46,896 nt of DNA, from IMG/VR virus record IMGVR_UViG_3300020169_000026; one strand, written 5' to 3'. This document shows, in pieces, positions 1-46,896 of the stretch. This DNA is from a virus. The notes under the pieces are model-generated. The model saw nothing but the letters and a program-made list of their open reading frames with translations, was not told where the DNA came from and made no database searches. Position 1 is the stretch's first letter. The number at the start of each line of letters is the position of its first letter. Position numbers and translations under genes: made by a program.

Positions 1-127
1 CCTAGCTCCATAAGCTCCATTTCCATCGAAGGGGGTAGAGGCATTATACCTCAGTCCCTAACCCAAAGATACGACGACCACCTGCTACAAAACCTAGCAC
101 ACGATCCACATTAAAGCACTTGTAGCC
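1..127. repeat. 127-bp terminal overlap, identical to 46770..46896 (circular assembly junction)
   Basis: The string cctagctccataagctccatttccatcgaagggggtagagg...cacttgtagcc is read identically at both window ends. ORFs run through the junction without disruption. Confidence 0.95.
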
Positions 128-334
128 TTGTTTAGTCTTCAGTGTGATGTACCCTGCCTTACGCAGTGCTTCAGCGGCTATACGGCCTTTCTCGTTGCCC
201 TTAAGACCTTTTATTACATTCATGCGTCCAGTATAGGTACGCTCTTCGTTATCCTTAGTTAAGAATTTAACTGTGATAAACTTGTTTTGGTTCTCTGATA
301 ATACATTAGTAACCATGTTAAGTGGTAGTGTCAT
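44..334 (-). CDS. Hypothetical early protein, possibly an SH3-fold WYL_2/DUF2693-like protein
   Basis: 96-aa ORF. Its stop overlaps the start of the next upstream gene (TAATG). The motif ITVKFLTKDNEERTYTGRMN resembles the DUF2693 core (F.KkdG..R...g). Confidence 0.7.
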   Translation of the reverse strand: MTLPLNMVTNVLSENQNKFITVKFLTKDNEERTYTGRMNVIKGLKGNEKGRIAAEALRKAGYITLKTKQGYKCFNVDRVLGFVAGGRRIFGLGTEV

Positions 335-651
335 TATATACTTCCTTCTGCTTGTCTATTAATTTCCACTGAGGGGGTATCTTCTTGTCCCTCTTGTTCT
401 ACAACGTAATTCCACTCGGCTTCCATGTCAATACTGTATGGTGGTAGCATCGTGAGTGCATGTGTATTGAAGGCGACAAAATTAGATATGCCTATACTAT
501 TCTCTAGTGCATACTTTCCACTGAGGTACTTAGCTGACTGTTCAGCTTCTTCTAGCACTCTCTTACGTCCATCTAAAACTGTAACGCCTTTGCCTTTACC
601 TTTGTTTACACCTGCTACTTTATATGTTTTATTTTCGTCTCTACTGCTCAT
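334..651 (-). CDS. Hypothetical early protein
   Basis: 105-aa ORF in the tightly packed leftward operon, abutting its neighbours. Confidence 0.7.
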   Translation of the reverse strand: MSSRDENKTYKVAGVNKGKGKGVTVLDGRKRVLEEAEQSAKYLSGKYALENSIGISNFVAFNTHALTMLPPYSIDMEAEWNYVVEQEGQEDTPSVEINRQAEGSI

Positions 652-663
652 GTTATTATCCTT

Positions 664-816
664 TTAAAGCAACTGGTTATCTATGGTTTGCTGTTCGTAG
701 CACTCTTCACATATGTCAAGATCAGTTAGTTGTTCGAGATCAACCTCTTGTTCACAGTTAATACAGAATATTTTATTCTCTTCTAGCTCGACTACATAAT
801 TACCTATTCTACTCAT
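664..816 (-). CDS. Small zinc-ribbon protein (CxxC...CxxC)
   Basis: The track ORF is 664..849. An internal ATG at 816 has a strong SD (AAGGAG 7 nt upstream) and sits just after the stop of the upstream gene. The Cys motifs are FCINCEQ...ICEECYEQ. Confidence 0.7.
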   Translation of the reverse strand: MSRIGNYVVELEENKIFCINCEQEVDLEQLTDLDICEECYEQQTIDNQLL

Positions 817-817
817 G

Positions 818-1132
818 TTATTCTCCTTCTTTAAATGAATACTCATCATACAACGTAGGTATTCTTATACGCCTTACAACTCCGTCCTGATGCTCTTGTA
901 ACACTGATTCAGCAAAACTTATACAGCCTACACCTACAAAACCATACTCAGGAGCTTCTTCATACGCCTCGTGATATACTTTTATTAGCTCCACATACAA
1001 CTCATGTGGTATCTCATCGTTTAACAAGCCCTTAGTTAGTTCTGTCTCTGTCTTGTAAACCTTATTCCCATCGGGGGGTCTAACGAACTGTCCAGTCTCA
1101 GGGTCAATCGGTGGTATCTTATCTCCGCTCAT
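818..1132 (-). CDS. Hypothetical early protein
   Basis: 104-aa ORF with an ATGA overlap to the 1129..1317 gene. Confidence 0.7.
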   Translation of the reverse strand: MSGDKIPPIDPETGQFVRPPDGNKVYKTETELTKGLLNDEIPHELYVELIKVYHEAYEEAPEYGFVGVGCISFAESVLQEHQDGVVRRIRIPTLYDEYSFKEGE

Positions 1133-1317
1133 GTTACCACCATATATTCACGATGTACTGTAGAGGTACTTAGTAAATTATCGTTATGATCTAAGTCAAC
1201 ATCACTACAAGACATGATCTCTAAAGCTATCTCTTTAGCTTCGTCTTCACTGTCAGCTTTTATTCTAAGGTTCACGCCTTCTTCATAGTGTACGCCTACA
1301 TAATATTCTTTAGTCAT
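1129..1317 (-). CDS. Hypothetical early protein
   Basis: 62-aa ORF, operon-packed. Confidence 0.6.
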   Translation of the reverse strand: MTKEYYVGVHYEEGVNLRIKADSEDEAKEIALEIMSCSDVDLDHNDNLLSTSTVHREYMVVT

Positions 1318-1319
1318 TA

Positions 1320-1565
1320 TTATATTCCCTTCTCTATTATATCCATTACTTCATAAGTTAAGTTGTCAATCAAGTCATACACATCTTGTGGTTCATGGTA
1401 TTCAAACGGCTCCCATGCGTATTCCTTAATAAGTTCCATTTGCTCATCGTCTTCCAAATCCCAAAAGTCATCTTCTAAGTGTACTGCCAAGAAGTGTCCT
1501 GACAGTCTAACGAATAGCTTACGATACTTCTCATCTTTTTCTGATTCAATCATATAATCAGGCAT
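1320..1565 (-). CDS. Hypothetical acidic early protein
   Basis: 81-aa ORF that overlaps the end of the upstream gene by 8 nt. Confidence 0.65.
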   Translation of the reverse strand: MPDYMIESEKDEKYRKLFVRLSGHFLAVHLEDDFWDLEDDEQMELIKEYAWEPFEYHEPQDVYDLIDNLTYEVMDIIEKGI

Positions 1566-1824
1566 TGTTATTCTCCTTTGCTAAGTATTCCAAATTAAAC
1601 CAATGTCCATGTGATTCCAGATAACTAAACTGTCCATCACTTTGTACGTGTAAATAGTGTACGCCATACTTACGATCTTTGCTAACCGCAAACCTGTTTC
1701 CATTGATACCTAACTTGTTAAGCATCTTGTTAGCATTGTCAACTATCTCTTGTGCTGTATACTCTTCACTAGGCTCTTGCAGTTCTATCCACACACCCAT
1801 AGTTGTTAGTTTTTGTTTACTCAT
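1558..1824 (-). CDS. Hypothetical early protein
   Basis: 88-aa ORF with an AGGAG SD upstream of the ATG at 1824. Confidence 0.7.
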   Translation of the reverse strand: MSKQKLTTMGVWIELQEPSEEYTAQEIVDNANKMLNKLGINGNRFAVSKDRKYGVHYLHVQSDGQFSYLESHGHWFNLEYLAKENNNA

Positions 1825-1834
1825 TATACTTCTC

Positions 1835-1978
1835 CTAATCTCTATTACCGATTATTGGCGAATGCCCATCTCTAACGCATTTGTCAGCTAAATCTGATGC
1901 TTCTTTATATGTTAACCAATGGTCATTTACTTCCTTACCATCGACCCAAACGCTATATGCTTTTCTTGTATCACTCAT
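1835..1978 (-). CDS. Small hypothetical protein (47 aa, not in the ORF track)
   Basis: Hand translation gives MSDTRKAYSVWVDGKEVNDHWLTYKEASDLADKCVRDGHSPIIGNRD. Its ATG overlaps the stop of 1971..2195 (ATGAGTGA) and it fills an otherwise empty gap. Confidence 0.6.
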   Translation of the reverse strand: MSDTRKAYSVWVDGKEVNDHWLTYKEASDLADKCVRDGHSPIIGNRD

Positions 1979-2195
1979 TGTTATTCTCCTCTTCATATTT
2001 ATCTAATGCACGTTGACAGTCTTTATGATCTACATACATTTCTATTTCTCTTTGATGACAGTAAGCTGTACCTGATAACTCTCCGTTAATCATTTCTATT
2101 TCTTCTATGTCTACTTCCATCTCGCCATAACCTAAGTCTAAATAGACTCTAGTGTCTACGTGCCTACCATATTTTGTTCTAACTATTTCTAACAT
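1971..2195 (-). CDS. First gene of the leftward operon, hypothetical
   Basis: The track ORF is 1971..2225. The internal ATG at 2195 is preceded by AAAAGGAGAATCATA (strong SD), so the shorter 74-aa form is preferred. Confidence 0.65.
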   Translation of the reverse strand: MLEIVRTKYGRHVDTRVYLDLGYGEMEVDIEEIEMINGELSGTAYCHQREIEMYVDHKDCQRALDKYEEENNNE

Positions 2196-2215
2196 TATGA
2201 TTCTCCTTTTATGTT

Positions 2216-2244
2216 TTCTTAACATGTTCCCACGTAGGGGTCAA
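2216..2244 (-). promoter_or_regulatory. Candidate leftward sigma70-type promoter (TTGACC-N17-TAAGAA with an upstream TG)
   Basis: On the minus strand the sequence reads TTGACC cctacgtgggaacatgt TAAGAA. It lies about 20 nt upstream of the SD of the first leftward gene, and its spacer is one copy of the CCCACGTAGGG motif. The -10 element is weak. Confidence 0.3.
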
Positions 2245-2304
2245 CTATTAATTCCCACGTAGGCTATTTCCCACGTAGGGGGTCTACTAATTCCCACGTA
2301 GGGG
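2227..2304 (+). repeat. Four tandem copies of TTCCCACGTAGG(GG)
   Basis: Copies are at 2227..2240, 2252..2263, 2268..2282 and 2291..2304. Each can form a CCC-ACGTA-GGG mini-hairpin. Confidence 0.9.
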
Positions 2305-2305
2305 T

Positions 2306-2456
2306 GTGACATAATTACCACTGTAATATAAATGCAACAGTGACATAAATGCAACGTGATATTATTACAACTTGACGTGACATATTTGCAACGTGACATA
2401 AATGCAACTGATTCTGTATTTTGTATTTTATCTATTGACAGTGACATAATTGCAAC
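2306..2456 (+). repeat. Array of seven 16-bp iterons, GTGACATAAATGCAAC
   Basis: Units are at 2306, 2323, 2340, 2356, 2377, 2393 and 2441. Six lie nearly head-to-tail, and the seventh forms the spacer of the candidate rightward promoter. Confidence 0.9.
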
Positions 2457-2464
2457 ACCATAAT
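2435..2464 (+). promoter_or_regulatory. Candidate rightward sigma70-type promoter (TTGACA-N18-CATAAT)
   Basis: TTGACA is at 2435..2440 and CATAAT at 2459..2464. Iteron 2441..2456 occupies the spacer. Confidence 0.35.
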
Positions 2465-2528
2465 TGATTCGTTTGTATGTGATTCGTTTCTACTACACAT
2501 TGTTATCATGCTGTCAAGTCATAGCTGG

Positions 2529-2639
2529 TATGCGTTCAATGCATATGTGACAATTTAACACTTGACTCCAATGTTTATGATTCGTTCTTCAGGTCTATGG
2601 TATGCATAAATTGCATGTTAGGTATGCGTCTAGTGCATA
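2529..2639. promoter_or_regulatory. Three operator-like palindromes, (GG)TATGC-N7-GCATA
   Basis: O1 is 2529..2545 (tatgc gttcaat gcata). O2 is 2601..2617 (tatgc ataaatt gcatg). O3 is 2623..2639 (tatgc gtctagt gcata). Confidence 0.6.
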
Positions 2640-3035
2640 GATATGTTTTGATTCGGCATCAGTCCATTTTAACACGAAACCGCGATTTGAGTCAACCCAC
2701 TTTATAACGCTCAAATTAGCCCCTCTGACGGCCTTTAGGTCTTTAGCGTGGTGTAACCCATAAAATTGATTCGGCGGCGTTACAGCGAGTCAAGTATAAA
2801 CGACATGCAGCAGAGTCATTATTTTTGAGTTTGTGACAATATAGCCACATGGATTCAGCTTCGATTCAGCTTGCAAACCCCTTATTTATATAGTAATAAT
2901 AGTATATCGAGTCCCCTTGGCTTCCTTGCAGTGATTCGATCCGACTTATAGGCGTTAGTCCCTGCGAGTTTTTGAGACCCAATTTGGGCTTAGATAAAAA
3001 CGCACTCTGGCCTCTGGTTTTAAGCGGTTTAAGTC

Positions 3036-3052
3036 TATGCCAATTAGGCATA
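3036..3052. promoter_or_regulatory. Fourth TATGC-N7-GCATA palindrome
   Basis: The sequence tatgc caattag gcata lies about 55 nt upstream of the first rightward ORF. Confidence 0.5.
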
Positions 3053-3106
3053 CTGACGAGTCGCAGTATCGACGAAACTTAAACACTGATATAAGGATTT
3101 ATCAAA

Positions 3107-3313
3107 ATGACACTTAAAGAAACATATACAAAGAAGTCTCTATTTTTATCACAAGCGCAAAGTTTTAACTTTGAGTTAAATGAAGAACAAATACTTGCCA
3201 AGGCATTAGATGTTGGTTTCGTTGTTAAAATTGGTGAAGACTTATATGAAGTAAATGTCAATTATGATGAAGTATCACAAGACGATATTGATTACCAAAA
3301 CGACACTTATTAA
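3107..3313 (+). CDS. Hypothetical early protein
   Basis: 68-aa ORF with an AAGGA SD inside the conserved AACACTGATAWAAGGATT box. Confidence 0.65.
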   Translation: MTLKETYTKKSLFLSQAQSFNFELNEEQILAKALDVGFVVKIGEDLYEVNVNYDEVSQDDIDYQNDTY

Positions 3314-3344
3314 ATTATTAACACTGATAAAAGGATTCTATATT

Positions 3345-3575
3345 ATGAAACATTATACTAACAAGATTTTTACTGACTCTCTAAAATCTGAATGGGTTAA
3401 CTACGCGGTTTTCCCGTCAACTTATACTGATAAGCAAATATTAAATTTTGCCGAGTCTCAAAATTGGCCTTTAGAGTCCTATTCGGATTCACATGGTTAT
3501 AGTAGTAAATTCAATTTGACTCGCAAGGGGTCGAGAGTCTTGTTTTCAGTTTTCGGAGGTTTAAATTATGTTTAA
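3345..3575 (+). CDS. Hypothetical early protein
   Basis: The track ORF is 3255..3575. The internal ATG at 3345 is preceded by the same AACACTGATAAAAGGATT box plus SD, so the 76-aa form is preferred. Confidence 0.65.
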   Translation: MKHYTNKIFTDSLKSEWVNYAVFPSTYTDKQILNFAESQNWPLESYSDSHGYSSKFNLTRKGSRVLFSVFGGLNYV

Positions 3576-3723
3576 GTTCTTAATTACTCTTTTAATAAGT
3601 ATCTTAATACTTGCCGCTTTTATCTTGTCTTGGTTAATGGCCTCTTTAGGGGATAACCTAGGCGCTATGCTAATTCTAATTGTGCCTATATATGGCGCGT
3701 TTATTCTATATAGGGAATCTTGA
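3568..3723 (+). CDS. Small membrane protein (51 aa, not in the ORF track)
   Basis: Hand translation gives MFKFLITLLISILILAAFILSWLMASLGDNLGAMLILIVPIYGAFILYRES, with two hydrophobic helices. There is a GGAGG SD, and the ORF overlaps the upstream stop. Confidence 0.6.
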   Translation: MFKFLITLLISILILAAFILSWLMASLGDNLGAMLILIVPIYGAFILYRES

Positions 3724-3724
3724 T

Positions 3725-3931
3725 ATGAATACTTATTTAATTACTTGGCGTGAAAAATTTTCTATGGAACGCGATGATGAAGGCAATCTATATAAAACTA
3801 GTTTCTTTGAACAACCATTTAAGGGCAACTATCCGAGTCGTGCGATTCAAAAATGGTCTAGACTCTGGAATTTAAAGGAGTCGGATTGTATGGAATTTAA
3901 GATTGAACTTATTAATGAAAAGGAGTCTTGA
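3725..3931 (+). CDS. Hypothetical early protein
   Basis: The track ORF is 3680..3931. The ATG at 3725 directly follows the upstream stop (TCTTGATATG junction), giving 68 aa. Confidence 0.6.
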   Translation: MNTYLITWREKFSMERDDEGNLYKTSFFEQPFKGNYPSRAIQKWSRLWNLKESDCMEFKIELINEKES

Positions 3932-3932
3932 T

Positions 3933-4199
3933 ATGCGTTATAAAATTACATCTCCTAGGGTCTTTATAGACACGCTTGAATCGTTTTTCGACGAACATGG
4001 TGGTTATAAATCTTATATTGTTAACGCTTTTTCAGATTACATGAAAACAGATTATGAGGATTACGTTGGTAGTTTCACAGACGCTTGTAACATTCGTGAT
4101 ATATTGAACGATTATTATGATCTAAACTTACCACCATTGGACGCGATTCAGTGGAGTCAATATGTCAATCACAATGCTAGTTACTTGGGAGAATCTTAA
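3933..4199 (+). CDS. Hypothetical early protein
   Basis: The track ORF is 3903..4199. The ATG at 3933 has an AAGGAG SD and the same TCTTGATATG junction, giving 88 aa. Confidence 0.65.
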   Translation: MRYKITSPRVFIDTLESFFDEHGGYKSYIVNAFSDYMKTDYEDYVGSFTDACNIRDILNDYYDLNLPPLDAIQWSQYVNHNASYLGES

Positions 4200-4403
4200 A
4201 TGTATGATGTAAATAAACTTGATGAAATAATTATTGGTGGTGTTGATCCAAGGGACTACCCTGATTTTTGCGATGCTTATATTGAGTCTGCTACCTATGA
4301 CGGGGTTATAATGACATATAAGCAACTTGATGAACTTAACGAACAAGAACCCTCGTTTGTTAATGAATACGCTTTATTAGATTTTTTAGGGGAGTCTAAA
4401 TAA
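4200..4403 (+). CDS. Hypothetical early protein
   Basis: 67-aa ORF whose start abuts the upstream stop. Confidence 0.65.
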   Translation: MYDVNKLDEIIIGGVDPRDYPDFCDAYIESATYDGVIMTYKQLDELNEQEPSFVNEYALLDFLGESK

Positions 4404-4561
4404 TGACACGCAATGAATTTTTCGAATTATGTGAAGAGCATTTAATTGATCCGTCTATAGCTCTTGAGAATGAGAACATAGCAAAAACTTTAGGTGTAGC
4501 TATAAAGAATAGGATTATAGAAAAAGCAAAGATTACACTTATACTAGAAGAGGAATTTTAA
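4403..4561 (+). CDS. Small hypothetical protein (52 aa, not in the ORF track)
   Basis: Hand translation gives MTRNEFFELCEEHLIDPSIALENENIAKTLGVAIKNRIIEKAKITLILEEEF, with a TAATG overlap to the upstream gene and a GGGGAG SD. Confidence 0.6.
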   Translation: MTRNEFFELCEEHLIDPSIALENENIAKTLGVAIKNRIIEKAKITLILEEEF

Positions 4562-4563
4562 TC

Positions 4564-5304
4564 ATGCCACGTAAAACTATTATATTATATCAAGGTGCGA
4601 GTCTTATAAATGGTCAACCTATTGTTGCATTAGCTCAATCAGATTCGACTAATAGCAAAACGGGTAACATGATTCAAACGTTTATCTTAGACGCTACTGT
4701 TGACCCTCTAGAGGCCTCTAGGACGGGACGGGACTCTTCTATCTGTGGTAGTTGTCCCCATAGAGGCACGCCAAATAATAACGATAAAGGCCAAGCGACA
4801 AATAGAACTTGTTATGTGACGTTAGCTCATGCCCCTTTAGGTAAATATAAGGCATATAAAAAGGGCGTGTATGGTACTAAGACCGCGACACTTAAAGAGA
4901 TTGAATCTTTTGGTAGTTTACAAGGGGTGCGTTTGGGTACATATGGAGATCCTTGCGCTGTCCCTAATGACATTTGGAAAGCCCTAACTATTAAAGCGTT
5001 ATATTCAACCGCTTACACTCATGCCGCTATCAACCCAATGCCAGAGTCAATCATGACTAGCACTGATAATCTTAAGCAATCTATTGATGCATGGAGTCGT
5101 GATGAAAGGACGTTTAGAGTCATATCTCATGTTGATCAACTATATAAGAGGCGTGAAATATTATGTCCAGCTAGTGAAGAGATGGGCAAGCGTGCGACGT
5201 GTGCTAGTTGTAAGTTATGCGGCGGTAGTAAAGTAAATGCTAAATCGATTGCTATTGTTGCACATGGAACAAGTAAACGTAAGGCAAAGGAGTTAGTGCA
5301 ATGA
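4564..5304 (+). CDS. Cys-rich hypothetical protein (possibly metal-binding)
   Basis: 246-aa ORF with Cys clusters ICGSCPHRG...CYV and CPASEE...CASCKLCGG. I do not recognise the family with confidence. Confidence 0.75.
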   Translation: MPRKTIILYQGASLINGQPIVALAQSDSTNSKTGNMIQTFILDATVDPLEASRTGRDSSICGSCPHRGTPNNNDKGQATNRTCYVTLAHAPLGKYKAYKKGVYGTKTATLKEIESFGSLQGVRLGTYGDPCAVPNDIWKALTIKALYSTAYTHAAINPMPESIMTSTDNLKQSIDAWSRDERTFRVISHVDQLYKRREILCPASEEMGKRATCASCKLCGGSKVNAKSIAIVAHGTSKRKAKELVQ

Positions 5305-5471
5305 ATATTTATGTAGGTTATTTTAATTTAGCGGGTAAGTTACATTGCTTTAGGGAATGCAAGAGTCTTAGTGAAGCGAATCTTTTCATCGATAACAGGA
5401 GAAACAACAGTAAATTAATCATAGCTAGAATATTATCTAATGAGGAAAGGGGTTTATATGTGAAACGATAG
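5301..5471 (+). CDS. Small hypothetical protein (56 aa, not in the ORF track)
   Basis: ATGA overlap with the stop of 4564..5304. Hand translation gives MNIYVGYFNLAGKLHCFRECKSLSEANLFIDNRRNNSKLIIARILSNEERGLYVKR. Confidence 0.45.
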   Translation: MNIYVGYFNLAGKLHCFRECKSLSEANLFIDNRRNNSKLIIARILSNEERGLYVKR

Positions 5472-5480
5472 GTAGTGAAA

Positions 5481-5525
5481 GCATAGGTTGAGTCGGTAGT
5501 ACCTCCCAAACGACTCAGCTTATGC
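5481..5525 (+). other. Long stem-loop (15-bp stem including 2 G-U pairs, 15-nt loop)
   Basis: The arm gcataggttgagtcg (5481..5495) pairs with cgactcagcttatgc (5511..5525). Confidence 0.7.
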
Positions 5526-5820
5526 CTTGCCGATTCGCCCTCCGAGTGCAACAGATTTTTACGAATGTCAAGGGAACCCTTAGAATCATACAGCTGATTC
5601 GCGGAGGGGTGTGGCTACCCATATGATTTCCAACATAAAAAAAAATAAAGTAGGTTCGAAGGGGTGTCATATTGTCACAGGTACGGCGGCTATATCATTT
5701 TCCCACGGAGTCATTACAAGAGAACGACACAAGAAGGCGACATTGGCTACCCACTTAAGTAAGCTGTCAAGAAAAAAGATTTGTTATATATCAACGACTT
5801 ATAAAATAGTTAAAATACTT

Positions 5821-5856
5821 ACTTCACACTTTTGTATAATAAGACATTATATATAC
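5821..5856 (+). promoter_or_regulatory. Promoter-like element A (ACTTCA-N18-CATTATATATA), upstream of the late operon
   Basis: About 30 of 35 nt match element B (41530..41564, minus strand), and the spacing is the same as in element C. A perfect TATAAT also lies at 5835..5840. Confidence 0.55.
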
Positions 5857-5862
5857 ATAAGA

Positions 5863-5953
5863 GGTACTACTTACGTTTCTTACATTAGGTTTTATAACTT
5901 GATGATATATATTACTAAATATAAAAACGTAAGTATATACGTAAGTAGTAGCC
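5863..5953. repeat. Inverted repeat flanking an AT-rich core upstream of terS
   Basis: ggtactacttacg (5863..5875) is complementary to cgtaagtagta-g-cc (5940..5953). The 64-nt spacer is very AT-rich and contains a further AACGTAAGTAT copy. Confidence 0.7.
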
Positions 5954-6058
5954 TATCATATTCCCCCTACAACCATGACGAACCTTTCCGATTGTCGCTA
6001 ACAAAACTAGATGTGGTCATGCCGATGTGGGGTTTATTTATTAAGGTACAGAAGAACT

Positions 6059-6454
6059 ATGACTATCCAAGCTACAAAGTACAGCGAGATAATCGCTAAG
6101 AAAGTTACTGAAGGCATCAGGAATGGTGTCTCTGTAAAAGATATTATGGGGTCGATCCAGCAATATCAGAATGCTCCTTCCAGTTCAGCTACATTCTATA
6201 AGTTGTACGGAGAACTAATATCACAGACTAGAGCAGATATAATAGGTAAGATAGGTAATGTCGTTATCAATAATGCATTGCAAGGTGACTTTAAAGCCGC
6301 AGAGTTTTACTTAAGATCTAAAGGGGGTTGGTCGCCTAACAGTACAGTGAATGAAGTAGAGCAAGAAGCAGATCCAGATGAGGATCTAGCCGCAGTAGAT
6401 AGCGTTATGTCGCTACTAGGAAAGAATATAACTCCCGATGAAAATAACAGCTGA
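6059..6454 (+). CDS. terS: Terminase small subunit (putative)
   Basis: The track ORF is 6011..6454, and the ATG at 6059 is preferred. It lies directly upstream of and overlapping TerL, is 131 aa, has an HTH-like N-terminus, and carries the motif AAEFYLRSKGGW typical of TerS proteins. Confidence 0.65.
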   Translation: MTIQATKYSEIIAKKVTEGIRNGVSVKDIMGSIQQYQNAPSSSATFYKLYGELISQTRADIIGKIGNVVINNALQGDFKAAEFYLRSKGGWSPNSTVNEVEQEADPDEDLAAVDSVMSLLGKNITPDENNS

Positions 6455-7784
6455 TGACTTAAGAGCATTACCCGATGCAGAAGTCCATAGAATACTAAAA
6501 GAGATTGGTCCAGCAAAGGCTGATGAGCTTAGGTATGATTGGAACTTCTGGGCTAGACCTGACCAGTTAGAACCGAAAGGTGACTGGACAACATGGATAG
6601 CATTAGCTGGTCGAGGATGGGGTAAAACTCGTGCTGGAGCAGAATGGGTAAGACATCGAATTAAGAAGGGTGACAAGATTGTTCATTGTGTCGCACCAAC
6701 TAAAGGTGATGTAAGAAGAGTTATGGTTGAAGGAGACAGTGGACTTCTGAATGTCTGCTGGAAAGGTGATAAAACATATAGAGGAAAGAATATAGGTTTC
6801 CCTATTTGGTCGCCAACTAATAGTACACTAACATGGGAGAATGGAGCTAAGGCTGTTTTCTTCTCTGCTGAAGATCCAGAACGATTACGTGGTCCACAAG
6901 CATACAGTGCTTGGACTGACGAACTTTGCGCTTGGCGCAATGCACAAGAGACTTGGGACATGATGATGTTCGGTCTACGTCTAGGACGTAAGCCACAAGT
7001 CTTTGTAACAACAACCCCCAAAACAACAAAACTACTAAGAGGTATAATTGCTGATGATAAGACATACATCAGTAAGGGTAGCACATTTGATAATGCGGCT
7101 AACTTAGCAGGTACTTTCTTAGATGCAATTAAGAAGACTTACGAAGGCACACGTCTTGGTAGGCAAGAATTATACGCAGAGATATTAGACGAAGCGTCAG
7201 GTGCGCTTTGGAATAGGAAACTCCTACATTCATGTGAGATAGACAAGGACGAAGTTCCTCAGTTAGCACGTATCATAGTTTCGATTGACCCAGCAGTTAC
7301 ATCGAATACTGATAGTGATATGACTGGTATGGTTGTCGCTGGCATAGATGTTAATGGAGTAGCTTACGTATTAGAAGATCACACTGATCGTTACACACCG
7401 CAACAATGGGCATCTAAAGCCATTGAGTTATATCGTAAACACATGGCTGACCGCATAGTAGCGGAGAAGAACCAAGGTGGAGATATGGTGCGTCACACTC
7501 TGCACACTGAAGACGAAAACGTGCCAGTCAAACTTGTACACGCAAGTAGAGGCAAAATGGCTCGTGCTGAACCTGTCTCTGCTTTATATGAGCAAGGTAA
7601 AGTCAAACACGTCAAAGGATTGAATGATTTAGAGGATCAGATGGTACAGTGGGAACCTTTAGGGTCCACAGGCTCACCAGACCGTCTTGATGCTATGGTA
7701 TGGGCTATAACGGATCTATCACTTAACGGATATGCAAAACCACAGCTAGTTCTGGCATATTCTAACGCTAAAGGCTTAAAGTAA
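6438..7784 (+). CDS. terL: Terminase large subunit (GTA-like/Terminase_6 type)
   Basis: Walker A context WTTWIALAGRGWGKTRAGAEWVRH closely resembles the RcGTA-type TerL signature. 448 aa with a nuclease C-terminal half. Confidence 0.9.
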   Translation: MKITADDLRALPDAEVHRILKEIGPAKADELRYDWNFWARPDQLEPKGDWTTWIALAGRGWGKTRAGAEWVRHRIKKGDKIVHCVAPTKGDVRRVMVEGDSGLLNVCWKGDKTYRGKNIGFPIWSPTNSTLTWENGAKAVFFSAEDPERLRGPQAYSAWTDELCAWRNAQETWDMMMFGLRLGRKPQVFVTTTPKTTKLLRGIIADDKTYISKGSTFDNAANLAGTFLDAIKKTYEGTRLGRQELYAEILDEASGALWNRKLLHSCEIDKDEVPQLARIIVSIDPAVTSNTDSDMTGMVVAGIDVNGVAYVLEDHTDRYTPQQWASKAIELYRKHMADRIVAEKNQGGDMVRHTLHTEDENVPVKLVHASRGKMARAEPVSALYEQGKVKHVKGLNDLEDQMVQWEPLGSTGSPDRLDAMVWAITDLSLNGYAKPQLVLAYSNAKGLK

Positions 7785-7785
7785 A

Positions 7786-9144
7786 ATGGTAAAGAAACTC
7801 TCACAGACGGAATCGACAGCGATACTAGGTGTCTCTGGTGAAAATACAATTAACGGTCAGATACGTTCCGATGAGTTTCTACCAGAACTTAGAGGCAAAA
7901 AAGCGATACGAAAGTACCGTGAAATGCGTGATAATGATAGCACTATCGGTGCAGTTATGTACGCTACGGAACAGGTTTTGCGCGATGTAGACCTAAAAGT
8001 TTGTCCTTGTGACGATTCTGAGGAAGCTAAACGCGAAGCTGACTTTGTTGAGAGTGTTTTGTGTGATATGGATCATACGCTAGACGATCACATAGCTGAA
8101 GCTCTATCTTGTTTGTCGTATGGCTTTGCATGGTTCGAAGTAGTATACAAACGCAGAGTTGGTCCTACTCAAACAAATGATAAGAAGAGATCTAAGTATA
8201 CTGACGGTAGAATGGGTGTACGTAAGATAGCAATGCGCGCACCTTGGACAGTATCTAGGTTTGATGTAGACAACAAGACTGGTGATATACAAGGTGTTTA
8301 TCAGGATGGCGGTTATGCAGGTACTACGAAACATTATATACCTTCTCGTAAGAGCTTGTACTACCGTACTACTAGTCTTAATGGAGATCCTAGTGGTCGT
8401 TCTATCTTGCGTAATGCATATACTTCTTATGAGTACCTTAATAACTTACAGGCTATTGAAGCGATTGCTGTAGAGCGAGAGTTAGCAGGTATTCCAGTAG
8501 CTCGTATTCCTTCGGAGTACCTATCCCCAGATGCTACATCATCACAAGTACAGTTTAAGTCTAATCTTGAGCAGATACTACGTGACGTTAAGTTTAATGA
8601 ACAAGGTTACATAATTACTCCTTCAGATACTTACCCTGATAAGGATGGAAGTCCTACTAATATCAGGTTAGTTGACGTGGAACTTATGTCTTCAAGTGGT
8701 TCTAGGAACATCGACATTGACCCCATAGTAAAGAGGTATCAACACGATATCGCTAGGAGTGTCTTATCAGAGTTCCTAATGCTTGGTAGTCAAGGCGGTT
8801 CATACGCTTTGTCGAAGAGCAAGACAGACTTGTTCCTCCGCGCACTTGAGAGTTACATCCAGCAAATTGTCGATGTCCTCAATAAGCAACTAGTCGAGAG
8901 ACTATGGGAGTTGAACGGTCTGGACTATTCGTTGATGCCGACTATTGAAGCTGGCGATGTCGCACCTCACGACCTACGTGAGATTGCAGGGTTCTTGCGT
9001 AACCTTAACGGCGCAGATATTAGCGTTAGTGATCACCCAGAGGTTATACAAAACCTTATGGATATAGCAGACCTAAATTATGACCCCGATAGGGAAACAG
9101 AAACAGAAGAGCAAGAAGCTCTTGAAGAACAGGAAGAAGAATAA
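7786..9144 (+). CDS. Portal protein (Mu gp29/DUF935-like)
   Basis: 452 aa, immediately after TerL. It has an acidic C-terminal tail and a YREMRDNDSTIGAV... region typical of this portal family. Confidence 0.75.
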   Translation: MVKKLSQTESTAILGVSGENTINGQIRSDEFLPELRGKKAIRKYREMRDNDSTIGAVMYATEQVLRDVDLKVCPCDDSEEAKREADFVESVLCDMDHTLDDHIAEALSCLSYGFAWFEVVYKRRVGPTQTNDKKRSKYTDGRMGVRKIAMRAPWTVSRFDVDNKTGDIQGVYQDGGYAGTTKHYIPSRKSLYYRTTSLNGDPSGRSILRNAYTSYEYLNNLQAIEAIAVERELAGIPVARIPSEYLSPDATSSQVQFKSNLEQILRDVKFNEQGYIITPSDTYPDKDGSPTNIRLVDVELMSSSGSRNIDIDPIVKRYQHDIARSVLSEFLMLGSQGGSYALSKSKTDLFLRALESYIQQIVDVLNKQLVERLWELNGLDYSLMPTIEAGDVAPHDLREIAGFLRNLNGADISVSDHPEVIQNLMDIADLNYDPDRETETEEQEALEEQEEE

Positions 9145-9515
9145 TGGCATTTCTAAATGACAGAGTGTTTGATAATGGTTTGACTACATTAGACACAGAA
9201 GCAAACGTAGTCCACGTAACTTCAGCAGAAGCTACAACTTATACGGCGGCTACATCTACATTAACACTAGGTAACTCTACCTCACTTTCCATCGCGGCTC
9301 CTTCGGATCGTACTGGTGGTGGACGTAAAGTCACAGTATCAGCTATCTCAGATGGTTCGATTACAGGTACAGGAACAGTTACTCACTACGCTCTAGTAGA
9401 TACTAACAACTCACGTTTGTTAGCTACAGCGGCTCTTACAGCATCACAGTCAGTTACAAGTGGTAACACATTTACATTGGCTTCATTTGATATTGGTATC
9501 CCTGATCCAACTTAA
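9144..9515 (+). CDS. Hypothetical structural protein
   Basis: 123-aa Ser/Thr-rich ORF that is translationally coupled to the portal gene. Confidence 0.6.
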   Translation: MAFLNDRVFDNGLTTLDTEANVVHVTSAEATTYTAATSTLTLGNSTSLSIAAPSDRTGGGRKVTVSAISDGSITGTGTVTHYALVDTNNSRLLATAALTASQSVTSGNTFTLASFDIGIPDPT

Positions 9516-9525
9516 GGAATAAACT

Positions 9526-10794
9526 ATGGCACTTGTTATTAAAGATCGTGTAAAAGAAACAACTACTACAACTGGTACTGGGACTTACACATTAGCAGGT
9601 GCTGAAGTTGGTTTTCAATCGTTTTCCACTATAGGTAATGGTAATACTACTTACTATACTGTTACTGATGGTGGGGACTGGGAAGTTGGTATTGGAACGT
9701 ACACTGCTTCTGGAACAACTTTAGCACGTACAACAATACTATCATCATCTAACAGTGGTAATGCAGTTAATTGGTCAGCTGGAGAGAAGTTTGTATTTGT
9801 AACTCAACCTTCCTCTAAAGCATCTTTCTTAGATGCAAGCGGTAATCTAAACTTCAGTGACAACCAGAAAGCTATTTTCGGAACTGGGTCTGATATTGAG
9901 ATTTACCACAACGGAACTGATAGTTTTATTGATGAAAAGGGGGCTGGTTGGCTTTACATTAGAGGTAACAACACAGTTATCGGCAAATACACTGGTGAAA
10001 CCTATATGAAAGGTATAGTTGATGGTGCTGTTGAATTATACCATGACAATACTAAAAAGATTGAAACAACAGCATCAGGCATATCAGTAACAGGCAACGT
10101 AACTGTATCAGGCACAGTAGATGGTCGTGATATAGCGACAGACGGAGCTACTCTAGATAACGTAGAAACTGAAGTTGCGGCTCTTGCTAATGGTATGGTA
10201 TATAAAGGCGACTGGGATGCTTCTGCTGGTAGTTTTCCATCGGGCGCACAAACTGGTTGGTTCTACTATGTATCTGTAGCTGGAACTGTAGACAGCGTAG
10301 CATTTCATGTAGGCGATAACATTGTCGCCACTACAGATAACGCTTCTACTACTACTTTTGCTAATAACTGGTCTAAACACGATAACACAGATGCAGTTCA
10401 ATCAGTTGTCGGATTAATTGGTTCTATAACTAAGAGTTCACTTCTAACTGCGTTAAATGTAGAAGACGGTGCAGATGTAACAGATACAGCTAATGTAACA
10501 TCTGCTGGTGCTTTGATGGATAGTGAAGTTACTAACTTAGCTCAAGTAAAAGCATTTGATAGTACAGATTATGCTACAGCCGCACAAGGTACTACTGCTG
10601 ATAATGCAGTACCTAAAGCTGGCGGAACAATGACAGGAACTCTATTTACTCCGACAGTAGACTTTGGTGACTGGACTATAACTGAAAGCGGAGGATCTTT
10701 ATTCTTTGCTTATAGTGGAACAAATAAATTCAAACTCGACAGTAGCGGAACATTGTCTGTGACTAATGACATACAGACTGACCAAACAATATAA
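9526..10794 (+). CDS. Fibre-like structural protein
   Basis: 422 aa, Thr/Gly-rich. It has the N-terminal motif TTTTGTGTYTLAG...YYTVTDGGDWEVGIGTY and the VDGRDIATDGATLDNV box shared with the next gene. Confidence 0.7.
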   Translation: MALVIKDRVKETTTTTGTGTYTLAGAEVGFQSFSTIGNGNTTYYTVTDGGDWEVGIGTYTASGTTLARTTILSSSNSGNAVNWSAGEKFVFVTQPSSKASFLDASGNLNFSDNQKAIFGTGSDIEIYHNGTDSFIDEKGAGWLYIRGNNTVIGKYTGETYMKGIVDGAVELYHDNTKKIETTASGISVTGNVTVSGTVDGRDIATDGATLDNVETEVAALANGMVYKGDWDASAGSFPSGAQTGWFYYVSVAGTVDSVAFHVGDNIVATTDNASTTTFANNWSKHDNTDAVQSVVGLIGSITKSSLLTALNVEDGADVTDTANVTSAGALMDSEVTNLAQVKAFDSTDYATAAQGTTADNAVPKAGGTMTGTLFTPTVDFGDWTITESGGSLFFAYSGTNKFKLDSSGTLSVTNDIQTDQTI

Positions 10795-10820
10795 CATAAG
10801 CTAATAGTGAGTACACGAAG

Positions 10821-12776
10821 ATGGCAGTAAAAATAAACGGCACTGAGGTAATTGACGACAGTAGAAACGTAGTAAACGTAGGTACTGTTGACGGTAGAGA
10901 TGTTTCTACTGATGGGTCTAAACTAGATAACGTATCTGCTAACGCAGACGTTACTGCCACAGCTTTACCTACAGCATTGACAGGTTTATCTACTAGTGCA
11001 TCTCCAGCATCTGACGACCTTATTGTGTCGTATGATACTTCTGCTGGTACTTGGAAAAAAGCTACTGTTACTGCCACTGCTCTTCAAGGTCAGAAGGGAC
11101 AGAAAGGTGAAGTTGGAGCTACTGGTTCTCAAGGTATTCAAGGTAATACTGGAGCAACTGGTAGTGCTGGATCTAACGGAGCTAAAGGTCAAAAGGGTGA
11201 GGTCGGTGTAACTGGTAATACAGGATCGACTGGAGCTAAAGGTCAAAAAGGTGAAGTTGGAGTTACAGGTAATACTGGGTCTACAGGTTCTACTGGTCAA
11301 AAAGGTCAGAAGGGCGAAATTGGAGCTACAGGAGCTACAGGTAGTGCTGGTTCTAACGGTTCTACTGGTCAAAAGGGTCAGAAGGGCGAGGTTGGCGCAC
11401 AAGGTATTCAAGGTAATGCTGGTAATACTGGATCGACTGGTTCCCAAGGTCAGAAAGGCCAAAAGGGAGAAGTTGGCTCAACTGGTGGTACAGGCTCAAC
11501 TGGACAAAAAGGACAGAAGGGTGAGGTAGGTAATACTGGCTCAACTGGCTCTACAGGTAATACAGGTTCGCAAGGACAAAAGGGACAGAAGGGTGAGGTA
11601 GGAGCTACGGGTTCTACAGGCTCAACTGGAAGTACTGGATCTCAAGGTCAGAAAGGCCAAAAGGGAGAAGTAGGAGCGCAAGGTAATACTGGTAATACTG
11701 GTAGTACAGGCTCAACTGGTTCTACTGGTCAGAAGGGTCAGAAGGGACAGACTGGATCTACTGGCGGTACTGGTTCAACTGGATCGACTGGACAGAAGGG
11801 ACAGAAGGGACAAACAGGTTCTACAGGCTCTACAGGTGGTACTGGTAGTACTGGTCAAAAAGGACAAAAGGGTGAGAGCTTCTCTGGAAGTGGTACTGGC
11901 GCAGTCCAGATACCAGCTGGTACAACAGCACAAAGACCCAGTAGCCCAGTAAATGGGGCATTCAGATATAACACTGAGAAATATGAAGGTGAGTTCTGGA
12001 GTCAAACTAAGAGTTTGTGGGTTGGTGCCAACCAAAAGCCTCCTTTTAATATTGAATATATAGTAGTAGCTGGTGGCGGCGGAGGTGGTTATCGAGGGTC
12101 ACGTTGGGCTGGCGGTGGCGGCGGTGGTGGTTATCGATCAAATGTATCAGGTGAATCTTCTGGTGGTGGTAACAGCGCAGAGAGTACACTACAGGCCGTT
12201 ACTGGAGATCAAATGACTGTAGTCGTCGGTAGCGGCGGTGTACCAGGGATTCAACCTAATGGTAGTTGGGATGGCGGAGATGGTAACAGTAGCTCTCTGA
12301 CACTTGGTTCTACAACTATAACCTCTCAAGGAGGCGGCGGTGGTGGCTCTGGTACTGGGCGTAGCGGTGGCTCTGGTGGTGGAGGTGTTAATGGAGCTGG
12401 TGGAGGTTCAGGTACTTCTGGTCAAGGTTATGCTGGGGGTGGAAGTACAGACCAAGGTTATGGAGGTGGCGGCGGTGGAGCAGGCGCGGCAGGCATTCAG
12501 AGATATGGCGGATCTGGTGTCCAAAGTAGTATAACTGGAACAGCAACATATTATGCTGGTGGGGGTTCTATGAACGGGTCAGGTTATGCAAATGGCGCAC
12601 AAGGTTATGGCGGTGGCGGTTATGCTAATTTCTCTGCTGGCGGTTTGACTGGTCTATCTGGTATTGTTGTAATTCGTTATGCTGGCACACCACAAGGTAC
12701 TGGTGGAACTCGGACTACATCAGGTGGATATACAACACACGTCTTTACTAGTTCTGGTACATTACAATTCGAATAA
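10821..12776 (+). CDS. Collagen-like fibre protein with a glycine-rich C-terminal domain
   Basis: 651 aa. It has an N-terminal VDGRDVSTDGSKLDNV box, 88 uninterrupted G-X-Y triplets, then a poly-Gly-rich domain ending GIVVIRY. Confidence 0.9.
   Translation: MAVKINGTEVIDDSRNVVNVGTVDGRDVSTDGSKLDNVSANADVTATALPTALTGLSTSASPASDDLIVSYDTSAGTWKKATVTATALQGQKGQKGEVGATGSQGIQGNTGATGSAGSNGAKGQKGEVGVTGNTGSTGAKGQKGEVGVTGNTGSTGSTGQKGQKGEIGATGATGSAGSNGSTGQKGQKGEVGAQGIQGNAGNTGSTGSQGQKGQKGEVGSTGGTGSTGQKGQKGEVGNTGSTGSTGNTGSQGQKGQKGEVGATGSTGSTGSTGSQGQKGQKGEVGAQGNTGNTGSTGSTGSTGQKGQKGQTGSTGGTGSTGSTGQKGQKGQTGSTGSTGGTGSTGQKGQKGESFSGSGTGAVQIPAGTTAQRPSSPVNGAFRYNTEKYEGEFWSQTKSLWVGANQKPPFNIEYIVVAGGGGGGYRGSRWAGGGGGGGYRSNVSGESSGGGNSAESTLQAVTGDQMTVVVGSGGVPGIQPNGSWDGGDGNSSSLTLGSTTITSQGGGGGGSGTGRSGGSGGGGVNGAGGGSGTSGQGYAGGGSTDQGYGGGGGGAGAAGIQRYGGSGVQSSITGTATYYAGGGSMNGSGYANGAQGYGGGGYANFSAGGLTGLSGIVVIRYAGTPQGTGGTRTTSGGYTTHVFTSSGTLQFE
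11088..11879 (+). repeat. Collagen triple-helix repeat region (88 G-X-Y triplets, 12 G-[Q/A]-K-G-Q-K units)
   Basis: Direct reading of the translation shows no proline, with every lysine in the Y position followed by Gly. The nucleotide-level repeats generate spurious ORFs in other frames. Confidence 0.95.
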
Positions 12777-12791
12777 GTTTAGAGGTAAATT

Positions 12792-13115
12792 ATGAAATAC
12801 TTTGCAAAAGTAAATAATGGAGTGGTACTGCGTGTAATTGTTGCAGAGCCTGAGTTCTTCAATACATTTGTTGATGACAGCGCAGGTGAGTGGATAGAAA
12901 CAAAAACGGATGGTACATTGCGTAAGCACTACGCTGGTATTGGATACTCCTACGATCAAACACTTGACGCATTTATACCTAAGAAACCATATTCTTCTTG
13001 GGTGTTAGATGAGGAAACTTGCCTGTGGGAAGCCCCTACCTCTATGCCTACTGGTACTGACACTCAATATGTCTGGAATGAAGAAACTAAGGCTTGGGAT
13101 ATAGTTGAAAAGTGA
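12792..13115 (+). CDS. Hypothetical protein, possible fibre chaperone or adaptor
   Basis: 107-aa ORF between the collagen-like gene and the modifying enzyme. It has a GAGG SD, and its stop overlaps the downstream GTG start. Confidence 0.6.
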   Translation: MKYFAKVNNGVVLRVIVAEPEFFNTFVDDSAGEWIETKTDGTLRKHYAGIGYSYDQTLDAFIPKKPYSSWVLDEETCLWEAPTSMPTGTDTQYVWNEETKAWDIVEK

Positions 13116-22450: not shown

Positions 22451-22849
22451 ATGGACTTAAAAGATTTAACACCCAAGAGTGACACGATAGATGTCACACT
22501 AGTACATCCAAATACAGGGGAAGAACTTACTAACCCTGATGGTTCTAATATGACTATCTGTATGTATGCTACTCACTCTGAAGAGTATAAGAAAGTTATG
22601 CACTCTCAGACTAACAAGAGAATTAAAGCCGCTACAAAGAATAACGACTTGACTATGACTTCTGAACAACTTGAGGCTTCTACACTTAGTGTACTAGCAA
22701 ATACGACAAAGAGTTGGGATATAACTTTTGATGGAGAGAAGCCAGAACTAACAGTTAAGAAAGCTACAGAGATATACGATCAAGTTTTCTGGATCAAACT
22801 ACAGCTTGAGGAGGCGGTTGCTAACTCATTGGATTTTACCAAAGCCTGA
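22451..22849 (+). CDS. Tail assembly chaperone (gpG-like)
   Basis: 132 aa, immediately upstream of the tape measure gene. The -1 frame is open across its stop. Confidence 0.7.
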   Translation: MDLKDLTPKSDTIDVTLVHPNTGEELTNPDGSNMTICMYATHSEEYKKVMHSQTNKRIKAATKNNDLTMTSEQLEASTLSVLANTTKSWDITFDGEKPELTVKKATEIYDQVFWIKLQLEEAVANSLDFTKA

Positions 22850-23187
22850 CAACTAAACTTGAAGACTATGCAGAACATACGTTTTCTCTGAGTAAGTCAG
22901 GTAAGGATGGTATATCCGAAAGAGAACACCTAGAACAAGTAGAAAAGCAGACTGGCATAAGACCAGAAGGATTAAAGTCTCCTGACTTTCCTATGGTCAT
23001 TTCCCACGTATGGTCTGCTTTTATAGCCTTGAGTAAGACAAGGAGTATGGGATTTAGTGGACCTAATCCTATTACATACGAACAAATACTAGCGTGGAAG
23101 AAATTAACTAGCACACCTTTAGATGCTAGAGAAGTAGAGACAGTTATGTCTTTAGATACAATATACATGAGGGTTATAAATGGCTAA
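22451..23187 (+). CDS. Tail assembly chaperone G-T fusion by programmed -1 frameshift (predicted)
   Basis: The -1 frame is open from 22825 to 23187 and overlaps the last 8 codons of the G gene. The GAT-TTT-ACC run of four T (22834..22837) is a possible slip site. The G/GT arrangement is conserved in long-tailed phages. Confidence 0.4.
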
Positions 23188-24961
23188 AACAATCCAAGTT
23201 AGTGTTGATACTAGCGACCTTAAGGTTCTAAATACGCACTTAAACACTACTAAGAAGACCATACAAATGACCGCTAAGTCAGCTAAGTCTGATTTCAAGC
23301 AACTTAAGATGTCTATTGACCCTGTGTATAGAGCAGAGAAGTTATTTACTAAACAAGTATTAGTAGCTCAGAAAGCAGTTGCTACTGGTGCTATAAGTAA
23401 TAATGAGTACTCAAGAACTTTTGCTATGATACAGAAGAACGCTCAGGCTTCGGGTATGACCTTAAACCAGTTTGGTCAAGTAGCAAATGTCAACACACGT
23501 AAGATGAAACGCTTCGGTGCTGTTGGTATGCAACAAGTCGGTTATCAGGTACAGGATTTCGCGGTACAGGTTCAAGGTGGCACAAGTGCTATGGTCGCCC
23601 TTGGTCAACAAGGTTCGCAGTTGTTAGGTATCTTTGGTCCAGCTGGTGCTATAGCAGGTATGATCTTAGCTATCGGTACTGGACTAGCTGGTGCATTTAT
23701 GGCGGCTAAAAAAGCAGGTGATGAATCTATTAGTACTGCGAAGTTATATAAAGATGCTATGGAAGAGTCTGCTACTGCTGTAAGATCTCTTAAAGATGAA
23801 AACTATATGTTAGCTAATAGCATTCAAAGTGTAAGTGTAGCTAAGTTAAAACAAGCTCTTATTGCTATTAAACAAGAGAAAGCAGATAAAGAAGCCGCTG
23901 AACAGGCATTCCTAGATCAAGAGGCAAAGAATTACAAATACGGTGCTGGAGCAATAAAAGTTGACTTTGGTGATAGAAAAACAAGTATGTTTGGAGAGAC
24001 TTATAATGAGGCCATAGCTAAAATTGAGGCTCAAATTAAAAAGACACAATCGGTATTTGATGAAAACCTTGGTCTTAAAAAAGAACAACAAGAAGCAGAA
24101 GAACTAAAAAAGCTACAAAAGGCTAGAGAAGATTATATCAAAACTCTAATTATTCAATCAGACGAACAAACGATTATATCTGACAATACTGGAAGAGAAT
24201 TACTTCTAGCTAAACAGGTAAATGAGATGAACGCTGTGGAGAGGCATCTCAAAGAACTAGGTCTTGAGCTTGATGATGAACAATACCAACGAGCCTATAG
24301 ATATAAAGAACTAGAGCAAGAAGCTGTTCTACTAGCTTATGATGCAGTGCAAGCAGAAAAAGATAGACTACAAGCAATAAAAGATGCAGATGCAGATTAT
24401 AAGAAAAGAATTGCTTTAGCTAAGAAAGCACATGAAGCGGCTAAGTTAGCGGCGGCAGATCTTATAGCTCTAAATAAATCTATAGGTAGCTCTATGGAGA
24501 ATGCTATGATGAGTATGGTAGATGGTACTAAGTCTGTTAAGGATGCCTTCAAGGATATGGCTAGAGAGATCATCAAAGAACTATATCGCATTTATGTCGT
24601 TAAGAAGATTACAGGTATGATAACTGGTGCTATAGAAAATAAGTTTGCTCCAGATATAGCAACTACCGCTAGTGCTATCCCTAAAGCTAATGGTGGTCCA
24701 GTTAATGCTGGTCAAAGATATATTGTTGGTGAACGTGGACCAGAAGTATTCACCCCTACAATGGGAGGTCACATAACACCTAACTCTGGTGGAGGTGGTT
24801 CTGGAACTACTATCGTACAAAACATAAATGTATCGACAGGTGTACAACAAACTGTACGTGCTGAGATACGACAAATGATGCCACAGATTGCAGACAGTGC
24901 TAAAGGTGCAGTACTAGATGCTAAGAGACGTGGTGGTAGCTATGGAAGGGCGATGGCATAA
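23180..24961 (+). CDS. Tape measure protein
   Basis: 593 aa, coiled-coil-rich, with a hydrophobic GPAGAIAGMILAIGTGLAGAFMAA segment. It follows the chaperone genes. Confidence 0.85.
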   Translation: MAKTIQVSVDTSDLKVLNTHLNTTKKTIQMTAKSAKSDFKQLKMSIDPVYRAEKLFTKQVLVAQKAVATGAISNNEYSRTFAMIQKNAQASGMTLNQFGQVANVNTRKMKRFGAVGMQQVGYQVQDFAVQVQGGTSAMVALGQQGSQLLGIFGPAGAIAGMILAIGTGLAGAFMAAKKAGDESISTAKLYKDAMEESATAVRSLKDENYMLANSIQSVSVAKLKQALIAIKQEKADKEAAEQAFLDQEAKNYKYGAGAIKVDFGDRKTSMFGETYNEAIAKIEAQIKKTQSVFDENLGLKKEQQEAEELKKLQKAREDYIKTLIIQSDEQTIISDNTGRELLLAKQVNEMNAVERHLKELGLELDDEQYQRAYRYKELEQEAVLLAYDAVQAEKDRLQAIKDADADYKKRIALAKKAHEAAKLAAADLIALNKSIGSSMENAMMSMVDGTKSVKDAFKDMAREIIKELYRIYVVKKITGMITGAIENKFAPDIATTASAIPKANGGPVNAGQRYIVGERGPEVFTPTMGGHITPNSGGGGSGTTIVQNINVSTGVQQTVRAEIRQMMPQIADSAKGAVLDAKRRGGSYGRAMA

Positions 24962-25548
24962 TGGCTATTTCTTACCCACTTGCTTTACCTACTAACATTG
25001 GTATGGCTAGTATTGAACTAAGAGCTAAGAATACAGTTGCTGTATCTATGTCTCCTTTTACTTATAAGCAACAAACACAATCTTATGATGGTGAGATGTG
25101 GGAAGCTGACATTAGTTTACCACCTTTGAATAGAGACGACGCAGAGGCTTGGATTAGCTTCCTGATGAGCTTAAAGGGTATGTCAGGTACATTCCTACTT
25201 AACGACCCATCAGCTAAGACTGTGAGAGGTACTGCAACGTCTGCTGTTATAACAGGTGCTGTAGGTGATAGTTCTGTATCTGTAACTATGACTGGTACAC
25301 TTAAAGCTGGTGACTATATACAATTAGGTACTGCCGCAGATTCTACTCTACATAAAGTACTACAAGATCAATCTGGAGATGGTACACTAGAGATATGGCC
25401 TAAGCTAAGGAAAGCTAGATCAAGTGTATCAGCTAACCTAACTAATTCCTCTGGGGTCTTTAGGTTATCAGCTAATGAGACTTCTTGGTCGGTTAACAAT
25501 GCAAGTTTCTTTGGTATATCATTTGGAGCAATGGAGGTAGTAGGATGA
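24961..25548 (+). CDS. Distal tail protein (RcGTA-like tail tip set)
   Basis: 195 aa, the first gene after the tape measure gene and translationally coupled to it. Confidence 0.5.
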   Translation: MAISYPLALPTNIGMASIELRAKNTVAVSMSPFTYKQQTQSYDGEMWEADISLPPLNRDDAEAWISFLMSLKGMSGTFLLNDPSAKTVRGTATSAVITGAVGDSSVSVTMTGTLKAGDYIQLGTAADSTLHKVLQDQSGDGTLEIWPKLRKARSSVSANLTNSSGVFRLSANETSWSVNNASFFGISFGAMEVVG

Positions 25549-26144
25549 GTAGAGCAATACCTTCCTCACTACTGTCTGCACTTACTGGGGATAATATAAG
25601 ACCTTTCTATGCTGTAGAGCTTATGTTTGACACTAGAACTATTACAGGTGTAGATGGTAATCCTGTTAGTATTTCTCCTTTACGTATGTGGACTGGTATA
25701 GGTGACAAGACTATTAATGTACAAGGTAGTAACCAAGTGTTTACTGGTACAGGTAGCTTACTTTCCATCGGAGACTTAGAAGAGGTAGGAGATCTATCCT
25801 CTAAATCTTTAGAGCTTACTCTATCTGGAATACCTAACTCTATAATATCTCTAGCTTTACAAGAACCTTACCAAAGAAGAGTGGCAAGGTTGTATTTAGG
25901 TGAGCAAAGCGATTCATCTGTTGTTGAGATTTTCTCTGGTAAAATGGATAAGATGTCAATAATTGACGAGTCAGAGACAAGTACAATCGCTTTAACTATA
26001 GAAAGTAAACTAGTAGAATTAGAGAGATCTAGTGGGTGGAGATACACTAATGAAAACCAACAATCCCGATACGCTGGAGATACCTTCTTCTCTTACGTAC
26101 AGTCAATGCAGGATCAAACAGTAATATGGGGAAAGCAGACTTAA
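25545..26144 (+). CDS. Tail tip/hub protein
   Basis: 199 aa. The N-terminus LLSALTGDNIRPFYAVELMFD is typical of the minor tail proteins found at this position. Confidence 0.5.
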   Translation: MSRAIPSSLLSALTGDNIRPFYAVELMFDTRTITGVDGNPVSISPLRMWTGIGDKTINVQGSNQVFTGTGSLLSIGDLEEVGDLSSKSLELTLSGIPNSIISLALQEPYQRRVARLYLGEQSDSSVVEIFSGKMDKMSIIDESETSTIALTIESKLVELERSSGWRYTNENQQSRYAGDTFFSYVQSMQDQTVIWGKQT

Positions 26145-26542
26145 ATTCTTACTTAGATAAGATAATAGAAAAGCCTTTTCAGTGGGGTGTACACGACTGT
26201 TTTACTTTTACTAATGGTGCATTTAGAGCTATGTATGGTGTAGGATATGCTGATGACTGGGAAGGTTTGTACATGCAAAGTAATGGTGTATATCCTAAAG
26301 GTCCAAGAAGTGTGAGAGACGACTTTGGTTTTAACTCTTTAGACGAAGGGTTAGCTACTAAACTAACTAGAGTTGAAAGACCTTTATTTGGTAGCTTAGT
26401 AACAACTAGAGCAGGTTGTCGTTGGATAACTGGTGTCGCTCTAGGTATTTCCATTGGCTCTAGGGCTGTCTTCCTTAACATGGAAGGCTTAATTAGATTA
26501 AACATTGAAGATGTAGAAAGTGCTTGGGATGTCAATAAATAA
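26126..26542 (+). CDS. Tail-associated NlpC/P60-like small protein (RcGTA g14-like)
   Basis: 138 aa with the motif FQWGVHDCFTF (candidate catalytic Cys), positioned before the host-specificity gene. Confidence 0.4.
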   Translation: MGKADLNSYLDKIIEKPFQWGVHDCFTFTNGAFRAMYGVGYADDWEGLYMQSNGVYPKGPRSVRDDFGFNSLDEGLATKLTRVERPLFGSLVTTRAGCRWITGVALGISIGSRAVFLNMEGLIRLNIEDVESAWDVNK

Positions 26543-29216
26543 ACACAACACTCCTTTTAACGTATTAAGGCACAACAGACAGTTTGAGATAGCACCTAGA
26601 GAACCTGTGACTGCAATAGCAACAGCAATAACTTTAGCTGTTGGGGCGACAACAGGGGGAGTAGTTTACTACGCTATTTATGGTTTAACTTACCTAGCTA
26701 TTAGTATGGTAACAACTGCTTTAATAGGAGCTTTAACACCTAAGCCAGATTTAGGTGGAGTCAATCAATCTAATGGCTTACAAGTTAATAATAAAAATGC
26801 TTTAGCTCCAGCACAGTTTGTTTACGGTAAAGTTAGAAAAGGTGGTACAATTACTTTCAGTGAGTCTACTGGGGGCAACCAAAAGATACTTCACCAAGTA
26901 ATATCTATAGCTGGACACGAAGTAGATAGTATAGAAGATATATATGTCAACGACATACCAGTACAGATGACTAACGAGAATGTTACTGAGTCTATCTGGG
27001 ACAACAAAATTAAGATTTATGTACATACTGGAAACCAAACAAGTGCTACAGATACATTTGCTAACTCTACACAGACTTTAGCTACAACTTTACATAGTGA
27101 GACTACTGCAACATCTGACTTTATAGGTAAAGGTATAGCTTACTTATATTGTAGGTTTGAGTACGACTCAAGTGTTTTCTCTAATGGAGTACCTGTAATA
27201 ACTGCGGTTATAAAAGGTAAGAAGGTAGCTACTACTATTAACGGTGTAGCTCAAACACCTGCTTGGACTGATAATGCCGCTTGGATAATAAGAGACTTCC
27301 TAACTTCTGAGTATGGTCTGCAAGACAGTAGTATTGATTATGCTACTTTTGAAGAGGCCGCATCTGTAAGCGCAGACACTACGATACTGTCTGATGGATC
27401 AAAGCAATACGCTATTAATGGTGTGATACAAGCGACTGAGCAAATAGGTAATGTTTTACAGAACATGATGACTTCATGTGGTGGTACTTTATTTTGGGGT
27501 GCAGGTGCTTGGAGATTGTTCGTTGGATCTTTCGTAGCTCCTACTAAGATACTTACACTAGACGACCTTAGAAGTGGTATATCACTTGACACTAGGATGT
27601 CTATGGCAAATAACTTTAATGCAGTACGAGGAACTTTTGTAGATGCTAGTGCAGGTTGGGTTAGTGCTGACTATCCTCAAATTAACTCTAGCCTTTTTCT
27701 ATCAGATGATAATGGAGTAGAGTCTGTACTAGACTTAAACTTACCTTTTACTAGCAATGTTATAGCGGCTCAAAGACTTGCAAAACAGATGTTGTATAGG
27801 AATAGGGAACAACTTACCCTTAGTGCAGAGTTTGGTCTTAATGCTTTAGACATTGAGGTTGGTGACTTTATTAAGTTCAGAAACGACAGATACGGTTGGA
27901 CTACAGGTAATGAGAAGACATTTGAAGTTACTGAGTGGAGACTGTCTCCTAACGTAGACAACGGTGATCTAAGAGTTGCTATGACTTTAAGAGAGAGTAG
28001 CTCTTCTGCTTTTGGTTTTAATGAAGCAGACGAACAAGATATTATTAATAACAATACTACACTTCTACCTTACTATAGTGTACCTAATGTTGGTGTCACT
28101 GTGAGTAAAGAGTACAGAGAAGTTAACGAAAGTGTTGTTAACGTCCTTGTTATAGAAGCAACGTCAAATGAGATAGAACGTGTAGAATCAGTTATTGTTA
28201 AATACAAGAAGACAAGTGACACAGTGTTTAAGTCTGTAGGTCAAGCTATACTTGTTAATGAAGGTAATACAGCGGCTAGGTTTGAGGTAGTAGGTATAGA
28301 TGCTCCTCAAGTAAATGAGCCACCTATAAACTACACTATATCAGTTACGCCTGTTAATGCTCTTGGTTACAAGGGTACTACAATTACAACTACCTTTAAC
28401 GTAACACATGATACTACGCCACCTTCTTCACCTACTAACCTAACCCATTTACTATCGGGGGGTACTGCTTTCTTTAACTGGTCGCCAGTTTCTGCTTTAG
28501 ATTTATCACACTATAAACTGCATTACTCATCAAACTCATCTGCAAACTTTGGAGATGCTTCTACATTAGTAAAGGTAGAGAAGATTGCTAGACCAGCTAC
28601 TTCTGTTTCCTTCCCTGCACTTGCTGGTAAGTTTTTTGTATCGTCTGTAGATAAAACAGGTAACGAAAGTACTACAGCAACTGCTGTTGTTATTACCCCT
28701 TCTGAGTTACCAACTCTAGGTCAGTCTGACACAGACACAGAAAGTACAAGTTTCAGTGGATCTAAGACTAACCTTACTGTCTCTAGCGGTAAGTTATTTA
28801 TGACTAGCTTTGCTAACGCAAATTCCACTGGGGTCTATGAGTTTGATCATGGTGGCAGTAGTTACTTTGATGTAGGTACATCTCGTACAGTTAGATTATC
28901 TTACGCTATTACTGTATCTCGTAAACATCAAGATGCTGTTAATGGAGAAGTAGACTGGGACGATATACCTAATAACTGGGATACTTGGCCTAACAACTTT
29001 GATACTTGGACTGATGAAGATGCAGATTTCTCAGACTATGCTGTTATAGTAGAAGCTAGAGCCGCAGATACAGTATCTAACTTAGCTAGTGCATCTTTCG
29101 TAGATGCTTCTGGAGAGATAGTAGGTAGGTTTGTAGAGTTTAGAGCTACCCTTTCTAATACTGGCCCGAAAATAACCCCTAATATATCGGCACTAAGTGC
29201 CACAGTGGAGTACTAA
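26529..29216 (+). CDS. Host-specificity / central tail fibre protein (gpJ / RcGTA g15-like) with an FN3 domain
   Basis: The track start at 26520 is a GTG, and the ATG at 26529 is preferred. YGKVRKGGTITFSE...HQVISIAGHEVDSIEDIYVND matches the Phage-tail_3 core. PPSSPTNLT...FNWSPVS...YKLHYS is FN3-like. Confidence 0.8.
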   Translation: MSINKHNTPFNVLRHNRQFEIAPREPVTAIATAITLAVGATTGGVVYYAIYGLTYLAISMVTTALIGALTPKPDLGGVNQSNGLQVNNKNALAPAQFVYGKVRKGGTITFSESTGGNQKILHQVISIAGHEVDSIEDIYVNDIPVQMTNENVTESIWDNKIKIYVHTGNQTSATDTFANSTQTLATTLHSETTATSDFIGKGIAYLYCRFEYDSSVFSNGVPVITAVIKGKKVATTINGVAQTPAWTDNAAWIIRDFLTSEYGLQDSSIDYATFEEAASVSADTTILSDGSKQYAINGVIQATEQIGNVLQNMMTSCGGTLFWGAGAWRLFVGSFVAPTKILTLDDLRSGISLDTRMSMANNFNAVRGTFVDASAGWVSADYPQINSSLFLSDDNGVESVLDLNLPFTSNVIAAQRLAKQMLYRNREQLTLSAEFGLNALDIEVGDFIKFRNDRYGWTTGNEKTFEVTEWRLSPNVDNGDLRVAMTLRESSSSAFGFNEADEQDIINNNTTLLPYYSVPNVGVTVSKEYREVNESVVNVLVIEATSNEIERVESVIVKYKKTSDTVFKSVGQAILVNEGNTAARFEVVGIDAPQVNEPPINYTISVTPVNALGYKGTTITTTFNVTHDTTPPSSPTNLTHLLSGGTAFFNWSPVSALDLSHYKLHYSSNSSANFGDASTLVKVEKIARPATSVSFPALAGKFFVSSVDKTGNESTTATAVVITPSELPTLGQSDTDTESTSFSGSKTNLTVSSGKLFMTSFANANSTGVYEFDHGGSSYFDVGTSRTVRLSYAITVSRKHQDAVNGEVDWDDIPNNWDTWPNNFDTWTDEDADFSDYAVIVEARAADTVSNLASASFVDASGEIVGRFVEFRATLSNTGPKITPNISALSATVEY

Positions 29217-29219
29217 TAT

Positions 29220-29885
29220 ATGTCACAACATGACTTTTCTATAGCTAATCAGACTGCCAGTAGCGCACGTTCTGATATAAATAATGGACTGCAAGCCCTT
29301 GCTAGTAACAATAGTGGGGCTTCTGCTCCTTCAACAACTTATGCTAATATGTTTTGGTATGATACGACTAACAACATATTAAAAATGAGAGATGAGACTA
29401 ATAGCTCTTGGATAAATGTTGCTTACATAAATCAATCTACAAACTTAACGTCTATAATTGACAATACTCCTGTTGTTACTACAGGTGGATCTACAGTTGG
29501 TCTTCTTGGTGATCAGTTACAAAGTGCTTGGAATACAGGTACATCTACTACAGAAAGCCTTATTTCTCCTCTCAAGATGAAGAACGCTATTGAAGCTAAC
29601 TCAGTGGATCTAACTACTGGTACAGGTACTGCAACAATAGGAACACTTAAGATGGCATGGTCAAAAACTACATTCTCTACTGTGCCTACAACCGTTTACA
29701 TTACTCTGCCATTTAGCTACACAAGTACAAGTAGTTTTGGTGTGGTTGCAATTAGTGATAACGGAAACCACTCTGGGGCAACGAGGGCGGCACAGGGTGT
29801 CTCAATAACAGGAGTAAATCAAATAGCATACTCAAAAGCAGGTTTTGCTGGTAATGCTTGCCACTGGTTCACGATAGGATATTAA
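29220..29885 (+). CDS. Tail fibre protein
   Basis: 221 aa with the N-terminal fibre motif DFSIANQTASSARSDINNGLQALASNNSG...MFWYDTTNNILKMRD. Confidence 0.65.
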   Translation: MSQHDFSIANQTASSARSDINNGLQALASNNSGASAPSTTYANMFWYDTTNNILKMRDETNSSWINVAYINQSTNLTSIIDNTPVVTTGGSTVGLLGDQLQSAWNTGTSTTESLISPLKMKNAIEANSVDLTTGTGTATIGTLKMAWSKTTFSTVPTTVYITLPFSYTSTSSFGVVAISDNGNHSGATRAAQGVSITGVNQIAYSKAGFAGNACHWFTIGY

Positions 29886-29886
29886 C

Positions 29887-30234
29887 ATGTTAAGAAAATA
29901 CGTTCAAGTAGATGAAAATAATATAGCAGTGTGTGTTTGTCTTGTTGAGGGAGAAGTTGACGCGCCTGTACCTGTTATACCTCACGACAATCCAGAGACT
30001 GTTGAAATAGGTACGAAGTGGGATGGTTCTAATTGGGTTCAAACAGAAGAACTTGTTAGGTCTAAGAGAGACAAACTACTAGTAGAACAAGTTGATGTTG
30101 TTGCTGGTAATGCTCTTCGTTGGGCATCTCTTAGTTCTGATGAGCAAGCCTCTTGGTCTGCCTATAGGACTGCACTCTTAAATGTACCCCAGCAAGATGA
30201 CTTTCCTCTTAATGTGAGTTGGCCTACTAGATGA
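29887..30234 (+). CDS. Tail fibre assembly chaperone (Tfa-like)
   Basis: 115 aa. The C-terminus WSAYRTALLNVPQQDDFPLNVSWPTR matches the Caudo_TAP pattern. Confidence 0.65.
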   Translation: MLRKYVQVDENNIAVCVCLVEGEVDAPVPVIPHDNPETVEIGTKWDGSNWVQTEELVRSKRDKLLVEQVDVVAGNALRWASLSSDEQASWSAYRTALLNVPQQDDFPLNVSWPTR

Positions 30235-30458
30235 TGGAAATGACAGATCTATGGAGTAGTGTCCTAACACTAGGTGTTGGTTTTATTGGCTTTGTTCTAA
30301 GAGGTTATGTAATAGAGTTAAATAGATTACGTATACTACTAAACAGAACTAGAGAAGACTACGTTACTAAGGCTGACTCAAATCAAGTCCTTAGTCAAAT
30401 AATGAGCAAGTTTGATAGAATAGAGGAAAAGCTAGATAGACTCGTGGAGAGAAAATGA
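30231..30458 (+). CDS. Small membrane-anchored coiled-coil protein
   Basis: 75 aa with one N-terminal TM segment (VLTLGVGFIGFVL) and a charged helical tail. ATGA overlap with the upstream gene. Confidence 0.6.
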   Translation: MMEMTDLWSSVLTLGVGFIGFVLRGYVIELNRLRILLNRTREDYVTKADSNQVLSQIMSKFDRIEEKLDRLVERK

Positions 30459-31006
30459 AACCCTTACTTATACTACTTACCCTACTAATTGGTAGTACTG
30501 TGTATGCTGACGACACAATTTATACCGACACTAACAGTACAATAACTTCTGATGGATCTATGGATACTACAATCAATAGTCCACCACCTTCTGCTATATC
30601 ACCACAGATAAGTGCAAGTAACTCTGACTTATGTACTGTAGGTGTAGCTGGTGCTGTACAAACACAAATACTAGGTATCTCTGCTGGTCGTACAGTAAGG
30701 GATATGAACTGTGAGAAGTTAAAGAACGCTAAGACTATGTATGATATGGGTATGAAGGTTGCGGCTGTATCTGTAATGTGCCAAGACGAAAGAGTGTTTG
30801 AAGCCATGCTCAATGCTGGAACTCCCTGTCCCAAGGATGGATTGGTAGGCGATAAAGCTAGACTAGCATGGGAAATGGAAGCAGTTGAAGAAGCAATAGA
30901 GCGTGACCAGAACAATGTAATCGAGAGGATGTTCGATGAAAATGGTGAGACAAAGATTGGCTTGGGTGTTATTTTTAGTAGCCTTGCCTTCTTATTGTTA
31001 CTCTGA
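30455..31006 (+). CDS. Exported Cys-containing protein with a C-terminal hydrophobic anchor
   Basis: 183 aa. The signal peptide is MKPLLILLTLLIGSTVYA-DD. It has 4 Cys and a C-terminal IGLGVIFSSLAFLLLL segment. Confidence 0.65.
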   Translation: MKPLLILLTLLIGSTVYADDTIYTDTNSTITSDGSMDTTINSPPPSAISPQISASNSDLCTVGVAGAVQTQILGISAGRTVRDMNCEKLKNAKTMYDMGMKVAAVSVMCQDERVFEAMLNAGTPCPKDGLVGDKARLAWEMEAVEEAIERDQNNVIERMFDENGETKIGLGVIFSSLAFLLLL

Positions 31007-31805
31007 CCCTTATACCTACGGGTCAACAGGTAATGCGGCTAGTACTTCTTTAGGTTGGGGTATGGATAGTATCTTACCTAGCATTGCTGGTGTAGACATA
31101 AACGGTCTTATCTACAGGTACACAACTGTTAAAGATCCAGATTCTGATATGAAAGTACACGTCAGTAATCTTAATGCTAATGCTGATGGTTATATCTTTA
31201 GAGAAACAGATGATTGGTCGGGGGTAGCTGGTAATACCATTGTAAAGTCGTTTCCAGTTTCGAACATTCCAGCTTCAAATTGGGGTACAGGCTCGATTGA
31301 AGTGGAAGGAGAAGGCAGAGTGGAAGATGCAGTTGTTATTTACTCCTACAGGGTAGATACGTGCTATGATCCTCAGTCTGATCCTTCATGTGCAGGTTAC
31401 GTTAAGCCTATGCCTGAGATACCAGAAGTAGTTGTATATGATGCGCTAGAAGATGATGCTGTTGTAGATAACCTAGAACCTGATGAGTTCCAATACGACG
31501 AAGATGGAAAGCTAATACTCTCTGAAGAAGAGGAAGAAGAAGAGACACGTATAGAGATGGGACTAACCGCTTCTGCTAATGCTCTCACTTTATTTAAGGC
31601 TCAAGGTCAAGATGATATAATCATGGCTATCAACCAACAAACTAATATCAATATGTACTACAACGCTGAGATAAATGGTGGTACATTAAATGATGCGGCT
31701 GGACTACAAGATGGTACAATACCTGACAACAAGAAAGCCCTAAGAAACAATTTAGCACAACAAGTACTGCACGAACAGATGGTCGATATGCAGTACAATA
31801 AATGA
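30936..31805 (+). CDS. Exported acidic protein
   Basis: 289 aa with signal peptide LAWVLFLVALPSYCYS and an E-rich stretch SEEEEEEE. Its start overlaps the upstream gene by 71 nt. Confidence 0.6.
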   Translation: MKMVRQRLAWVLFLVALPSYCYSDPYTYGSTGNAASTSLGWGMDSILPSIAGVDINGLIYRYTTVKDPDSDMKVHVSNLNANADGYIFRETDDWSGVAGNTIVKSFPVSNIPASNWGTGSIEVEGEGRVEDAVVIYSYRVDTCYDPQSDPSCAGYVKPMPEIPEVVVYDALEDDAVVDNLEPDEFQYDEDGKLILSEEEEEEETRIEMGLTASANALTLFKAQGQDDIIMAINQQTNINMYYNAEINGGTLNDAAGLQDGTIPDNKKALRNNLAQQVLHEQMVDMQYNK

Positions 31806-31813
31806 GGTTTAAT

Positions 31814-32302
31814 ATGAAGTATCTAGTAACAGCACTATCACTACTCGCTTTACCTGCACTAGCAAATACACCAATAACAGGTAACGTAGAAGCTAAGTGC
31901 GTAATACAAACAACTAAAGATGGGGTCTATGGAAACCCTATAGCTAGTAGGTTAAGCACTACACCTGCTGATGGTGGTGTCCTACCTGTAATAAGATTTG
32001 ATGTATCTATAGCAGACAGCTACACAGCTAACATAACTCACCCTACATCTTTTAGCTCTTCTCCACCACTCACAGATACAGTAGCATGGACAGGAAGCAC
32101 AAGTGTAACTCAAACATCTGTCTCTGGTATGTCAGCATATGAAGAGGCTAAAGTTTTAGTGGACAGTACTACTATATTTAATTTAACACTTGCAGGTTCA
32201 ACATGGTTCTCTACAGCTTCTAGTGCTACTTATGGAGCATCTAAACCTTTCGCTGGAGGGGTCTATACTGCGCTAGTACAGGCCAGCTGTGTTGCTAAGT
32301 AG
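31814..32302 (+). CDS. Exported protein with weak resemblance to fimbrial-subunit/SCPU-like proteins
   Basis: The track ORF starts at 31802, and the ATG at 31814 with a GAGG SD is preferred. The signal peptide is MKYLVTALSLLALPALA-NT. It has one Cys near each end (EAKCVIQ ... VQASCVAK) and a GGVYTALV C-terminal beta-strand motif. Confidence 0.6.
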   Translation: MKYLVTALSLLALPALANTPITGNVEAKCVIQTTKDGVYGNPIASRLSTTPADGGVLPVIRFDVSIADSYTANITHPTSFSSSPPLTDTVAWTGSTSVTQTSVSGMSAYEEAKVLVDSTTIFNLTLAGSTWFSTASSATYGASKPFAGGVYTALVQASCVAK

Positions 32303-32678
32303 GCTTGTAGTACTCTTTTTACTGCTATCATTTTCCACCTCAGCACATGAAATGACACCAGCTTATCCCGAAGTTAAACCTTCTCATGTAGCTGGTGTAG
32401 TTAAAGTAGAGATGTCTCTGTTTAACTCTAGAGAAGAAATACAGTGGTATCAGATAGAGTTGTTTGATTTAAATTGGACGAACATACCTTTTGCATCCTC
32501 ATACCGAATTATAAACATAGGATACAAAGAGAGAAAGTCTTTTGATGTATATATACGTAAAGCAGATATGGATGAAGCTGTATACTTATGTACTACATCA
32601 AAGGTAAGAAAGAGTAGTAAGTCTAGAACTCTTATTTCATCTAGGATATGTTCAAGATTAGATGGTGAACCCGCATGA
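32289..32678 (+). CDS. Exported protein (Ig/chaperone-like?)
   Basis: 129 aa. The signal peptide LVVLFLLLSFSTSA-HE exists only if the GTG at 32289 or the TTG at 32292 is the start. It overlaps the upstream stop. Confidence 0.5.
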   Translation: MLLSRLVVLFLLLSFSTSAHEMTPAYPEVKPSHVAGVVKVEMSLFNSREEIQWYQIELFDLNWTNIPFASSYRIINIGYKERKSFDVYIRKADMDEAVYLCTTSKVRKSSKSRTLISSRICSRLDGEPA

Positions 32679-33073
32679 GATTATTATTTACCCTTTGTTT
32701 TGTAGCTAGTTCTGCTGTAGCAGATAGTAGTTCCCTTTCATTAGCATTACCTAACCCACCCATGAACTACCAGTCGGACTCATTTTCCACTGGGAGTATG
32801 AGGTGTAGTAATGCTGTTGGTGGGGGTGTAAATCTTGAGTACGGTGTAACAGGTGTACTATCAGGTTTAGATACAAATAGCAGGGGTAAAGATATTGGCG
32901 TGTACGCTAGAATTGTTATACCTTTAGATAAACCAAAGGCTCGTATAAACTGTGACGACCTATACCAAATAGAGTTAGCTCAACGTAGATTAGAGATACA
33001 GAAACTACGAGATGAACTAGAGCAACTAAAGAACCTACAAAGTTCTGGTGGTGAGATGGAGTTTGAGAACTAA
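32675..33073 (+). CDS. Exported protein with a C-terminal coiled coil
   Basis: 132 aa with signal peptide MRLLFTLCFVASSAVA-DS and C-terminal LAQRRLEIQKLRDELEQLKNLQ. Confidence 0.6.
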   Translation: MRLLFTLCFVASSAVADSSSLSLALPNPPMNYQSDSFSTGSMRCSNAVGGGVNLEYGVTGVLSGLDTNSRGKDIGVYARIVIPLDKPKARINCDDLYQIELAQRRLEIQKLRDELEQLKNLQSSGGEMEFEN

Positions 33074-33582
33074 TGGATACTACTAAGATAGCAGACAACA
33101 TAGATGGACTTGCAGATCGTGAGTTTAAGACAGGCGGTATGAAGGTATCATTTGGTTCTATCATGGCTATACTTGCTTTTCTATCTACTATTGTGGGTGG
33201 TCTATACGGTGGCTTTGTTTTGTACCAGAAGATAGAAGCAGTCGCTGGCCTCGACCTAGAAGAATACCAATTACAGATGAACATTATGGATGCAAAGGTA
33301 ACTGGTATATCTGAGAAGGTAGAAGAGTCTGTAGAATACAGTCGTGATATTAAGAATGGACTTAGATCTGATATTCTTAGTATAGAGAAACAGACGGATC
33401 GTGTAGAAGACATGGTACGTGAAACAGAAGATAAAGTACGTAATATGATAGATGACGCTGAAGTAAGGTTTGAGAACCAAAGAGAACGTGTCAGAGTATC
33501 ACAAAGTGGCTCGATGAAAGAACTCGAAGATAAACTTATGGATAAATTACAAAGGGCGTTAGATAACCCCTTAGCAGATTAG
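33073..33582 (+). CDS. Type II membrane coiled-coil protein (i-spanin-like?)
   Basis: 169 aa with one TM segment (FGSIMAILAFLSTIVGGLYGGFVLY) followed by a long charged helical region. Confidence 0.55.
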   Translation: MDTTKIADNIDGLADREFKTGGMKVSFGSIMAILAFLSTIVGGLYGGFVLYQKIEAVAGLDLEEYQLQMNIMDAKVTGISEKVEESVEYSRDIKNGLRSDILSIEKQTDRVEDMVRETEDKVRNMIDDAEVRFENQRERVRVSQSGSMKELEDKLMDKLQRALDNPLAD

Positions 33583-33591
33583 GAGACTAAT

Positions 33592-33753
33592 ATGAATTGG
33601 ATTAAAGATAGACTAAAAGAAAGAACTACATGGGACGGAGTTGCTCTATGTGGACTTGGAGTGATTGTAATACTATTACCTAACTCAATAGACAATATTG
33701 CCGCAGGTGTAGCTATCGCTTGGGGTGCATGGACTACTCTTAAGAATGAGTGA
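33592..33753 (+). CDS. Small membrane protein, holin candidate (53 aa, not in the ORF track)
   Basis: Hand translation gives MNWIKDRLKERTTWDGVALCGLGVIVILLPNSIDNIAAGVAIAWGAWTTLKNE. It has a GGAG SD, and the RLKE..TW.G motif recurs in small phage lysis-region proteins. Confidence 0.55.
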   Translation: MNWIKDRLKERTTWDGVALCGLGVIVILLPNSIDNIAAGVAIAWGAWTTLKNE

Positions 33754-34075
33754 ATTTGATAAAGTAGATAAAGATGGAAGTGGCACTATAGATAGATCAG
33801 AGTGGGAAGCACTTGAGCTAGAAGATAGACGCAGACGACTAGATGATGAAGATGCACAAAGAGATGCACAAAGACGTATGGCATGGTTCTGTCTAACAGG
33901 TATGCTTGCTTATCCTTTTTGTGTCGTATTAGCTAGTGCATTAGGATTAGATCAAGCGTCTTCTATTATAGGTTCTATGGCTTCCATCTACTTCCTATCA
34001 GTTGCTGGTATAGTTGGCGTATTCTTTGGCGTTACTAATATGAGCAAGAAAGAAGTGAAAGGTAATAACGGATAA
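33746..34075 (+). CDS. EF-hand membrane protein in the lysis cassette
   Basis: The track ORF starts at 33725. The ATG at 33746 overlaps the upstream stop. DKDGSGTIDRSE is a canonical 12-residue EF-hand loop, followed by two TM helices. Confidence 0.6.
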   Translation: MSEFDKVDKDGSGTIDRSEWEALELEDRRRRLDDEDAQRDAQRRMAWFCLTGMLAYPFCVVLASALGLDQASSIIGSMASIYFLSVAGIVGVFFGVTNMSKKEVKGNNG

Positions 34076-34431
34076 TGTTAGGACTAAACTTAATAGGTCA
34101 GGTAGCTAATTTAGCTGGTACTATGATCGAAGGTAAGACTGCTGTAAAGAAAGCAGAAGCTGAAACTAAGATGAAGATAGCTACAGGTGAGATCGACTGG
34201 GATATTGCCGCTATGAAAGCTACAGAGAACTCGTGGAAAGACGAGTGGATAACTCTACTCTTTTCGATTCCGTTAATTCTAGCGTTTTGTGGAGACTGGG
34301 GTAATCAAATCGTACAGGATGGTTTTGCCGCTTTATCTAACATGCCAAGCTGGTATCAATATTCCCTCGGTGGTATTGTAAGTGCTAGTATTGGTATGCG
34401 TGGCGTAAGCAAATACTTTGGAAAGAAATAA
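34075..34431 (+). CDS. Lysis-cassette membrane protein (holin-like)
   Basis: 118 aa, directly upstream of the endolysin, with hydrophobic segments after SWKDEWITLLFSIPLILAF. Confidence 0.5.
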   Translation: MLGLNLIGQVANLAGTMIEGKTAVKKAEAETKMKIATGEIDWDIAAMKATENSWKDEWITLLFSIPLILAFCGDWGNQIVQDGFAALSNMPSWYQYSLGGIVSASIGMRGVSKYFGKK

Positions 34432-34433
34432 AC

Positions 34434-34949
34434 ATGAAGAACAACTTTGATAAGTGCCTAGAAATGTTATTACATCACGAAGGTGGATACGTTAATAACG
34501 TCCACGATAAAGGTGGGATGACTAATTTGGGAGTCACTAAGAGAGTGTACGACAAGTGGATTGGTAGAGAGTCTACTGAACAAGAAATGAGAGACTTAAC
34601 TCCAGATGATGTAGCTCCTATCTATAAGAAGAACTACTGGGATCGTGTCAAAGGAGACATGCTACCTTCTGGTGTTGACTGGTGTGCATTTGATTGGGCT
34701 GTAAATAGTGGTTCTGGTCGCCCTGCTAAAGCTATACAAAGAGCAGTTGGGGCTACAGCAGATGGAGCTATAGGACCACAGACGTTAGGTCTTATAATGG
34801 AGAAAGATCCCAAGTTTATAATTGATTATGTATATACAGTACGTCAAGGCTTCTATGAAGGACTAGATGATTACAAACACTTTGGTCGTGGATGGTCACG
34901 GCGTAACAAAGAAACATTAGAACAAGCTCTCAGCATGGTTGAAGAGTAA
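34434..34949 (+). CDS. Endolysin, GH108 muramidase with a PG_binding_3 domain
   Basis: The N-terminus FDKCLEMLLHHEGGYVNNVHDKGGMTNLGVT is the GH108 signature, and ADGAIGPQTL belongs to the PG-binding domain. Confidence 0.9.
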   Translation: MKNNFDKCLEMLLHHEGGYVNNVHDKGGMTNLGVTKRVYDKWIGRESTEQEMRDLTPDDVAPIYKKNYWDRVKGDMLPSGVDWCAFDWAVNSGSGRPAKAIQRAVGATADGAIGPQTLGLIMEKDPKFIIDYVYTVRQGFYEGLDDYKHFGRGWSRRNKETLEQALSMVEE

Positions 34950-34956
34950 ACAAAAG

Positions 34957-34998
34957 AAAAGCCGTAGGTATCCACTCAAGGACGCCTACGGCTTTTTT
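34957..34998. terminator. Bidirectional rho-independent terminator at the convergence of the late and leftward operons
   Basis: AAAAGCCGTAGG-N16-CCTACGGCTTTTTT, with an A-run on one side and a T-run on the other. Confidence 0.8.
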
Positions 34999-35023
34999 GA
35001 TTCTATACTTGTGGTGTGAACCT

Positions 35024-35104
35024 ATTAATTCCCTCTCAGGTAGGCTACCCTATGGAAAGCTCTAACCCCTGTCACACAACGCTTAATTTCCCTCTCAGGG
35101 GCTA
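35024..35104 (+). repeat. Two copies of TTAATT(T)CCCTCTCAGG
   Basis: Copies at 35024..35044 and 35083..35104 are variants of the dispersed AATTCCC-N-GGGG hairpin motif. Confidence 0.8.
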
Positions 35105-35242
35105 TTTAACACCTACTGCATCCATCGTAATTGCAAGACCTTCGAATAGAGTTTTTATATCTTGATTTAGCTTAGATATGATCCACACTAAGTAGGTAGA
35201 GAGAGCTAGATTACCTAACAGTATTCCTTCGTTTATTGTCAT
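35102..35242 (-). CDS. Small hypothetical protein (46 aa, not in the ORF track)
   Basis: ATGA overlap with the stop of 35239..35505. Hand translation gives MTINEGILLGNLALSTYLVWIISKLNQDIKTLFEGLAITMDAVGVK. Confidence 0.45.
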   Translation of the reverse strand: MTINEGILLGNLALSTYLVWIISKLNQDIKTLFEGLAITMDAVGVK

Positions 35243-35505
35243 TTATGTTTCTCCGATAATGCTTCATTCATACGCTTAAGATACCATTCAGCTTTCTTCA
35301 TATCCTCTACAGGATTAGCTTTGTACCTATACCTATGTTGATACTTAATCATGTTCCCATGACAGTAGGCTATAAAACCATCAGTACCTAAGACTTGTCT
35401 AATATAGTCAATACATTCAATACCTTCTTGGTTGTAGTGAGCAGGTTTATTAACTGGGTCGAAACCCATCTCTTGTTGTTTCTGATCTAAATTCCACTTA
35501 GCCAT
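35239..35505 (-). CDS. DUF3310-family protein
   Basis: The motif PAHYNQEGIECIDYI...NMIKYQHRYRYK...EDMKKAEWYL matches the DUF3310 pattern. Confidence 0.75.
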   Translation of the reverse strand: MAKWNLDQKQQEMGFDPVNKPAHYNQEGIECIDYIRQVLGTDGFIAYCHGNMIKYQHRYRYKANPVEDMKKAEWYLKRMNEALSEKHK

Positions 35506-35734
35506 TTTTGTTTAGGTGTTCCCTTAGTTCTGTATAGCCCCCAAGGTGAGTGCCATCTGGTTTAAATATTTGAGGTACTGTAGTATAGCCTGACTTACGC
35601 ATTAAAGTCAACAGCCACTTACTGCTTGGAGACTGGACATTGTATGTTGTTACCTGACTACCTGCGACACCCCTTAGTAGTTGTAAAGAGGCATCACAGA
35701 AGTTACATTGGTTTCTAGTTATTACTATCCACAT
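35498..35734 (-). CDS. Glutaredoxin/NrdH-like redoxin
   Basis: 78 aa with CNFC (CxxC) near the N-terminus and TVPQIF...GGYTEL. It is adjacent to the RNR gene. Confidence 0.8.
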   Translation of the reverse strand: MWIVITRNQCNFCDASLQLLRGVAGSQVTTYNVQSPSSKWLLTLMRKSGYTTVPQIFKPDGTHLGGYTELREHLNKNG

Positions 35735-37644
35735 TAAACGAGATCTACAATCTCACAGCTATCCCCAGAACAAGCTAATGTCTGGCTACCTGCTGTGTTA
35801 TCTTCTTGTTCATACTCTGATAGCTTAGACCAATCAATAGCTTTGGGCATTACATCTAGAAGTATCTCATAAGTTGTCTCATCACAGTCTTGATAAGGTG
35901 CTTGTTGATACGTATGTTCATTGAATGGTAAGAACGACACACCTGACATCTCATCAAAGTGTCTATACACAAATGCTCCTACTTCAAACCATTCGTCTTT
36001 CTTAACATTAATAGTCACACTAGGCTTATGCTCACACCAACTACGTTGATAAGCTAACCACATCTCTAGTTGTTGTATGGCTGACATATCGGCAGTAACT
36101 GTTGCACCCTCTGGAGCTTTCATAGGGAAGCTAAACACTGTAGTTTGTTCTGGCTTCATTACGTCTGGCTCATTAGGTATACCTTGATCCATCATAAACT
36201 TTGTTAACGGGTCTTTGTTGTCTCCGCGTACAGTGCGAATATAATAGGCTGAGTGACGAGCGTGAATCCCACTGCTAGAGTTAACCAGTTGGCTGACAGT
36301 ACCGCTTGGTTTAACACAGCTGATAGCAGTACTGACAGGGATATCAAGGCGTTTAGCCCAAGTAGCATTAGTATCGACAGCGATCTGTTTGAGGTGTCCA
36401 AGAGTATTCTCCAATCCTTTATTTGCGGTTGTCATTATAGGATTGTCCATGATACCTGTCATAGATACACCTAGTAGTCTTTCTTCTTCAGTATTCTTTT
36501 GCCATATCTTACGTAGGTATGGAAACTTAGTAAACGATGATTGTATAGTACCTAGTATTGTAGCTATTCTAACCTTACGTTCTAAGTCATCAACAGTATC
36601 TGTAGCACGTATAACTACTTCTGTTAAATTACAGAATTGTGCTGGCCTCAAAATTATCTCACTGCAAGGATTCGTCCCGAACTCAAAGCTAGGATCTCGT
36701 CTACCATTCTTAGCCGCTTGCTTCTTAGATGCTTCACGATTAAAGATACCACGTTCACCACTCCCACTTTCCACTAGAGCCATCCACTCACGCATAAACG
36801 ACAAACTGTCTGGCTTCTCGGTATAAGATACAGAGTTGTTAGCTAATGCTCTTTGTGGATCGTTATCCCACCATGAACCTGACTTAGCATGTCTCATACG
36901 ATCATCTGATAGATTAGATAATGAGATCATAGCAGACCTACGTACACCACCTACTACGACTACCTCACCTATCTTACACATAATATCGTGACACTCTAGA
37001 GACGATAGTCTACGTCCCTTAGCTTCTGTAAATACTTTAGTAACAAAGTTAAATAGGTCTATAAGAGGGGCTGGTCCAGATGCTCTACCACCAAAGGTCT
37101 TTAGCTTTGCACCTGCTGGTCTTACCTTAGATACATCCCACTTAGGTACTTCTCCGCTATACAACAATGCTATGAGTTGTCTTAGAGACTTAGCCCAACC
37201 TTCTTTACTGTCTTTTACAATAATAGTAGTATCACTGTTAAACATAGACTCAGGTATCTCAGGTAGTTTTTGTATAGACTGTCTCTCTACAGAGAACCCT
37301 ACACCTGTACCACACAACAATATAAACATAGCTTCGTCAAAGGCTTTAATATCATCTACAGCTAAGTAAGAGCAATTATAACCTGCTGTATTGTCGCGAG
37401 CCATAGCTGGACCAGCAGTCATGAGGGCGCGCATACTTGGGCAAACTTCTAGGTTTAGTATAGCTTCTTCTATCTCTGCTATCTGCTTAGGGTAATCTCC
37501 TAAAGCTGGCTTAACTAAGTTATCCATATACCTAGTTACTGTCTCTCCCCAAGACTCTCTTCTGCCTTCTGCTTCTAACCAACGAGCATAACGTGACTTG
37601 TGTATAAATGATTGGTAGTCTGTTGGTAAGTAGTTGTCACTCAT
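35734..37644 (-). CDS. nrdJ: Class II (adenosylcobalamin-dependent) ribonucleotide reductase
   Basis: 636 aa. The active-site motif TNPCSEIILRPAQFCNLTEV and the overall layout fit monomeric class II RNRs common in marine phages. Confidence 0.8.
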   Translation of the reverse strand: MSDNYLPTDYQSFIHKSRYARWLEAEGRRESWGETVTRYMDNLVKPALGDYPKQIAEIEEAILNLEVCPSMRALMTAGPAMARDNTAGYNCSYLAVDDIKAFDEAMFILLCGTGVGFSVERQSIQKLPEIPESMFNSDTTIIVKDSKEGWAKSLRQLIALLYSGEVPKWDVSKVRPAGAKLKTFGGRASGPAPLIDLFNFVTKVFTEAKGRRLSSLECHDIMCKIGEVVVVGGVRRSAMISLSNLSDDRMRHAKSGSWWDNDPQRALANNSVSYTEKPDSLSFMREWMALVESGSGERGIFNREASKKQAAKNGRRDPSFEFGTNPCSEIILRPAQFCNLTEVVIRATDTVDDLERKVRIATILGTIQSSFTKFPYLRKIWQKNTEEERLLGVSMTGIMDNPIMTTANKGLENTLGHLKQIAVDTNATWAKRLDIPVSTAISCVKPSGTVSQLVNSSSGIHARHSAYYIRTVRGDNKDPLTKFMMDQGIPNEPDVMKPEQTTVFSFPMKAPEGATVTADMSAIQQLEMWLAYQRSWCEHKPSVTINVKKDEWFEVGAFVYRHFDEMSGVSFLPFNEHTYQQAPYQDCDETTYEILLDVMPKAIDWSKLSEYEQEDNTAGSQTLACSGDSCEIVDLV

Positions 37645-37841
37645 TTCTTGCCGCCTCTTTCTTGTCTATCTTCTTTAAACCATATCATGCGATCTATGTC
37701 GCCGCGAGTAAGACCTATATCTTTTAGTTCTCTATCAGTTAACCTATTCAGATGTTTGACTGCATCTCTGTGCATCTGCCATGTAATCATGTAATTGATA
37801 AACCTATACCACCATCTACCAAACGCTCTTAGTATCCTCAT
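37641..37841 (-). CDS. DUF1127-domain small protein
   Basis: 66 aa. LNRLTDRELKDIGLTRGDIDRM is the DUF1127 signature (L..LsDr.L.DIGL.R.di). Confidence 0.7.
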   Translation of the reverse strand: MRILRAFGRWWYRFINYMITWQMHRDAVKHLNRLTDRELKDIGLTRGDIDRMIWFKEDRQERGGKK

Positions 37842-38155
37842 CTATTATCTCCTGATCCTTTTATCTTATCTCTATTCTTACGGCTTGTTAGCTTCTCAAT
37901 ATTTATGTCAGCTATCTCATCTAAGTTATAACCTATGTCATTAGCTAAGTTAGATAAGTACCACAGTACATCGCCTAATTCCTTCGCTACCTCATGTCGG
38001 TTAAACACACCATCTCTTACTTGCTTCTTAACCTTCTCAGCTACTTCCCCTGTCTCCCCACATAAACCTAAAGCAGGGTACAGAACCTTATGCGTTGCAG
38101 GGTATATAGCAAAGCTAACTGCTTTCTGTTGGTATTCTCTAAATCCTATTGTCAT
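37838..38155 (-). CDS. mazG: MazG-like nucleotide pyrophosphohydrolase
   Basis: The motifs GLCGETGEVAEKVKK...ELGDVLWYLSNLANDIG match the MazG EExxE/D pattern. Confidence 0.8.
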   Translation of the reverse strand: MTIGFREYQQKAVSFAIYPATHKVLYPALGLCGETGEVAEKVKKQVRDGVFNRHEVAKELGDVLWYLSNLANDIGYNLDEIADINIEKLTSRKNRDKIKGSGDNR

Positions 38156-38697
38156 ACTGTTCTTCCATAAAATTCTGTTGGTTTCATATCTTCTTTATAA
38201 GCGTCAAACAAGTACCAACAACAGTTGTCCTTACCTACACCCTTACTACCTTCTATCCACTTAACACGACCTATTGATACAACCTTAGAACAATAAGTCA
38301 TAAACAAAGCTGACTGCTTAGTGTGCATCCAATCAGCATCAAACAATAACCAAGTAGGACAGATACCTAACCAATGATCTATTAGTGGATGTAATATCTT
38401 TCTGTCCCATGGGGGGTTGGTTATCATATAGTCCATTACTCCATACCCACCAAAGTCAAGATTAAGAGCATTAGAAGTAAATATGTCGGTATGTCTTGGC
38501 TCAATGTCACTAGCATATATACACTCTCCTGTACCTTGAGTTAGTTTATTTATGTGCCTTATTAAGCGTCCGTCACCAGCACAAGGCTCTACATAGTCAA
38601 ATGCATATGGTAAGTGGTATACAAGAGGCTCTACAGCTTCTATAGGTGTTGGATAGTAATCTCTGGGTATTCTCTCAAAGTCACTACGTTTACCCAT
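38152..38697 (-). CDS. Short DNA N6-adenine methyltransferase (gamma-class motif order)
   Basis: YYPTP, EPCAGDG (motif I) and NPPW (motif IV). At only 181 aa there is no obvious large target-recognition domain. Confidence 0.7.
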   Translation of the reverse strand: MGKRSDFERIPRDYYPTPIEAVEPLVYHLPYAFDYVEPCAGDGRLIRHINKLTQGTGECIYASDIEPRHTDIFTSNALNLDFGGYGVMDYMITNPPWDRKILHPLIDHWLGICPTWLLFDADWMHTKQSALFMTYCSKVVSIGRVKWIEGSKGVGKDNCCWYLFDAYKEDMKPTEFYGRTV

Positions 38698-39460
38698 ACA
38701 ACTCCTTTAACCTCTTTAACGACACAAACTCTGGCTCATACATACCATTGTCTATCTCACGTTTGATTACTACACCCTTCCACCAATCAAGATTAGACTG
38801 ACCTGCCCAACCTTCTTCAGCGCCCTTAAAGCAACCTGCTACAAGTCCTATAGCTTTAGCTCCATCCTTAAACTTTAGATCACGTTTATGACTGTGGCCA
38901 CAAGTAGAGCTTGTGTATCTGTGACCTAACAGAGTATTAGCGTGGTGTAATCCAGACACAGCAGAACCGAAGTTACCTGCTTGGAAGAAGTGAGCATACG
39001 ACACACCATCATATACAGCTATAGATGGTCCTGAGTTTCTGTATTCGTGGTAGTCGTCGAACCAGTGGTCTGTTTGAAGATGCCCAAAGGATATCCCGTA
39101 TTTGTCTCCCTCAAGTCTGGGATCACTTTTGAGTGCCTTCTTAATCCTGTTTTCGTGGTTGCCTTCGAAGCCAATCCATCTGGGTCTTTTGTACTTTCGT
39201 TGACTGGGCTTTTGTCTAAGCCTATCCATAGATTCATTGTAATGCTCGATATCTTGTTCATAGCTCTGACTGACAATAGCTTCAGGACTCCTAGTATCAA
39301 AACTATTGAGAGAACGCATATCAGCACCATCACCAAGGTCGATAATATAGTTGGGGTTAACATCATATATTAATTCTCCTAGCCAATCAAATCTTTCGTT
39401 ACTTGTAGTAGGGTCTGCATGAGCGCAACTAAATACAACTGCTGTTTTAGACATATTCAT
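38690..39460 (-). CDS. Calcineurin-like metallophosphoesterase
   Basis: The motifs SCAHAD, DLGDGADM, GNHENR and GHSHK match the family. Confidence 0.8.
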   Translation of the reverse strand: MNMSKTAVVFSCAHADPTTSNERFDWLGELIYDVNPNYIIDLGDGADMRSLNSFDTRSPEAIVSQSYEQDIEHYNESMDRLRQKPSQRKYKRPRWIGFEGNHENRIKKALKSDPRLEGDKYGISFGHLQTDHWFDDYHEYRNSGPSIAVYDGVSYAHFFQAGNFGSAVSGLHHANTLLGHRYTSSTCGHSHKRDLKFKDGAKAIGLVAGCFKGAEEGWAGQSNLDWWKGVVIKREIDNGMYEPEFVSLKRLKELYG

Positions 39461-39677
39461 TTCCTTCGTGGGGTATATTTATAACTATAGGATCTATAGT
39501 AGATAAAAAGTAGGATTGGAATTTATAGGCGGCATCAAAGTTAATAAAAGGTATATCGTCTTGAAACATCTCCTTAGCTTCTACATCTTCTACACTGCAT
39601 GTTAACCACCAATTACCTTCTGGGCATTGAAATGGTCCGCTGATTACTCTGTGTACATGATAAGTTATTTGATCCAT
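39447..39677 (-). CDS. Hypothetical protein
   Basis: 76-aa ORF overlapping both neighbours in the operon. Confidence 0.55.
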   Translation of the reverse strand: MDQITYHVHRVISGPFQCPEGNWWLTCSVEDVEAKEMFQDDIPFINFDAAYKFQSYFLSTIDPIVINIPHEGNEYV

Positions 39678-40063
39678 TCGTCGGGTATCCTTTTGTCTGC
39701 ATATAGAAAGTTATTCTTCTCACACCACATAGCATATGTAGTCTTAGATCCTTTACGAATCTTATTCTTACTGTTGCTGAATACAAACCTTATGTCAAGG
39801 TCAGGGTTTTGTTCTCTAACCTTAAGGTGCTTCTTCCTATCGTCTGGAACGAACCTTCCTTTTGATTCAATTATGATACCATTGGGTAGTATAAAGTCAG
39901 GGGTGTAAGTCTTGTTCTCTACTAACTTCCAGTTTATCTTAACTGTCTCGTAGCCAAAGTCTACACCCCTGTCCTTGAGGTCTTTCGATATGACATCCTC
40001 AAGCCCAGAACGATAACCATTCTTTATAGCTTGTTGTCGGATCTTACTTTTGGTGGTTGCCAT
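39665..40063 (-). CDS. T7 gp3-like endonuclease I (Holliday junction resolvase)
   Basis: YRSGLEDVISKDL...YTPDFILPNGIIIESKGRFVPDDRKKHLKVREQNPDLDIRFVFS...IPDEWIK aligns closely with T7 endonuclease I. Confidence 0.9.
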   Translation of the reverse strand: MATTKSKIRQQAIKNGYRSGLEDVISKDLKDRGVDFGYETVKINWKLVENKTYTPDFILPNGIIIESKGRFVPDDRKKHLKVREQNPDLDIRFVFSNSKNKIRKGSKTTYAMWCEKNNFLYADKRIPDEWIK

Positions 40064-40743
40064 ATCTCTTCCTCTTCTCTCCTAAGCCATAACAGCCTAG
40101 CGTTTTCTATTACTCTATCTTCATTTCCATCGTAGGCTTTAACGACACAATCCCAGAGATCTTCTTCTGTCTCTGCATCATCTAATATCTTCTTAGCCTT
40201 AACTGGACCAACACGAAACAGACCTACTATATTGTCTGCTGTATCTCCTGTTAGTATCTGAGTATAGAAGAACTTAATTCCCCCGAAGGGGGTTACTTCT
40301 AGATAGTCGCCTCTAACTATGTTAAAGTGCCAACAAGGTAACTGTAGCATGTCTTTATCTATAGAGGCTACACAAGCCTTGTAATCTAGTCTGGCGGCTT
40401 CTTTAGCAATGAGGTCATCGGCTTCCTCTCCTTTACTTATGATTGCTTGATACTTGCTTTCCATGTGATCTCTAGCGGTCTGCAAGTGTCTAGGTTTCTG
40501 AACGCTTTTTCTATTTCCCTTGTAGGGGTAGGACTTAGCTATATCATCTCTGAAGTTACCTTTACCTGTAAGGTACACAGAATAATCTAAACCTATCTCT
40601 GGAAATAATACGGTGCTATCTAAAATGAATTCTATGAGGTCATCAACTTTATCTCTTGTGTCTTGTGACCCCATCTGTTCAGTGGAGAAGGCCGCACGAT
40701 AAGCAATTATGTCTCCATCGATTAGAACCTTCCCCATATCCAT
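40024..40743 (-). CDS. T7 gp6-like 5'-3' exonuclease (FEN family)
   Basis: LIDGDIIAY, YKGNRK..KP, EADD, SIDKD, GDTADNIVG and LWDCV are blocks shared with T7 gp6. Confidence 0.75.
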   Translation of the reverse strand: MDMGKVLIDGDIIAYRAAFSTEQMGSQDTRDKVDDLIEFILDSTVLFPEIGLDYSVYLTGKGNFRDDIAKSYPYKGNRKSVQKPRHLQTARDHMESKYQAIISKGEEADDLIAKEAARLDYKACVASIDKDMLQLPCWHFNIVRGDYLEVTPFGGIKFFYTQILTGDTADNIVGLFRVGPVKAKKILDDAETEEDLWDCVVKAYDGNEDRVIENARLLWLRREEEEIWQPPKVRSDNKL

Positions 40744-40944
40744 TTAAGTGTCACCCCACATCATCTCACCATCTTCGCACTCGAAACCTACAGACTTAAC
40801 ATAGGTGAAACCAAAAGCATGTGCGGCTTCAGCAAATAGTTGAGCTAACTCGTGGGCTTCTGTAATATCGTCCCTACTCATATCAACGCTTCCGCTGTAA
40901 CCATCATCATCTTTTTCCATGTACGCATTAACACTTACTCTCAT
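40744..40944 (-). CDS. Hypothetical acidic protein
   Basis: 66-aa ORF, operon-packed. Confidence 0.55.
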   Translation of the reverse strand: MRVSVNAYMEKDDDGYSGSVDMSRDDITEAHELAQLFAEAAHAFGFTYVKSVGFECEDGEMMWGDT

Positions 40945-40953
40945 AGTCTTTCC

Positions 40954-41502
40954 TTATACAATAAATAGCTCATCATCTTCTGTGATAGCATTGTTTTCTT
41001 CATATGGTACGTGATCTGTTACACCTACATTTAGTAGACGAACACCTGCACCTTGAGCATAAACCTCAAACTGAACTTTAGCTTTAGTGCCATTACCTAA
41101 AGCACCATCCTCAGAGAAGCTCCATAGTCTTTTCTTCTCTCTTCCTTCAGTTAAGTTTACTACTGTAGGTGCGCCACCATAGTCTATTGTAACAGGCTCT
41201 CCATTACGATCAGTAAAGTTTTTTACATCAGATATCTTACGTTTTATCTTCATGTACTTACCTATACCAAGGTCTGCATTACCTTGTCTTATCCTATCAC
41301 TATTCATAGGATGTAAGTCTAAACCCTCTTTCTCTAGGTGTCCTATCTGTGCTTCTTCAGTAAAGTAAGCGTTGGTAATATACTGCCCACCTTGACTGTG
41401 TACTGCTTGTGCGGCGCGTGGTCCATCTGCACTTCCCATATCCGCATTTTCTGGAAATACTTTCGCATATTCTAGTATCATATCCATTGTGTATTTAGCC
41501 AT
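40954..41502 (-). CDS. T7 gp2.5-like ssDNA-binding protein (DUF2815-like)
   Basis: 182 aa with an acidic, aromatic C-terminal tail (TEDDELFIV). It lies within the T7-like replisome, and promoter-like element B lies upstream. Confidence 0.6.
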   Translation of the reverse strand: MAKYTMDMILEYAKVFPENADMGSADGPRAAQAVHSQGGQYITNAYFTEEAQIGHLEKEGLDLHPMNSDRIRQGNADLGIGKYMKIKRKISDVKNFTDRNGEPVTIDYGGAPTVVNLTEGREKKRLWSFSEDGALGNGTKAKVQFEVYAQGAGVRLLNVGVTDHVPYEENNAITEDDELFIV

Positions 41503-41529
41503 GTCGAGTTCCTTTCGGCTGTTGGTACT

Positions 41530-41564
41530 TATATATAATGTCTTATTTAGACAAAGTGTGAAGT
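41530..41564 (-). promoter_or_regulatory. Promoter-like element B (ACTTCA-N18-CATTATATATA)
   Basis: The minus strand reads ACTTCAcactttgtctaaataagaCATTATATATA. It lies about 35 nt upstream of the SSB start codon, and the leader carries an AAAGGA SD. Confidence 0.55.
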
Positions 41565-41579
41565 AGAAATAAAAATAAA

Positions 41580-43415
41580 TTAGTGTATGTCTGCGTAGGT
41601 CTTACCGAACTGTGCATCTACACCTAATGGTACATTGAGTTCTAACTTTTGATTAAGGTTTTCAATAGCTTGCTCCATTGTAGTTTTTGTTTGCTCTTCG
41701 TTACCTTCTGGTACGAGTGCGATGATTTCGTCGTGGAATTGTCCGATGGTTTTAATTCCGTAGCGACGACATAAAGATACCCAACTGTCAAAACAAAATA
41801 CTCCTGTTCCTTGATTTAATGTAGAGAACTTATCCTTGTCACTACGTAAGCTGTACCAGAAGTTTGATACAGGATTCAGTAGCCACATAGACCCAAATAA
41901 GTCTCTTGTACGTGCTGTATTAGCTACCTTATCTACTGACCAATTACGTGACCAGAAGGCTTCTAGCAATACTGTAGCCTCTTCTTTACTCATGCCTGTA
42001 TTACGTGACAAAGTAGAAGATCCTACACCATACGTAGCACTATAGTTAACTACTTTATAGTTCTTACGTAGGGCTGACAGGGATCTCTCTCCACTGTTAT
42101 GTTTGTCTATGTCCTCTTGTGTAATTATACCTGCGTGTTTAGCTAAGTCTAAGTGTGGATCAAAGCCTTCCTTAGACATCTCCTCTACGTAATCAGGGTC
42201 TAATGGCTTCATGTAGTGACGCTTAGTTGTATCCTCTAGTGAGGTCATATCAGCACCACATAATGTATATCCATCTGGACAAGTCAAACAACCTCTTATC
42301 TCTTTACCATACGGCTTATCTACAGCAGGTAAGTTAACGAGAGGCTTGGCATGTTTAAACCTAAGAGTATTAGTTAGACCTGCTATGTTAGCCTGTACGT
42401 ATCCATCTACTTGTGCATTAACCATAGCTTTGATAACACCTATACGATGAGACAATACAGATAGACCATCAAGTAAGTTTATAGCAGGTTCTTTATCTGC
42501 TAGTGCTTTTACTGATCTACACAACTCTGCATCCTTACGTACTTGTTCTAGCTTTCTAGTGTCGCCTGTAACCTTATCACGTAAGAACTTATATGTACGT
42601 GGTTGCCAACCTAACGAGAATAACCAGTCCTTAACTTGATCTGTACTGTTAGGGTTAGCTCTTTCTTCACCTACCTTAACTGTAAGAGATTGTGTAGACT
42701 GTGGTTGTTTCTGCTCTTTACATAGTGCTACCCACTTCTCTCCATTAGATGATAACGACCCATCCTTTTTGTGCATAACTTTAGGTTTGTTACGTACTGC
42801 TGTAACAATCTTACGTGGCATAGCATCAGCAAGTAATTCAGTCTTCTCAGCCTTTAGGCTTTCCCATGTAGCCAGATAATCTTCTGCTTTACCTACGTCC
42901 AATTTCCACTGTAGGGACTCTTGCTCTTTAGCACATTCCATCTTGAATGTCATGTAGTCAATAAGTCTATCCCTATTTCCACTGTCGGGGTATAGCTTGT
43001 CTAGCTTTATACTCAGGTCACGCCATAGTCTTACGTTGATCCTTACATCTTCTTCACACCTGTATTGATATTCTTCTGGACTTAAGTTCTTCCAGTCATT
43101 GATCTCAGGTTTAGGTACACCATACATCTCACCATACTGTGCTAGTCCATGCTTCTGTAGGTGGTGGTTTATGTACCAAGCTAAAGGTAGTGTATCTATA
43201 ATCCTAGCGTCTACTTTTATGTCTAGGATCTTTTCCACTACAGGTATATCATACCTAACTATGTTGTGACCTATAAGTGTGTCAGCGTTAAGAAAGAATG
43301 TTCTCATCTCTTCATAGTCAAAGGTAGATTGTATCTGACCCTCTTCATTTGTGTAAGATACTACGTGTATCTTTGTGGGGTTGAACCCATCTGTTTCTAT
43401 ATCAAATACTGGCAT
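41580..43415 (-). CDS. Family A DNA polymerase with 3'-5' exonuclease domain (T7 gp5-like)
   Basis: FDIETDG (Exo I), KVVNYSATYG (motif B-like) and QFHDEII (motif C). 611 aa. Confidence 0.9.
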   Translation of the reverse strand: MPVFDIETDGFNPTKIHVVSYTNEEGQIQSTFDYEEMRTFFLNADTLIGHNIVRYDIPVVEKILDIKVDARIIDTLPLAWYINHHLQKHGLAQYGEMYGVPKPEINDWKNLSPEEYQYRCEEDVRINVRLWRDLSIKLDKLYPDSGNRDRLIDYMTFKMECAKEQESLQWKLDVGKAEDYLATWESLKAEKTELLADAMPRKIVTAVRNKPKVMHKKDGSLSSNGEKWVALCKEQKQPQSTQSLTVKVGEERANPNSTDQVKDWLFSLGWQPRTYKFLRDKVTGDTRKLEQVRKDAELCRSVKALADKEPAINLLDGLSVLSHRIGVIKAMVNAQVDGYVQANIAGLTNTLRFKHAKPLVNLPAVDKPYGKEIRGCLTCPDGYTLCGADMTSLEDTTKRHYMKPLDPDYVEEMSKEGFDPHLDLAKHAGIITQEDIDKHNSGERSLSALRKNYKVVNYSATYGVGSSTLSRNTGMSKEEATVLLEAFWSRNWSVDKVANTARTRDLFGSMWLLNPVSNFWYSLRSDKDKFSTLNQGTGVFCFDSWVSLCRRYGIKTIGQFHDEIIALVPEGNEEQTKTTMEQAIENLNQKLELNVPLGVDAQFGKTYADIH

Positions 43416-43978
43416 TACAGTAATCCTAACTCTTTGTTTGTTTTTGCGTACTCCCTTTCAAGAGGGGTTAGGTTTTCTTCTAACCACTTATCATATAGCA
43501 CTGCGGCTTCTTTCTCAGTTTTACTCACTCCTATGTAAAACTGTTTACCATTTACAGATGTCATAGCTCTATATACTCCATAATTATTTATATAAACACC
43601 TTTATATTTTGAAGCTGACCCCTTCCTTGGCTTTTGATTTTTTAAGTTAAGTGCGTTTGTAGTAGGCCTCAAGTTTTCTATCCTGTTATCTACCCTGTTT
43701 CCGTTTATGTGATCTAGCATACTAGGTACTTCTCCATAGTTAAGAAACCAAACAATTCTGTGCGCTCTATAATTATGCCTATCACCTTTAACAGAATAAT
43801 TTGCAATATTTAAGTATCCATTACTAAGTGTACCTGCCACACTACCTGCGGCTCTTATTTTATTATTAGTACTACTTGCACACCCTTTCCAAATAAGATC
43901 ACCAGTCTCAGGTACATAAGATAAGTTGTCTGTAATCCACTGTTTTTCTTCGTCACTCCACTCTCTCGCTTTGACCAT
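43415..43978 (-). CDS. Free-standing HNH endonuclease with an AP2 DNA-binding domain
   Basis: HRIVWFLNYGEVPSMLDHINGNRVDNRIENL is an HNH_3 motif, and YKGVYINNYGVYRAMTSVNGKQFYIGVSKTEKEAA is an AP2 motif. Confidence 0.85.
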   Translation of the reverse strand: MVKAREWSDEEKQWITDNLSYVPETGDLIWKGCASSTNNKIRAAGSVAGTLSNGYLNIANYSVKGDRHNYRAHRIVWFLNYGEVPSMLDHINGNRVDNRIENLRPTTNALNLKNQKPRKGSASKYKGVYINNYGVYRAMTSVNGKQFYIGVSKTEKEAAVLYDKWLEENLTPLEREYAKTNKELGLL

Positions 43979-45561
43979 TATAATATCTCCCTCAACATAA
44001 ATGTGTCTAGATTAAATGCTAACTTACCTGCTTGTCCTTCTTCTGAACAAGGTCTATTCTTCTCTACCTTTAGGTAAGTCGTGTTACGTTCTTCCATATT
44101 GTCAGCTTCCTTATCTCTGTGTAGATCTATAATAACAGATGCACGTTGACCTATCATCTTACAGTACTTAGGATCTCCATTCTCATTAGTGTGAGCAATG
44201 GTTACAATCCCTACGTTTAACTCTGCCGCTAACTTAGATAGTCTGATAGACAAGTCAGCTAACATAGCTTCTTTACTTTCTTCTGATGTACCTACAACTA
44301 CGTCTTGTATAGGCTCAAAGAATACAAACTTACAGTCACAAGCCTGACTAAAGAATCTTATCTGATCTATTAGTTCGTCTGTACCTTGACCATCACCTAA
44401 GTAGAATTGATAGAAGTTCTCATCTTTAGTTATGTTACCAATAGCTTCTCTCACAAGGCTATCAGCTTCCTTCTCTTCTATCAGGTCACGTCTTGTCAGG
44501 TTGTCACCTACCTCATACGACACAAGCCCTAGTAGTGACCTTAATTTAGTCTCCTCTAAGTGCCATGCGGCAATAGGTATACCTTGCTTTAGCATACTGT
44601 ATTCCATGTACCTCATAAGCTCAGTCTTACCTATACCTGTAGGTGCTTTAAACACTGTGAAGTGTCCTTGCATAAGACCTAAGATCTTATCATCTAATGC
44701 TACAATACCTGTAGGGTAGTAGACGTGTTCTGGTGTATCCTCATACAACTTAAGGAACTGGTCAGCAGTATTCAGAATGTTCTCTGGTGTATGCTTGACT
44801 GGCTTCCACCATAGGTTCTTAAAGTCTGCACCTTTACCTGCCTGTAAAAAATCATTGGCATCTTTATATTCACCATGTTGCATACGATAGATCTTATTAG
44901 GAAACAATCTAGCCATACGATCAGCTAAAGCATTACCTGCCTCGTCATTATCTACTGACAGTATGATCTTCTCAAAGCTACCTAACCAGTCCTTACAGTT
45001 CTCCCATAGCTTCTTAGATGGTGTAGCTGAAGGCAACGACACAACAGGGTTAGTATACTGGCTCTTAAGCATCTGTGAAGCTGATAGAGCGTCTAGTTCA
45101 CCTTCTGTTATTGTAACCATCTTACTACAACCAGCAGGGTATAGGTTCATACCGAATAGTTCATCACCTTTGAAACCATCTTTAGCATAGAAAGCCTTCT
45201 CATCTAGCTTACGTACCTTAATTCCCCCAGAGGGGTATATGTACTCTTGTCTATCGTCATACGTTAGTACGTTATAATCTTTCATTGTACCTAACATAAT
45301 CCCACGTAGGGGGGTGTAATCACCTTCTGATCTGTCTTCAATTTTCTTAGGTGTAAACTCTGTTACGTTCATATAGTCACTTTCTTTCTTTGTCGGGTAT
45401 TTATCTTTTGCCCAAGTGTGCATCTCTTGTCTTGAGGGATAACCACTTCCACAAGAATGACACTTACCAAACCCTTTGGTGTTATATGAGAACGCATTGC
45501 TAGAGCCACACGACACATAAGGACAAGGTTGATGTATTATATCTTGATATACTATAGTCAT
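43978..45561 (-). CDS. Bifunctional primase-helicase (T7 gp4-like)
   Basis: It has an N-terminal Zn finger (CPYVSCGS...CHSCG), a TOPRIM motif (ITEGELDALS) and a DnaB-type Walker A motif (APTGIGKTE). Confidence 0.9.
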   Translation of the reverse strand: MTIVYQDIIHQPCPYVSCGSSNAFSYNTKGFGKCHSCGSGYPSRQEMHTWAKDKYPTKKESDYMNVTEFTPKKIEDRSEGDYTPLRGIMLGTMKDYNVLTYDDRQEYIYPSGGIKVRKLDEKAFYAKDGFKGDELFGMNLYPAGCSKMVTITEGELDALSASQMLKSQYTNPVVSLPSATPSKKLWENCKDWLGSFEKIILSVDNDEAGNALADRMARLFPNKIYRMQHGEYKDANDFLQAGKGADFKNLWWKPVKHTPENILNTADQFLKLYEDTPEHVYYPTGIVALDDKILGLMQGHFTVFKAPTGIGKTELMRYMEYSMLKQGIPIAAWHLEETKLRSLLGLVSYEVGDNLTRRDLIEEKEADSLVREAIGNITKDENFYQFYLGDGQGTDELIDQIRFFSQACDCKFVFFEPIQDVVVGTSEESKEAMLADLSIRLSKLAAELNVGIVTIAHTNENGDPKYCKMIGQRASVIIDLHRDKEADNMEERNTTYLKVEKNRPCSEEGQAGKLAFNLDTFMLREIL

Positions 45562-45630
45562 ACTTACGTTTCTTTCTATTAGTAATTATATTATTAAGTT
45601 ATAACTTACGTTAATACTTAAGTAGGCATT

Positions 45631-45665
45631 TATCTATAATGTCGTTTTAGGTTAAATGATGAAGT
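45631..45665 (-). promoter_or_regulatory. Promoter-like element C (ACTTCA-N18-CATTATAGATA)
   Basis: It has the same end blocks and spacing as elements A and B. It overlaps the 3' end of the sigma gene and lies upstream of the primase-helicase gene. Confidence 0.45.
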
Positions 45666-46155
45666 CACAAAATGTTACAAGTTTGTCACGAACACGATTT
45701 CTTATATCTATTAGACCCCTTGTGGATATGCCAAGTTCTTTAGATGTATCTGTTAAACTGTTGTTGTTATTATATAAAGATAAAAATACCTTCCACTCTC
45801 TAGGTGTAAGATGTTTCTTTAATACTTCTATAGAATCTTTTAGCTCATACGACCCAAATAGATCATCAGCAGGTATTTGCGCTTCATCTGGGTCTACATA
45901 AACTGTAGTGTCTGTAACAGCCGCTTCACGACCAAACCTACCTTTTGGGTAGCTAAGTTTAGATAGACCTACATTTACATATTCATACATGGCTGTACGT
46001 GCGCTATAATACAACTTAGGTGGGTCAGTAATACCTTCTGCCCTCATCTTTAAGCACAACACTACACCTTCAGAAACTATATCATCGTAGTCCTGATGGT
46101 TGTAGTATTTACTTGCTAACCTTCTACACATATCTAGTATTTCTTGGTTGTTCAT
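45652..46155 (-). CDS. Sigma-70 family (group 4/ECF-like) sigma factor
   Basis: 167 aa with a region 2-like segment DYDDIVSEGVVLCLK and a region 4 HTH LTPREWKVFLSLY...SLTDTSKELGISTRGLIDIRNRVRDKL. Confidence 0.7.
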   Translation of the reverse strand: MNNQEILDMCRRLASKYYNHQDYDDIVSEGVVLCLKMRAEGITDPPKLYYSARTAMYEYVNVGLSKLSYPKGRFGREAAVTDTTVYVDPDEAQIPADDLFGSYELKDSIEVLKKHLTPREWKVFLSLYNNNNSLTDTSKELGISTRGLIDIRNRVRDKLVTFCDFII

Positions 46156-46322
46156 AAGAATAGACCAGTCATATATAACATTGCCTTAACTAGTACGAAA
46201 GCAAATCCTATAAACGAGAATCCTATCATAGTAAAAAATAAAATACTTATGTACTTAGCTACTCTTAGTTCTTCTTGTTTCATCTTATCTGTCCTGTAAT
46301 ATGGTTTATACTCTTTACTCAT
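46152..46322 (-). CDS. Small membrane protein (56 aa, not in the ORF track)
   Basis: Hand translation gives MSKEYKPYYRTDKMKQEELRVAKYISILFFTMIGFSFIGFAFVLVKAMLYMTGLFL. ATGA overlaps at both ends. Confidence 0.55.
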   Translation of the reverse strand: MSKEYKPYYRTDKMKQEELRVAKYISILFFTMIGFSFIGFAFVLVKAMLYMTGLFL

Positions 46323-46491
46323 TCTTCAACTCCATTTCGATAGTGTTAATCTTAAAACCGCAAATCAAACATTTCTTATAGCGTTTTATACTAGGAAACC
46401 CTCTTCCGTGGTATTCTCTTGTATCAGTAACTTTAAGTTTATTCTTATAACCTTTAGTTAAGCAGTCTGGGCAATAGAATACCTGCCTCAT
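46315..46491 (-). CDS. Small zinc-ribbon protein (58 aa, not in the ORF track)
   Basis: Hand translation gives MRQVFYCPDCLTKGYKNKLKVTDTREYHGRGFPSIKRYKKCLICGFKINTIEMELKNE, with CxxC...CxxC motifs and an ATGA overlap with the upstream gene. Confidence 0.55.
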   Translation of the reverse strand: MRQVFYCPDCLTKGYKNKLKVTDTREYHGRGFPSIKRYKKCLICGFKINTIEMELKNE

Positions 46492-46646
46492 TCTTCTTTA
46501 TCTCCTATGTTGTATTTCTGGTGTACTATATCTCTCTTTAAATTACCTGCTTCTAAAACAGGATCTTTAGAATACATAATATCATTTAGTATACCCATTA
46601 CGTCACTCGCAAGTATAAAGTCACCATGTAGTTTTATCTTTGTCAT
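46488..46646 (-). CDS. Small hypothetical protein (52 aa, not in the ORF track)
   Basis: Hand translation gives MTKIKLHGDFILASDVMGILNDIMYSKDPVLEAGNLKRDIVHQKYNIGDKEE. It overlaps the neighbouring genes at both ends. Confidence 0.5.
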   Translation of the reverse strand: MTKIKLHGDFILASDVMGILNDIMYSKDPVLEAGNLKRDIVHQKYNIGDKEE

Positions 46647-46813
46647 TAGAACATTACCTCTCCATCTACTATTAGTGTGTTATGCCAAGCTATAGTCTCG
46701 GCTCTTAGTGCATAGAAGCCTGTCTGCTCTGCTACACTCTCAAGTTCTTCTATATCACTCTTGAGTATGCCTAGCTCCATAAGCTCCATTTCCATCGAAG
46801 GGGGTAGAGGCAT
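46646..46813 (-). CDS. Small hypothetical protein (55 aa) spanning the assembly junction
   Basis: Hand translation gives MPLPPSMEMELMELGILKSDIEELESVAEQTGFYALRAETIAWHNTLIVDGEVMF. The start at 46811..46813 is equivalent to 42..44, giving a TAATG overlap with the stop of 44..334. Confidence 0.5.
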   Translation of the reverse strand: MPLPPSMEMELMELGILKSDIEELESVAEQTGFYALRAETIAWHNTLIVDGEVMF

Positions 46814-46896
46814 TATACCTCAGTCCCTAACCCAAAGATACGACGACCACCTGCTACAAAACCTAGCACACGATCCACATTAAAGCACTTGTAGCC
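46770..46896. repeat. Second copy of the 127-bp terminal overlap
   Basis: Identical to 1..127. Confidence 0.95.

What the first reader, a model, noticed from the sequence alone, without database searches (positions are those of the whole stretch)
359..45318. Dispersed AATT(Y)CC-N(4-8)-GGGGT(A/C)TA hairpin motif found almost only on the + strand, inside genes of both orientations
Good copies on the + strand are at:
- 19..38 (the same sequence as 46788..46807)
- 359..380
- 1063..1083
- 25443..25462
- 28820..28838
- 39458..39478
- 40275..40295
- 40511..40532
- 42973..42994
- 43449..43470
- 45219..45240
- 45297..45318

Partial copies are at 13381, 14750, 19730 and 22998. I found only one clear copy on the - strand (9079..9098) and one weak one (about 45711).

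In the leftward-coded region 35.2-46.8 kb, most + strand GGGG runs lie in this context, whereas CCCC runs there do not.

In leftward genes the motif is always read as x-Pro(CCC)-x-x-Gly-Asn/Ile in unrelated proteins (YPDSGN, YPSGGI, TPFGGI, YPYKGN, IPHEGN, RPPDGN). It therefore uses rare G/C-rich codons in an AT-rich genome, which points to selection at the DNA level.

A motif held on one physical strand regardless of gene direction fits a single-strand function. Candidates are site-specific nicks of the T5 or phiKMV type, ssDNA initiation or priming signals, or packaging and recombination signals.
Basis: partly seen in the sequence, partly recalled or inferred. Interest (0 to 1): 0.72.

Follow-up and report, generated by a model that had tools for sequence, protein, structure and literature searches.

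The report
One-strand phage motif with promoter arrays
A roughly 20-base signal occurs about 35 times on a single DNA strand of this marine phage and its relatives, stacked in tandem over the early promoter, and it most resembles a one-directional "stop/operator" site system or a set of site-specific nick sites, though its function is untested.

Summary
The window is a circular 46,769-bp genome of the CRP-6 roseophage group.

**Motif and counts**
- The motif is bipartite on the + strand: (W)ATTTCC-AYYG-NN-GGGG(T).
- TTCC-N6-GGGG occurs 11 times on + and 0 on −. TTTCCAYYG/TTCCCACG occurs 25 on + and 0 on −. Codon-preserving shuffles give about 0.5 and 2 genic hits.
- A matrix built only from relatives' copies finds 17 on + and 0 on −.
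- In 80 related contigs the counts are 127:1 and 197:6. CRP-6 shows the same pattern.

**New points**
- Four to eight tandem copies sit over the sigma70-like promoter of the leftward (early/replication) operon.
- Full sites occur only in early genes and arrays. Late genes carry only the half-site TTTCCAYYG.
- 30–50% of protein-compatible positions are used.
- The hairpin is weak. The constant reading frame reflects protein compatibility.

**Mechanism (inferred, not shown)**
- Best reading (about 0.35): asymmetric operator sites for a phage factor that represses the early promoter and acts directionally on leftward transcription, like mycobacteriophage stoperators.
- Main rival (about 0.2): T5/tf/phiKMV-type nick sites.
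- Priming signals, RNA elements, Chi-like sites and sigma promoters are less likely.

The parts
2224..2306 (+). Tandem array of four copies (2224-2242, 2249-2267 lacking the G run, 2265-2283, 2288-2306). Consensus wAATTCCCACGTAGGGGT. It lies directly upstream of the first leftward gene.
   Evidence: Sequence read; register. Homologous arrays of 4-8 copies occur in CRP-6 and in 29 related loci.
2216..2244 (-). Putative sigma70-type early promoter firing leftward: -35 TTGACC (2244-2239), a 17-nt spacer formed by motif copy 2224-2242, and a weak -10 TAAGAA (2221-2216). The SD AAGGAG and an ATG at 2195 follow.
   Evidence: Read. The same layout, TTGAC[CA]-N16-18-TAnnnT with a motif copy as the spacer, is found in 13 of 29 array-bearing loci, including CRP-6. 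Function is inferred, not shown.
18..36 (+). Full site CATTTCCATCGAAGGGGGT. The same DNA appears again at 46787-46805. It lies in the 5' end of the small leftward gene 46646..44.
   Evidence: (19.9 bits).
361..379 (+). Full site AATTTCCACTGAGGGGGTA in leftward gene 334-651.
   Evidence: 24.0 bits.
513..531 (+). Half-site ACTTTCCACTGAGGTACTT in leftward gene 334-651.
1062..1080 (+). Full site TTATTCCCATCGGGGGGTC in leftward gene 818-1132.
   Evidence: 15.7 bits.
1695..1713 (+). Half-site TGTTTCCATTGATACCTAA in leftward gene 1558-1824.
5697..5715 (+). Half-site ATTTTCCCACGGAGTCATT in the non-coding stretch 5472-6058 upstream of terS. Relatives L042 and L067 have a full site at the same place.
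9284..9302 (+). Half-site in late gene 9144-9515. The position is conserved in L008 and L073.
   Evidence: 8.2 bits.
10232..10250 (+). Half-site in late gene 9526-10794.
13381..13399 (+). Half-site TAATTCCCACGATAGTGTA in late gene 13112-14911.
14750..14768 (+). Half-site TATTTCCCACGTCAGGACT in late gene 13112-14911.
15121..15139 (+). Half-site in late gene 14921-16186.
   Evidence: 11.3 bits.
15274..15292 (+). Half-site in late gene 14921-16186.
19730..19748 (+). Half-site TAATTCCCACGCAGAGTTT in late gene 19464-19844.
20191..20209 (+). Half-site in late gene 19844-20293.
   Evidence: 8.3 bits.
22233..22251 (+). Half-site TTTTTCCCACGGTGCAAAA in late gene 21408-22364.
22998..23016 (+). Half-site CATTTCCCACGTATGGTCT in the coding extension before the tape-measure-like gene.
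25443..25461 (+). Short-spacer variant TAATTCCTCTGGGGTCTTT (TTCC-N3-GGGG) in late gene 24961-25548.
   Evidence: The same variant, CCCCAGTGGAA, occurs in CRP-6.
25760..25778 (+). Half-site in late gene 25545-26144.
26446..26464 (+). Half-site in late gene 26126-26542.
28820..28838 (+). Short-spacer variant AAATTCCACTGGGGTCTAT in late gene 26520-29216.
32782..32800 (+). Half-site in late gene 32675-33073.
35026..35044 (+). Copy with a degenerate G run, TAATTCCCTCTCAGGTAGG, in the 3' untranslated end of the leftward operon beside the bidirectional terminator.
35085..35103 (+). Full site AATTTCCCTCTCAGGGGCT in the same 3' untranslated region.
   Evidence: 15.6 bits.
39458..39476 (+). Full site with a 5-nt spacer, CATTTCCTTCGTGGGGTAT, overlapping the start codon of leftward gene 38690-39460.
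   Evidence: 15.9 bits.
40122..40140 (+). Half-site CATTTCCATCGTAGGCTTT in the exonuclease gene 40024-40743.
   Evidence: 17.1 bits.
40275..40293 (+). Full site TAATTCCCCCGAAGGGGGT in the exonuclease gene.
   Evidence: 12.4 bits. It has the strongest hairpin of all sites, -4.7 kcal/mol.
40512..40530 (+). Full site TATTTCCCTTGTAGGGGTA in the exonuclease gene.
   Evidence: 16.4 bits.
42901..42919 (+). Near-full site AATTTCCACTGTAGGGACT in the DNA polymerase gene 41580-43415.
   Evidence: 18.5 bits.
42974..42992 (+). Full site TATTTCCACTGTCGGGGTA in the DNA polymerase gene. It is orthologous to the CRP-6 site at 6607.
   Evidence: 28.9 bits, the best in the window.
45219..45237 (+). Full site TAATTCCCCCAGAGGGGTA in the primase-helicase gene (peptide YPSGG). 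It is conserved in all 10 orthologues compared.
45296..45314 (+). Lineage-specific full site ATAATCCCACGTAGGGGGG in the primase-helicase gene. Its spacer is identical to this genome's array copies, and it arose through amino-acid changes.

Best explanation
**What it is.** The motif is the asymmetric, two-part recognition site of a sequence-specific DNA-binding factor of the phage.

**How it would work.**
- High-occupancy tandem arrays lie over the sigma70-type promoter(s) of the leftward early/replication operon(s). One copy forms the -35/-10 spacer and one lies in the leader next to the ribosome-binding site. These act as operators.
- The dispersed copies all point the same way relative to leftward transcription. 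They act directionally on RNA polymerase moving leftward: on early transcripts inside the early genes, and on antisense read-through inside the late genes. This is how stoperators work in cluster A mycobacteriophages.
- The likely use is timed shut-off or insulation of leftward transcription without hindering rightward late transcription.

**What is shown.** The motif is real, selected at the nucleotide level, strictly oriented and family-wide. It forms arrays at promoter-like sequences and comes in full and half classes.

**What is inferred.** The conserved two-domain ECF-like sigma protein at 45652-46155 is only a candidate.
For: **Arrays at promoters**
- Arrays of 4-8 nearly identical copies sit at the start of leftward operons in the window, in CRP-6 and in 29 related loci.
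- In 13 of those loci, from diverged lineages, one copy is exactly the spacer of TTGAC[CA]-N16-18-TAnnnT. Another copy lies between the predicted start site and the SD/ATG.
- The L066 lineage has two arrays, each upstream of a leftward operon. That fits promoter control better than a single origin or pac site.

**Orientation**
- The array copies and all dispersed copies share one orientation relative to leftward transcription.

**Site architecture**
- The site is bipartite, with halves one helical turn apart, and each half is separately dispensable. This is what a monomer with two DNA-binding domains recognises in the solved stoperator complex (PMC9283540).

**Precedent**
- The L5-type repressor binds more than 20 asymmetric 13-mers, at promoters and dispersed. 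Their orientation follows transcription, and reversing a site abolishes repression.

**Full versus half sites**
- Full sites are selected in early genes (7 of 13 compatible positions) but not in late genes (0 of 25). The half-site is selected in both blocks (7 of 13 and 8 of 29). CRP-6 shows the same split.
- This fits strong binding where leftward transcription is the target and only weak binding inside late genes.

**Lineage-specific drift**
- Array copies are homogenised within each genome.
- This genome's array variant (CACG) makes up 6 of 21 dispersed sites here, against 4 of 54 in genomes whose arrays are mainly of the ACTG type.
- The new site at 45296 copies the array spacer. This suggests a co-evolving, phage-encoded reader.

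**Phage specificity**
- The array pattern is at chance level in 596 Gb of bacterial genomes: 41 single hits, against my own estimate of about 50 expected. It occurs in 116 IMG/VR contigs.
Against: - No reader protein was identified.
- No homologue of a cluster A repressor, or of any repressor family, was found among the roughly 45 window proteins scanned.
- In the DNA sampled, the window and the L066 lineage share only primase-helicase, DNA polymerase, terS, terL and portal. A conserved reader would therefore have to lie elsewhere or evolve beyond recognition.
- True stoperators flip strand with gene direction and lie mostly between genes. Here the sites stay on one physical strand and lie mostly inside genes.
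- It is unclear why weak antisense-blocking half-sites in late genes would be selected as strongly as observed.
- This is a lytic-type podovirus group with no known repressor biology.
- There are no expression data. The promoters are consensus predictions only, and the -10 in the window itself is poor (TAAGAA).
Confidence: 0.35

Rival explanations
1. Site-specific single-strand interruptions (nicks) in virion DNA, as in T5/BF23, phiKMV-like phages and the tf/LUZ24 group. A phage nickase would cut one strand at the motif, with full sites as major nicks and half-sites as minor nicks.
For: The genome-wide pattern matches the only described cases of such motifs in roughly 45-kb podoviruses.
- In tf, 14 copies of TACT/RTGMC lie only in the top strand, although the genes form two opposed blocks.
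- 11 of those 14 lie in the early half.
- Positions are similar among relatives, and the consensus drifts between them (PMC3517423).
- The phiKMV-type consensus is also bipartite with a variable spacer, CGAC-N5-CCTACTCCGG.

In this window the sites are on one strand only. They are denser in the early block: about 1 per kb against 0.55 per kb. They are conserved at orthologous positions.
Against: - Tandem arrays of 4-8 sites spaced 16-27 bp apart over promoters are not a feature of any known nick system. The nick model does not explain them.
- The sites are far more degenerate than in tf.
- The only HNH endonuclease in the window (43415-43978) is absent from CRP-6 and from all 80 related loci, so it cannot be a family-wide nickase.
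- Contig ends are not enriched at the sites: 2 of 128 ends lie within 50 nt, against 2.8 expected. This is a weak test.
- Physical nicks could not be tested.
Confidence: 0.2
2. Strand-specific priming or replication-start signals read on single-stranded + strand DNA by the T7-type primase-helicase. The array would lie beside the origin (the GTGACATAAATGCAAC iterons), and the dispersed sites would mark the lagging-strand template of a rightward fork.
For: - The primase-helicase has a Cys4 zinc-binding domain.
- It is one of the few proteins shared by every motif-bearing lineage sampled.
- The phage has a T7-like replication set without an RNA polymerase.
- Use of every protein-compatible position suggests a function that depends on site density.
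- Spacing of about 1-2 kb is in the range of Okazaki fragments.
- The template reads ...AYYG, so a primer would start with purines.
- The array abuts an iteron block.
Against: - Known primases of this family read trinucleotides (established for T7: 5'-GTC). No primase is known to need a motif of 9-20 nt.
- The base after GGGGT is not conserved.
- Two arrays in the L066 lineage, each at an operon start, do not fit one origin.
- The model does not explain why the G run is absent from late-gene sites.
- Four-fold-site GC skew shows no replication-strand component.
Confidence: 0.12
3. An RNA element in leftward transcripts (5'-CCCC-NN-CRRUGGAAAU-3'), read by a nuclease or an RNA-binding or translational regulator, comparable to T4 RegB or RegA acting on early mRNAs.
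For: - All early-gene sites are in the mRNA sense.
- One array copy lies in the predicted 5' leader next to the SD.
- In several relatives a copy spans the SD-to-ATG interval (AAGGAGACCCCTACGATGGAAAA). Window site 39458 overlaps a start codon.
Against: - Array copies upstream of the promoter would not be transcribed.
- Late-region half-sites are antisense to the genes, yet they are about 25-fold enriched (8 realised against 0.31 expected) and family-wide (62:6).
- There is no stable or covarying structure.
- No Rfam family matches.
Confidence: 0.08
4. Promoters, or promoter elements, for the phage's own ECF-like sigma factor. The GGAAA(T) half would serve as a -35 element directing leftward transcription, possibly also helping transcription-driven genome entry.
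For: - A conserved two-domain sigma protein is encoded at 45652-46155.
- ECF -35 elements are typically GGAAC-like (established knowledge).
- T7-type phage promoters are about 20 bp long and lie on one strand.
Against: - Nothing is conserved 16-18 nt downstream of GGAAAT in 273 aligned sites: information is below 0.17 bit at every position outside the motif.
- Array periods vary from 16 to 27 bp, so neighbouring copies cannot supply a fixed -10.
- The copy nearest the first gene leaves no room for a start site before the SD.
- No sigma homologue was found near the arrays in the L066 lineage.
- No phage RNA polymerase gene was found.
Confidence: 0.05
5. A Chi- or KOPS-like polar signal read by a host DNA translocase or nuclease such as AddAB. 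It would protect the entering end or rolling-circle tail of the phage DNA, with the array as a first barrier.
For: - The motif has a strict single orientation, is selected for density and is G-rich at its 3' end.
- Correctly oriented Chi sites are known to protect rolling-circle DNA in E. coli (established knowledge).
Against: - Known Chi and KOPS sites are 5-8 nt and are fixed by the host.
- Here the element spans 20 bp, varies between closely related phages and is homogenised within each array.
- The array pattern is not enriched in bacterial genomes.
- Over-representation of the core in host genomes was not tested.
Confidence: 0.05

Closest known systems
Operator/stoperator system of cluster A mycobacteriophages (L5, Bxb1, TipsytheTRex; PMC9283540)
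   Same: - An asymmetric site read by one factor.
- Copies at the early promoter plus more than 20 dispersed copies per genome.
- Strict orientation relative to the transcription that is controlled.
- A two-part site that fits a two-domain monomer.
   Different: - The sites keep one physical strand in both gene blocks, so only leftward transcription would be targeted.
- Most sites lie inside coding sequence.
- Tandem arrays of 4-8 copies are present.
- Full and half classes are partitioned between early and late genes.
- The host phage is a lytic-type podovirus.
- No homologous repressor was found.
Localized single-strand interruptions of T5/BF23, phiKMV-like and tf/LUZ24-like phages (PMC3517423)
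   Same: - A motif of 9-19 bp found only on one strand, whatever the gene direction.
- More copies in the early half.
- Positions conserved among relatives.
- A consensus that drifts between relatives.
- A similar genome size and a layout of two opposed gene blocks (tf).
   Different: - No tandem arrays are known in those phages.
- Their sites are nearly identical, whereas these are degenerate and two-class.
- No nicks have been demonstrated here.
- No candidate nickase is conserved.
T7-type phage promoters and ECF sigma promoters
   Same: - About 20 bp long, many copies, one strand.
- A GGAAA-type element like an ECF -35.
- The phage encodes a sigma factor.
   Different: - There is no phage RNA polymerase.
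- There is no conserved -10 at any fixed distance.
- The sites would be antisense to one gene block.
Iteron/operator arrays at plasmid and phage control regions (for example R1 parC-ParR and P1 C1 operators; from my own knowledge, not checked here)
   Same: - Direct repeats flanking and overlapping a promoter.
- For P1, asymmetric operators dispersed over a genome.
   Different: Those systems show no genome-wide, single-strand, intragenic, density-selected distribution.
Chi and KOPS polar sequences of bacterial chromosomes
   Same: They are orientation-dependent, over-represented and selected for density.
   Different: - They are host-determined 5-8-mers.
- They do not form tandem arrays.
- They are not lineage-specific.

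Membership tests
Cluster A mycobacteriophage stoperator system | Asymmetric site present at the early lytic promoter and at more than 20 dispersed positions | tested here: met
   An array overlaps the predicted early promoter, and about 30 dispersed copies are present.
Cluster A mycobacteriophage stoperator system | Site orientation follows the direction of transcription in both genome arms | tested here: not met
   All sites stay on one physical strand. They are sense to leftward genes and antisense to rightward genes.
Cluster A mycobacteriophage stoperator system | Dispersed sites lie in short intergenic spaces | tested here: not met
   Most lie inside coding sequence.
Cluster A mycobacteriophage stoperator system | Homologous immunity repressor (HTH plus stoperator domain) | tested here: not met
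   No repressor family matched any of the roughly 45 window proteins scanned with PHROGs or Pfam. Late structural proteins were not all scanned.
Cluster A mycobacteriophage stoperator system | Orientation-dependent block of transcription elongation | not testable with these tools
   This needs reporter or transcript-end mapping experiments.
Phage genomes with localized nicks (T5, phiKMV-like, tf/LUZ24-like) | Ligatable single-strand interruptions at fixed positions in virion DNA | not testable with these tools
   Only assembled sequence is available. Contig ends are not enriched at the sites, which is a weak proxy.
Phage genomes with localized nicks (T5, phiKMV-like, tf/LUZ24-like) | Consensus present on one strand only, irrespective of gene direction | tested here: met
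   17 on + and 0 on − at 10 bits or more; 25:0 for the half-site; 127:1 and 197:6 in relatives.
Phage genomes with localized nicks (T5, phiKMV-like, tf/LUZ24-like) | Near-identical short consensus at all sites | tested here: inconclusive
   The core TTTCC, YG and GGGG are conserved, but the spacer and either half may vary.
T7-type single-subunit RNA polymerase promoters | Phage-encoded single-subunit RNA polymerase | tested here: not met
   None appears in the CRP-6 annotation or among the window proteins scanned.
ECF sigma-dependent promoters | -35 and -10 elements separated by a fixed spacer of 16-17 nt | tested here: not met
   No position outside the 20-bp motif is conserved in 273 aligned sites.
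N4-type hairpin promoters and other hairpin signals | Stable stem of 5-7 bp with a 3-nt loop | tested here: not met
   The mean folding energy is -1.9 kcal/mol, and only 2-3 of 13 full sites form a stem of 4-5 bp.
Chi/KOPS-type host polar sequences | Over-representation and skew in the host chromosome | not tested
   The host is unknown. Only the tandem pattern was scanned in bacterial genomes, where it is at chance level.

The most novel reading that the evidence does not exclude
The element would be a previously undescribed kind of genome-wide polar signal in an abundant group of marine lytic phages. It would be a two-part, strand-fixed code written into every protein-compatible position. 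Through it, one factor would distinguish the two transcription (or replication) directions on a genome with opposed gene blocks. Full sites plus promoter arrays would silence or insulate the early direction. Half-sites would police antisense transcription across the late genes. An alternative of comparable novelty is a sequence-specific 'priming code' for a T7-type primase-helicase.
Probability: 0.2. Interest if true: 0.85.

Novelty: new variant of a known kind. Interest (0 to 1): 0.66.

Why it matters
CRP-6-type phages are reported to be among the more abundant roseophage groups in coastal viromes (PMC6918029). Nothing is known about how they time gene expression or replicate.

- This motif is the strongest non-coding signal in their genomes. 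It constrains codon choice, and even amino acids, in essential genes.
- If it is a stoperator-like system, directional transcription blocking would be shown well outside temperate actinobacteriophages, and in a lytic programme.
- If the sites are nicks, they would extend the still-unexplained T5/tf/phiKMV phenomenon to marine phages. They would offer an isolate (CRP-6) with more than 30 predicted sites and a clear comparative data set for finding the enzyme.
- Either way, the site list gives exact positions for cheap, decisive experiments.

Tried and rejected
- **Hairpin.** Folding of 31 sites shows weak or no structure.
- **Reading frame as a translational signal.** The frame bias is explained by which frames are protein-compatible.
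- **HNH-AP2 endonuclease 43415-43978 as the nickase.** It is absent from CRP-6 and from all 80 related loci.
- **Sigma promoter model.** I looked for a -10 at a fixed distance and for promoters formed by neighbouring array copies. There is no conserved flank, and array periods range from 16 to 27 bp.
- **sigma54, sigma32, Type I restriction, IHF and CtrA sites.** Rejected by inspection against consensus sequences from memory.
- **DnaA box.** TTTCCAC resembles TTATCCACA at 6-7 of 9 positions. However, the positions critical for DnaA are the variable ones here, and the G run is unexplained.
- **Antisense RNA made from the array pairing with early mRNAs.** In the window only 1 of about 12 early sites shares the array spacer.
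- **Contig ends at sites as a proxy for nicks or termini.** No enrichment.
- **Replication-strand asymmetry at four-fold sites.** There is no GC component. The AT difference could reflect expression level instead.
- **Intrinsic terminators.** Three motif sites are flagged as + strand terminator-like, but the total is no higher than in shuffles: 7 against 5.9.
- **Rfam and tRNA scans.** Nothing found.
- **Literature search for the motif words.** Only unrelated primer sequences were found.
- **Co-variation of reader candidates between the window and L008.** The arrays differ, but no single early protein stands out: identities are 86-100%.

Full report
**What the window is**

The first 127 bases repeat at the end, so this is a circularly assembled genome of 46,769 bp with 40% G+C. 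Its nearest described relative is Roseobacter phage CRP-6 (MK613348). The replication genes share about 73% nucleotide identity and TerL shares 91% amino-acid identity. CRP-6 is a podovirus that founded a separate, abundant marine group (PMC6918029).

Leftward genes occupy 35.2-46.77 kb and continue through 1-2.2 kb. They include:
- a T7-like replication set: primase-helicase with a Cys4 zinc domain, DNA polymerase, 5'-3' exonuclease and endonuclease I;
- ribonucleotide reductase;
- an ECF-like sigma factor;
- many small ORFs.

Rightward genes at 3.1-35 kb are small unknowns followed by terS, terL, portal and structural genes. No RNA polymerase gene was found.

Yes, and it can be sharpened.
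- The spacing is fixed. TTCC-N6-GGGG occurs 11 times on the + strand and never on the − strand, and other spacings are near zero.
- Shuffling synonymous codons within each gene leaves about 0.5 genic hits for the full pattern against 8 observed. It leaves about 2 for the half-site against 21 observed. Fewer than one hit is expected on the − strand.
- I built a weight matrix only from 86 array copies in other genomes, which avoids circularity. It scores 17 + strand and 0 − strand positions at 10 bits or more. Shuffles give 4.5 (mostly the unshuffled intergenic copies) and 0.2.
- 11 of the 15 + strand G runs in the leftward block lie in the motif.

**The motif is a property of the phage family**
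- In 80 TerL-anchored IMG/VR loci (711 kb), all oriented like the window, TTCC-N6-GGGG occurs 127 times on + and once on −. TTTCCAYYG occurs 197 times on + and 6 on −.
- In the late-gene parts alone the half-site ratio is 62:6.
- In CRP-6 the same element lies on the early-sense strand. It reads CCCC-N-CRRTGGAAA there, because the record is in the opposite orientation. There are 8 copies in early genes against 0.9 expected, and 4 in late genes against 0.5 expected.
- The tandem pattern occurs in 116 viral contigs. In 596 Gb of bacterial genomes it gives only 41 single, taxonomically scattered hits, against my estimate of about 50 expected by chance.
- No paper in the searchable library mentions the motif words in a relevant context.

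*(a) Tandem arrays.*
- Positions 2224-2306 hold four nearly identical copies directly upstream of the first leftward gene.
- CRP-6 has five copies at the equivalent place. 29 related loci have 4-8 copies with periods of 16-27 bp.
- In 13 of these loci, from diverged lineages, one copy is exactly the spacer of a sigma70-type promoter: TTGACC-N17-TAATCT, TAGAGT or TAGGGT. A further copy lies between the predicted start site and the ribosome-binding site, or spans the SD-to-ATG interval.
- In the window the -35 TTGACC is present but the -10 is poor.
- The more distant L066 lineage has two arrays, each upstream of a leftward operon.

*(b) Two site classes.*
- In early genes both halves are selected. 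7 of 13 protein-compatible positions are realised for CCCC-N6-GGAA and 7 of 13 for CRRTGGAAA, against 0.2-0.8 expected.
- In late genes only the half-site is selected: 8 of 29 positions against 0.3 expected. The full pattern is realised at 0 of 25 compatible positions.
- CRP-6 shows the same partition.

*(c) Direct evidence for selection.*
- In the primase 'YPSGG' site the Pro codon is CCC and the second Gly codon is GGA in all 10 orthologues (55-87% identity). Ser switches between TCT, TCC and AGC, and flanking synonymous positions vary.
- A second primase site, unique to this genome, arose through amino-acid changes. It copies this genome's own array spacer.

*(d) The reading frame.* The 'constant reading frame' is the frame in which suitable peptides exist.

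*(e) The hairpin.* It is weak or absent. The C/G complementarity is a by-product of the two conserved runs.

**What follows from the anatomy**
- Using a third to a half of all positions that proteins allow points to a function that depends on the number and orientation of sites. It does not point to a few exact locations.
- Homogenised arrays placed over promoters of leftward operons point to a factor that binds double-stranded DNA and controls those promoters.
- Two half-sites one helical turn apart, each partly dispensable, fit a monomer with two DNA-binding domains.
- This combination has one well-studied precedent. The L5-type repressors of cluster A mycobacteriophages bind an asymmetric 13-mer at the early promoter and at more than 20 dispersed 'stoperators'. 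Orientation follows transcription, and reversing a site abolishes repression. A crystal structure shows a monomer using two domains (PMC9283540).
- I therefore rank a stoperator-like, direction-specific control of leftward transcription first, at about 0.35.
- In this reading the arrays shut the early promoter. Full sites stop or hinder polymerases inside the early operon. The co-oriented half-sites in late genes weakly oppose leftward antisense transcription without impeding rightward late transcription.

**Why it is not a member of that family**
- Orientation does not flip with gene direction.
- The sites are mostly intragenic.
- There are tandem arrays.
- No homologous repressor was found.

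**The reader protein is unknown**
- The conserved 167-aa ECF-like sigma factor is a two-domain DNA-binding protein whose usual -35 target resembles GGAAA. Evidence for the assignment: source names of homologues; all best PDB profile hits are sigma region 4; the AF2 model has pLDDT 70; and the Foldseek top hits are almost all sigma factors, many of them ECF-type. No homologue was found near the arrays of the L066 lineage.
- In the DNA sampled, only primase-helicase, DNA polymerase, terS, terL and portal are shared with that lineage.

**Rivals**

*Nick sites (about 0.2).*
- They are the only described cause of one-strand motifs in comparable podoviruses.
- Phage tf is 46 kb with two opposed gene blocks. 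It has 14 nicks at TACT/RTGMC, all in the top strand, 11 of them in the early half. Site positions are conserved and the consensus drifts among relatives (PMC3517423).
- They do not explain the promoter arrays.
- No nickase candidate is conserved. The window's HNH-AP2 gene is a sporadic insertion.
- Nicks could not be tested. Contig ends are not enriched at the sites.

*Priming signals for the T7-type primase-helicase (about 0.12).*
- They would explain the strand and density dependence and the conserved reader.
- No primase is known to need such a long site. Two arrays and the full/half partition do not fit.

*An RNA element of leftward transcripts (about 0.08).* It fails to account for untranscribed array copies and for the selected antisense half-sites.

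*Sigma promoters (about 0.05).* They fail because nothing is conserved at any fixed distance from the motif.

*A host-read Chi-like signal (about 0.05).* It fits poorly with a 20-bp, lineage-variable, array-forming element.

About 0.15 remains for something not considered.

**Verdict**

The finding is a genuine, strongly selected, family-wide polar cis-element that has not been described. Its mechanism is unresolved by computation. The two leading models make opposite, cheaply testable predictions on the cultured isolate CRP-6. I place it as a new variant of a known kind: polar operator/stoperator sites or localized nick sites. There is a real chance, about 0.2, that it is a new type of direction-discriminating genome code.

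Noticed in passing
window 2000-6000 (for example 2466, 2481, 2579, 2650, 2768, 2933); also L059 1-200: GANTC, the CcrM-type methylation word, is extremely unevenly spread. 52 of the 103 sites lie in 2-6 kb, at 10-16 per kb, mostly as TGATTCG. The rest of the genome has about 1 per kb, roughly 3-fold below my composition-based estimate. In relatives a GATTC follows the -10 of the predicted early promoter directly (TAGAGT-GATTCG). The phage encodes a methyltransferase-like protein at 38152-38697 (PHROG match only).
   Followed up: partly
window 2306-2456: There are five to six iterons, GTGACATAAATGCAAC, found only here and next to the motif array. One forms the spacer of a near-consensus rightward promoter, TTGACA-18-CATAAT (2435-2464). 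They are conserved in CRP-6 as GTTGCAAGAATGTCAC. They may be an origin or a second operator set.
   Followed up: partly
window 45652-46155 (−): A 167-aa ECF-like sigma factor with sigma2 and sigma4 domains is conserved in CRP-6 (gp14, annotated as hypothetical) and in 10 other related loci. Its promoters are unknown.
   Followed up: yes
window 43415-43978 (−): An HNH_3 + AP2 endonuclease lies between the primase-helicase and DNA polymerase genes. It is absent from CRP-6 and from all 80 related loci, so it looks like a recent homing-endonuclease insertion.
   Followed up: yes
window 5472-6058: This roughly 590-bp non-coding stretch upstream of terS is conserved across diverged relatives. It has a sigma70-like promoter whose spacer carries a conserved GGGACCCT, and a long conserved leader (ACCCAC..ACATCTACAACATAAGAAA, CAACCATGACGAACCTTTCC, GGTCATGCCGATG). 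No Rfam family matches. ORF 5611-6099 is probably not a gene, and terS probably starts at 6059.
   Followed up: partly
window 22451-23187: The stretch after ORF 22451-22849 is coding in another frame up to the tape-measure-like gene at 23180. This resembles the programmed frameshift product of a tail assembly chaperone, which is odd for a phage described as a podovirus.
   Followed up: no
window 34958-35000: A strong hairpin with T and A runs on either side (AAAAGCCGTAGG...CCTACGGCTTTTTT) sits at the junction of the convergent late and early blocks. It is probably a bidirectional terminator. Two motif copies lie just inside the early side.
   Followed up: no
L066 8260-8560 and 5110-5240: A more distant lineage carries two arrays. 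One has about 8 copies interleaved with CCTGGC(TTA) repeats at the divergent junction. The other has 6 copies directly upstream of the primase operon and is followed by a terminator-like hairpin. The motif variant there is ATTTC(C/T)AYCG.
   Followed up: partly
window 1-127 = 46770-46896: There is an exact 127-bp terminal overlap. It is typical of a circular contig from a k=127 assembly, so the physical genome ends are unknown.
   Followed up: yes

What the first reader, a model, noticed from the sequence alone, without database searches (positions are those of the whole stretch)
2450..5720. Strong, strand-biased enrichment of GAGTC / GANTC pentamers in the rightward early region
By eye I count about 50 GANTC sites in 3.3 kb, roughly one per 65 bp. 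From base composition I would expect about one per 280 bp, and the late genes look much sparser. About 21 of these are GAGTC on the + strand against about 6 GACTC.

Inside ORFs the GAGTC copies fall in all three codon phases (GAG-TCn, nGA-GTC, G-AGT-C), so the signal is at the DNA level rather than in the peptides.

GANTC is the CcrM/HinfI-type methylation target and GAGTC is the PleI/MlyI/N.BstNBI-type site. Phages normally deplete restriction sites rather than enrich them.

Possible explanations are methylation-dependent timing of early expression, a Chi-like oriented protection signal near the packaging end, or a target for the phage's own short methyltransferase (38152..38697).
Basis: partly seen in the sequence, partly recalled or inferred. 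Interest (0 to 1): 0.62.

Follow-up and report, generated by a model that had tools for sequence, protein, structure and literature searches.

The report
GANTC island in phage early operon
A marine phage that has purged the five-letter methylation word GANTC from almost all of its DNA packs it about fourfold too densely into one fast-changing 3.3-kb block of early genes, most likely so that the host's DNA-methylation reading machinery switches those genes on.

Summary
There are 49 GANTC sites in 2450-5720 against about 12 expected, and 54 in the other 43.6 kb against about 157 expected.

The window is a complete, circularly assembled genome of a CRP-6-type marine podophage. The named relative infects a Rhodobacteraceae host, which methylates GANTC.

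The island runs from the best sigma-70-like promoter (2435-2464) to the first phage-specific promoter-like element (5821). Most relatives, including CRP-6, have such an island although its gene content is replaced even between 93-98% identical genomes.

All four GANTC variants are enriched about 3.6x in islands and depleted to about 0.26x in backbones. Other avoided restriction sites never exceed expectation in the island.

About 28% of island sites are YGATTCG, the published Caulobacter GcrA consensus. They sit 0-15 nt after the -10 of sigma-70-like promoters at both island ends.

The + strand bias is real in this window but is not a family trait, so a Chi-like reading fails.

Best reading (about 0.4): a CcrM-methylation-read control domain of the host-RNA-polymerase-dependent early operon.

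ORF 38152-38697 has the catalytic fold of an N6-adenine methyltransferase; its specificity is unknown.

This scan noted genome-wide GANTC lattices in other phages. This regional, unevenly spaced island in a purged genome is different.

The parts
2465..5712 (.). GANTC island: 49 sites, 15 per kb, against 1.2 per kb elsewhere in the genome
2435..2464 (+). Best sigma-70-like promoter of the region (TTGACA-N18-CATAAT, 11 of 12), the presumed rightward early promoter. The island starts at its last base.
   Evidence: A consensus match only; no transcript data.
2465..2486 (+). Two TGATTCG heptamers (2465-2471 and 2480-2486), 0 and 15 nt after the -10 hexamer, so around the predicted start site
   Evidence: TGATTCG is the Caulobacter GcrA consensus (PMC4647560). 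GcrA sites lie from the promoter to about +40/+50 (PMC5887438).
2465..3106 (+). 642-nt untranslated leader with 14 GANTC (2.3 expected). It holds six of the genome's seven TGATTCG copies (2465, 2480, 2578, 2649, 2767, 2932), all on the + strand.
   Evidence: No Rfam family and no tRNA.
2666..2695 (-). Leftward sigma-70-like promoter (TTGACT-N18-TAAAAT with TG extension). The heptamer at 2649-2655 lies 10 nt after its -10.
3107..5471 (+). Nine small early ORFs with 28 GANTC in ORFs (13.7 expected from synonymous shuffling). Five gene junctions carry GGANTCT-type sites 9-11 nt before the next start codon (3334, 3715, 3923, 4191, 4392).
4564..5304 (+). The only widely conserved island gene (DUF7227 / phrog_2554, related to the GP88 family), function unknown. 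Homologues each keep 5-11 GANTC, with some positions conserved and others turning over.
   Evidence: AlphaFold model pLDDT 86.6 with no significant PDB neighbour.
5472..5820 (+). Non-coding trailer with 6 GANTC. It holds a weaker sigma-70-like promoter (TTTACG-N17-TAGAAT, 5558-5586) followed by TGATTCG at 5595, plus CGATTCG at 5531. The homologous spot in relatives is a near-perfect TTGACA-N17-TATAAT promoter followed by YGATTCG.
5821..5856 (+). Phage-specific promoter-like 36-mer (ACTTCACACTTT...GACATTATATATA), one of three co-oriented copies (also at 41564 and 45665 on the - strand). It marks the right border of the island and the start of the terS/late operon.
2227..2456 (.). Divergent control region just left of the island: four TTCCCACGTAGGGG boxes and an array of GTGACATAAATGCAAC-like repeats
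   Evidence: Homologous boxes precede the islands of relatives.
38152..38697 (-). 181-aa protein with the catalytic core of an N6-adenine methyltransferase (motif I EPCAGDG, motif IV NPPW) and no recognisable target-recognition domain. Candidate writer of the mark; specificity unknown.
   Evidence: Present in island-bearing CRP-6, G003 and G011; absent from island-less G002 and G006.

Best explanation
The island is a cis-acting, methylation-read control domain of the phage's host-RNA-polymerase-dependent rightward early operon.

GANTC is the site methylated by the conserved alphaproteobacterial enzyme CcrM, and possibly also by the phage's own small adenine methyltransferase. Like its hosts, the phage keeps GANTC out of ordinary coding DNA. 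It concentrates the word where a methyl mark is meant to be read.

The clearest readers' sites are YGATTCG heptamers placed at the start sites of sigma-70-type promoters at both ends of the island, and in arrays in the 5' leader. [quoted passage not shown]

Inferred mechanism: the infecting, methylated genome recruits GcrA-loaded host polymerase to the early promoters. Newly replicated, under-methylated copies lose this boost while phage-specific promoters take over.

**Shown:** the statistics, the borders, conservation across relatives, the heptamer bias and the promoter adjacency.

For: - **Enrichment and depletion.** The counts are exact: 49 against 11.7 expected inside, 54 against about 157 outside. 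They survive synonymous-codon shuffling.
- **The unit of selection is degenerate GANTC.** Across 14 phages, GAWTC and GASTC are enriched 3.5x and 3.7x in islands and depleted to 0.26 and 0.27 in backbones. That fits a CcrM/HinfI-type reader, not a larger protein motif (flank table).
- **Specific to GANTC.** CCGG, CCWGG, CGCG, AAGCTT and CAATTG are purged in the backbone and stay at or below expectation in the island.
- **Borders match a transcription unit.** The island runs from the strongest sigma-70-like promoter to a phage-specific promoter-like element.
- **Family trait despite gene turnover.** About 80 IMG/VR loci show 8-16 sites per kb from -4 kb to -0.5 kb of TerL against 0.4-1.4 elsewhere. 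CRP-6 has 38 sites in its last 2.9 kb. L010 has 93-96% identical flanks but a non-homologous interior.
- **GcrA-like heptamer.** TGATTCG occurs 7 times on + and 0 times on -, only in the island (0.23 expected, P about 5e-9). YGATTCG makes up 163 of 581 unique island sites and is 5x over flank expectation. It equals the GcrA consensus TGATTCG / YGAKTCK (PMC4647560).
- **Promoter adjacency.** YGATTCG lies 0-15 nt after the -10 of sigma-70-like promoters in the window (three promoters). It does so too at a conserved consensus promoter 700-870 bp before TerL in the eight relatives where the scan found it. This is within the published range of GcrA sites (PMC5887438).
- **Host context.** Marine Rhodobacteraceae methylate GANTC, and alphaproteobacterial genomes under-represent it about 3.4-fold (PMC8919816). 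Hosts enrich it in intergenic DNA (PMC3973325). GANTC methylation has been detected in marine Caudovirales MAGs (PMC9516812).
- **Lineage contrast.** CRP-7 infects the same host strain but carries its own RNA polymerase. It has no island and no TGATTCG.
Against:
- GcrA needs sites only near promoters. That does not explain 28 sites inside ORFs, or arrays lying upstream of -35, where the published model says tethered GcrA cannot reach.
- Of the eight YGAKTCK heptamers only YGATTCG is enriched. TGAGTCG, TGAGTCT and CGATTCT are under-represented.
- GcrA specificity is known from Caulobacter, not from Rhodobacterales.
- The host of this particular genome is inferred from a relative and from alphaproteobacterial TerL homologues.
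- A sub-clade with about 85% identical TerL has no island and carries TAGGTTGT repeats in the same leader position. This shows the arrays could be sites for some exchangeable factor.
- Promoters are consensus matches at chance density overall: 18 found against 16.9 in shuffles.
Confidence: 0.4

Rival explanations
1. The YGATTCG elements are operators or iterons for some other sequence-specific protein, phage-encoded or host. Examples are a replication initiator acting at an origin next to the iteron array, or a packaging or partition factor. The GANTC word inside them is incidental or secondary. The rest of the island is GANTC-rich for a linked reason, such as the same protein binding weaker sites.
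For: - Direct, same-orientation arrays with 11/18-bp spacing: L071 has nine GATTCGTTC units in about 120 bp.
- They lie next to conserved boxes and to the GTGACATAAATGCAAC repeats.
- Island-less relatives carry a different repeat (TAGGTTGT) at the same place.
- Only YGATTCG, not the whole YGAKTCK set, is enriched.
- Precedents exist for methylase-site heptamer arrays in the P1 pac site and P1 oriR/oriC. This is from my own knowledge and was not checked here.
- An earlier scan note describes an iteron array with incidental GANTC (e1-1370249, unchecked).
Against: - It does not explain the equal 3.5-3.7x enrichment of all four GANTC variants.
- It does not explain the 28 ORF-internal sites in three codon phases with no flank consensus.
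- It does not explain the simultaneous purge of GANTC from the backbone.
- No candidate binding protein was found: Pfam and PHROG scans of the small ORFs gave nothing relevant.
Confidence: 0.22
2. The pattern is restriction-related. The backbone avoids GANTC because some hosts pair CcrM with a HinfI-type nuclease. The island is tolerated or favoured because it is protected, for example by methylation from the phage enzyme or by early anti-restriction products, or because it recruits a methyltransferase onto incoming DNA.
For: - The genome shows textbook multi-site restriction avoidance: CCGG 0 against 70 expected, GCWGC 0 against 42, CCWGG 1 against 42, and AAGCTT, CAATTG and AAATTT all 0.
- Avoidance of other sites is weaker in islands than in backbones.
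- A methyltransferase-fold gene co-occurs with island-bearing genomes in the few contigs long enough to judge: 4 with it against 2 without.
- GANTC depletion in pelagiphages has been read as R-M evasion (PMC9516812).
Against: - Relaxed avoidance predicts sites at expectation, not 3.6x above it.
- Fifty unprotected sites would be lethal under a HinfI-type enzyme, while full protection would remove the need to purge the backbone.
- The backbone depletion (0.26) equals the depletion of the hosts' own genomes (log2 O/E -1.78), which needs no restriction enzyme.
- No nuclease was identified.
Confidence: 0.13
3. GANTC-containing junction words (GGANTCT followed by a stop codon and ATG) and dispersed GANTC sites are recombination micro-homologies or cut sites. 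They drive cassette exchange in the hypervariable early region, so the density is a by-product or a cause of shuffling.
For: - The island interior is replaced between genomes whose flanks are 93-98% identical.
- Many metagenomic contigs break inside it.
- Five of eight gene junctions carry GANTC 9-11 nt before the start codon.
- GGAGTCN makes up 18% of island sites in relatives.
- The phage encodes endonuclease I, a 5'-3' exonuclease and an HNH/AP2 nuclease.
Against: - Junction sites account for only about 10-18% of sites.
- GGAG is simply a ribosome-binding site.
- Sites inside a conserved gene are partly conserved in position across 57-74% identical homologues, which is not what scars would look like.
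- A 5-bp word is too short for homologous exchange.
Confidence: 0.1
4. Chance, base composition or an assembly artefact.
For: The island is slightly more AT-rich than the rest.
Against: - P is about 1e-16.
- The pattern survives codon shuffling.
- It is reproduced in an isolate genome and in dozens of independent metagenomic contigs.
Confidence: 0.01

Closest known systems
GcrA/CcrM-dependent sigma-70 promoters of Caulobacter and other Alphaproteobacteria (Haakonsen 2015, PMC4647560; Wu 2018, PMC5887438)
   Same: - The same word (GANTC) and the same preferred heptamer (TGATTCG).
- Sites placed between the promoter and about +15 of sigma-70-type promoters.
- Host genomes likewise avoid GANTC in genes and enrich it in regulatory DNA.
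   Different: - Here the word fills a whole 3-6 kb operon, coding DNA included, at 10-19 sites per kb.
- It lies in a virus whose remaining DNA is purged.
- Arrays also lie upstream of promoters.
- No methylation or GcrA dependence has been shown.
Clusters of orphan-methylase sites in cis elements of enterobacterial replicons: P1 pac (seven TGATCA/G), P1 oriR and E. coli oriC GATC clusters
   Same: - Short heptamer repeats carrying a methylase site.
- They are arrayed next to replication or packaging control regions and read according to methylation state.
   Different: - Those clusters span 100-250 bp and use Dam/GATC.
- This one spans kilobases, uses GANTC, and has no known SeqA-like reader in Alphaproteobacteria.
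GANTC depletion in pelagiphages and alphaproteobacterial genomes (PMC9516812, PMC8919816, PMC3973325)
   Same: The backbone depletion (O/E 0.26-0.35) matches what these papers report for hosts and for some phages.
   Different: None of the papers I read describes a local island of enrichment inside a depleted phage genome.
Genome-wide, evenly spaced GANTC 'lattice' phages noted earlier in this scan (e1-3266739, e1-3278466, e1-3266656; AI notes)
   Same: The same word at a similar local density, about one per 58-67 bp, written into coding and non-coding DNA.
   Different: - Here it is confined to about 7% of the genome and the rest is purged.
- Spacing is not even: the gap CV is 0.84-2.3 in 13 of 14 islands.
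- A methyltransferase-like gene is present.

Membership tests
GcrA/CcrM-dependent methylated promoter | GANTC site located between the promoter elements and about +40/+50 of a sigma-70-type promoter | tested here: met
   Sites lie 0 and 15 nt after the -10 of the 2435-2464 promoter, 10 nt after the leftward 2695-2666 promoter, and 9 nt after the 5558-5586 promoter. Relatives show +3 to +9. The promoters are predictions only.
GcrA/CcrM-dependent methylated promoter | Extended recognition element YGAKTCK (consensus TGATTCG) | tested here: met
   TGATTCG occurs 7 times against 0.23 expected. YGATTCG is 5x over flank expectation across 14 phages. The other YGAKTCK members are not enriched.
GcrA/CcrM-dependent methylated promoter | The adenine of the site is N6-methylated in vivo | not testable with these tools
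GcrA/CcrM-dependent methylated promoter | The host encodes CcrM and GcrA, and transcription depends on them | not tested
   The host is inferred from CRP-6 (Rhodobacteraceae) and from alphaproteobacterial TerL homologues. GANTC methylation in marine Rhodobacteraceae comes from the literature. No GcrA gene was found in CRP-6 or G003 or among the 31 small window ORFs scanned.
Restriction-site avoidance | The recognition word is under-represented throughout the genome | tested here: not met
   Met for the backbone (O/E 0.26-0.35) but inverted in the island (3.6-4.2x).
Chi-like oriented protection or recombination signal | A non-palindromic word with a consistent strand orientation conserved among relatives | tested here: not met
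   The word is a palindrome type. The 37:12 bias is specific to this window. CRP-6 shows 19:19, and relatives roughly 54:46 (from the bin counts).
Iteron-type replication origin | Direct repeats in one orientation with regular spacing next to an initiator gene; origin activity | tested here: inconclusive
   Arrays of GATTCGTTC with 11/18-bp spacing occur in L071 and L075. The window has a looser arrangement. No initiator was identified and no functional data exist.
N6-adenine DNA methyltransferase (for ORF 38152-38697) | SAM-binding motif I and catalytic (D/N)PP(Y/F/W) motif IV on a class I Rossmann fold | tested here: met
   EPCAGDG and NPPW are invariant in 25 homologues. The AlphaFold model has pLDDT 85. 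Top Foldseek hits are M.TaqI, PacII and CamA (E about 1e-6, TM about 0.55). phrog_799 scores E 5e-31. There is no Pfam hit. rRNA and tRNA methyltransferases also appear among the fold hits.
N6-adenine DNA methyltransferase (for ORF 38152-38697) | A target-recognition domain that defines sequence specificity | tested here: not met
   The protein has only 181 aa and aligns to the catalytic domain alone. No separate domain was seen. GANTC specificity is therefore unsupported.
Genome-wide GANTC lattice phages (earlier notes of this scan) | Genome-wide excess with unusually even spacing | tested here: not met
   The excess is regional. The gap CV is about 1 or higher in 13 of 14 islands.

The most novel reading that the evidence does not exclude
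The island is an epigenetic sensor written across a whole operon. The density of CcrM sites lets the phage read the methylation state of its own DNA (parental and fully methylated, versus freshly replicated), or the host's cell-cycle stage (whether GcrA or CcrM is available). That reading sets the early-to-late switch, and purging the word elsewhere prevents misreading. A kilobase-scale, methylation-read regulatory domain of this kind has not been described in a virus in any paper I found.
Probability: 0.25. Interest if true: 0.8.

Novelty: new variant of a known kind. Interest (0 to 1): 0.66.

Why it matters
CRP-6-type phages are among the abundant viruses of coastal oceans, and they infect slow-growing Roseobacter-type bacteria whose cell cycle is run by the CcrM/GcrA methylation circuit.

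If the island is read through that circuit, it would be a clear case of a lytic phage plugging its early programme into host epigenetic cell-cycle control. It would also give a testable reason why GANTC is selected against in ordinary coding DNA of both host and phage.

It also offers a practical marker. A GANTC island with YGATTCG promoters identifies the host-dependent early, hypervariable module in uncultured relatives, which is probably rich in counter-defence genes.

Tried and rejected
**Searches that found nothing**
- Megablast of the island against phage records: no match.
- Rfam and tRNA scans: nothing.
- Pfam and PHROG scans of the island ORFs: only DUF7227/phrog_2554.
- AlphaFold model of the DUF7227 protein: no significant PDB neighbour.
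- A GcrA gene in CRP-6, G003 and the 31 small window ORFs scanned: none.
- A wider flank consensus around all GANTC sites: none.

**Spacing**
- The helical or even-spacing idea did not hold. Short gaps of 11-19 bp are in excess but the CV is about 1.

**How general the island is**
- An IMG/VR scan for TGATTCG triplets returned mostly unrelated tandem repeats. The island-like hits checked for window genes were CRP-6-type.
- CRP-7, from the same host strain, has no island.
- Sphingomonadales prophages with 38-53% identical TerL have no island.

**Ideas rejected or left open**
- 'Recently imported foreign DNA' is rejected. Other avoided sites stay at or below expectation, while GANTC alone is 3.6x over.
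- The link between the methyltransferase gene and the island could be judged in only about six contigs from two clades, so it is suggestive only.
- Physical genome ends could not be determined. The window is a circular assembly with a 127-bp overlap.

Full report
**1.

Exact counting gives 49 GANTC sites in 2450-5720: 21 GAGTC, 6 GACTC, 6 GAATC and 16 GATTC.

- Base composition predicts 11.7 sites (1 per 279 bp); Poisson P is about 4e-16.
- GAGTC and GATTC are the two most over-represented of all 1024 pentamers in the region (z 12.5 and 6.7).
The remaining 43.6 kb has only 54 sites against about 157 expected, so the genome outside the island is purged about threefold.
- In the island ORFs, synonymous-codon shuffling expects 13.7 sites and 28 are seen (z 5.9). 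In the late genes it expects 72.9 and 34 are seen (z -6.4).
- ORF-internal sites use all three codon phases (15, 3 and 10), and 21 sites are non-coding.

The signal is therefore at DNA level.

**2. What the DNA is**

- The window ends in a 127-bp exact overlap, so it is a circularly assembled complete genome of about 46.8 kb.
- Its structural genes are about 79% identical at nucleotide level to Roseobacter phage CRP-6. That phage is a podovirus isolated on Rhodobacteraceae strain FZCC0042 (PMC6918029).
- More distant TerL homologues in bacterial genomes are almost all in Alphaproteobacteria.
- Layout: leftward replication and nucleotide-metabolism genes, a divergent control region with repeated boxes (2227-2456), a 642-nt untranslated leader, nine small rightward ORFs (3107-5471), a 540-nt non-coding stretch, then terS/TerL and the late genes.

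**3. The borders coincide with a transcription unit**

- The first GANTC (2466) begins two bases after the -10 hexamer of the best sigma-70-like promoter in the region, TTGACA-N18-CATAAT at 2435-2464.
- The last site (5708) lies about 110 bp before a 36-nt element that occurs three times in the genome, each copy heading an operon: 5821 on +, and 41564 and 45665 on -.
- The phage has no RNA polymerase gene of its own and has a weak sigma-like ORF.
- The island therefore looks like the rightward early unit read by host polymerase. This is inference from sequence; there are no transcript data.

**4. It is a family trait that survives gene turnover**

- Across 80 IMG/VR loci found with TerL, GANTC density is 8-16 per kb from about -4 kb to -0.5 kb of TerL and 0.4-1.4 per kb elsewhere.
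- CRP-6 itself has 38 sites in its last 2.9 kb and 0-3 per kb elsewhere.
- The island interior is hypervariable. L010 has flanks 93-96% identical to the window, but nothing there matches window 2793-5616. L004, at 98.5% identity, diverges upstream of 5301. Many contigs break inside the island.
- In the one widely shared island gene (DUF7227), homologues of 57-74% identity each keep 5-11 sites. Some positions are conserved and others are gained or lost.
- Density is therefore maintained while content changes.
- A sub-clade with about 85% identical TerL lacks the island, has different upstream genes, and carries TAGGTTGT repeats in the leader.
- CRP-7, which infects the same host strain but has its own T7-like RNA polymerase, has no island (O/E 0.53, no TGATTCG).
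- Sphingomonadales prophages with related TerL have none either.
- The island is lineage-specific, not imposed by the host.

**5. The selected unit is the degenerate word GANTC**

Pooled over 14 phages:

| Word | Islands, observed / expected | Ratio | Backbones, observed / expected | Ratio |
|---|---|---|---|---|
| GANTC | 667 / 186 | 3.6x | 195 / 739 | 0.26x |
| GAWTC | 378 / 107.0 | 3.5x | 108 / 420.7 | 0.26x |
| GASTC | 289 / 78.1 | 3.7x | 87 / 319.1 | 0.27x |

- Flanking positions show no general consensus.
- This points to a reader with CcrM/HinfI-type recognition.
- The window backbone also shows extreme avoidance of other palindromes: CCGG 0 against 70 expected, GCWGC 0 against 42, CCWGG 1 against 42, and AAGCTT, CAATTG and AAATTT all 0.
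- In islands those sites are less strictly purged but never exceed expectation. GANTC alone flips to excess.
- The island is therefore neither simply foreign DNA nor simply exempt from avoidance.

**6. Two oriented sub-motifs stand out**

Among 581 unique-context island sites:
- YGATTCG accounts for 163. TGATTCG is 5.1x and CGATTCG 4.7x over flank expectation.
- GGAGTCN accounts for 103.
- The rest run at 6.2 per kb, still 1.7x expectation and 6x the backbone.

In the window:
- TGATTCG occurs seven times, all on the + strand and all in the island's two non-coding stretches, and nowhere else in the genome (0.23 expected).
- GGANTCT-type sites sit 9-11 nt before the start codon at five of eight gene junctions, so they double as ribosome-binding sites.
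- These two classes explain much of the + strand bias. It is 37:12 (P 0.0005), falling to 23:12 (P 0.09) without them.
- The bias is absent in CRP-6 and weak in relatives.
- A Chi-like reading, or a reading specific to GAGTC, is therefore not supported.

**7. The link to the host methylation reader**

- TGATTCG is exactly the consensus derived for Caulobacter GcrA; the broader form is YGAKTCK (PMC4647560).
- GcrA rides on sigma-70 and activates promoters that carry a methylated site. The site can lie anywhere from the promoter to about +40/+50 (PMC5887438).
- In the window, heptamers lie as follows:
  - 0 and 15 nt after the -10 of the rightward early promoter;
  - 10 nt after the -10 of a leftward promoter (2695-2666);
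  - 9 nt after the -10 of a promoter at 5558-5586.
- The last of these is homologous to a near-perfect TTGACA-N17-TATAAT promoter 700-870 bp upstream of TerL. The promoter scan found it in eight of the other loci. A YGATTCG follows 3-9 nt later, in some as the double palindrome GAATCGATTC. CRP-6, L021 and L054 carry a TTGACA and a TGATTCG at the equivalent position.
- The three island-less relatives examined lack any YGATTCG there.
- Marine Rhodobacteraceae methylate GANTC, and alphaproteobacterial genomes under-represent it about 3.4-fold. That is the same magnitude as the phage backbone (PMC8919816). They enrich it in intergenic DNA (PMC3973325).

**8. Interpretation**

The best-supported reading (about 0.4) is that the phage follows the host's rule on a larger scale. 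It keeps GANTC out of DNA where a methyl mark would be misread, and concentrates it in the host-polymerase-dependent early module, with GcrA-type sites at the promoters.

A plausible consequence is that methylated infecting genomes fire the early operon while freshly replicated, under-methylated copies do not.

Weak points:
- Methylation and GcrA dependence are not shown.
- Promoter-proximal logic does not explain the roughly 50% of sites inside ORFs, or arrays lying upstream of -35.
- Only YGATTCG is enriched, not the whole YGAKTCK set.

Rivals:

| Rival | Confidence |
|---|---|
| The heptamer arrays are operators or iterons for another factor, with GANTC partly incidental | 0.22 |
| A restriction-linked explanation | 0.13 |
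| Recombination junction words driving cassette exchange | 0.10 |
| Chance | 0.01 or less |

**9. The candidate writer**

- ORF 38152-38697 matches phrog_799, annotated 'DNA methyltransferase'.
- It carries invariant EPCAGDG and NPPW motifs.
- It folds like the catalytic domain of M.TaqI (pLDDT 85).
- It has no Pfam hit, no target-recognition domain and no characterised homologue among more than 5,400 relatives.
- It is present in the four island-bearing genomes long enough to judge and absent from two island-less contigs. That amounts to two clades, so the association is only suggestive.
- Its specificity for GANTC is untested.

**10. Novelty**

- The papers I found describe GANTC depletion in alphaproteobacteria and in some pelagiphages.
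- None describes a local enrichment island in a purged phage genome.
- Earlier notes of this scan report other phages with a genome-wide, evenly spaced GANTC lattice. Here the excess is regional, the spacing is Poisson-like or clustered, and the backbone is purged.
- I class it as a new variant of a known kind, namely methylase-site clusters used as cis-regulatory marks.

Noticed in passing
window, whole genome: Extreme multi-site restriction avoidance. CCGG is 0 against about 70 expected, GCWGC 0 outside the island against 42, CCWGG 1 against 42, and AAGCTT, CAATTG and AAATTT are all 0. GCWGC is not avoided in pooled relatives (O/E 1.2), so this lineage seems to face a different restriction repertoire.
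   Followed up: partly
window 1-127 and 46770-46896: An exact 127-bp overlap of the two window ends. It is probably a circular assembly overlap rather than a true terminal repeat. The true genome length is about 46,769 bp.
   Followed up: partly
window 2793-5616, compared with L010 6149-7882 and L004 1-518: The early region is a hypervariable cassette zone. Its interior is replaced between genomes whose flanks are 93-98% identical, and many metagenomic contigs break here.
   Followed up: partly
L069 6550-6960 (island-less relative): In the position of the GATTCG arrays, this sub-clade carries at least seven copies of TAGGTTGT-like repeats. It also has a 496-aa ORF, an M28-peptidase-like ORF and a C5 cytosine methyltransferase nearby.
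   Followed up: no
L030, L071 and L035, about 865 bp upstream of TerL: A perfect TTGACA-N17-TATAAT promoter is followed by the double palindrome CGAATCGATTCG and a conserved GG...CCCCTACATCTACAAA segment. This may be a conserved leader or small RNA ahead of terS.
   Followed up: no
window 4564-5304: A DUF7227/GP88-related protein with conserved Cys residues in CxxC-type motifs (C61, C64, C83, C201, C213, C216, C219). It has a confident AlphaFold model but no PDB structural neighbour, and about 1,900 homologues in marine metagenomes.
   Followed up: partly
window 38152-38697: A minimal 181-aa methyltransferase core without a recognition domain. It belongs to a family of more than 5,400 proteins; the 120 best hits listed carry no functional name and no Pfam domain.
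   Followed up: partly
window 2527-2639: Three GGTATGC-N7-GCATA-type palindromes are interleaved with the TGATTCG sites in the leader. A face-to-face pair of sigma-70-like promoters (2435-2464 on +, 2695-2666 on -) suggests a convergent-promoter switch.
   Followed up: no
window small leftward ORFs (44-2447; 35239-46813): Pfam hits among the small ORFs include DUF1127, DUF3310, an HNH_3 plus AP2 nuclease, glutaredoxin and an NrdR-like zinc ribbon. The individual ORFs were not assigned.
   Followed up: no
L206-L285: TerL homologues of 38-53% identity lie in many Sphingomonas, Allosphingosinicella and Stakelama genomes and in a Roseibium genome. They are probably prophages, and they have no GANTC island.
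   Followed up: partly
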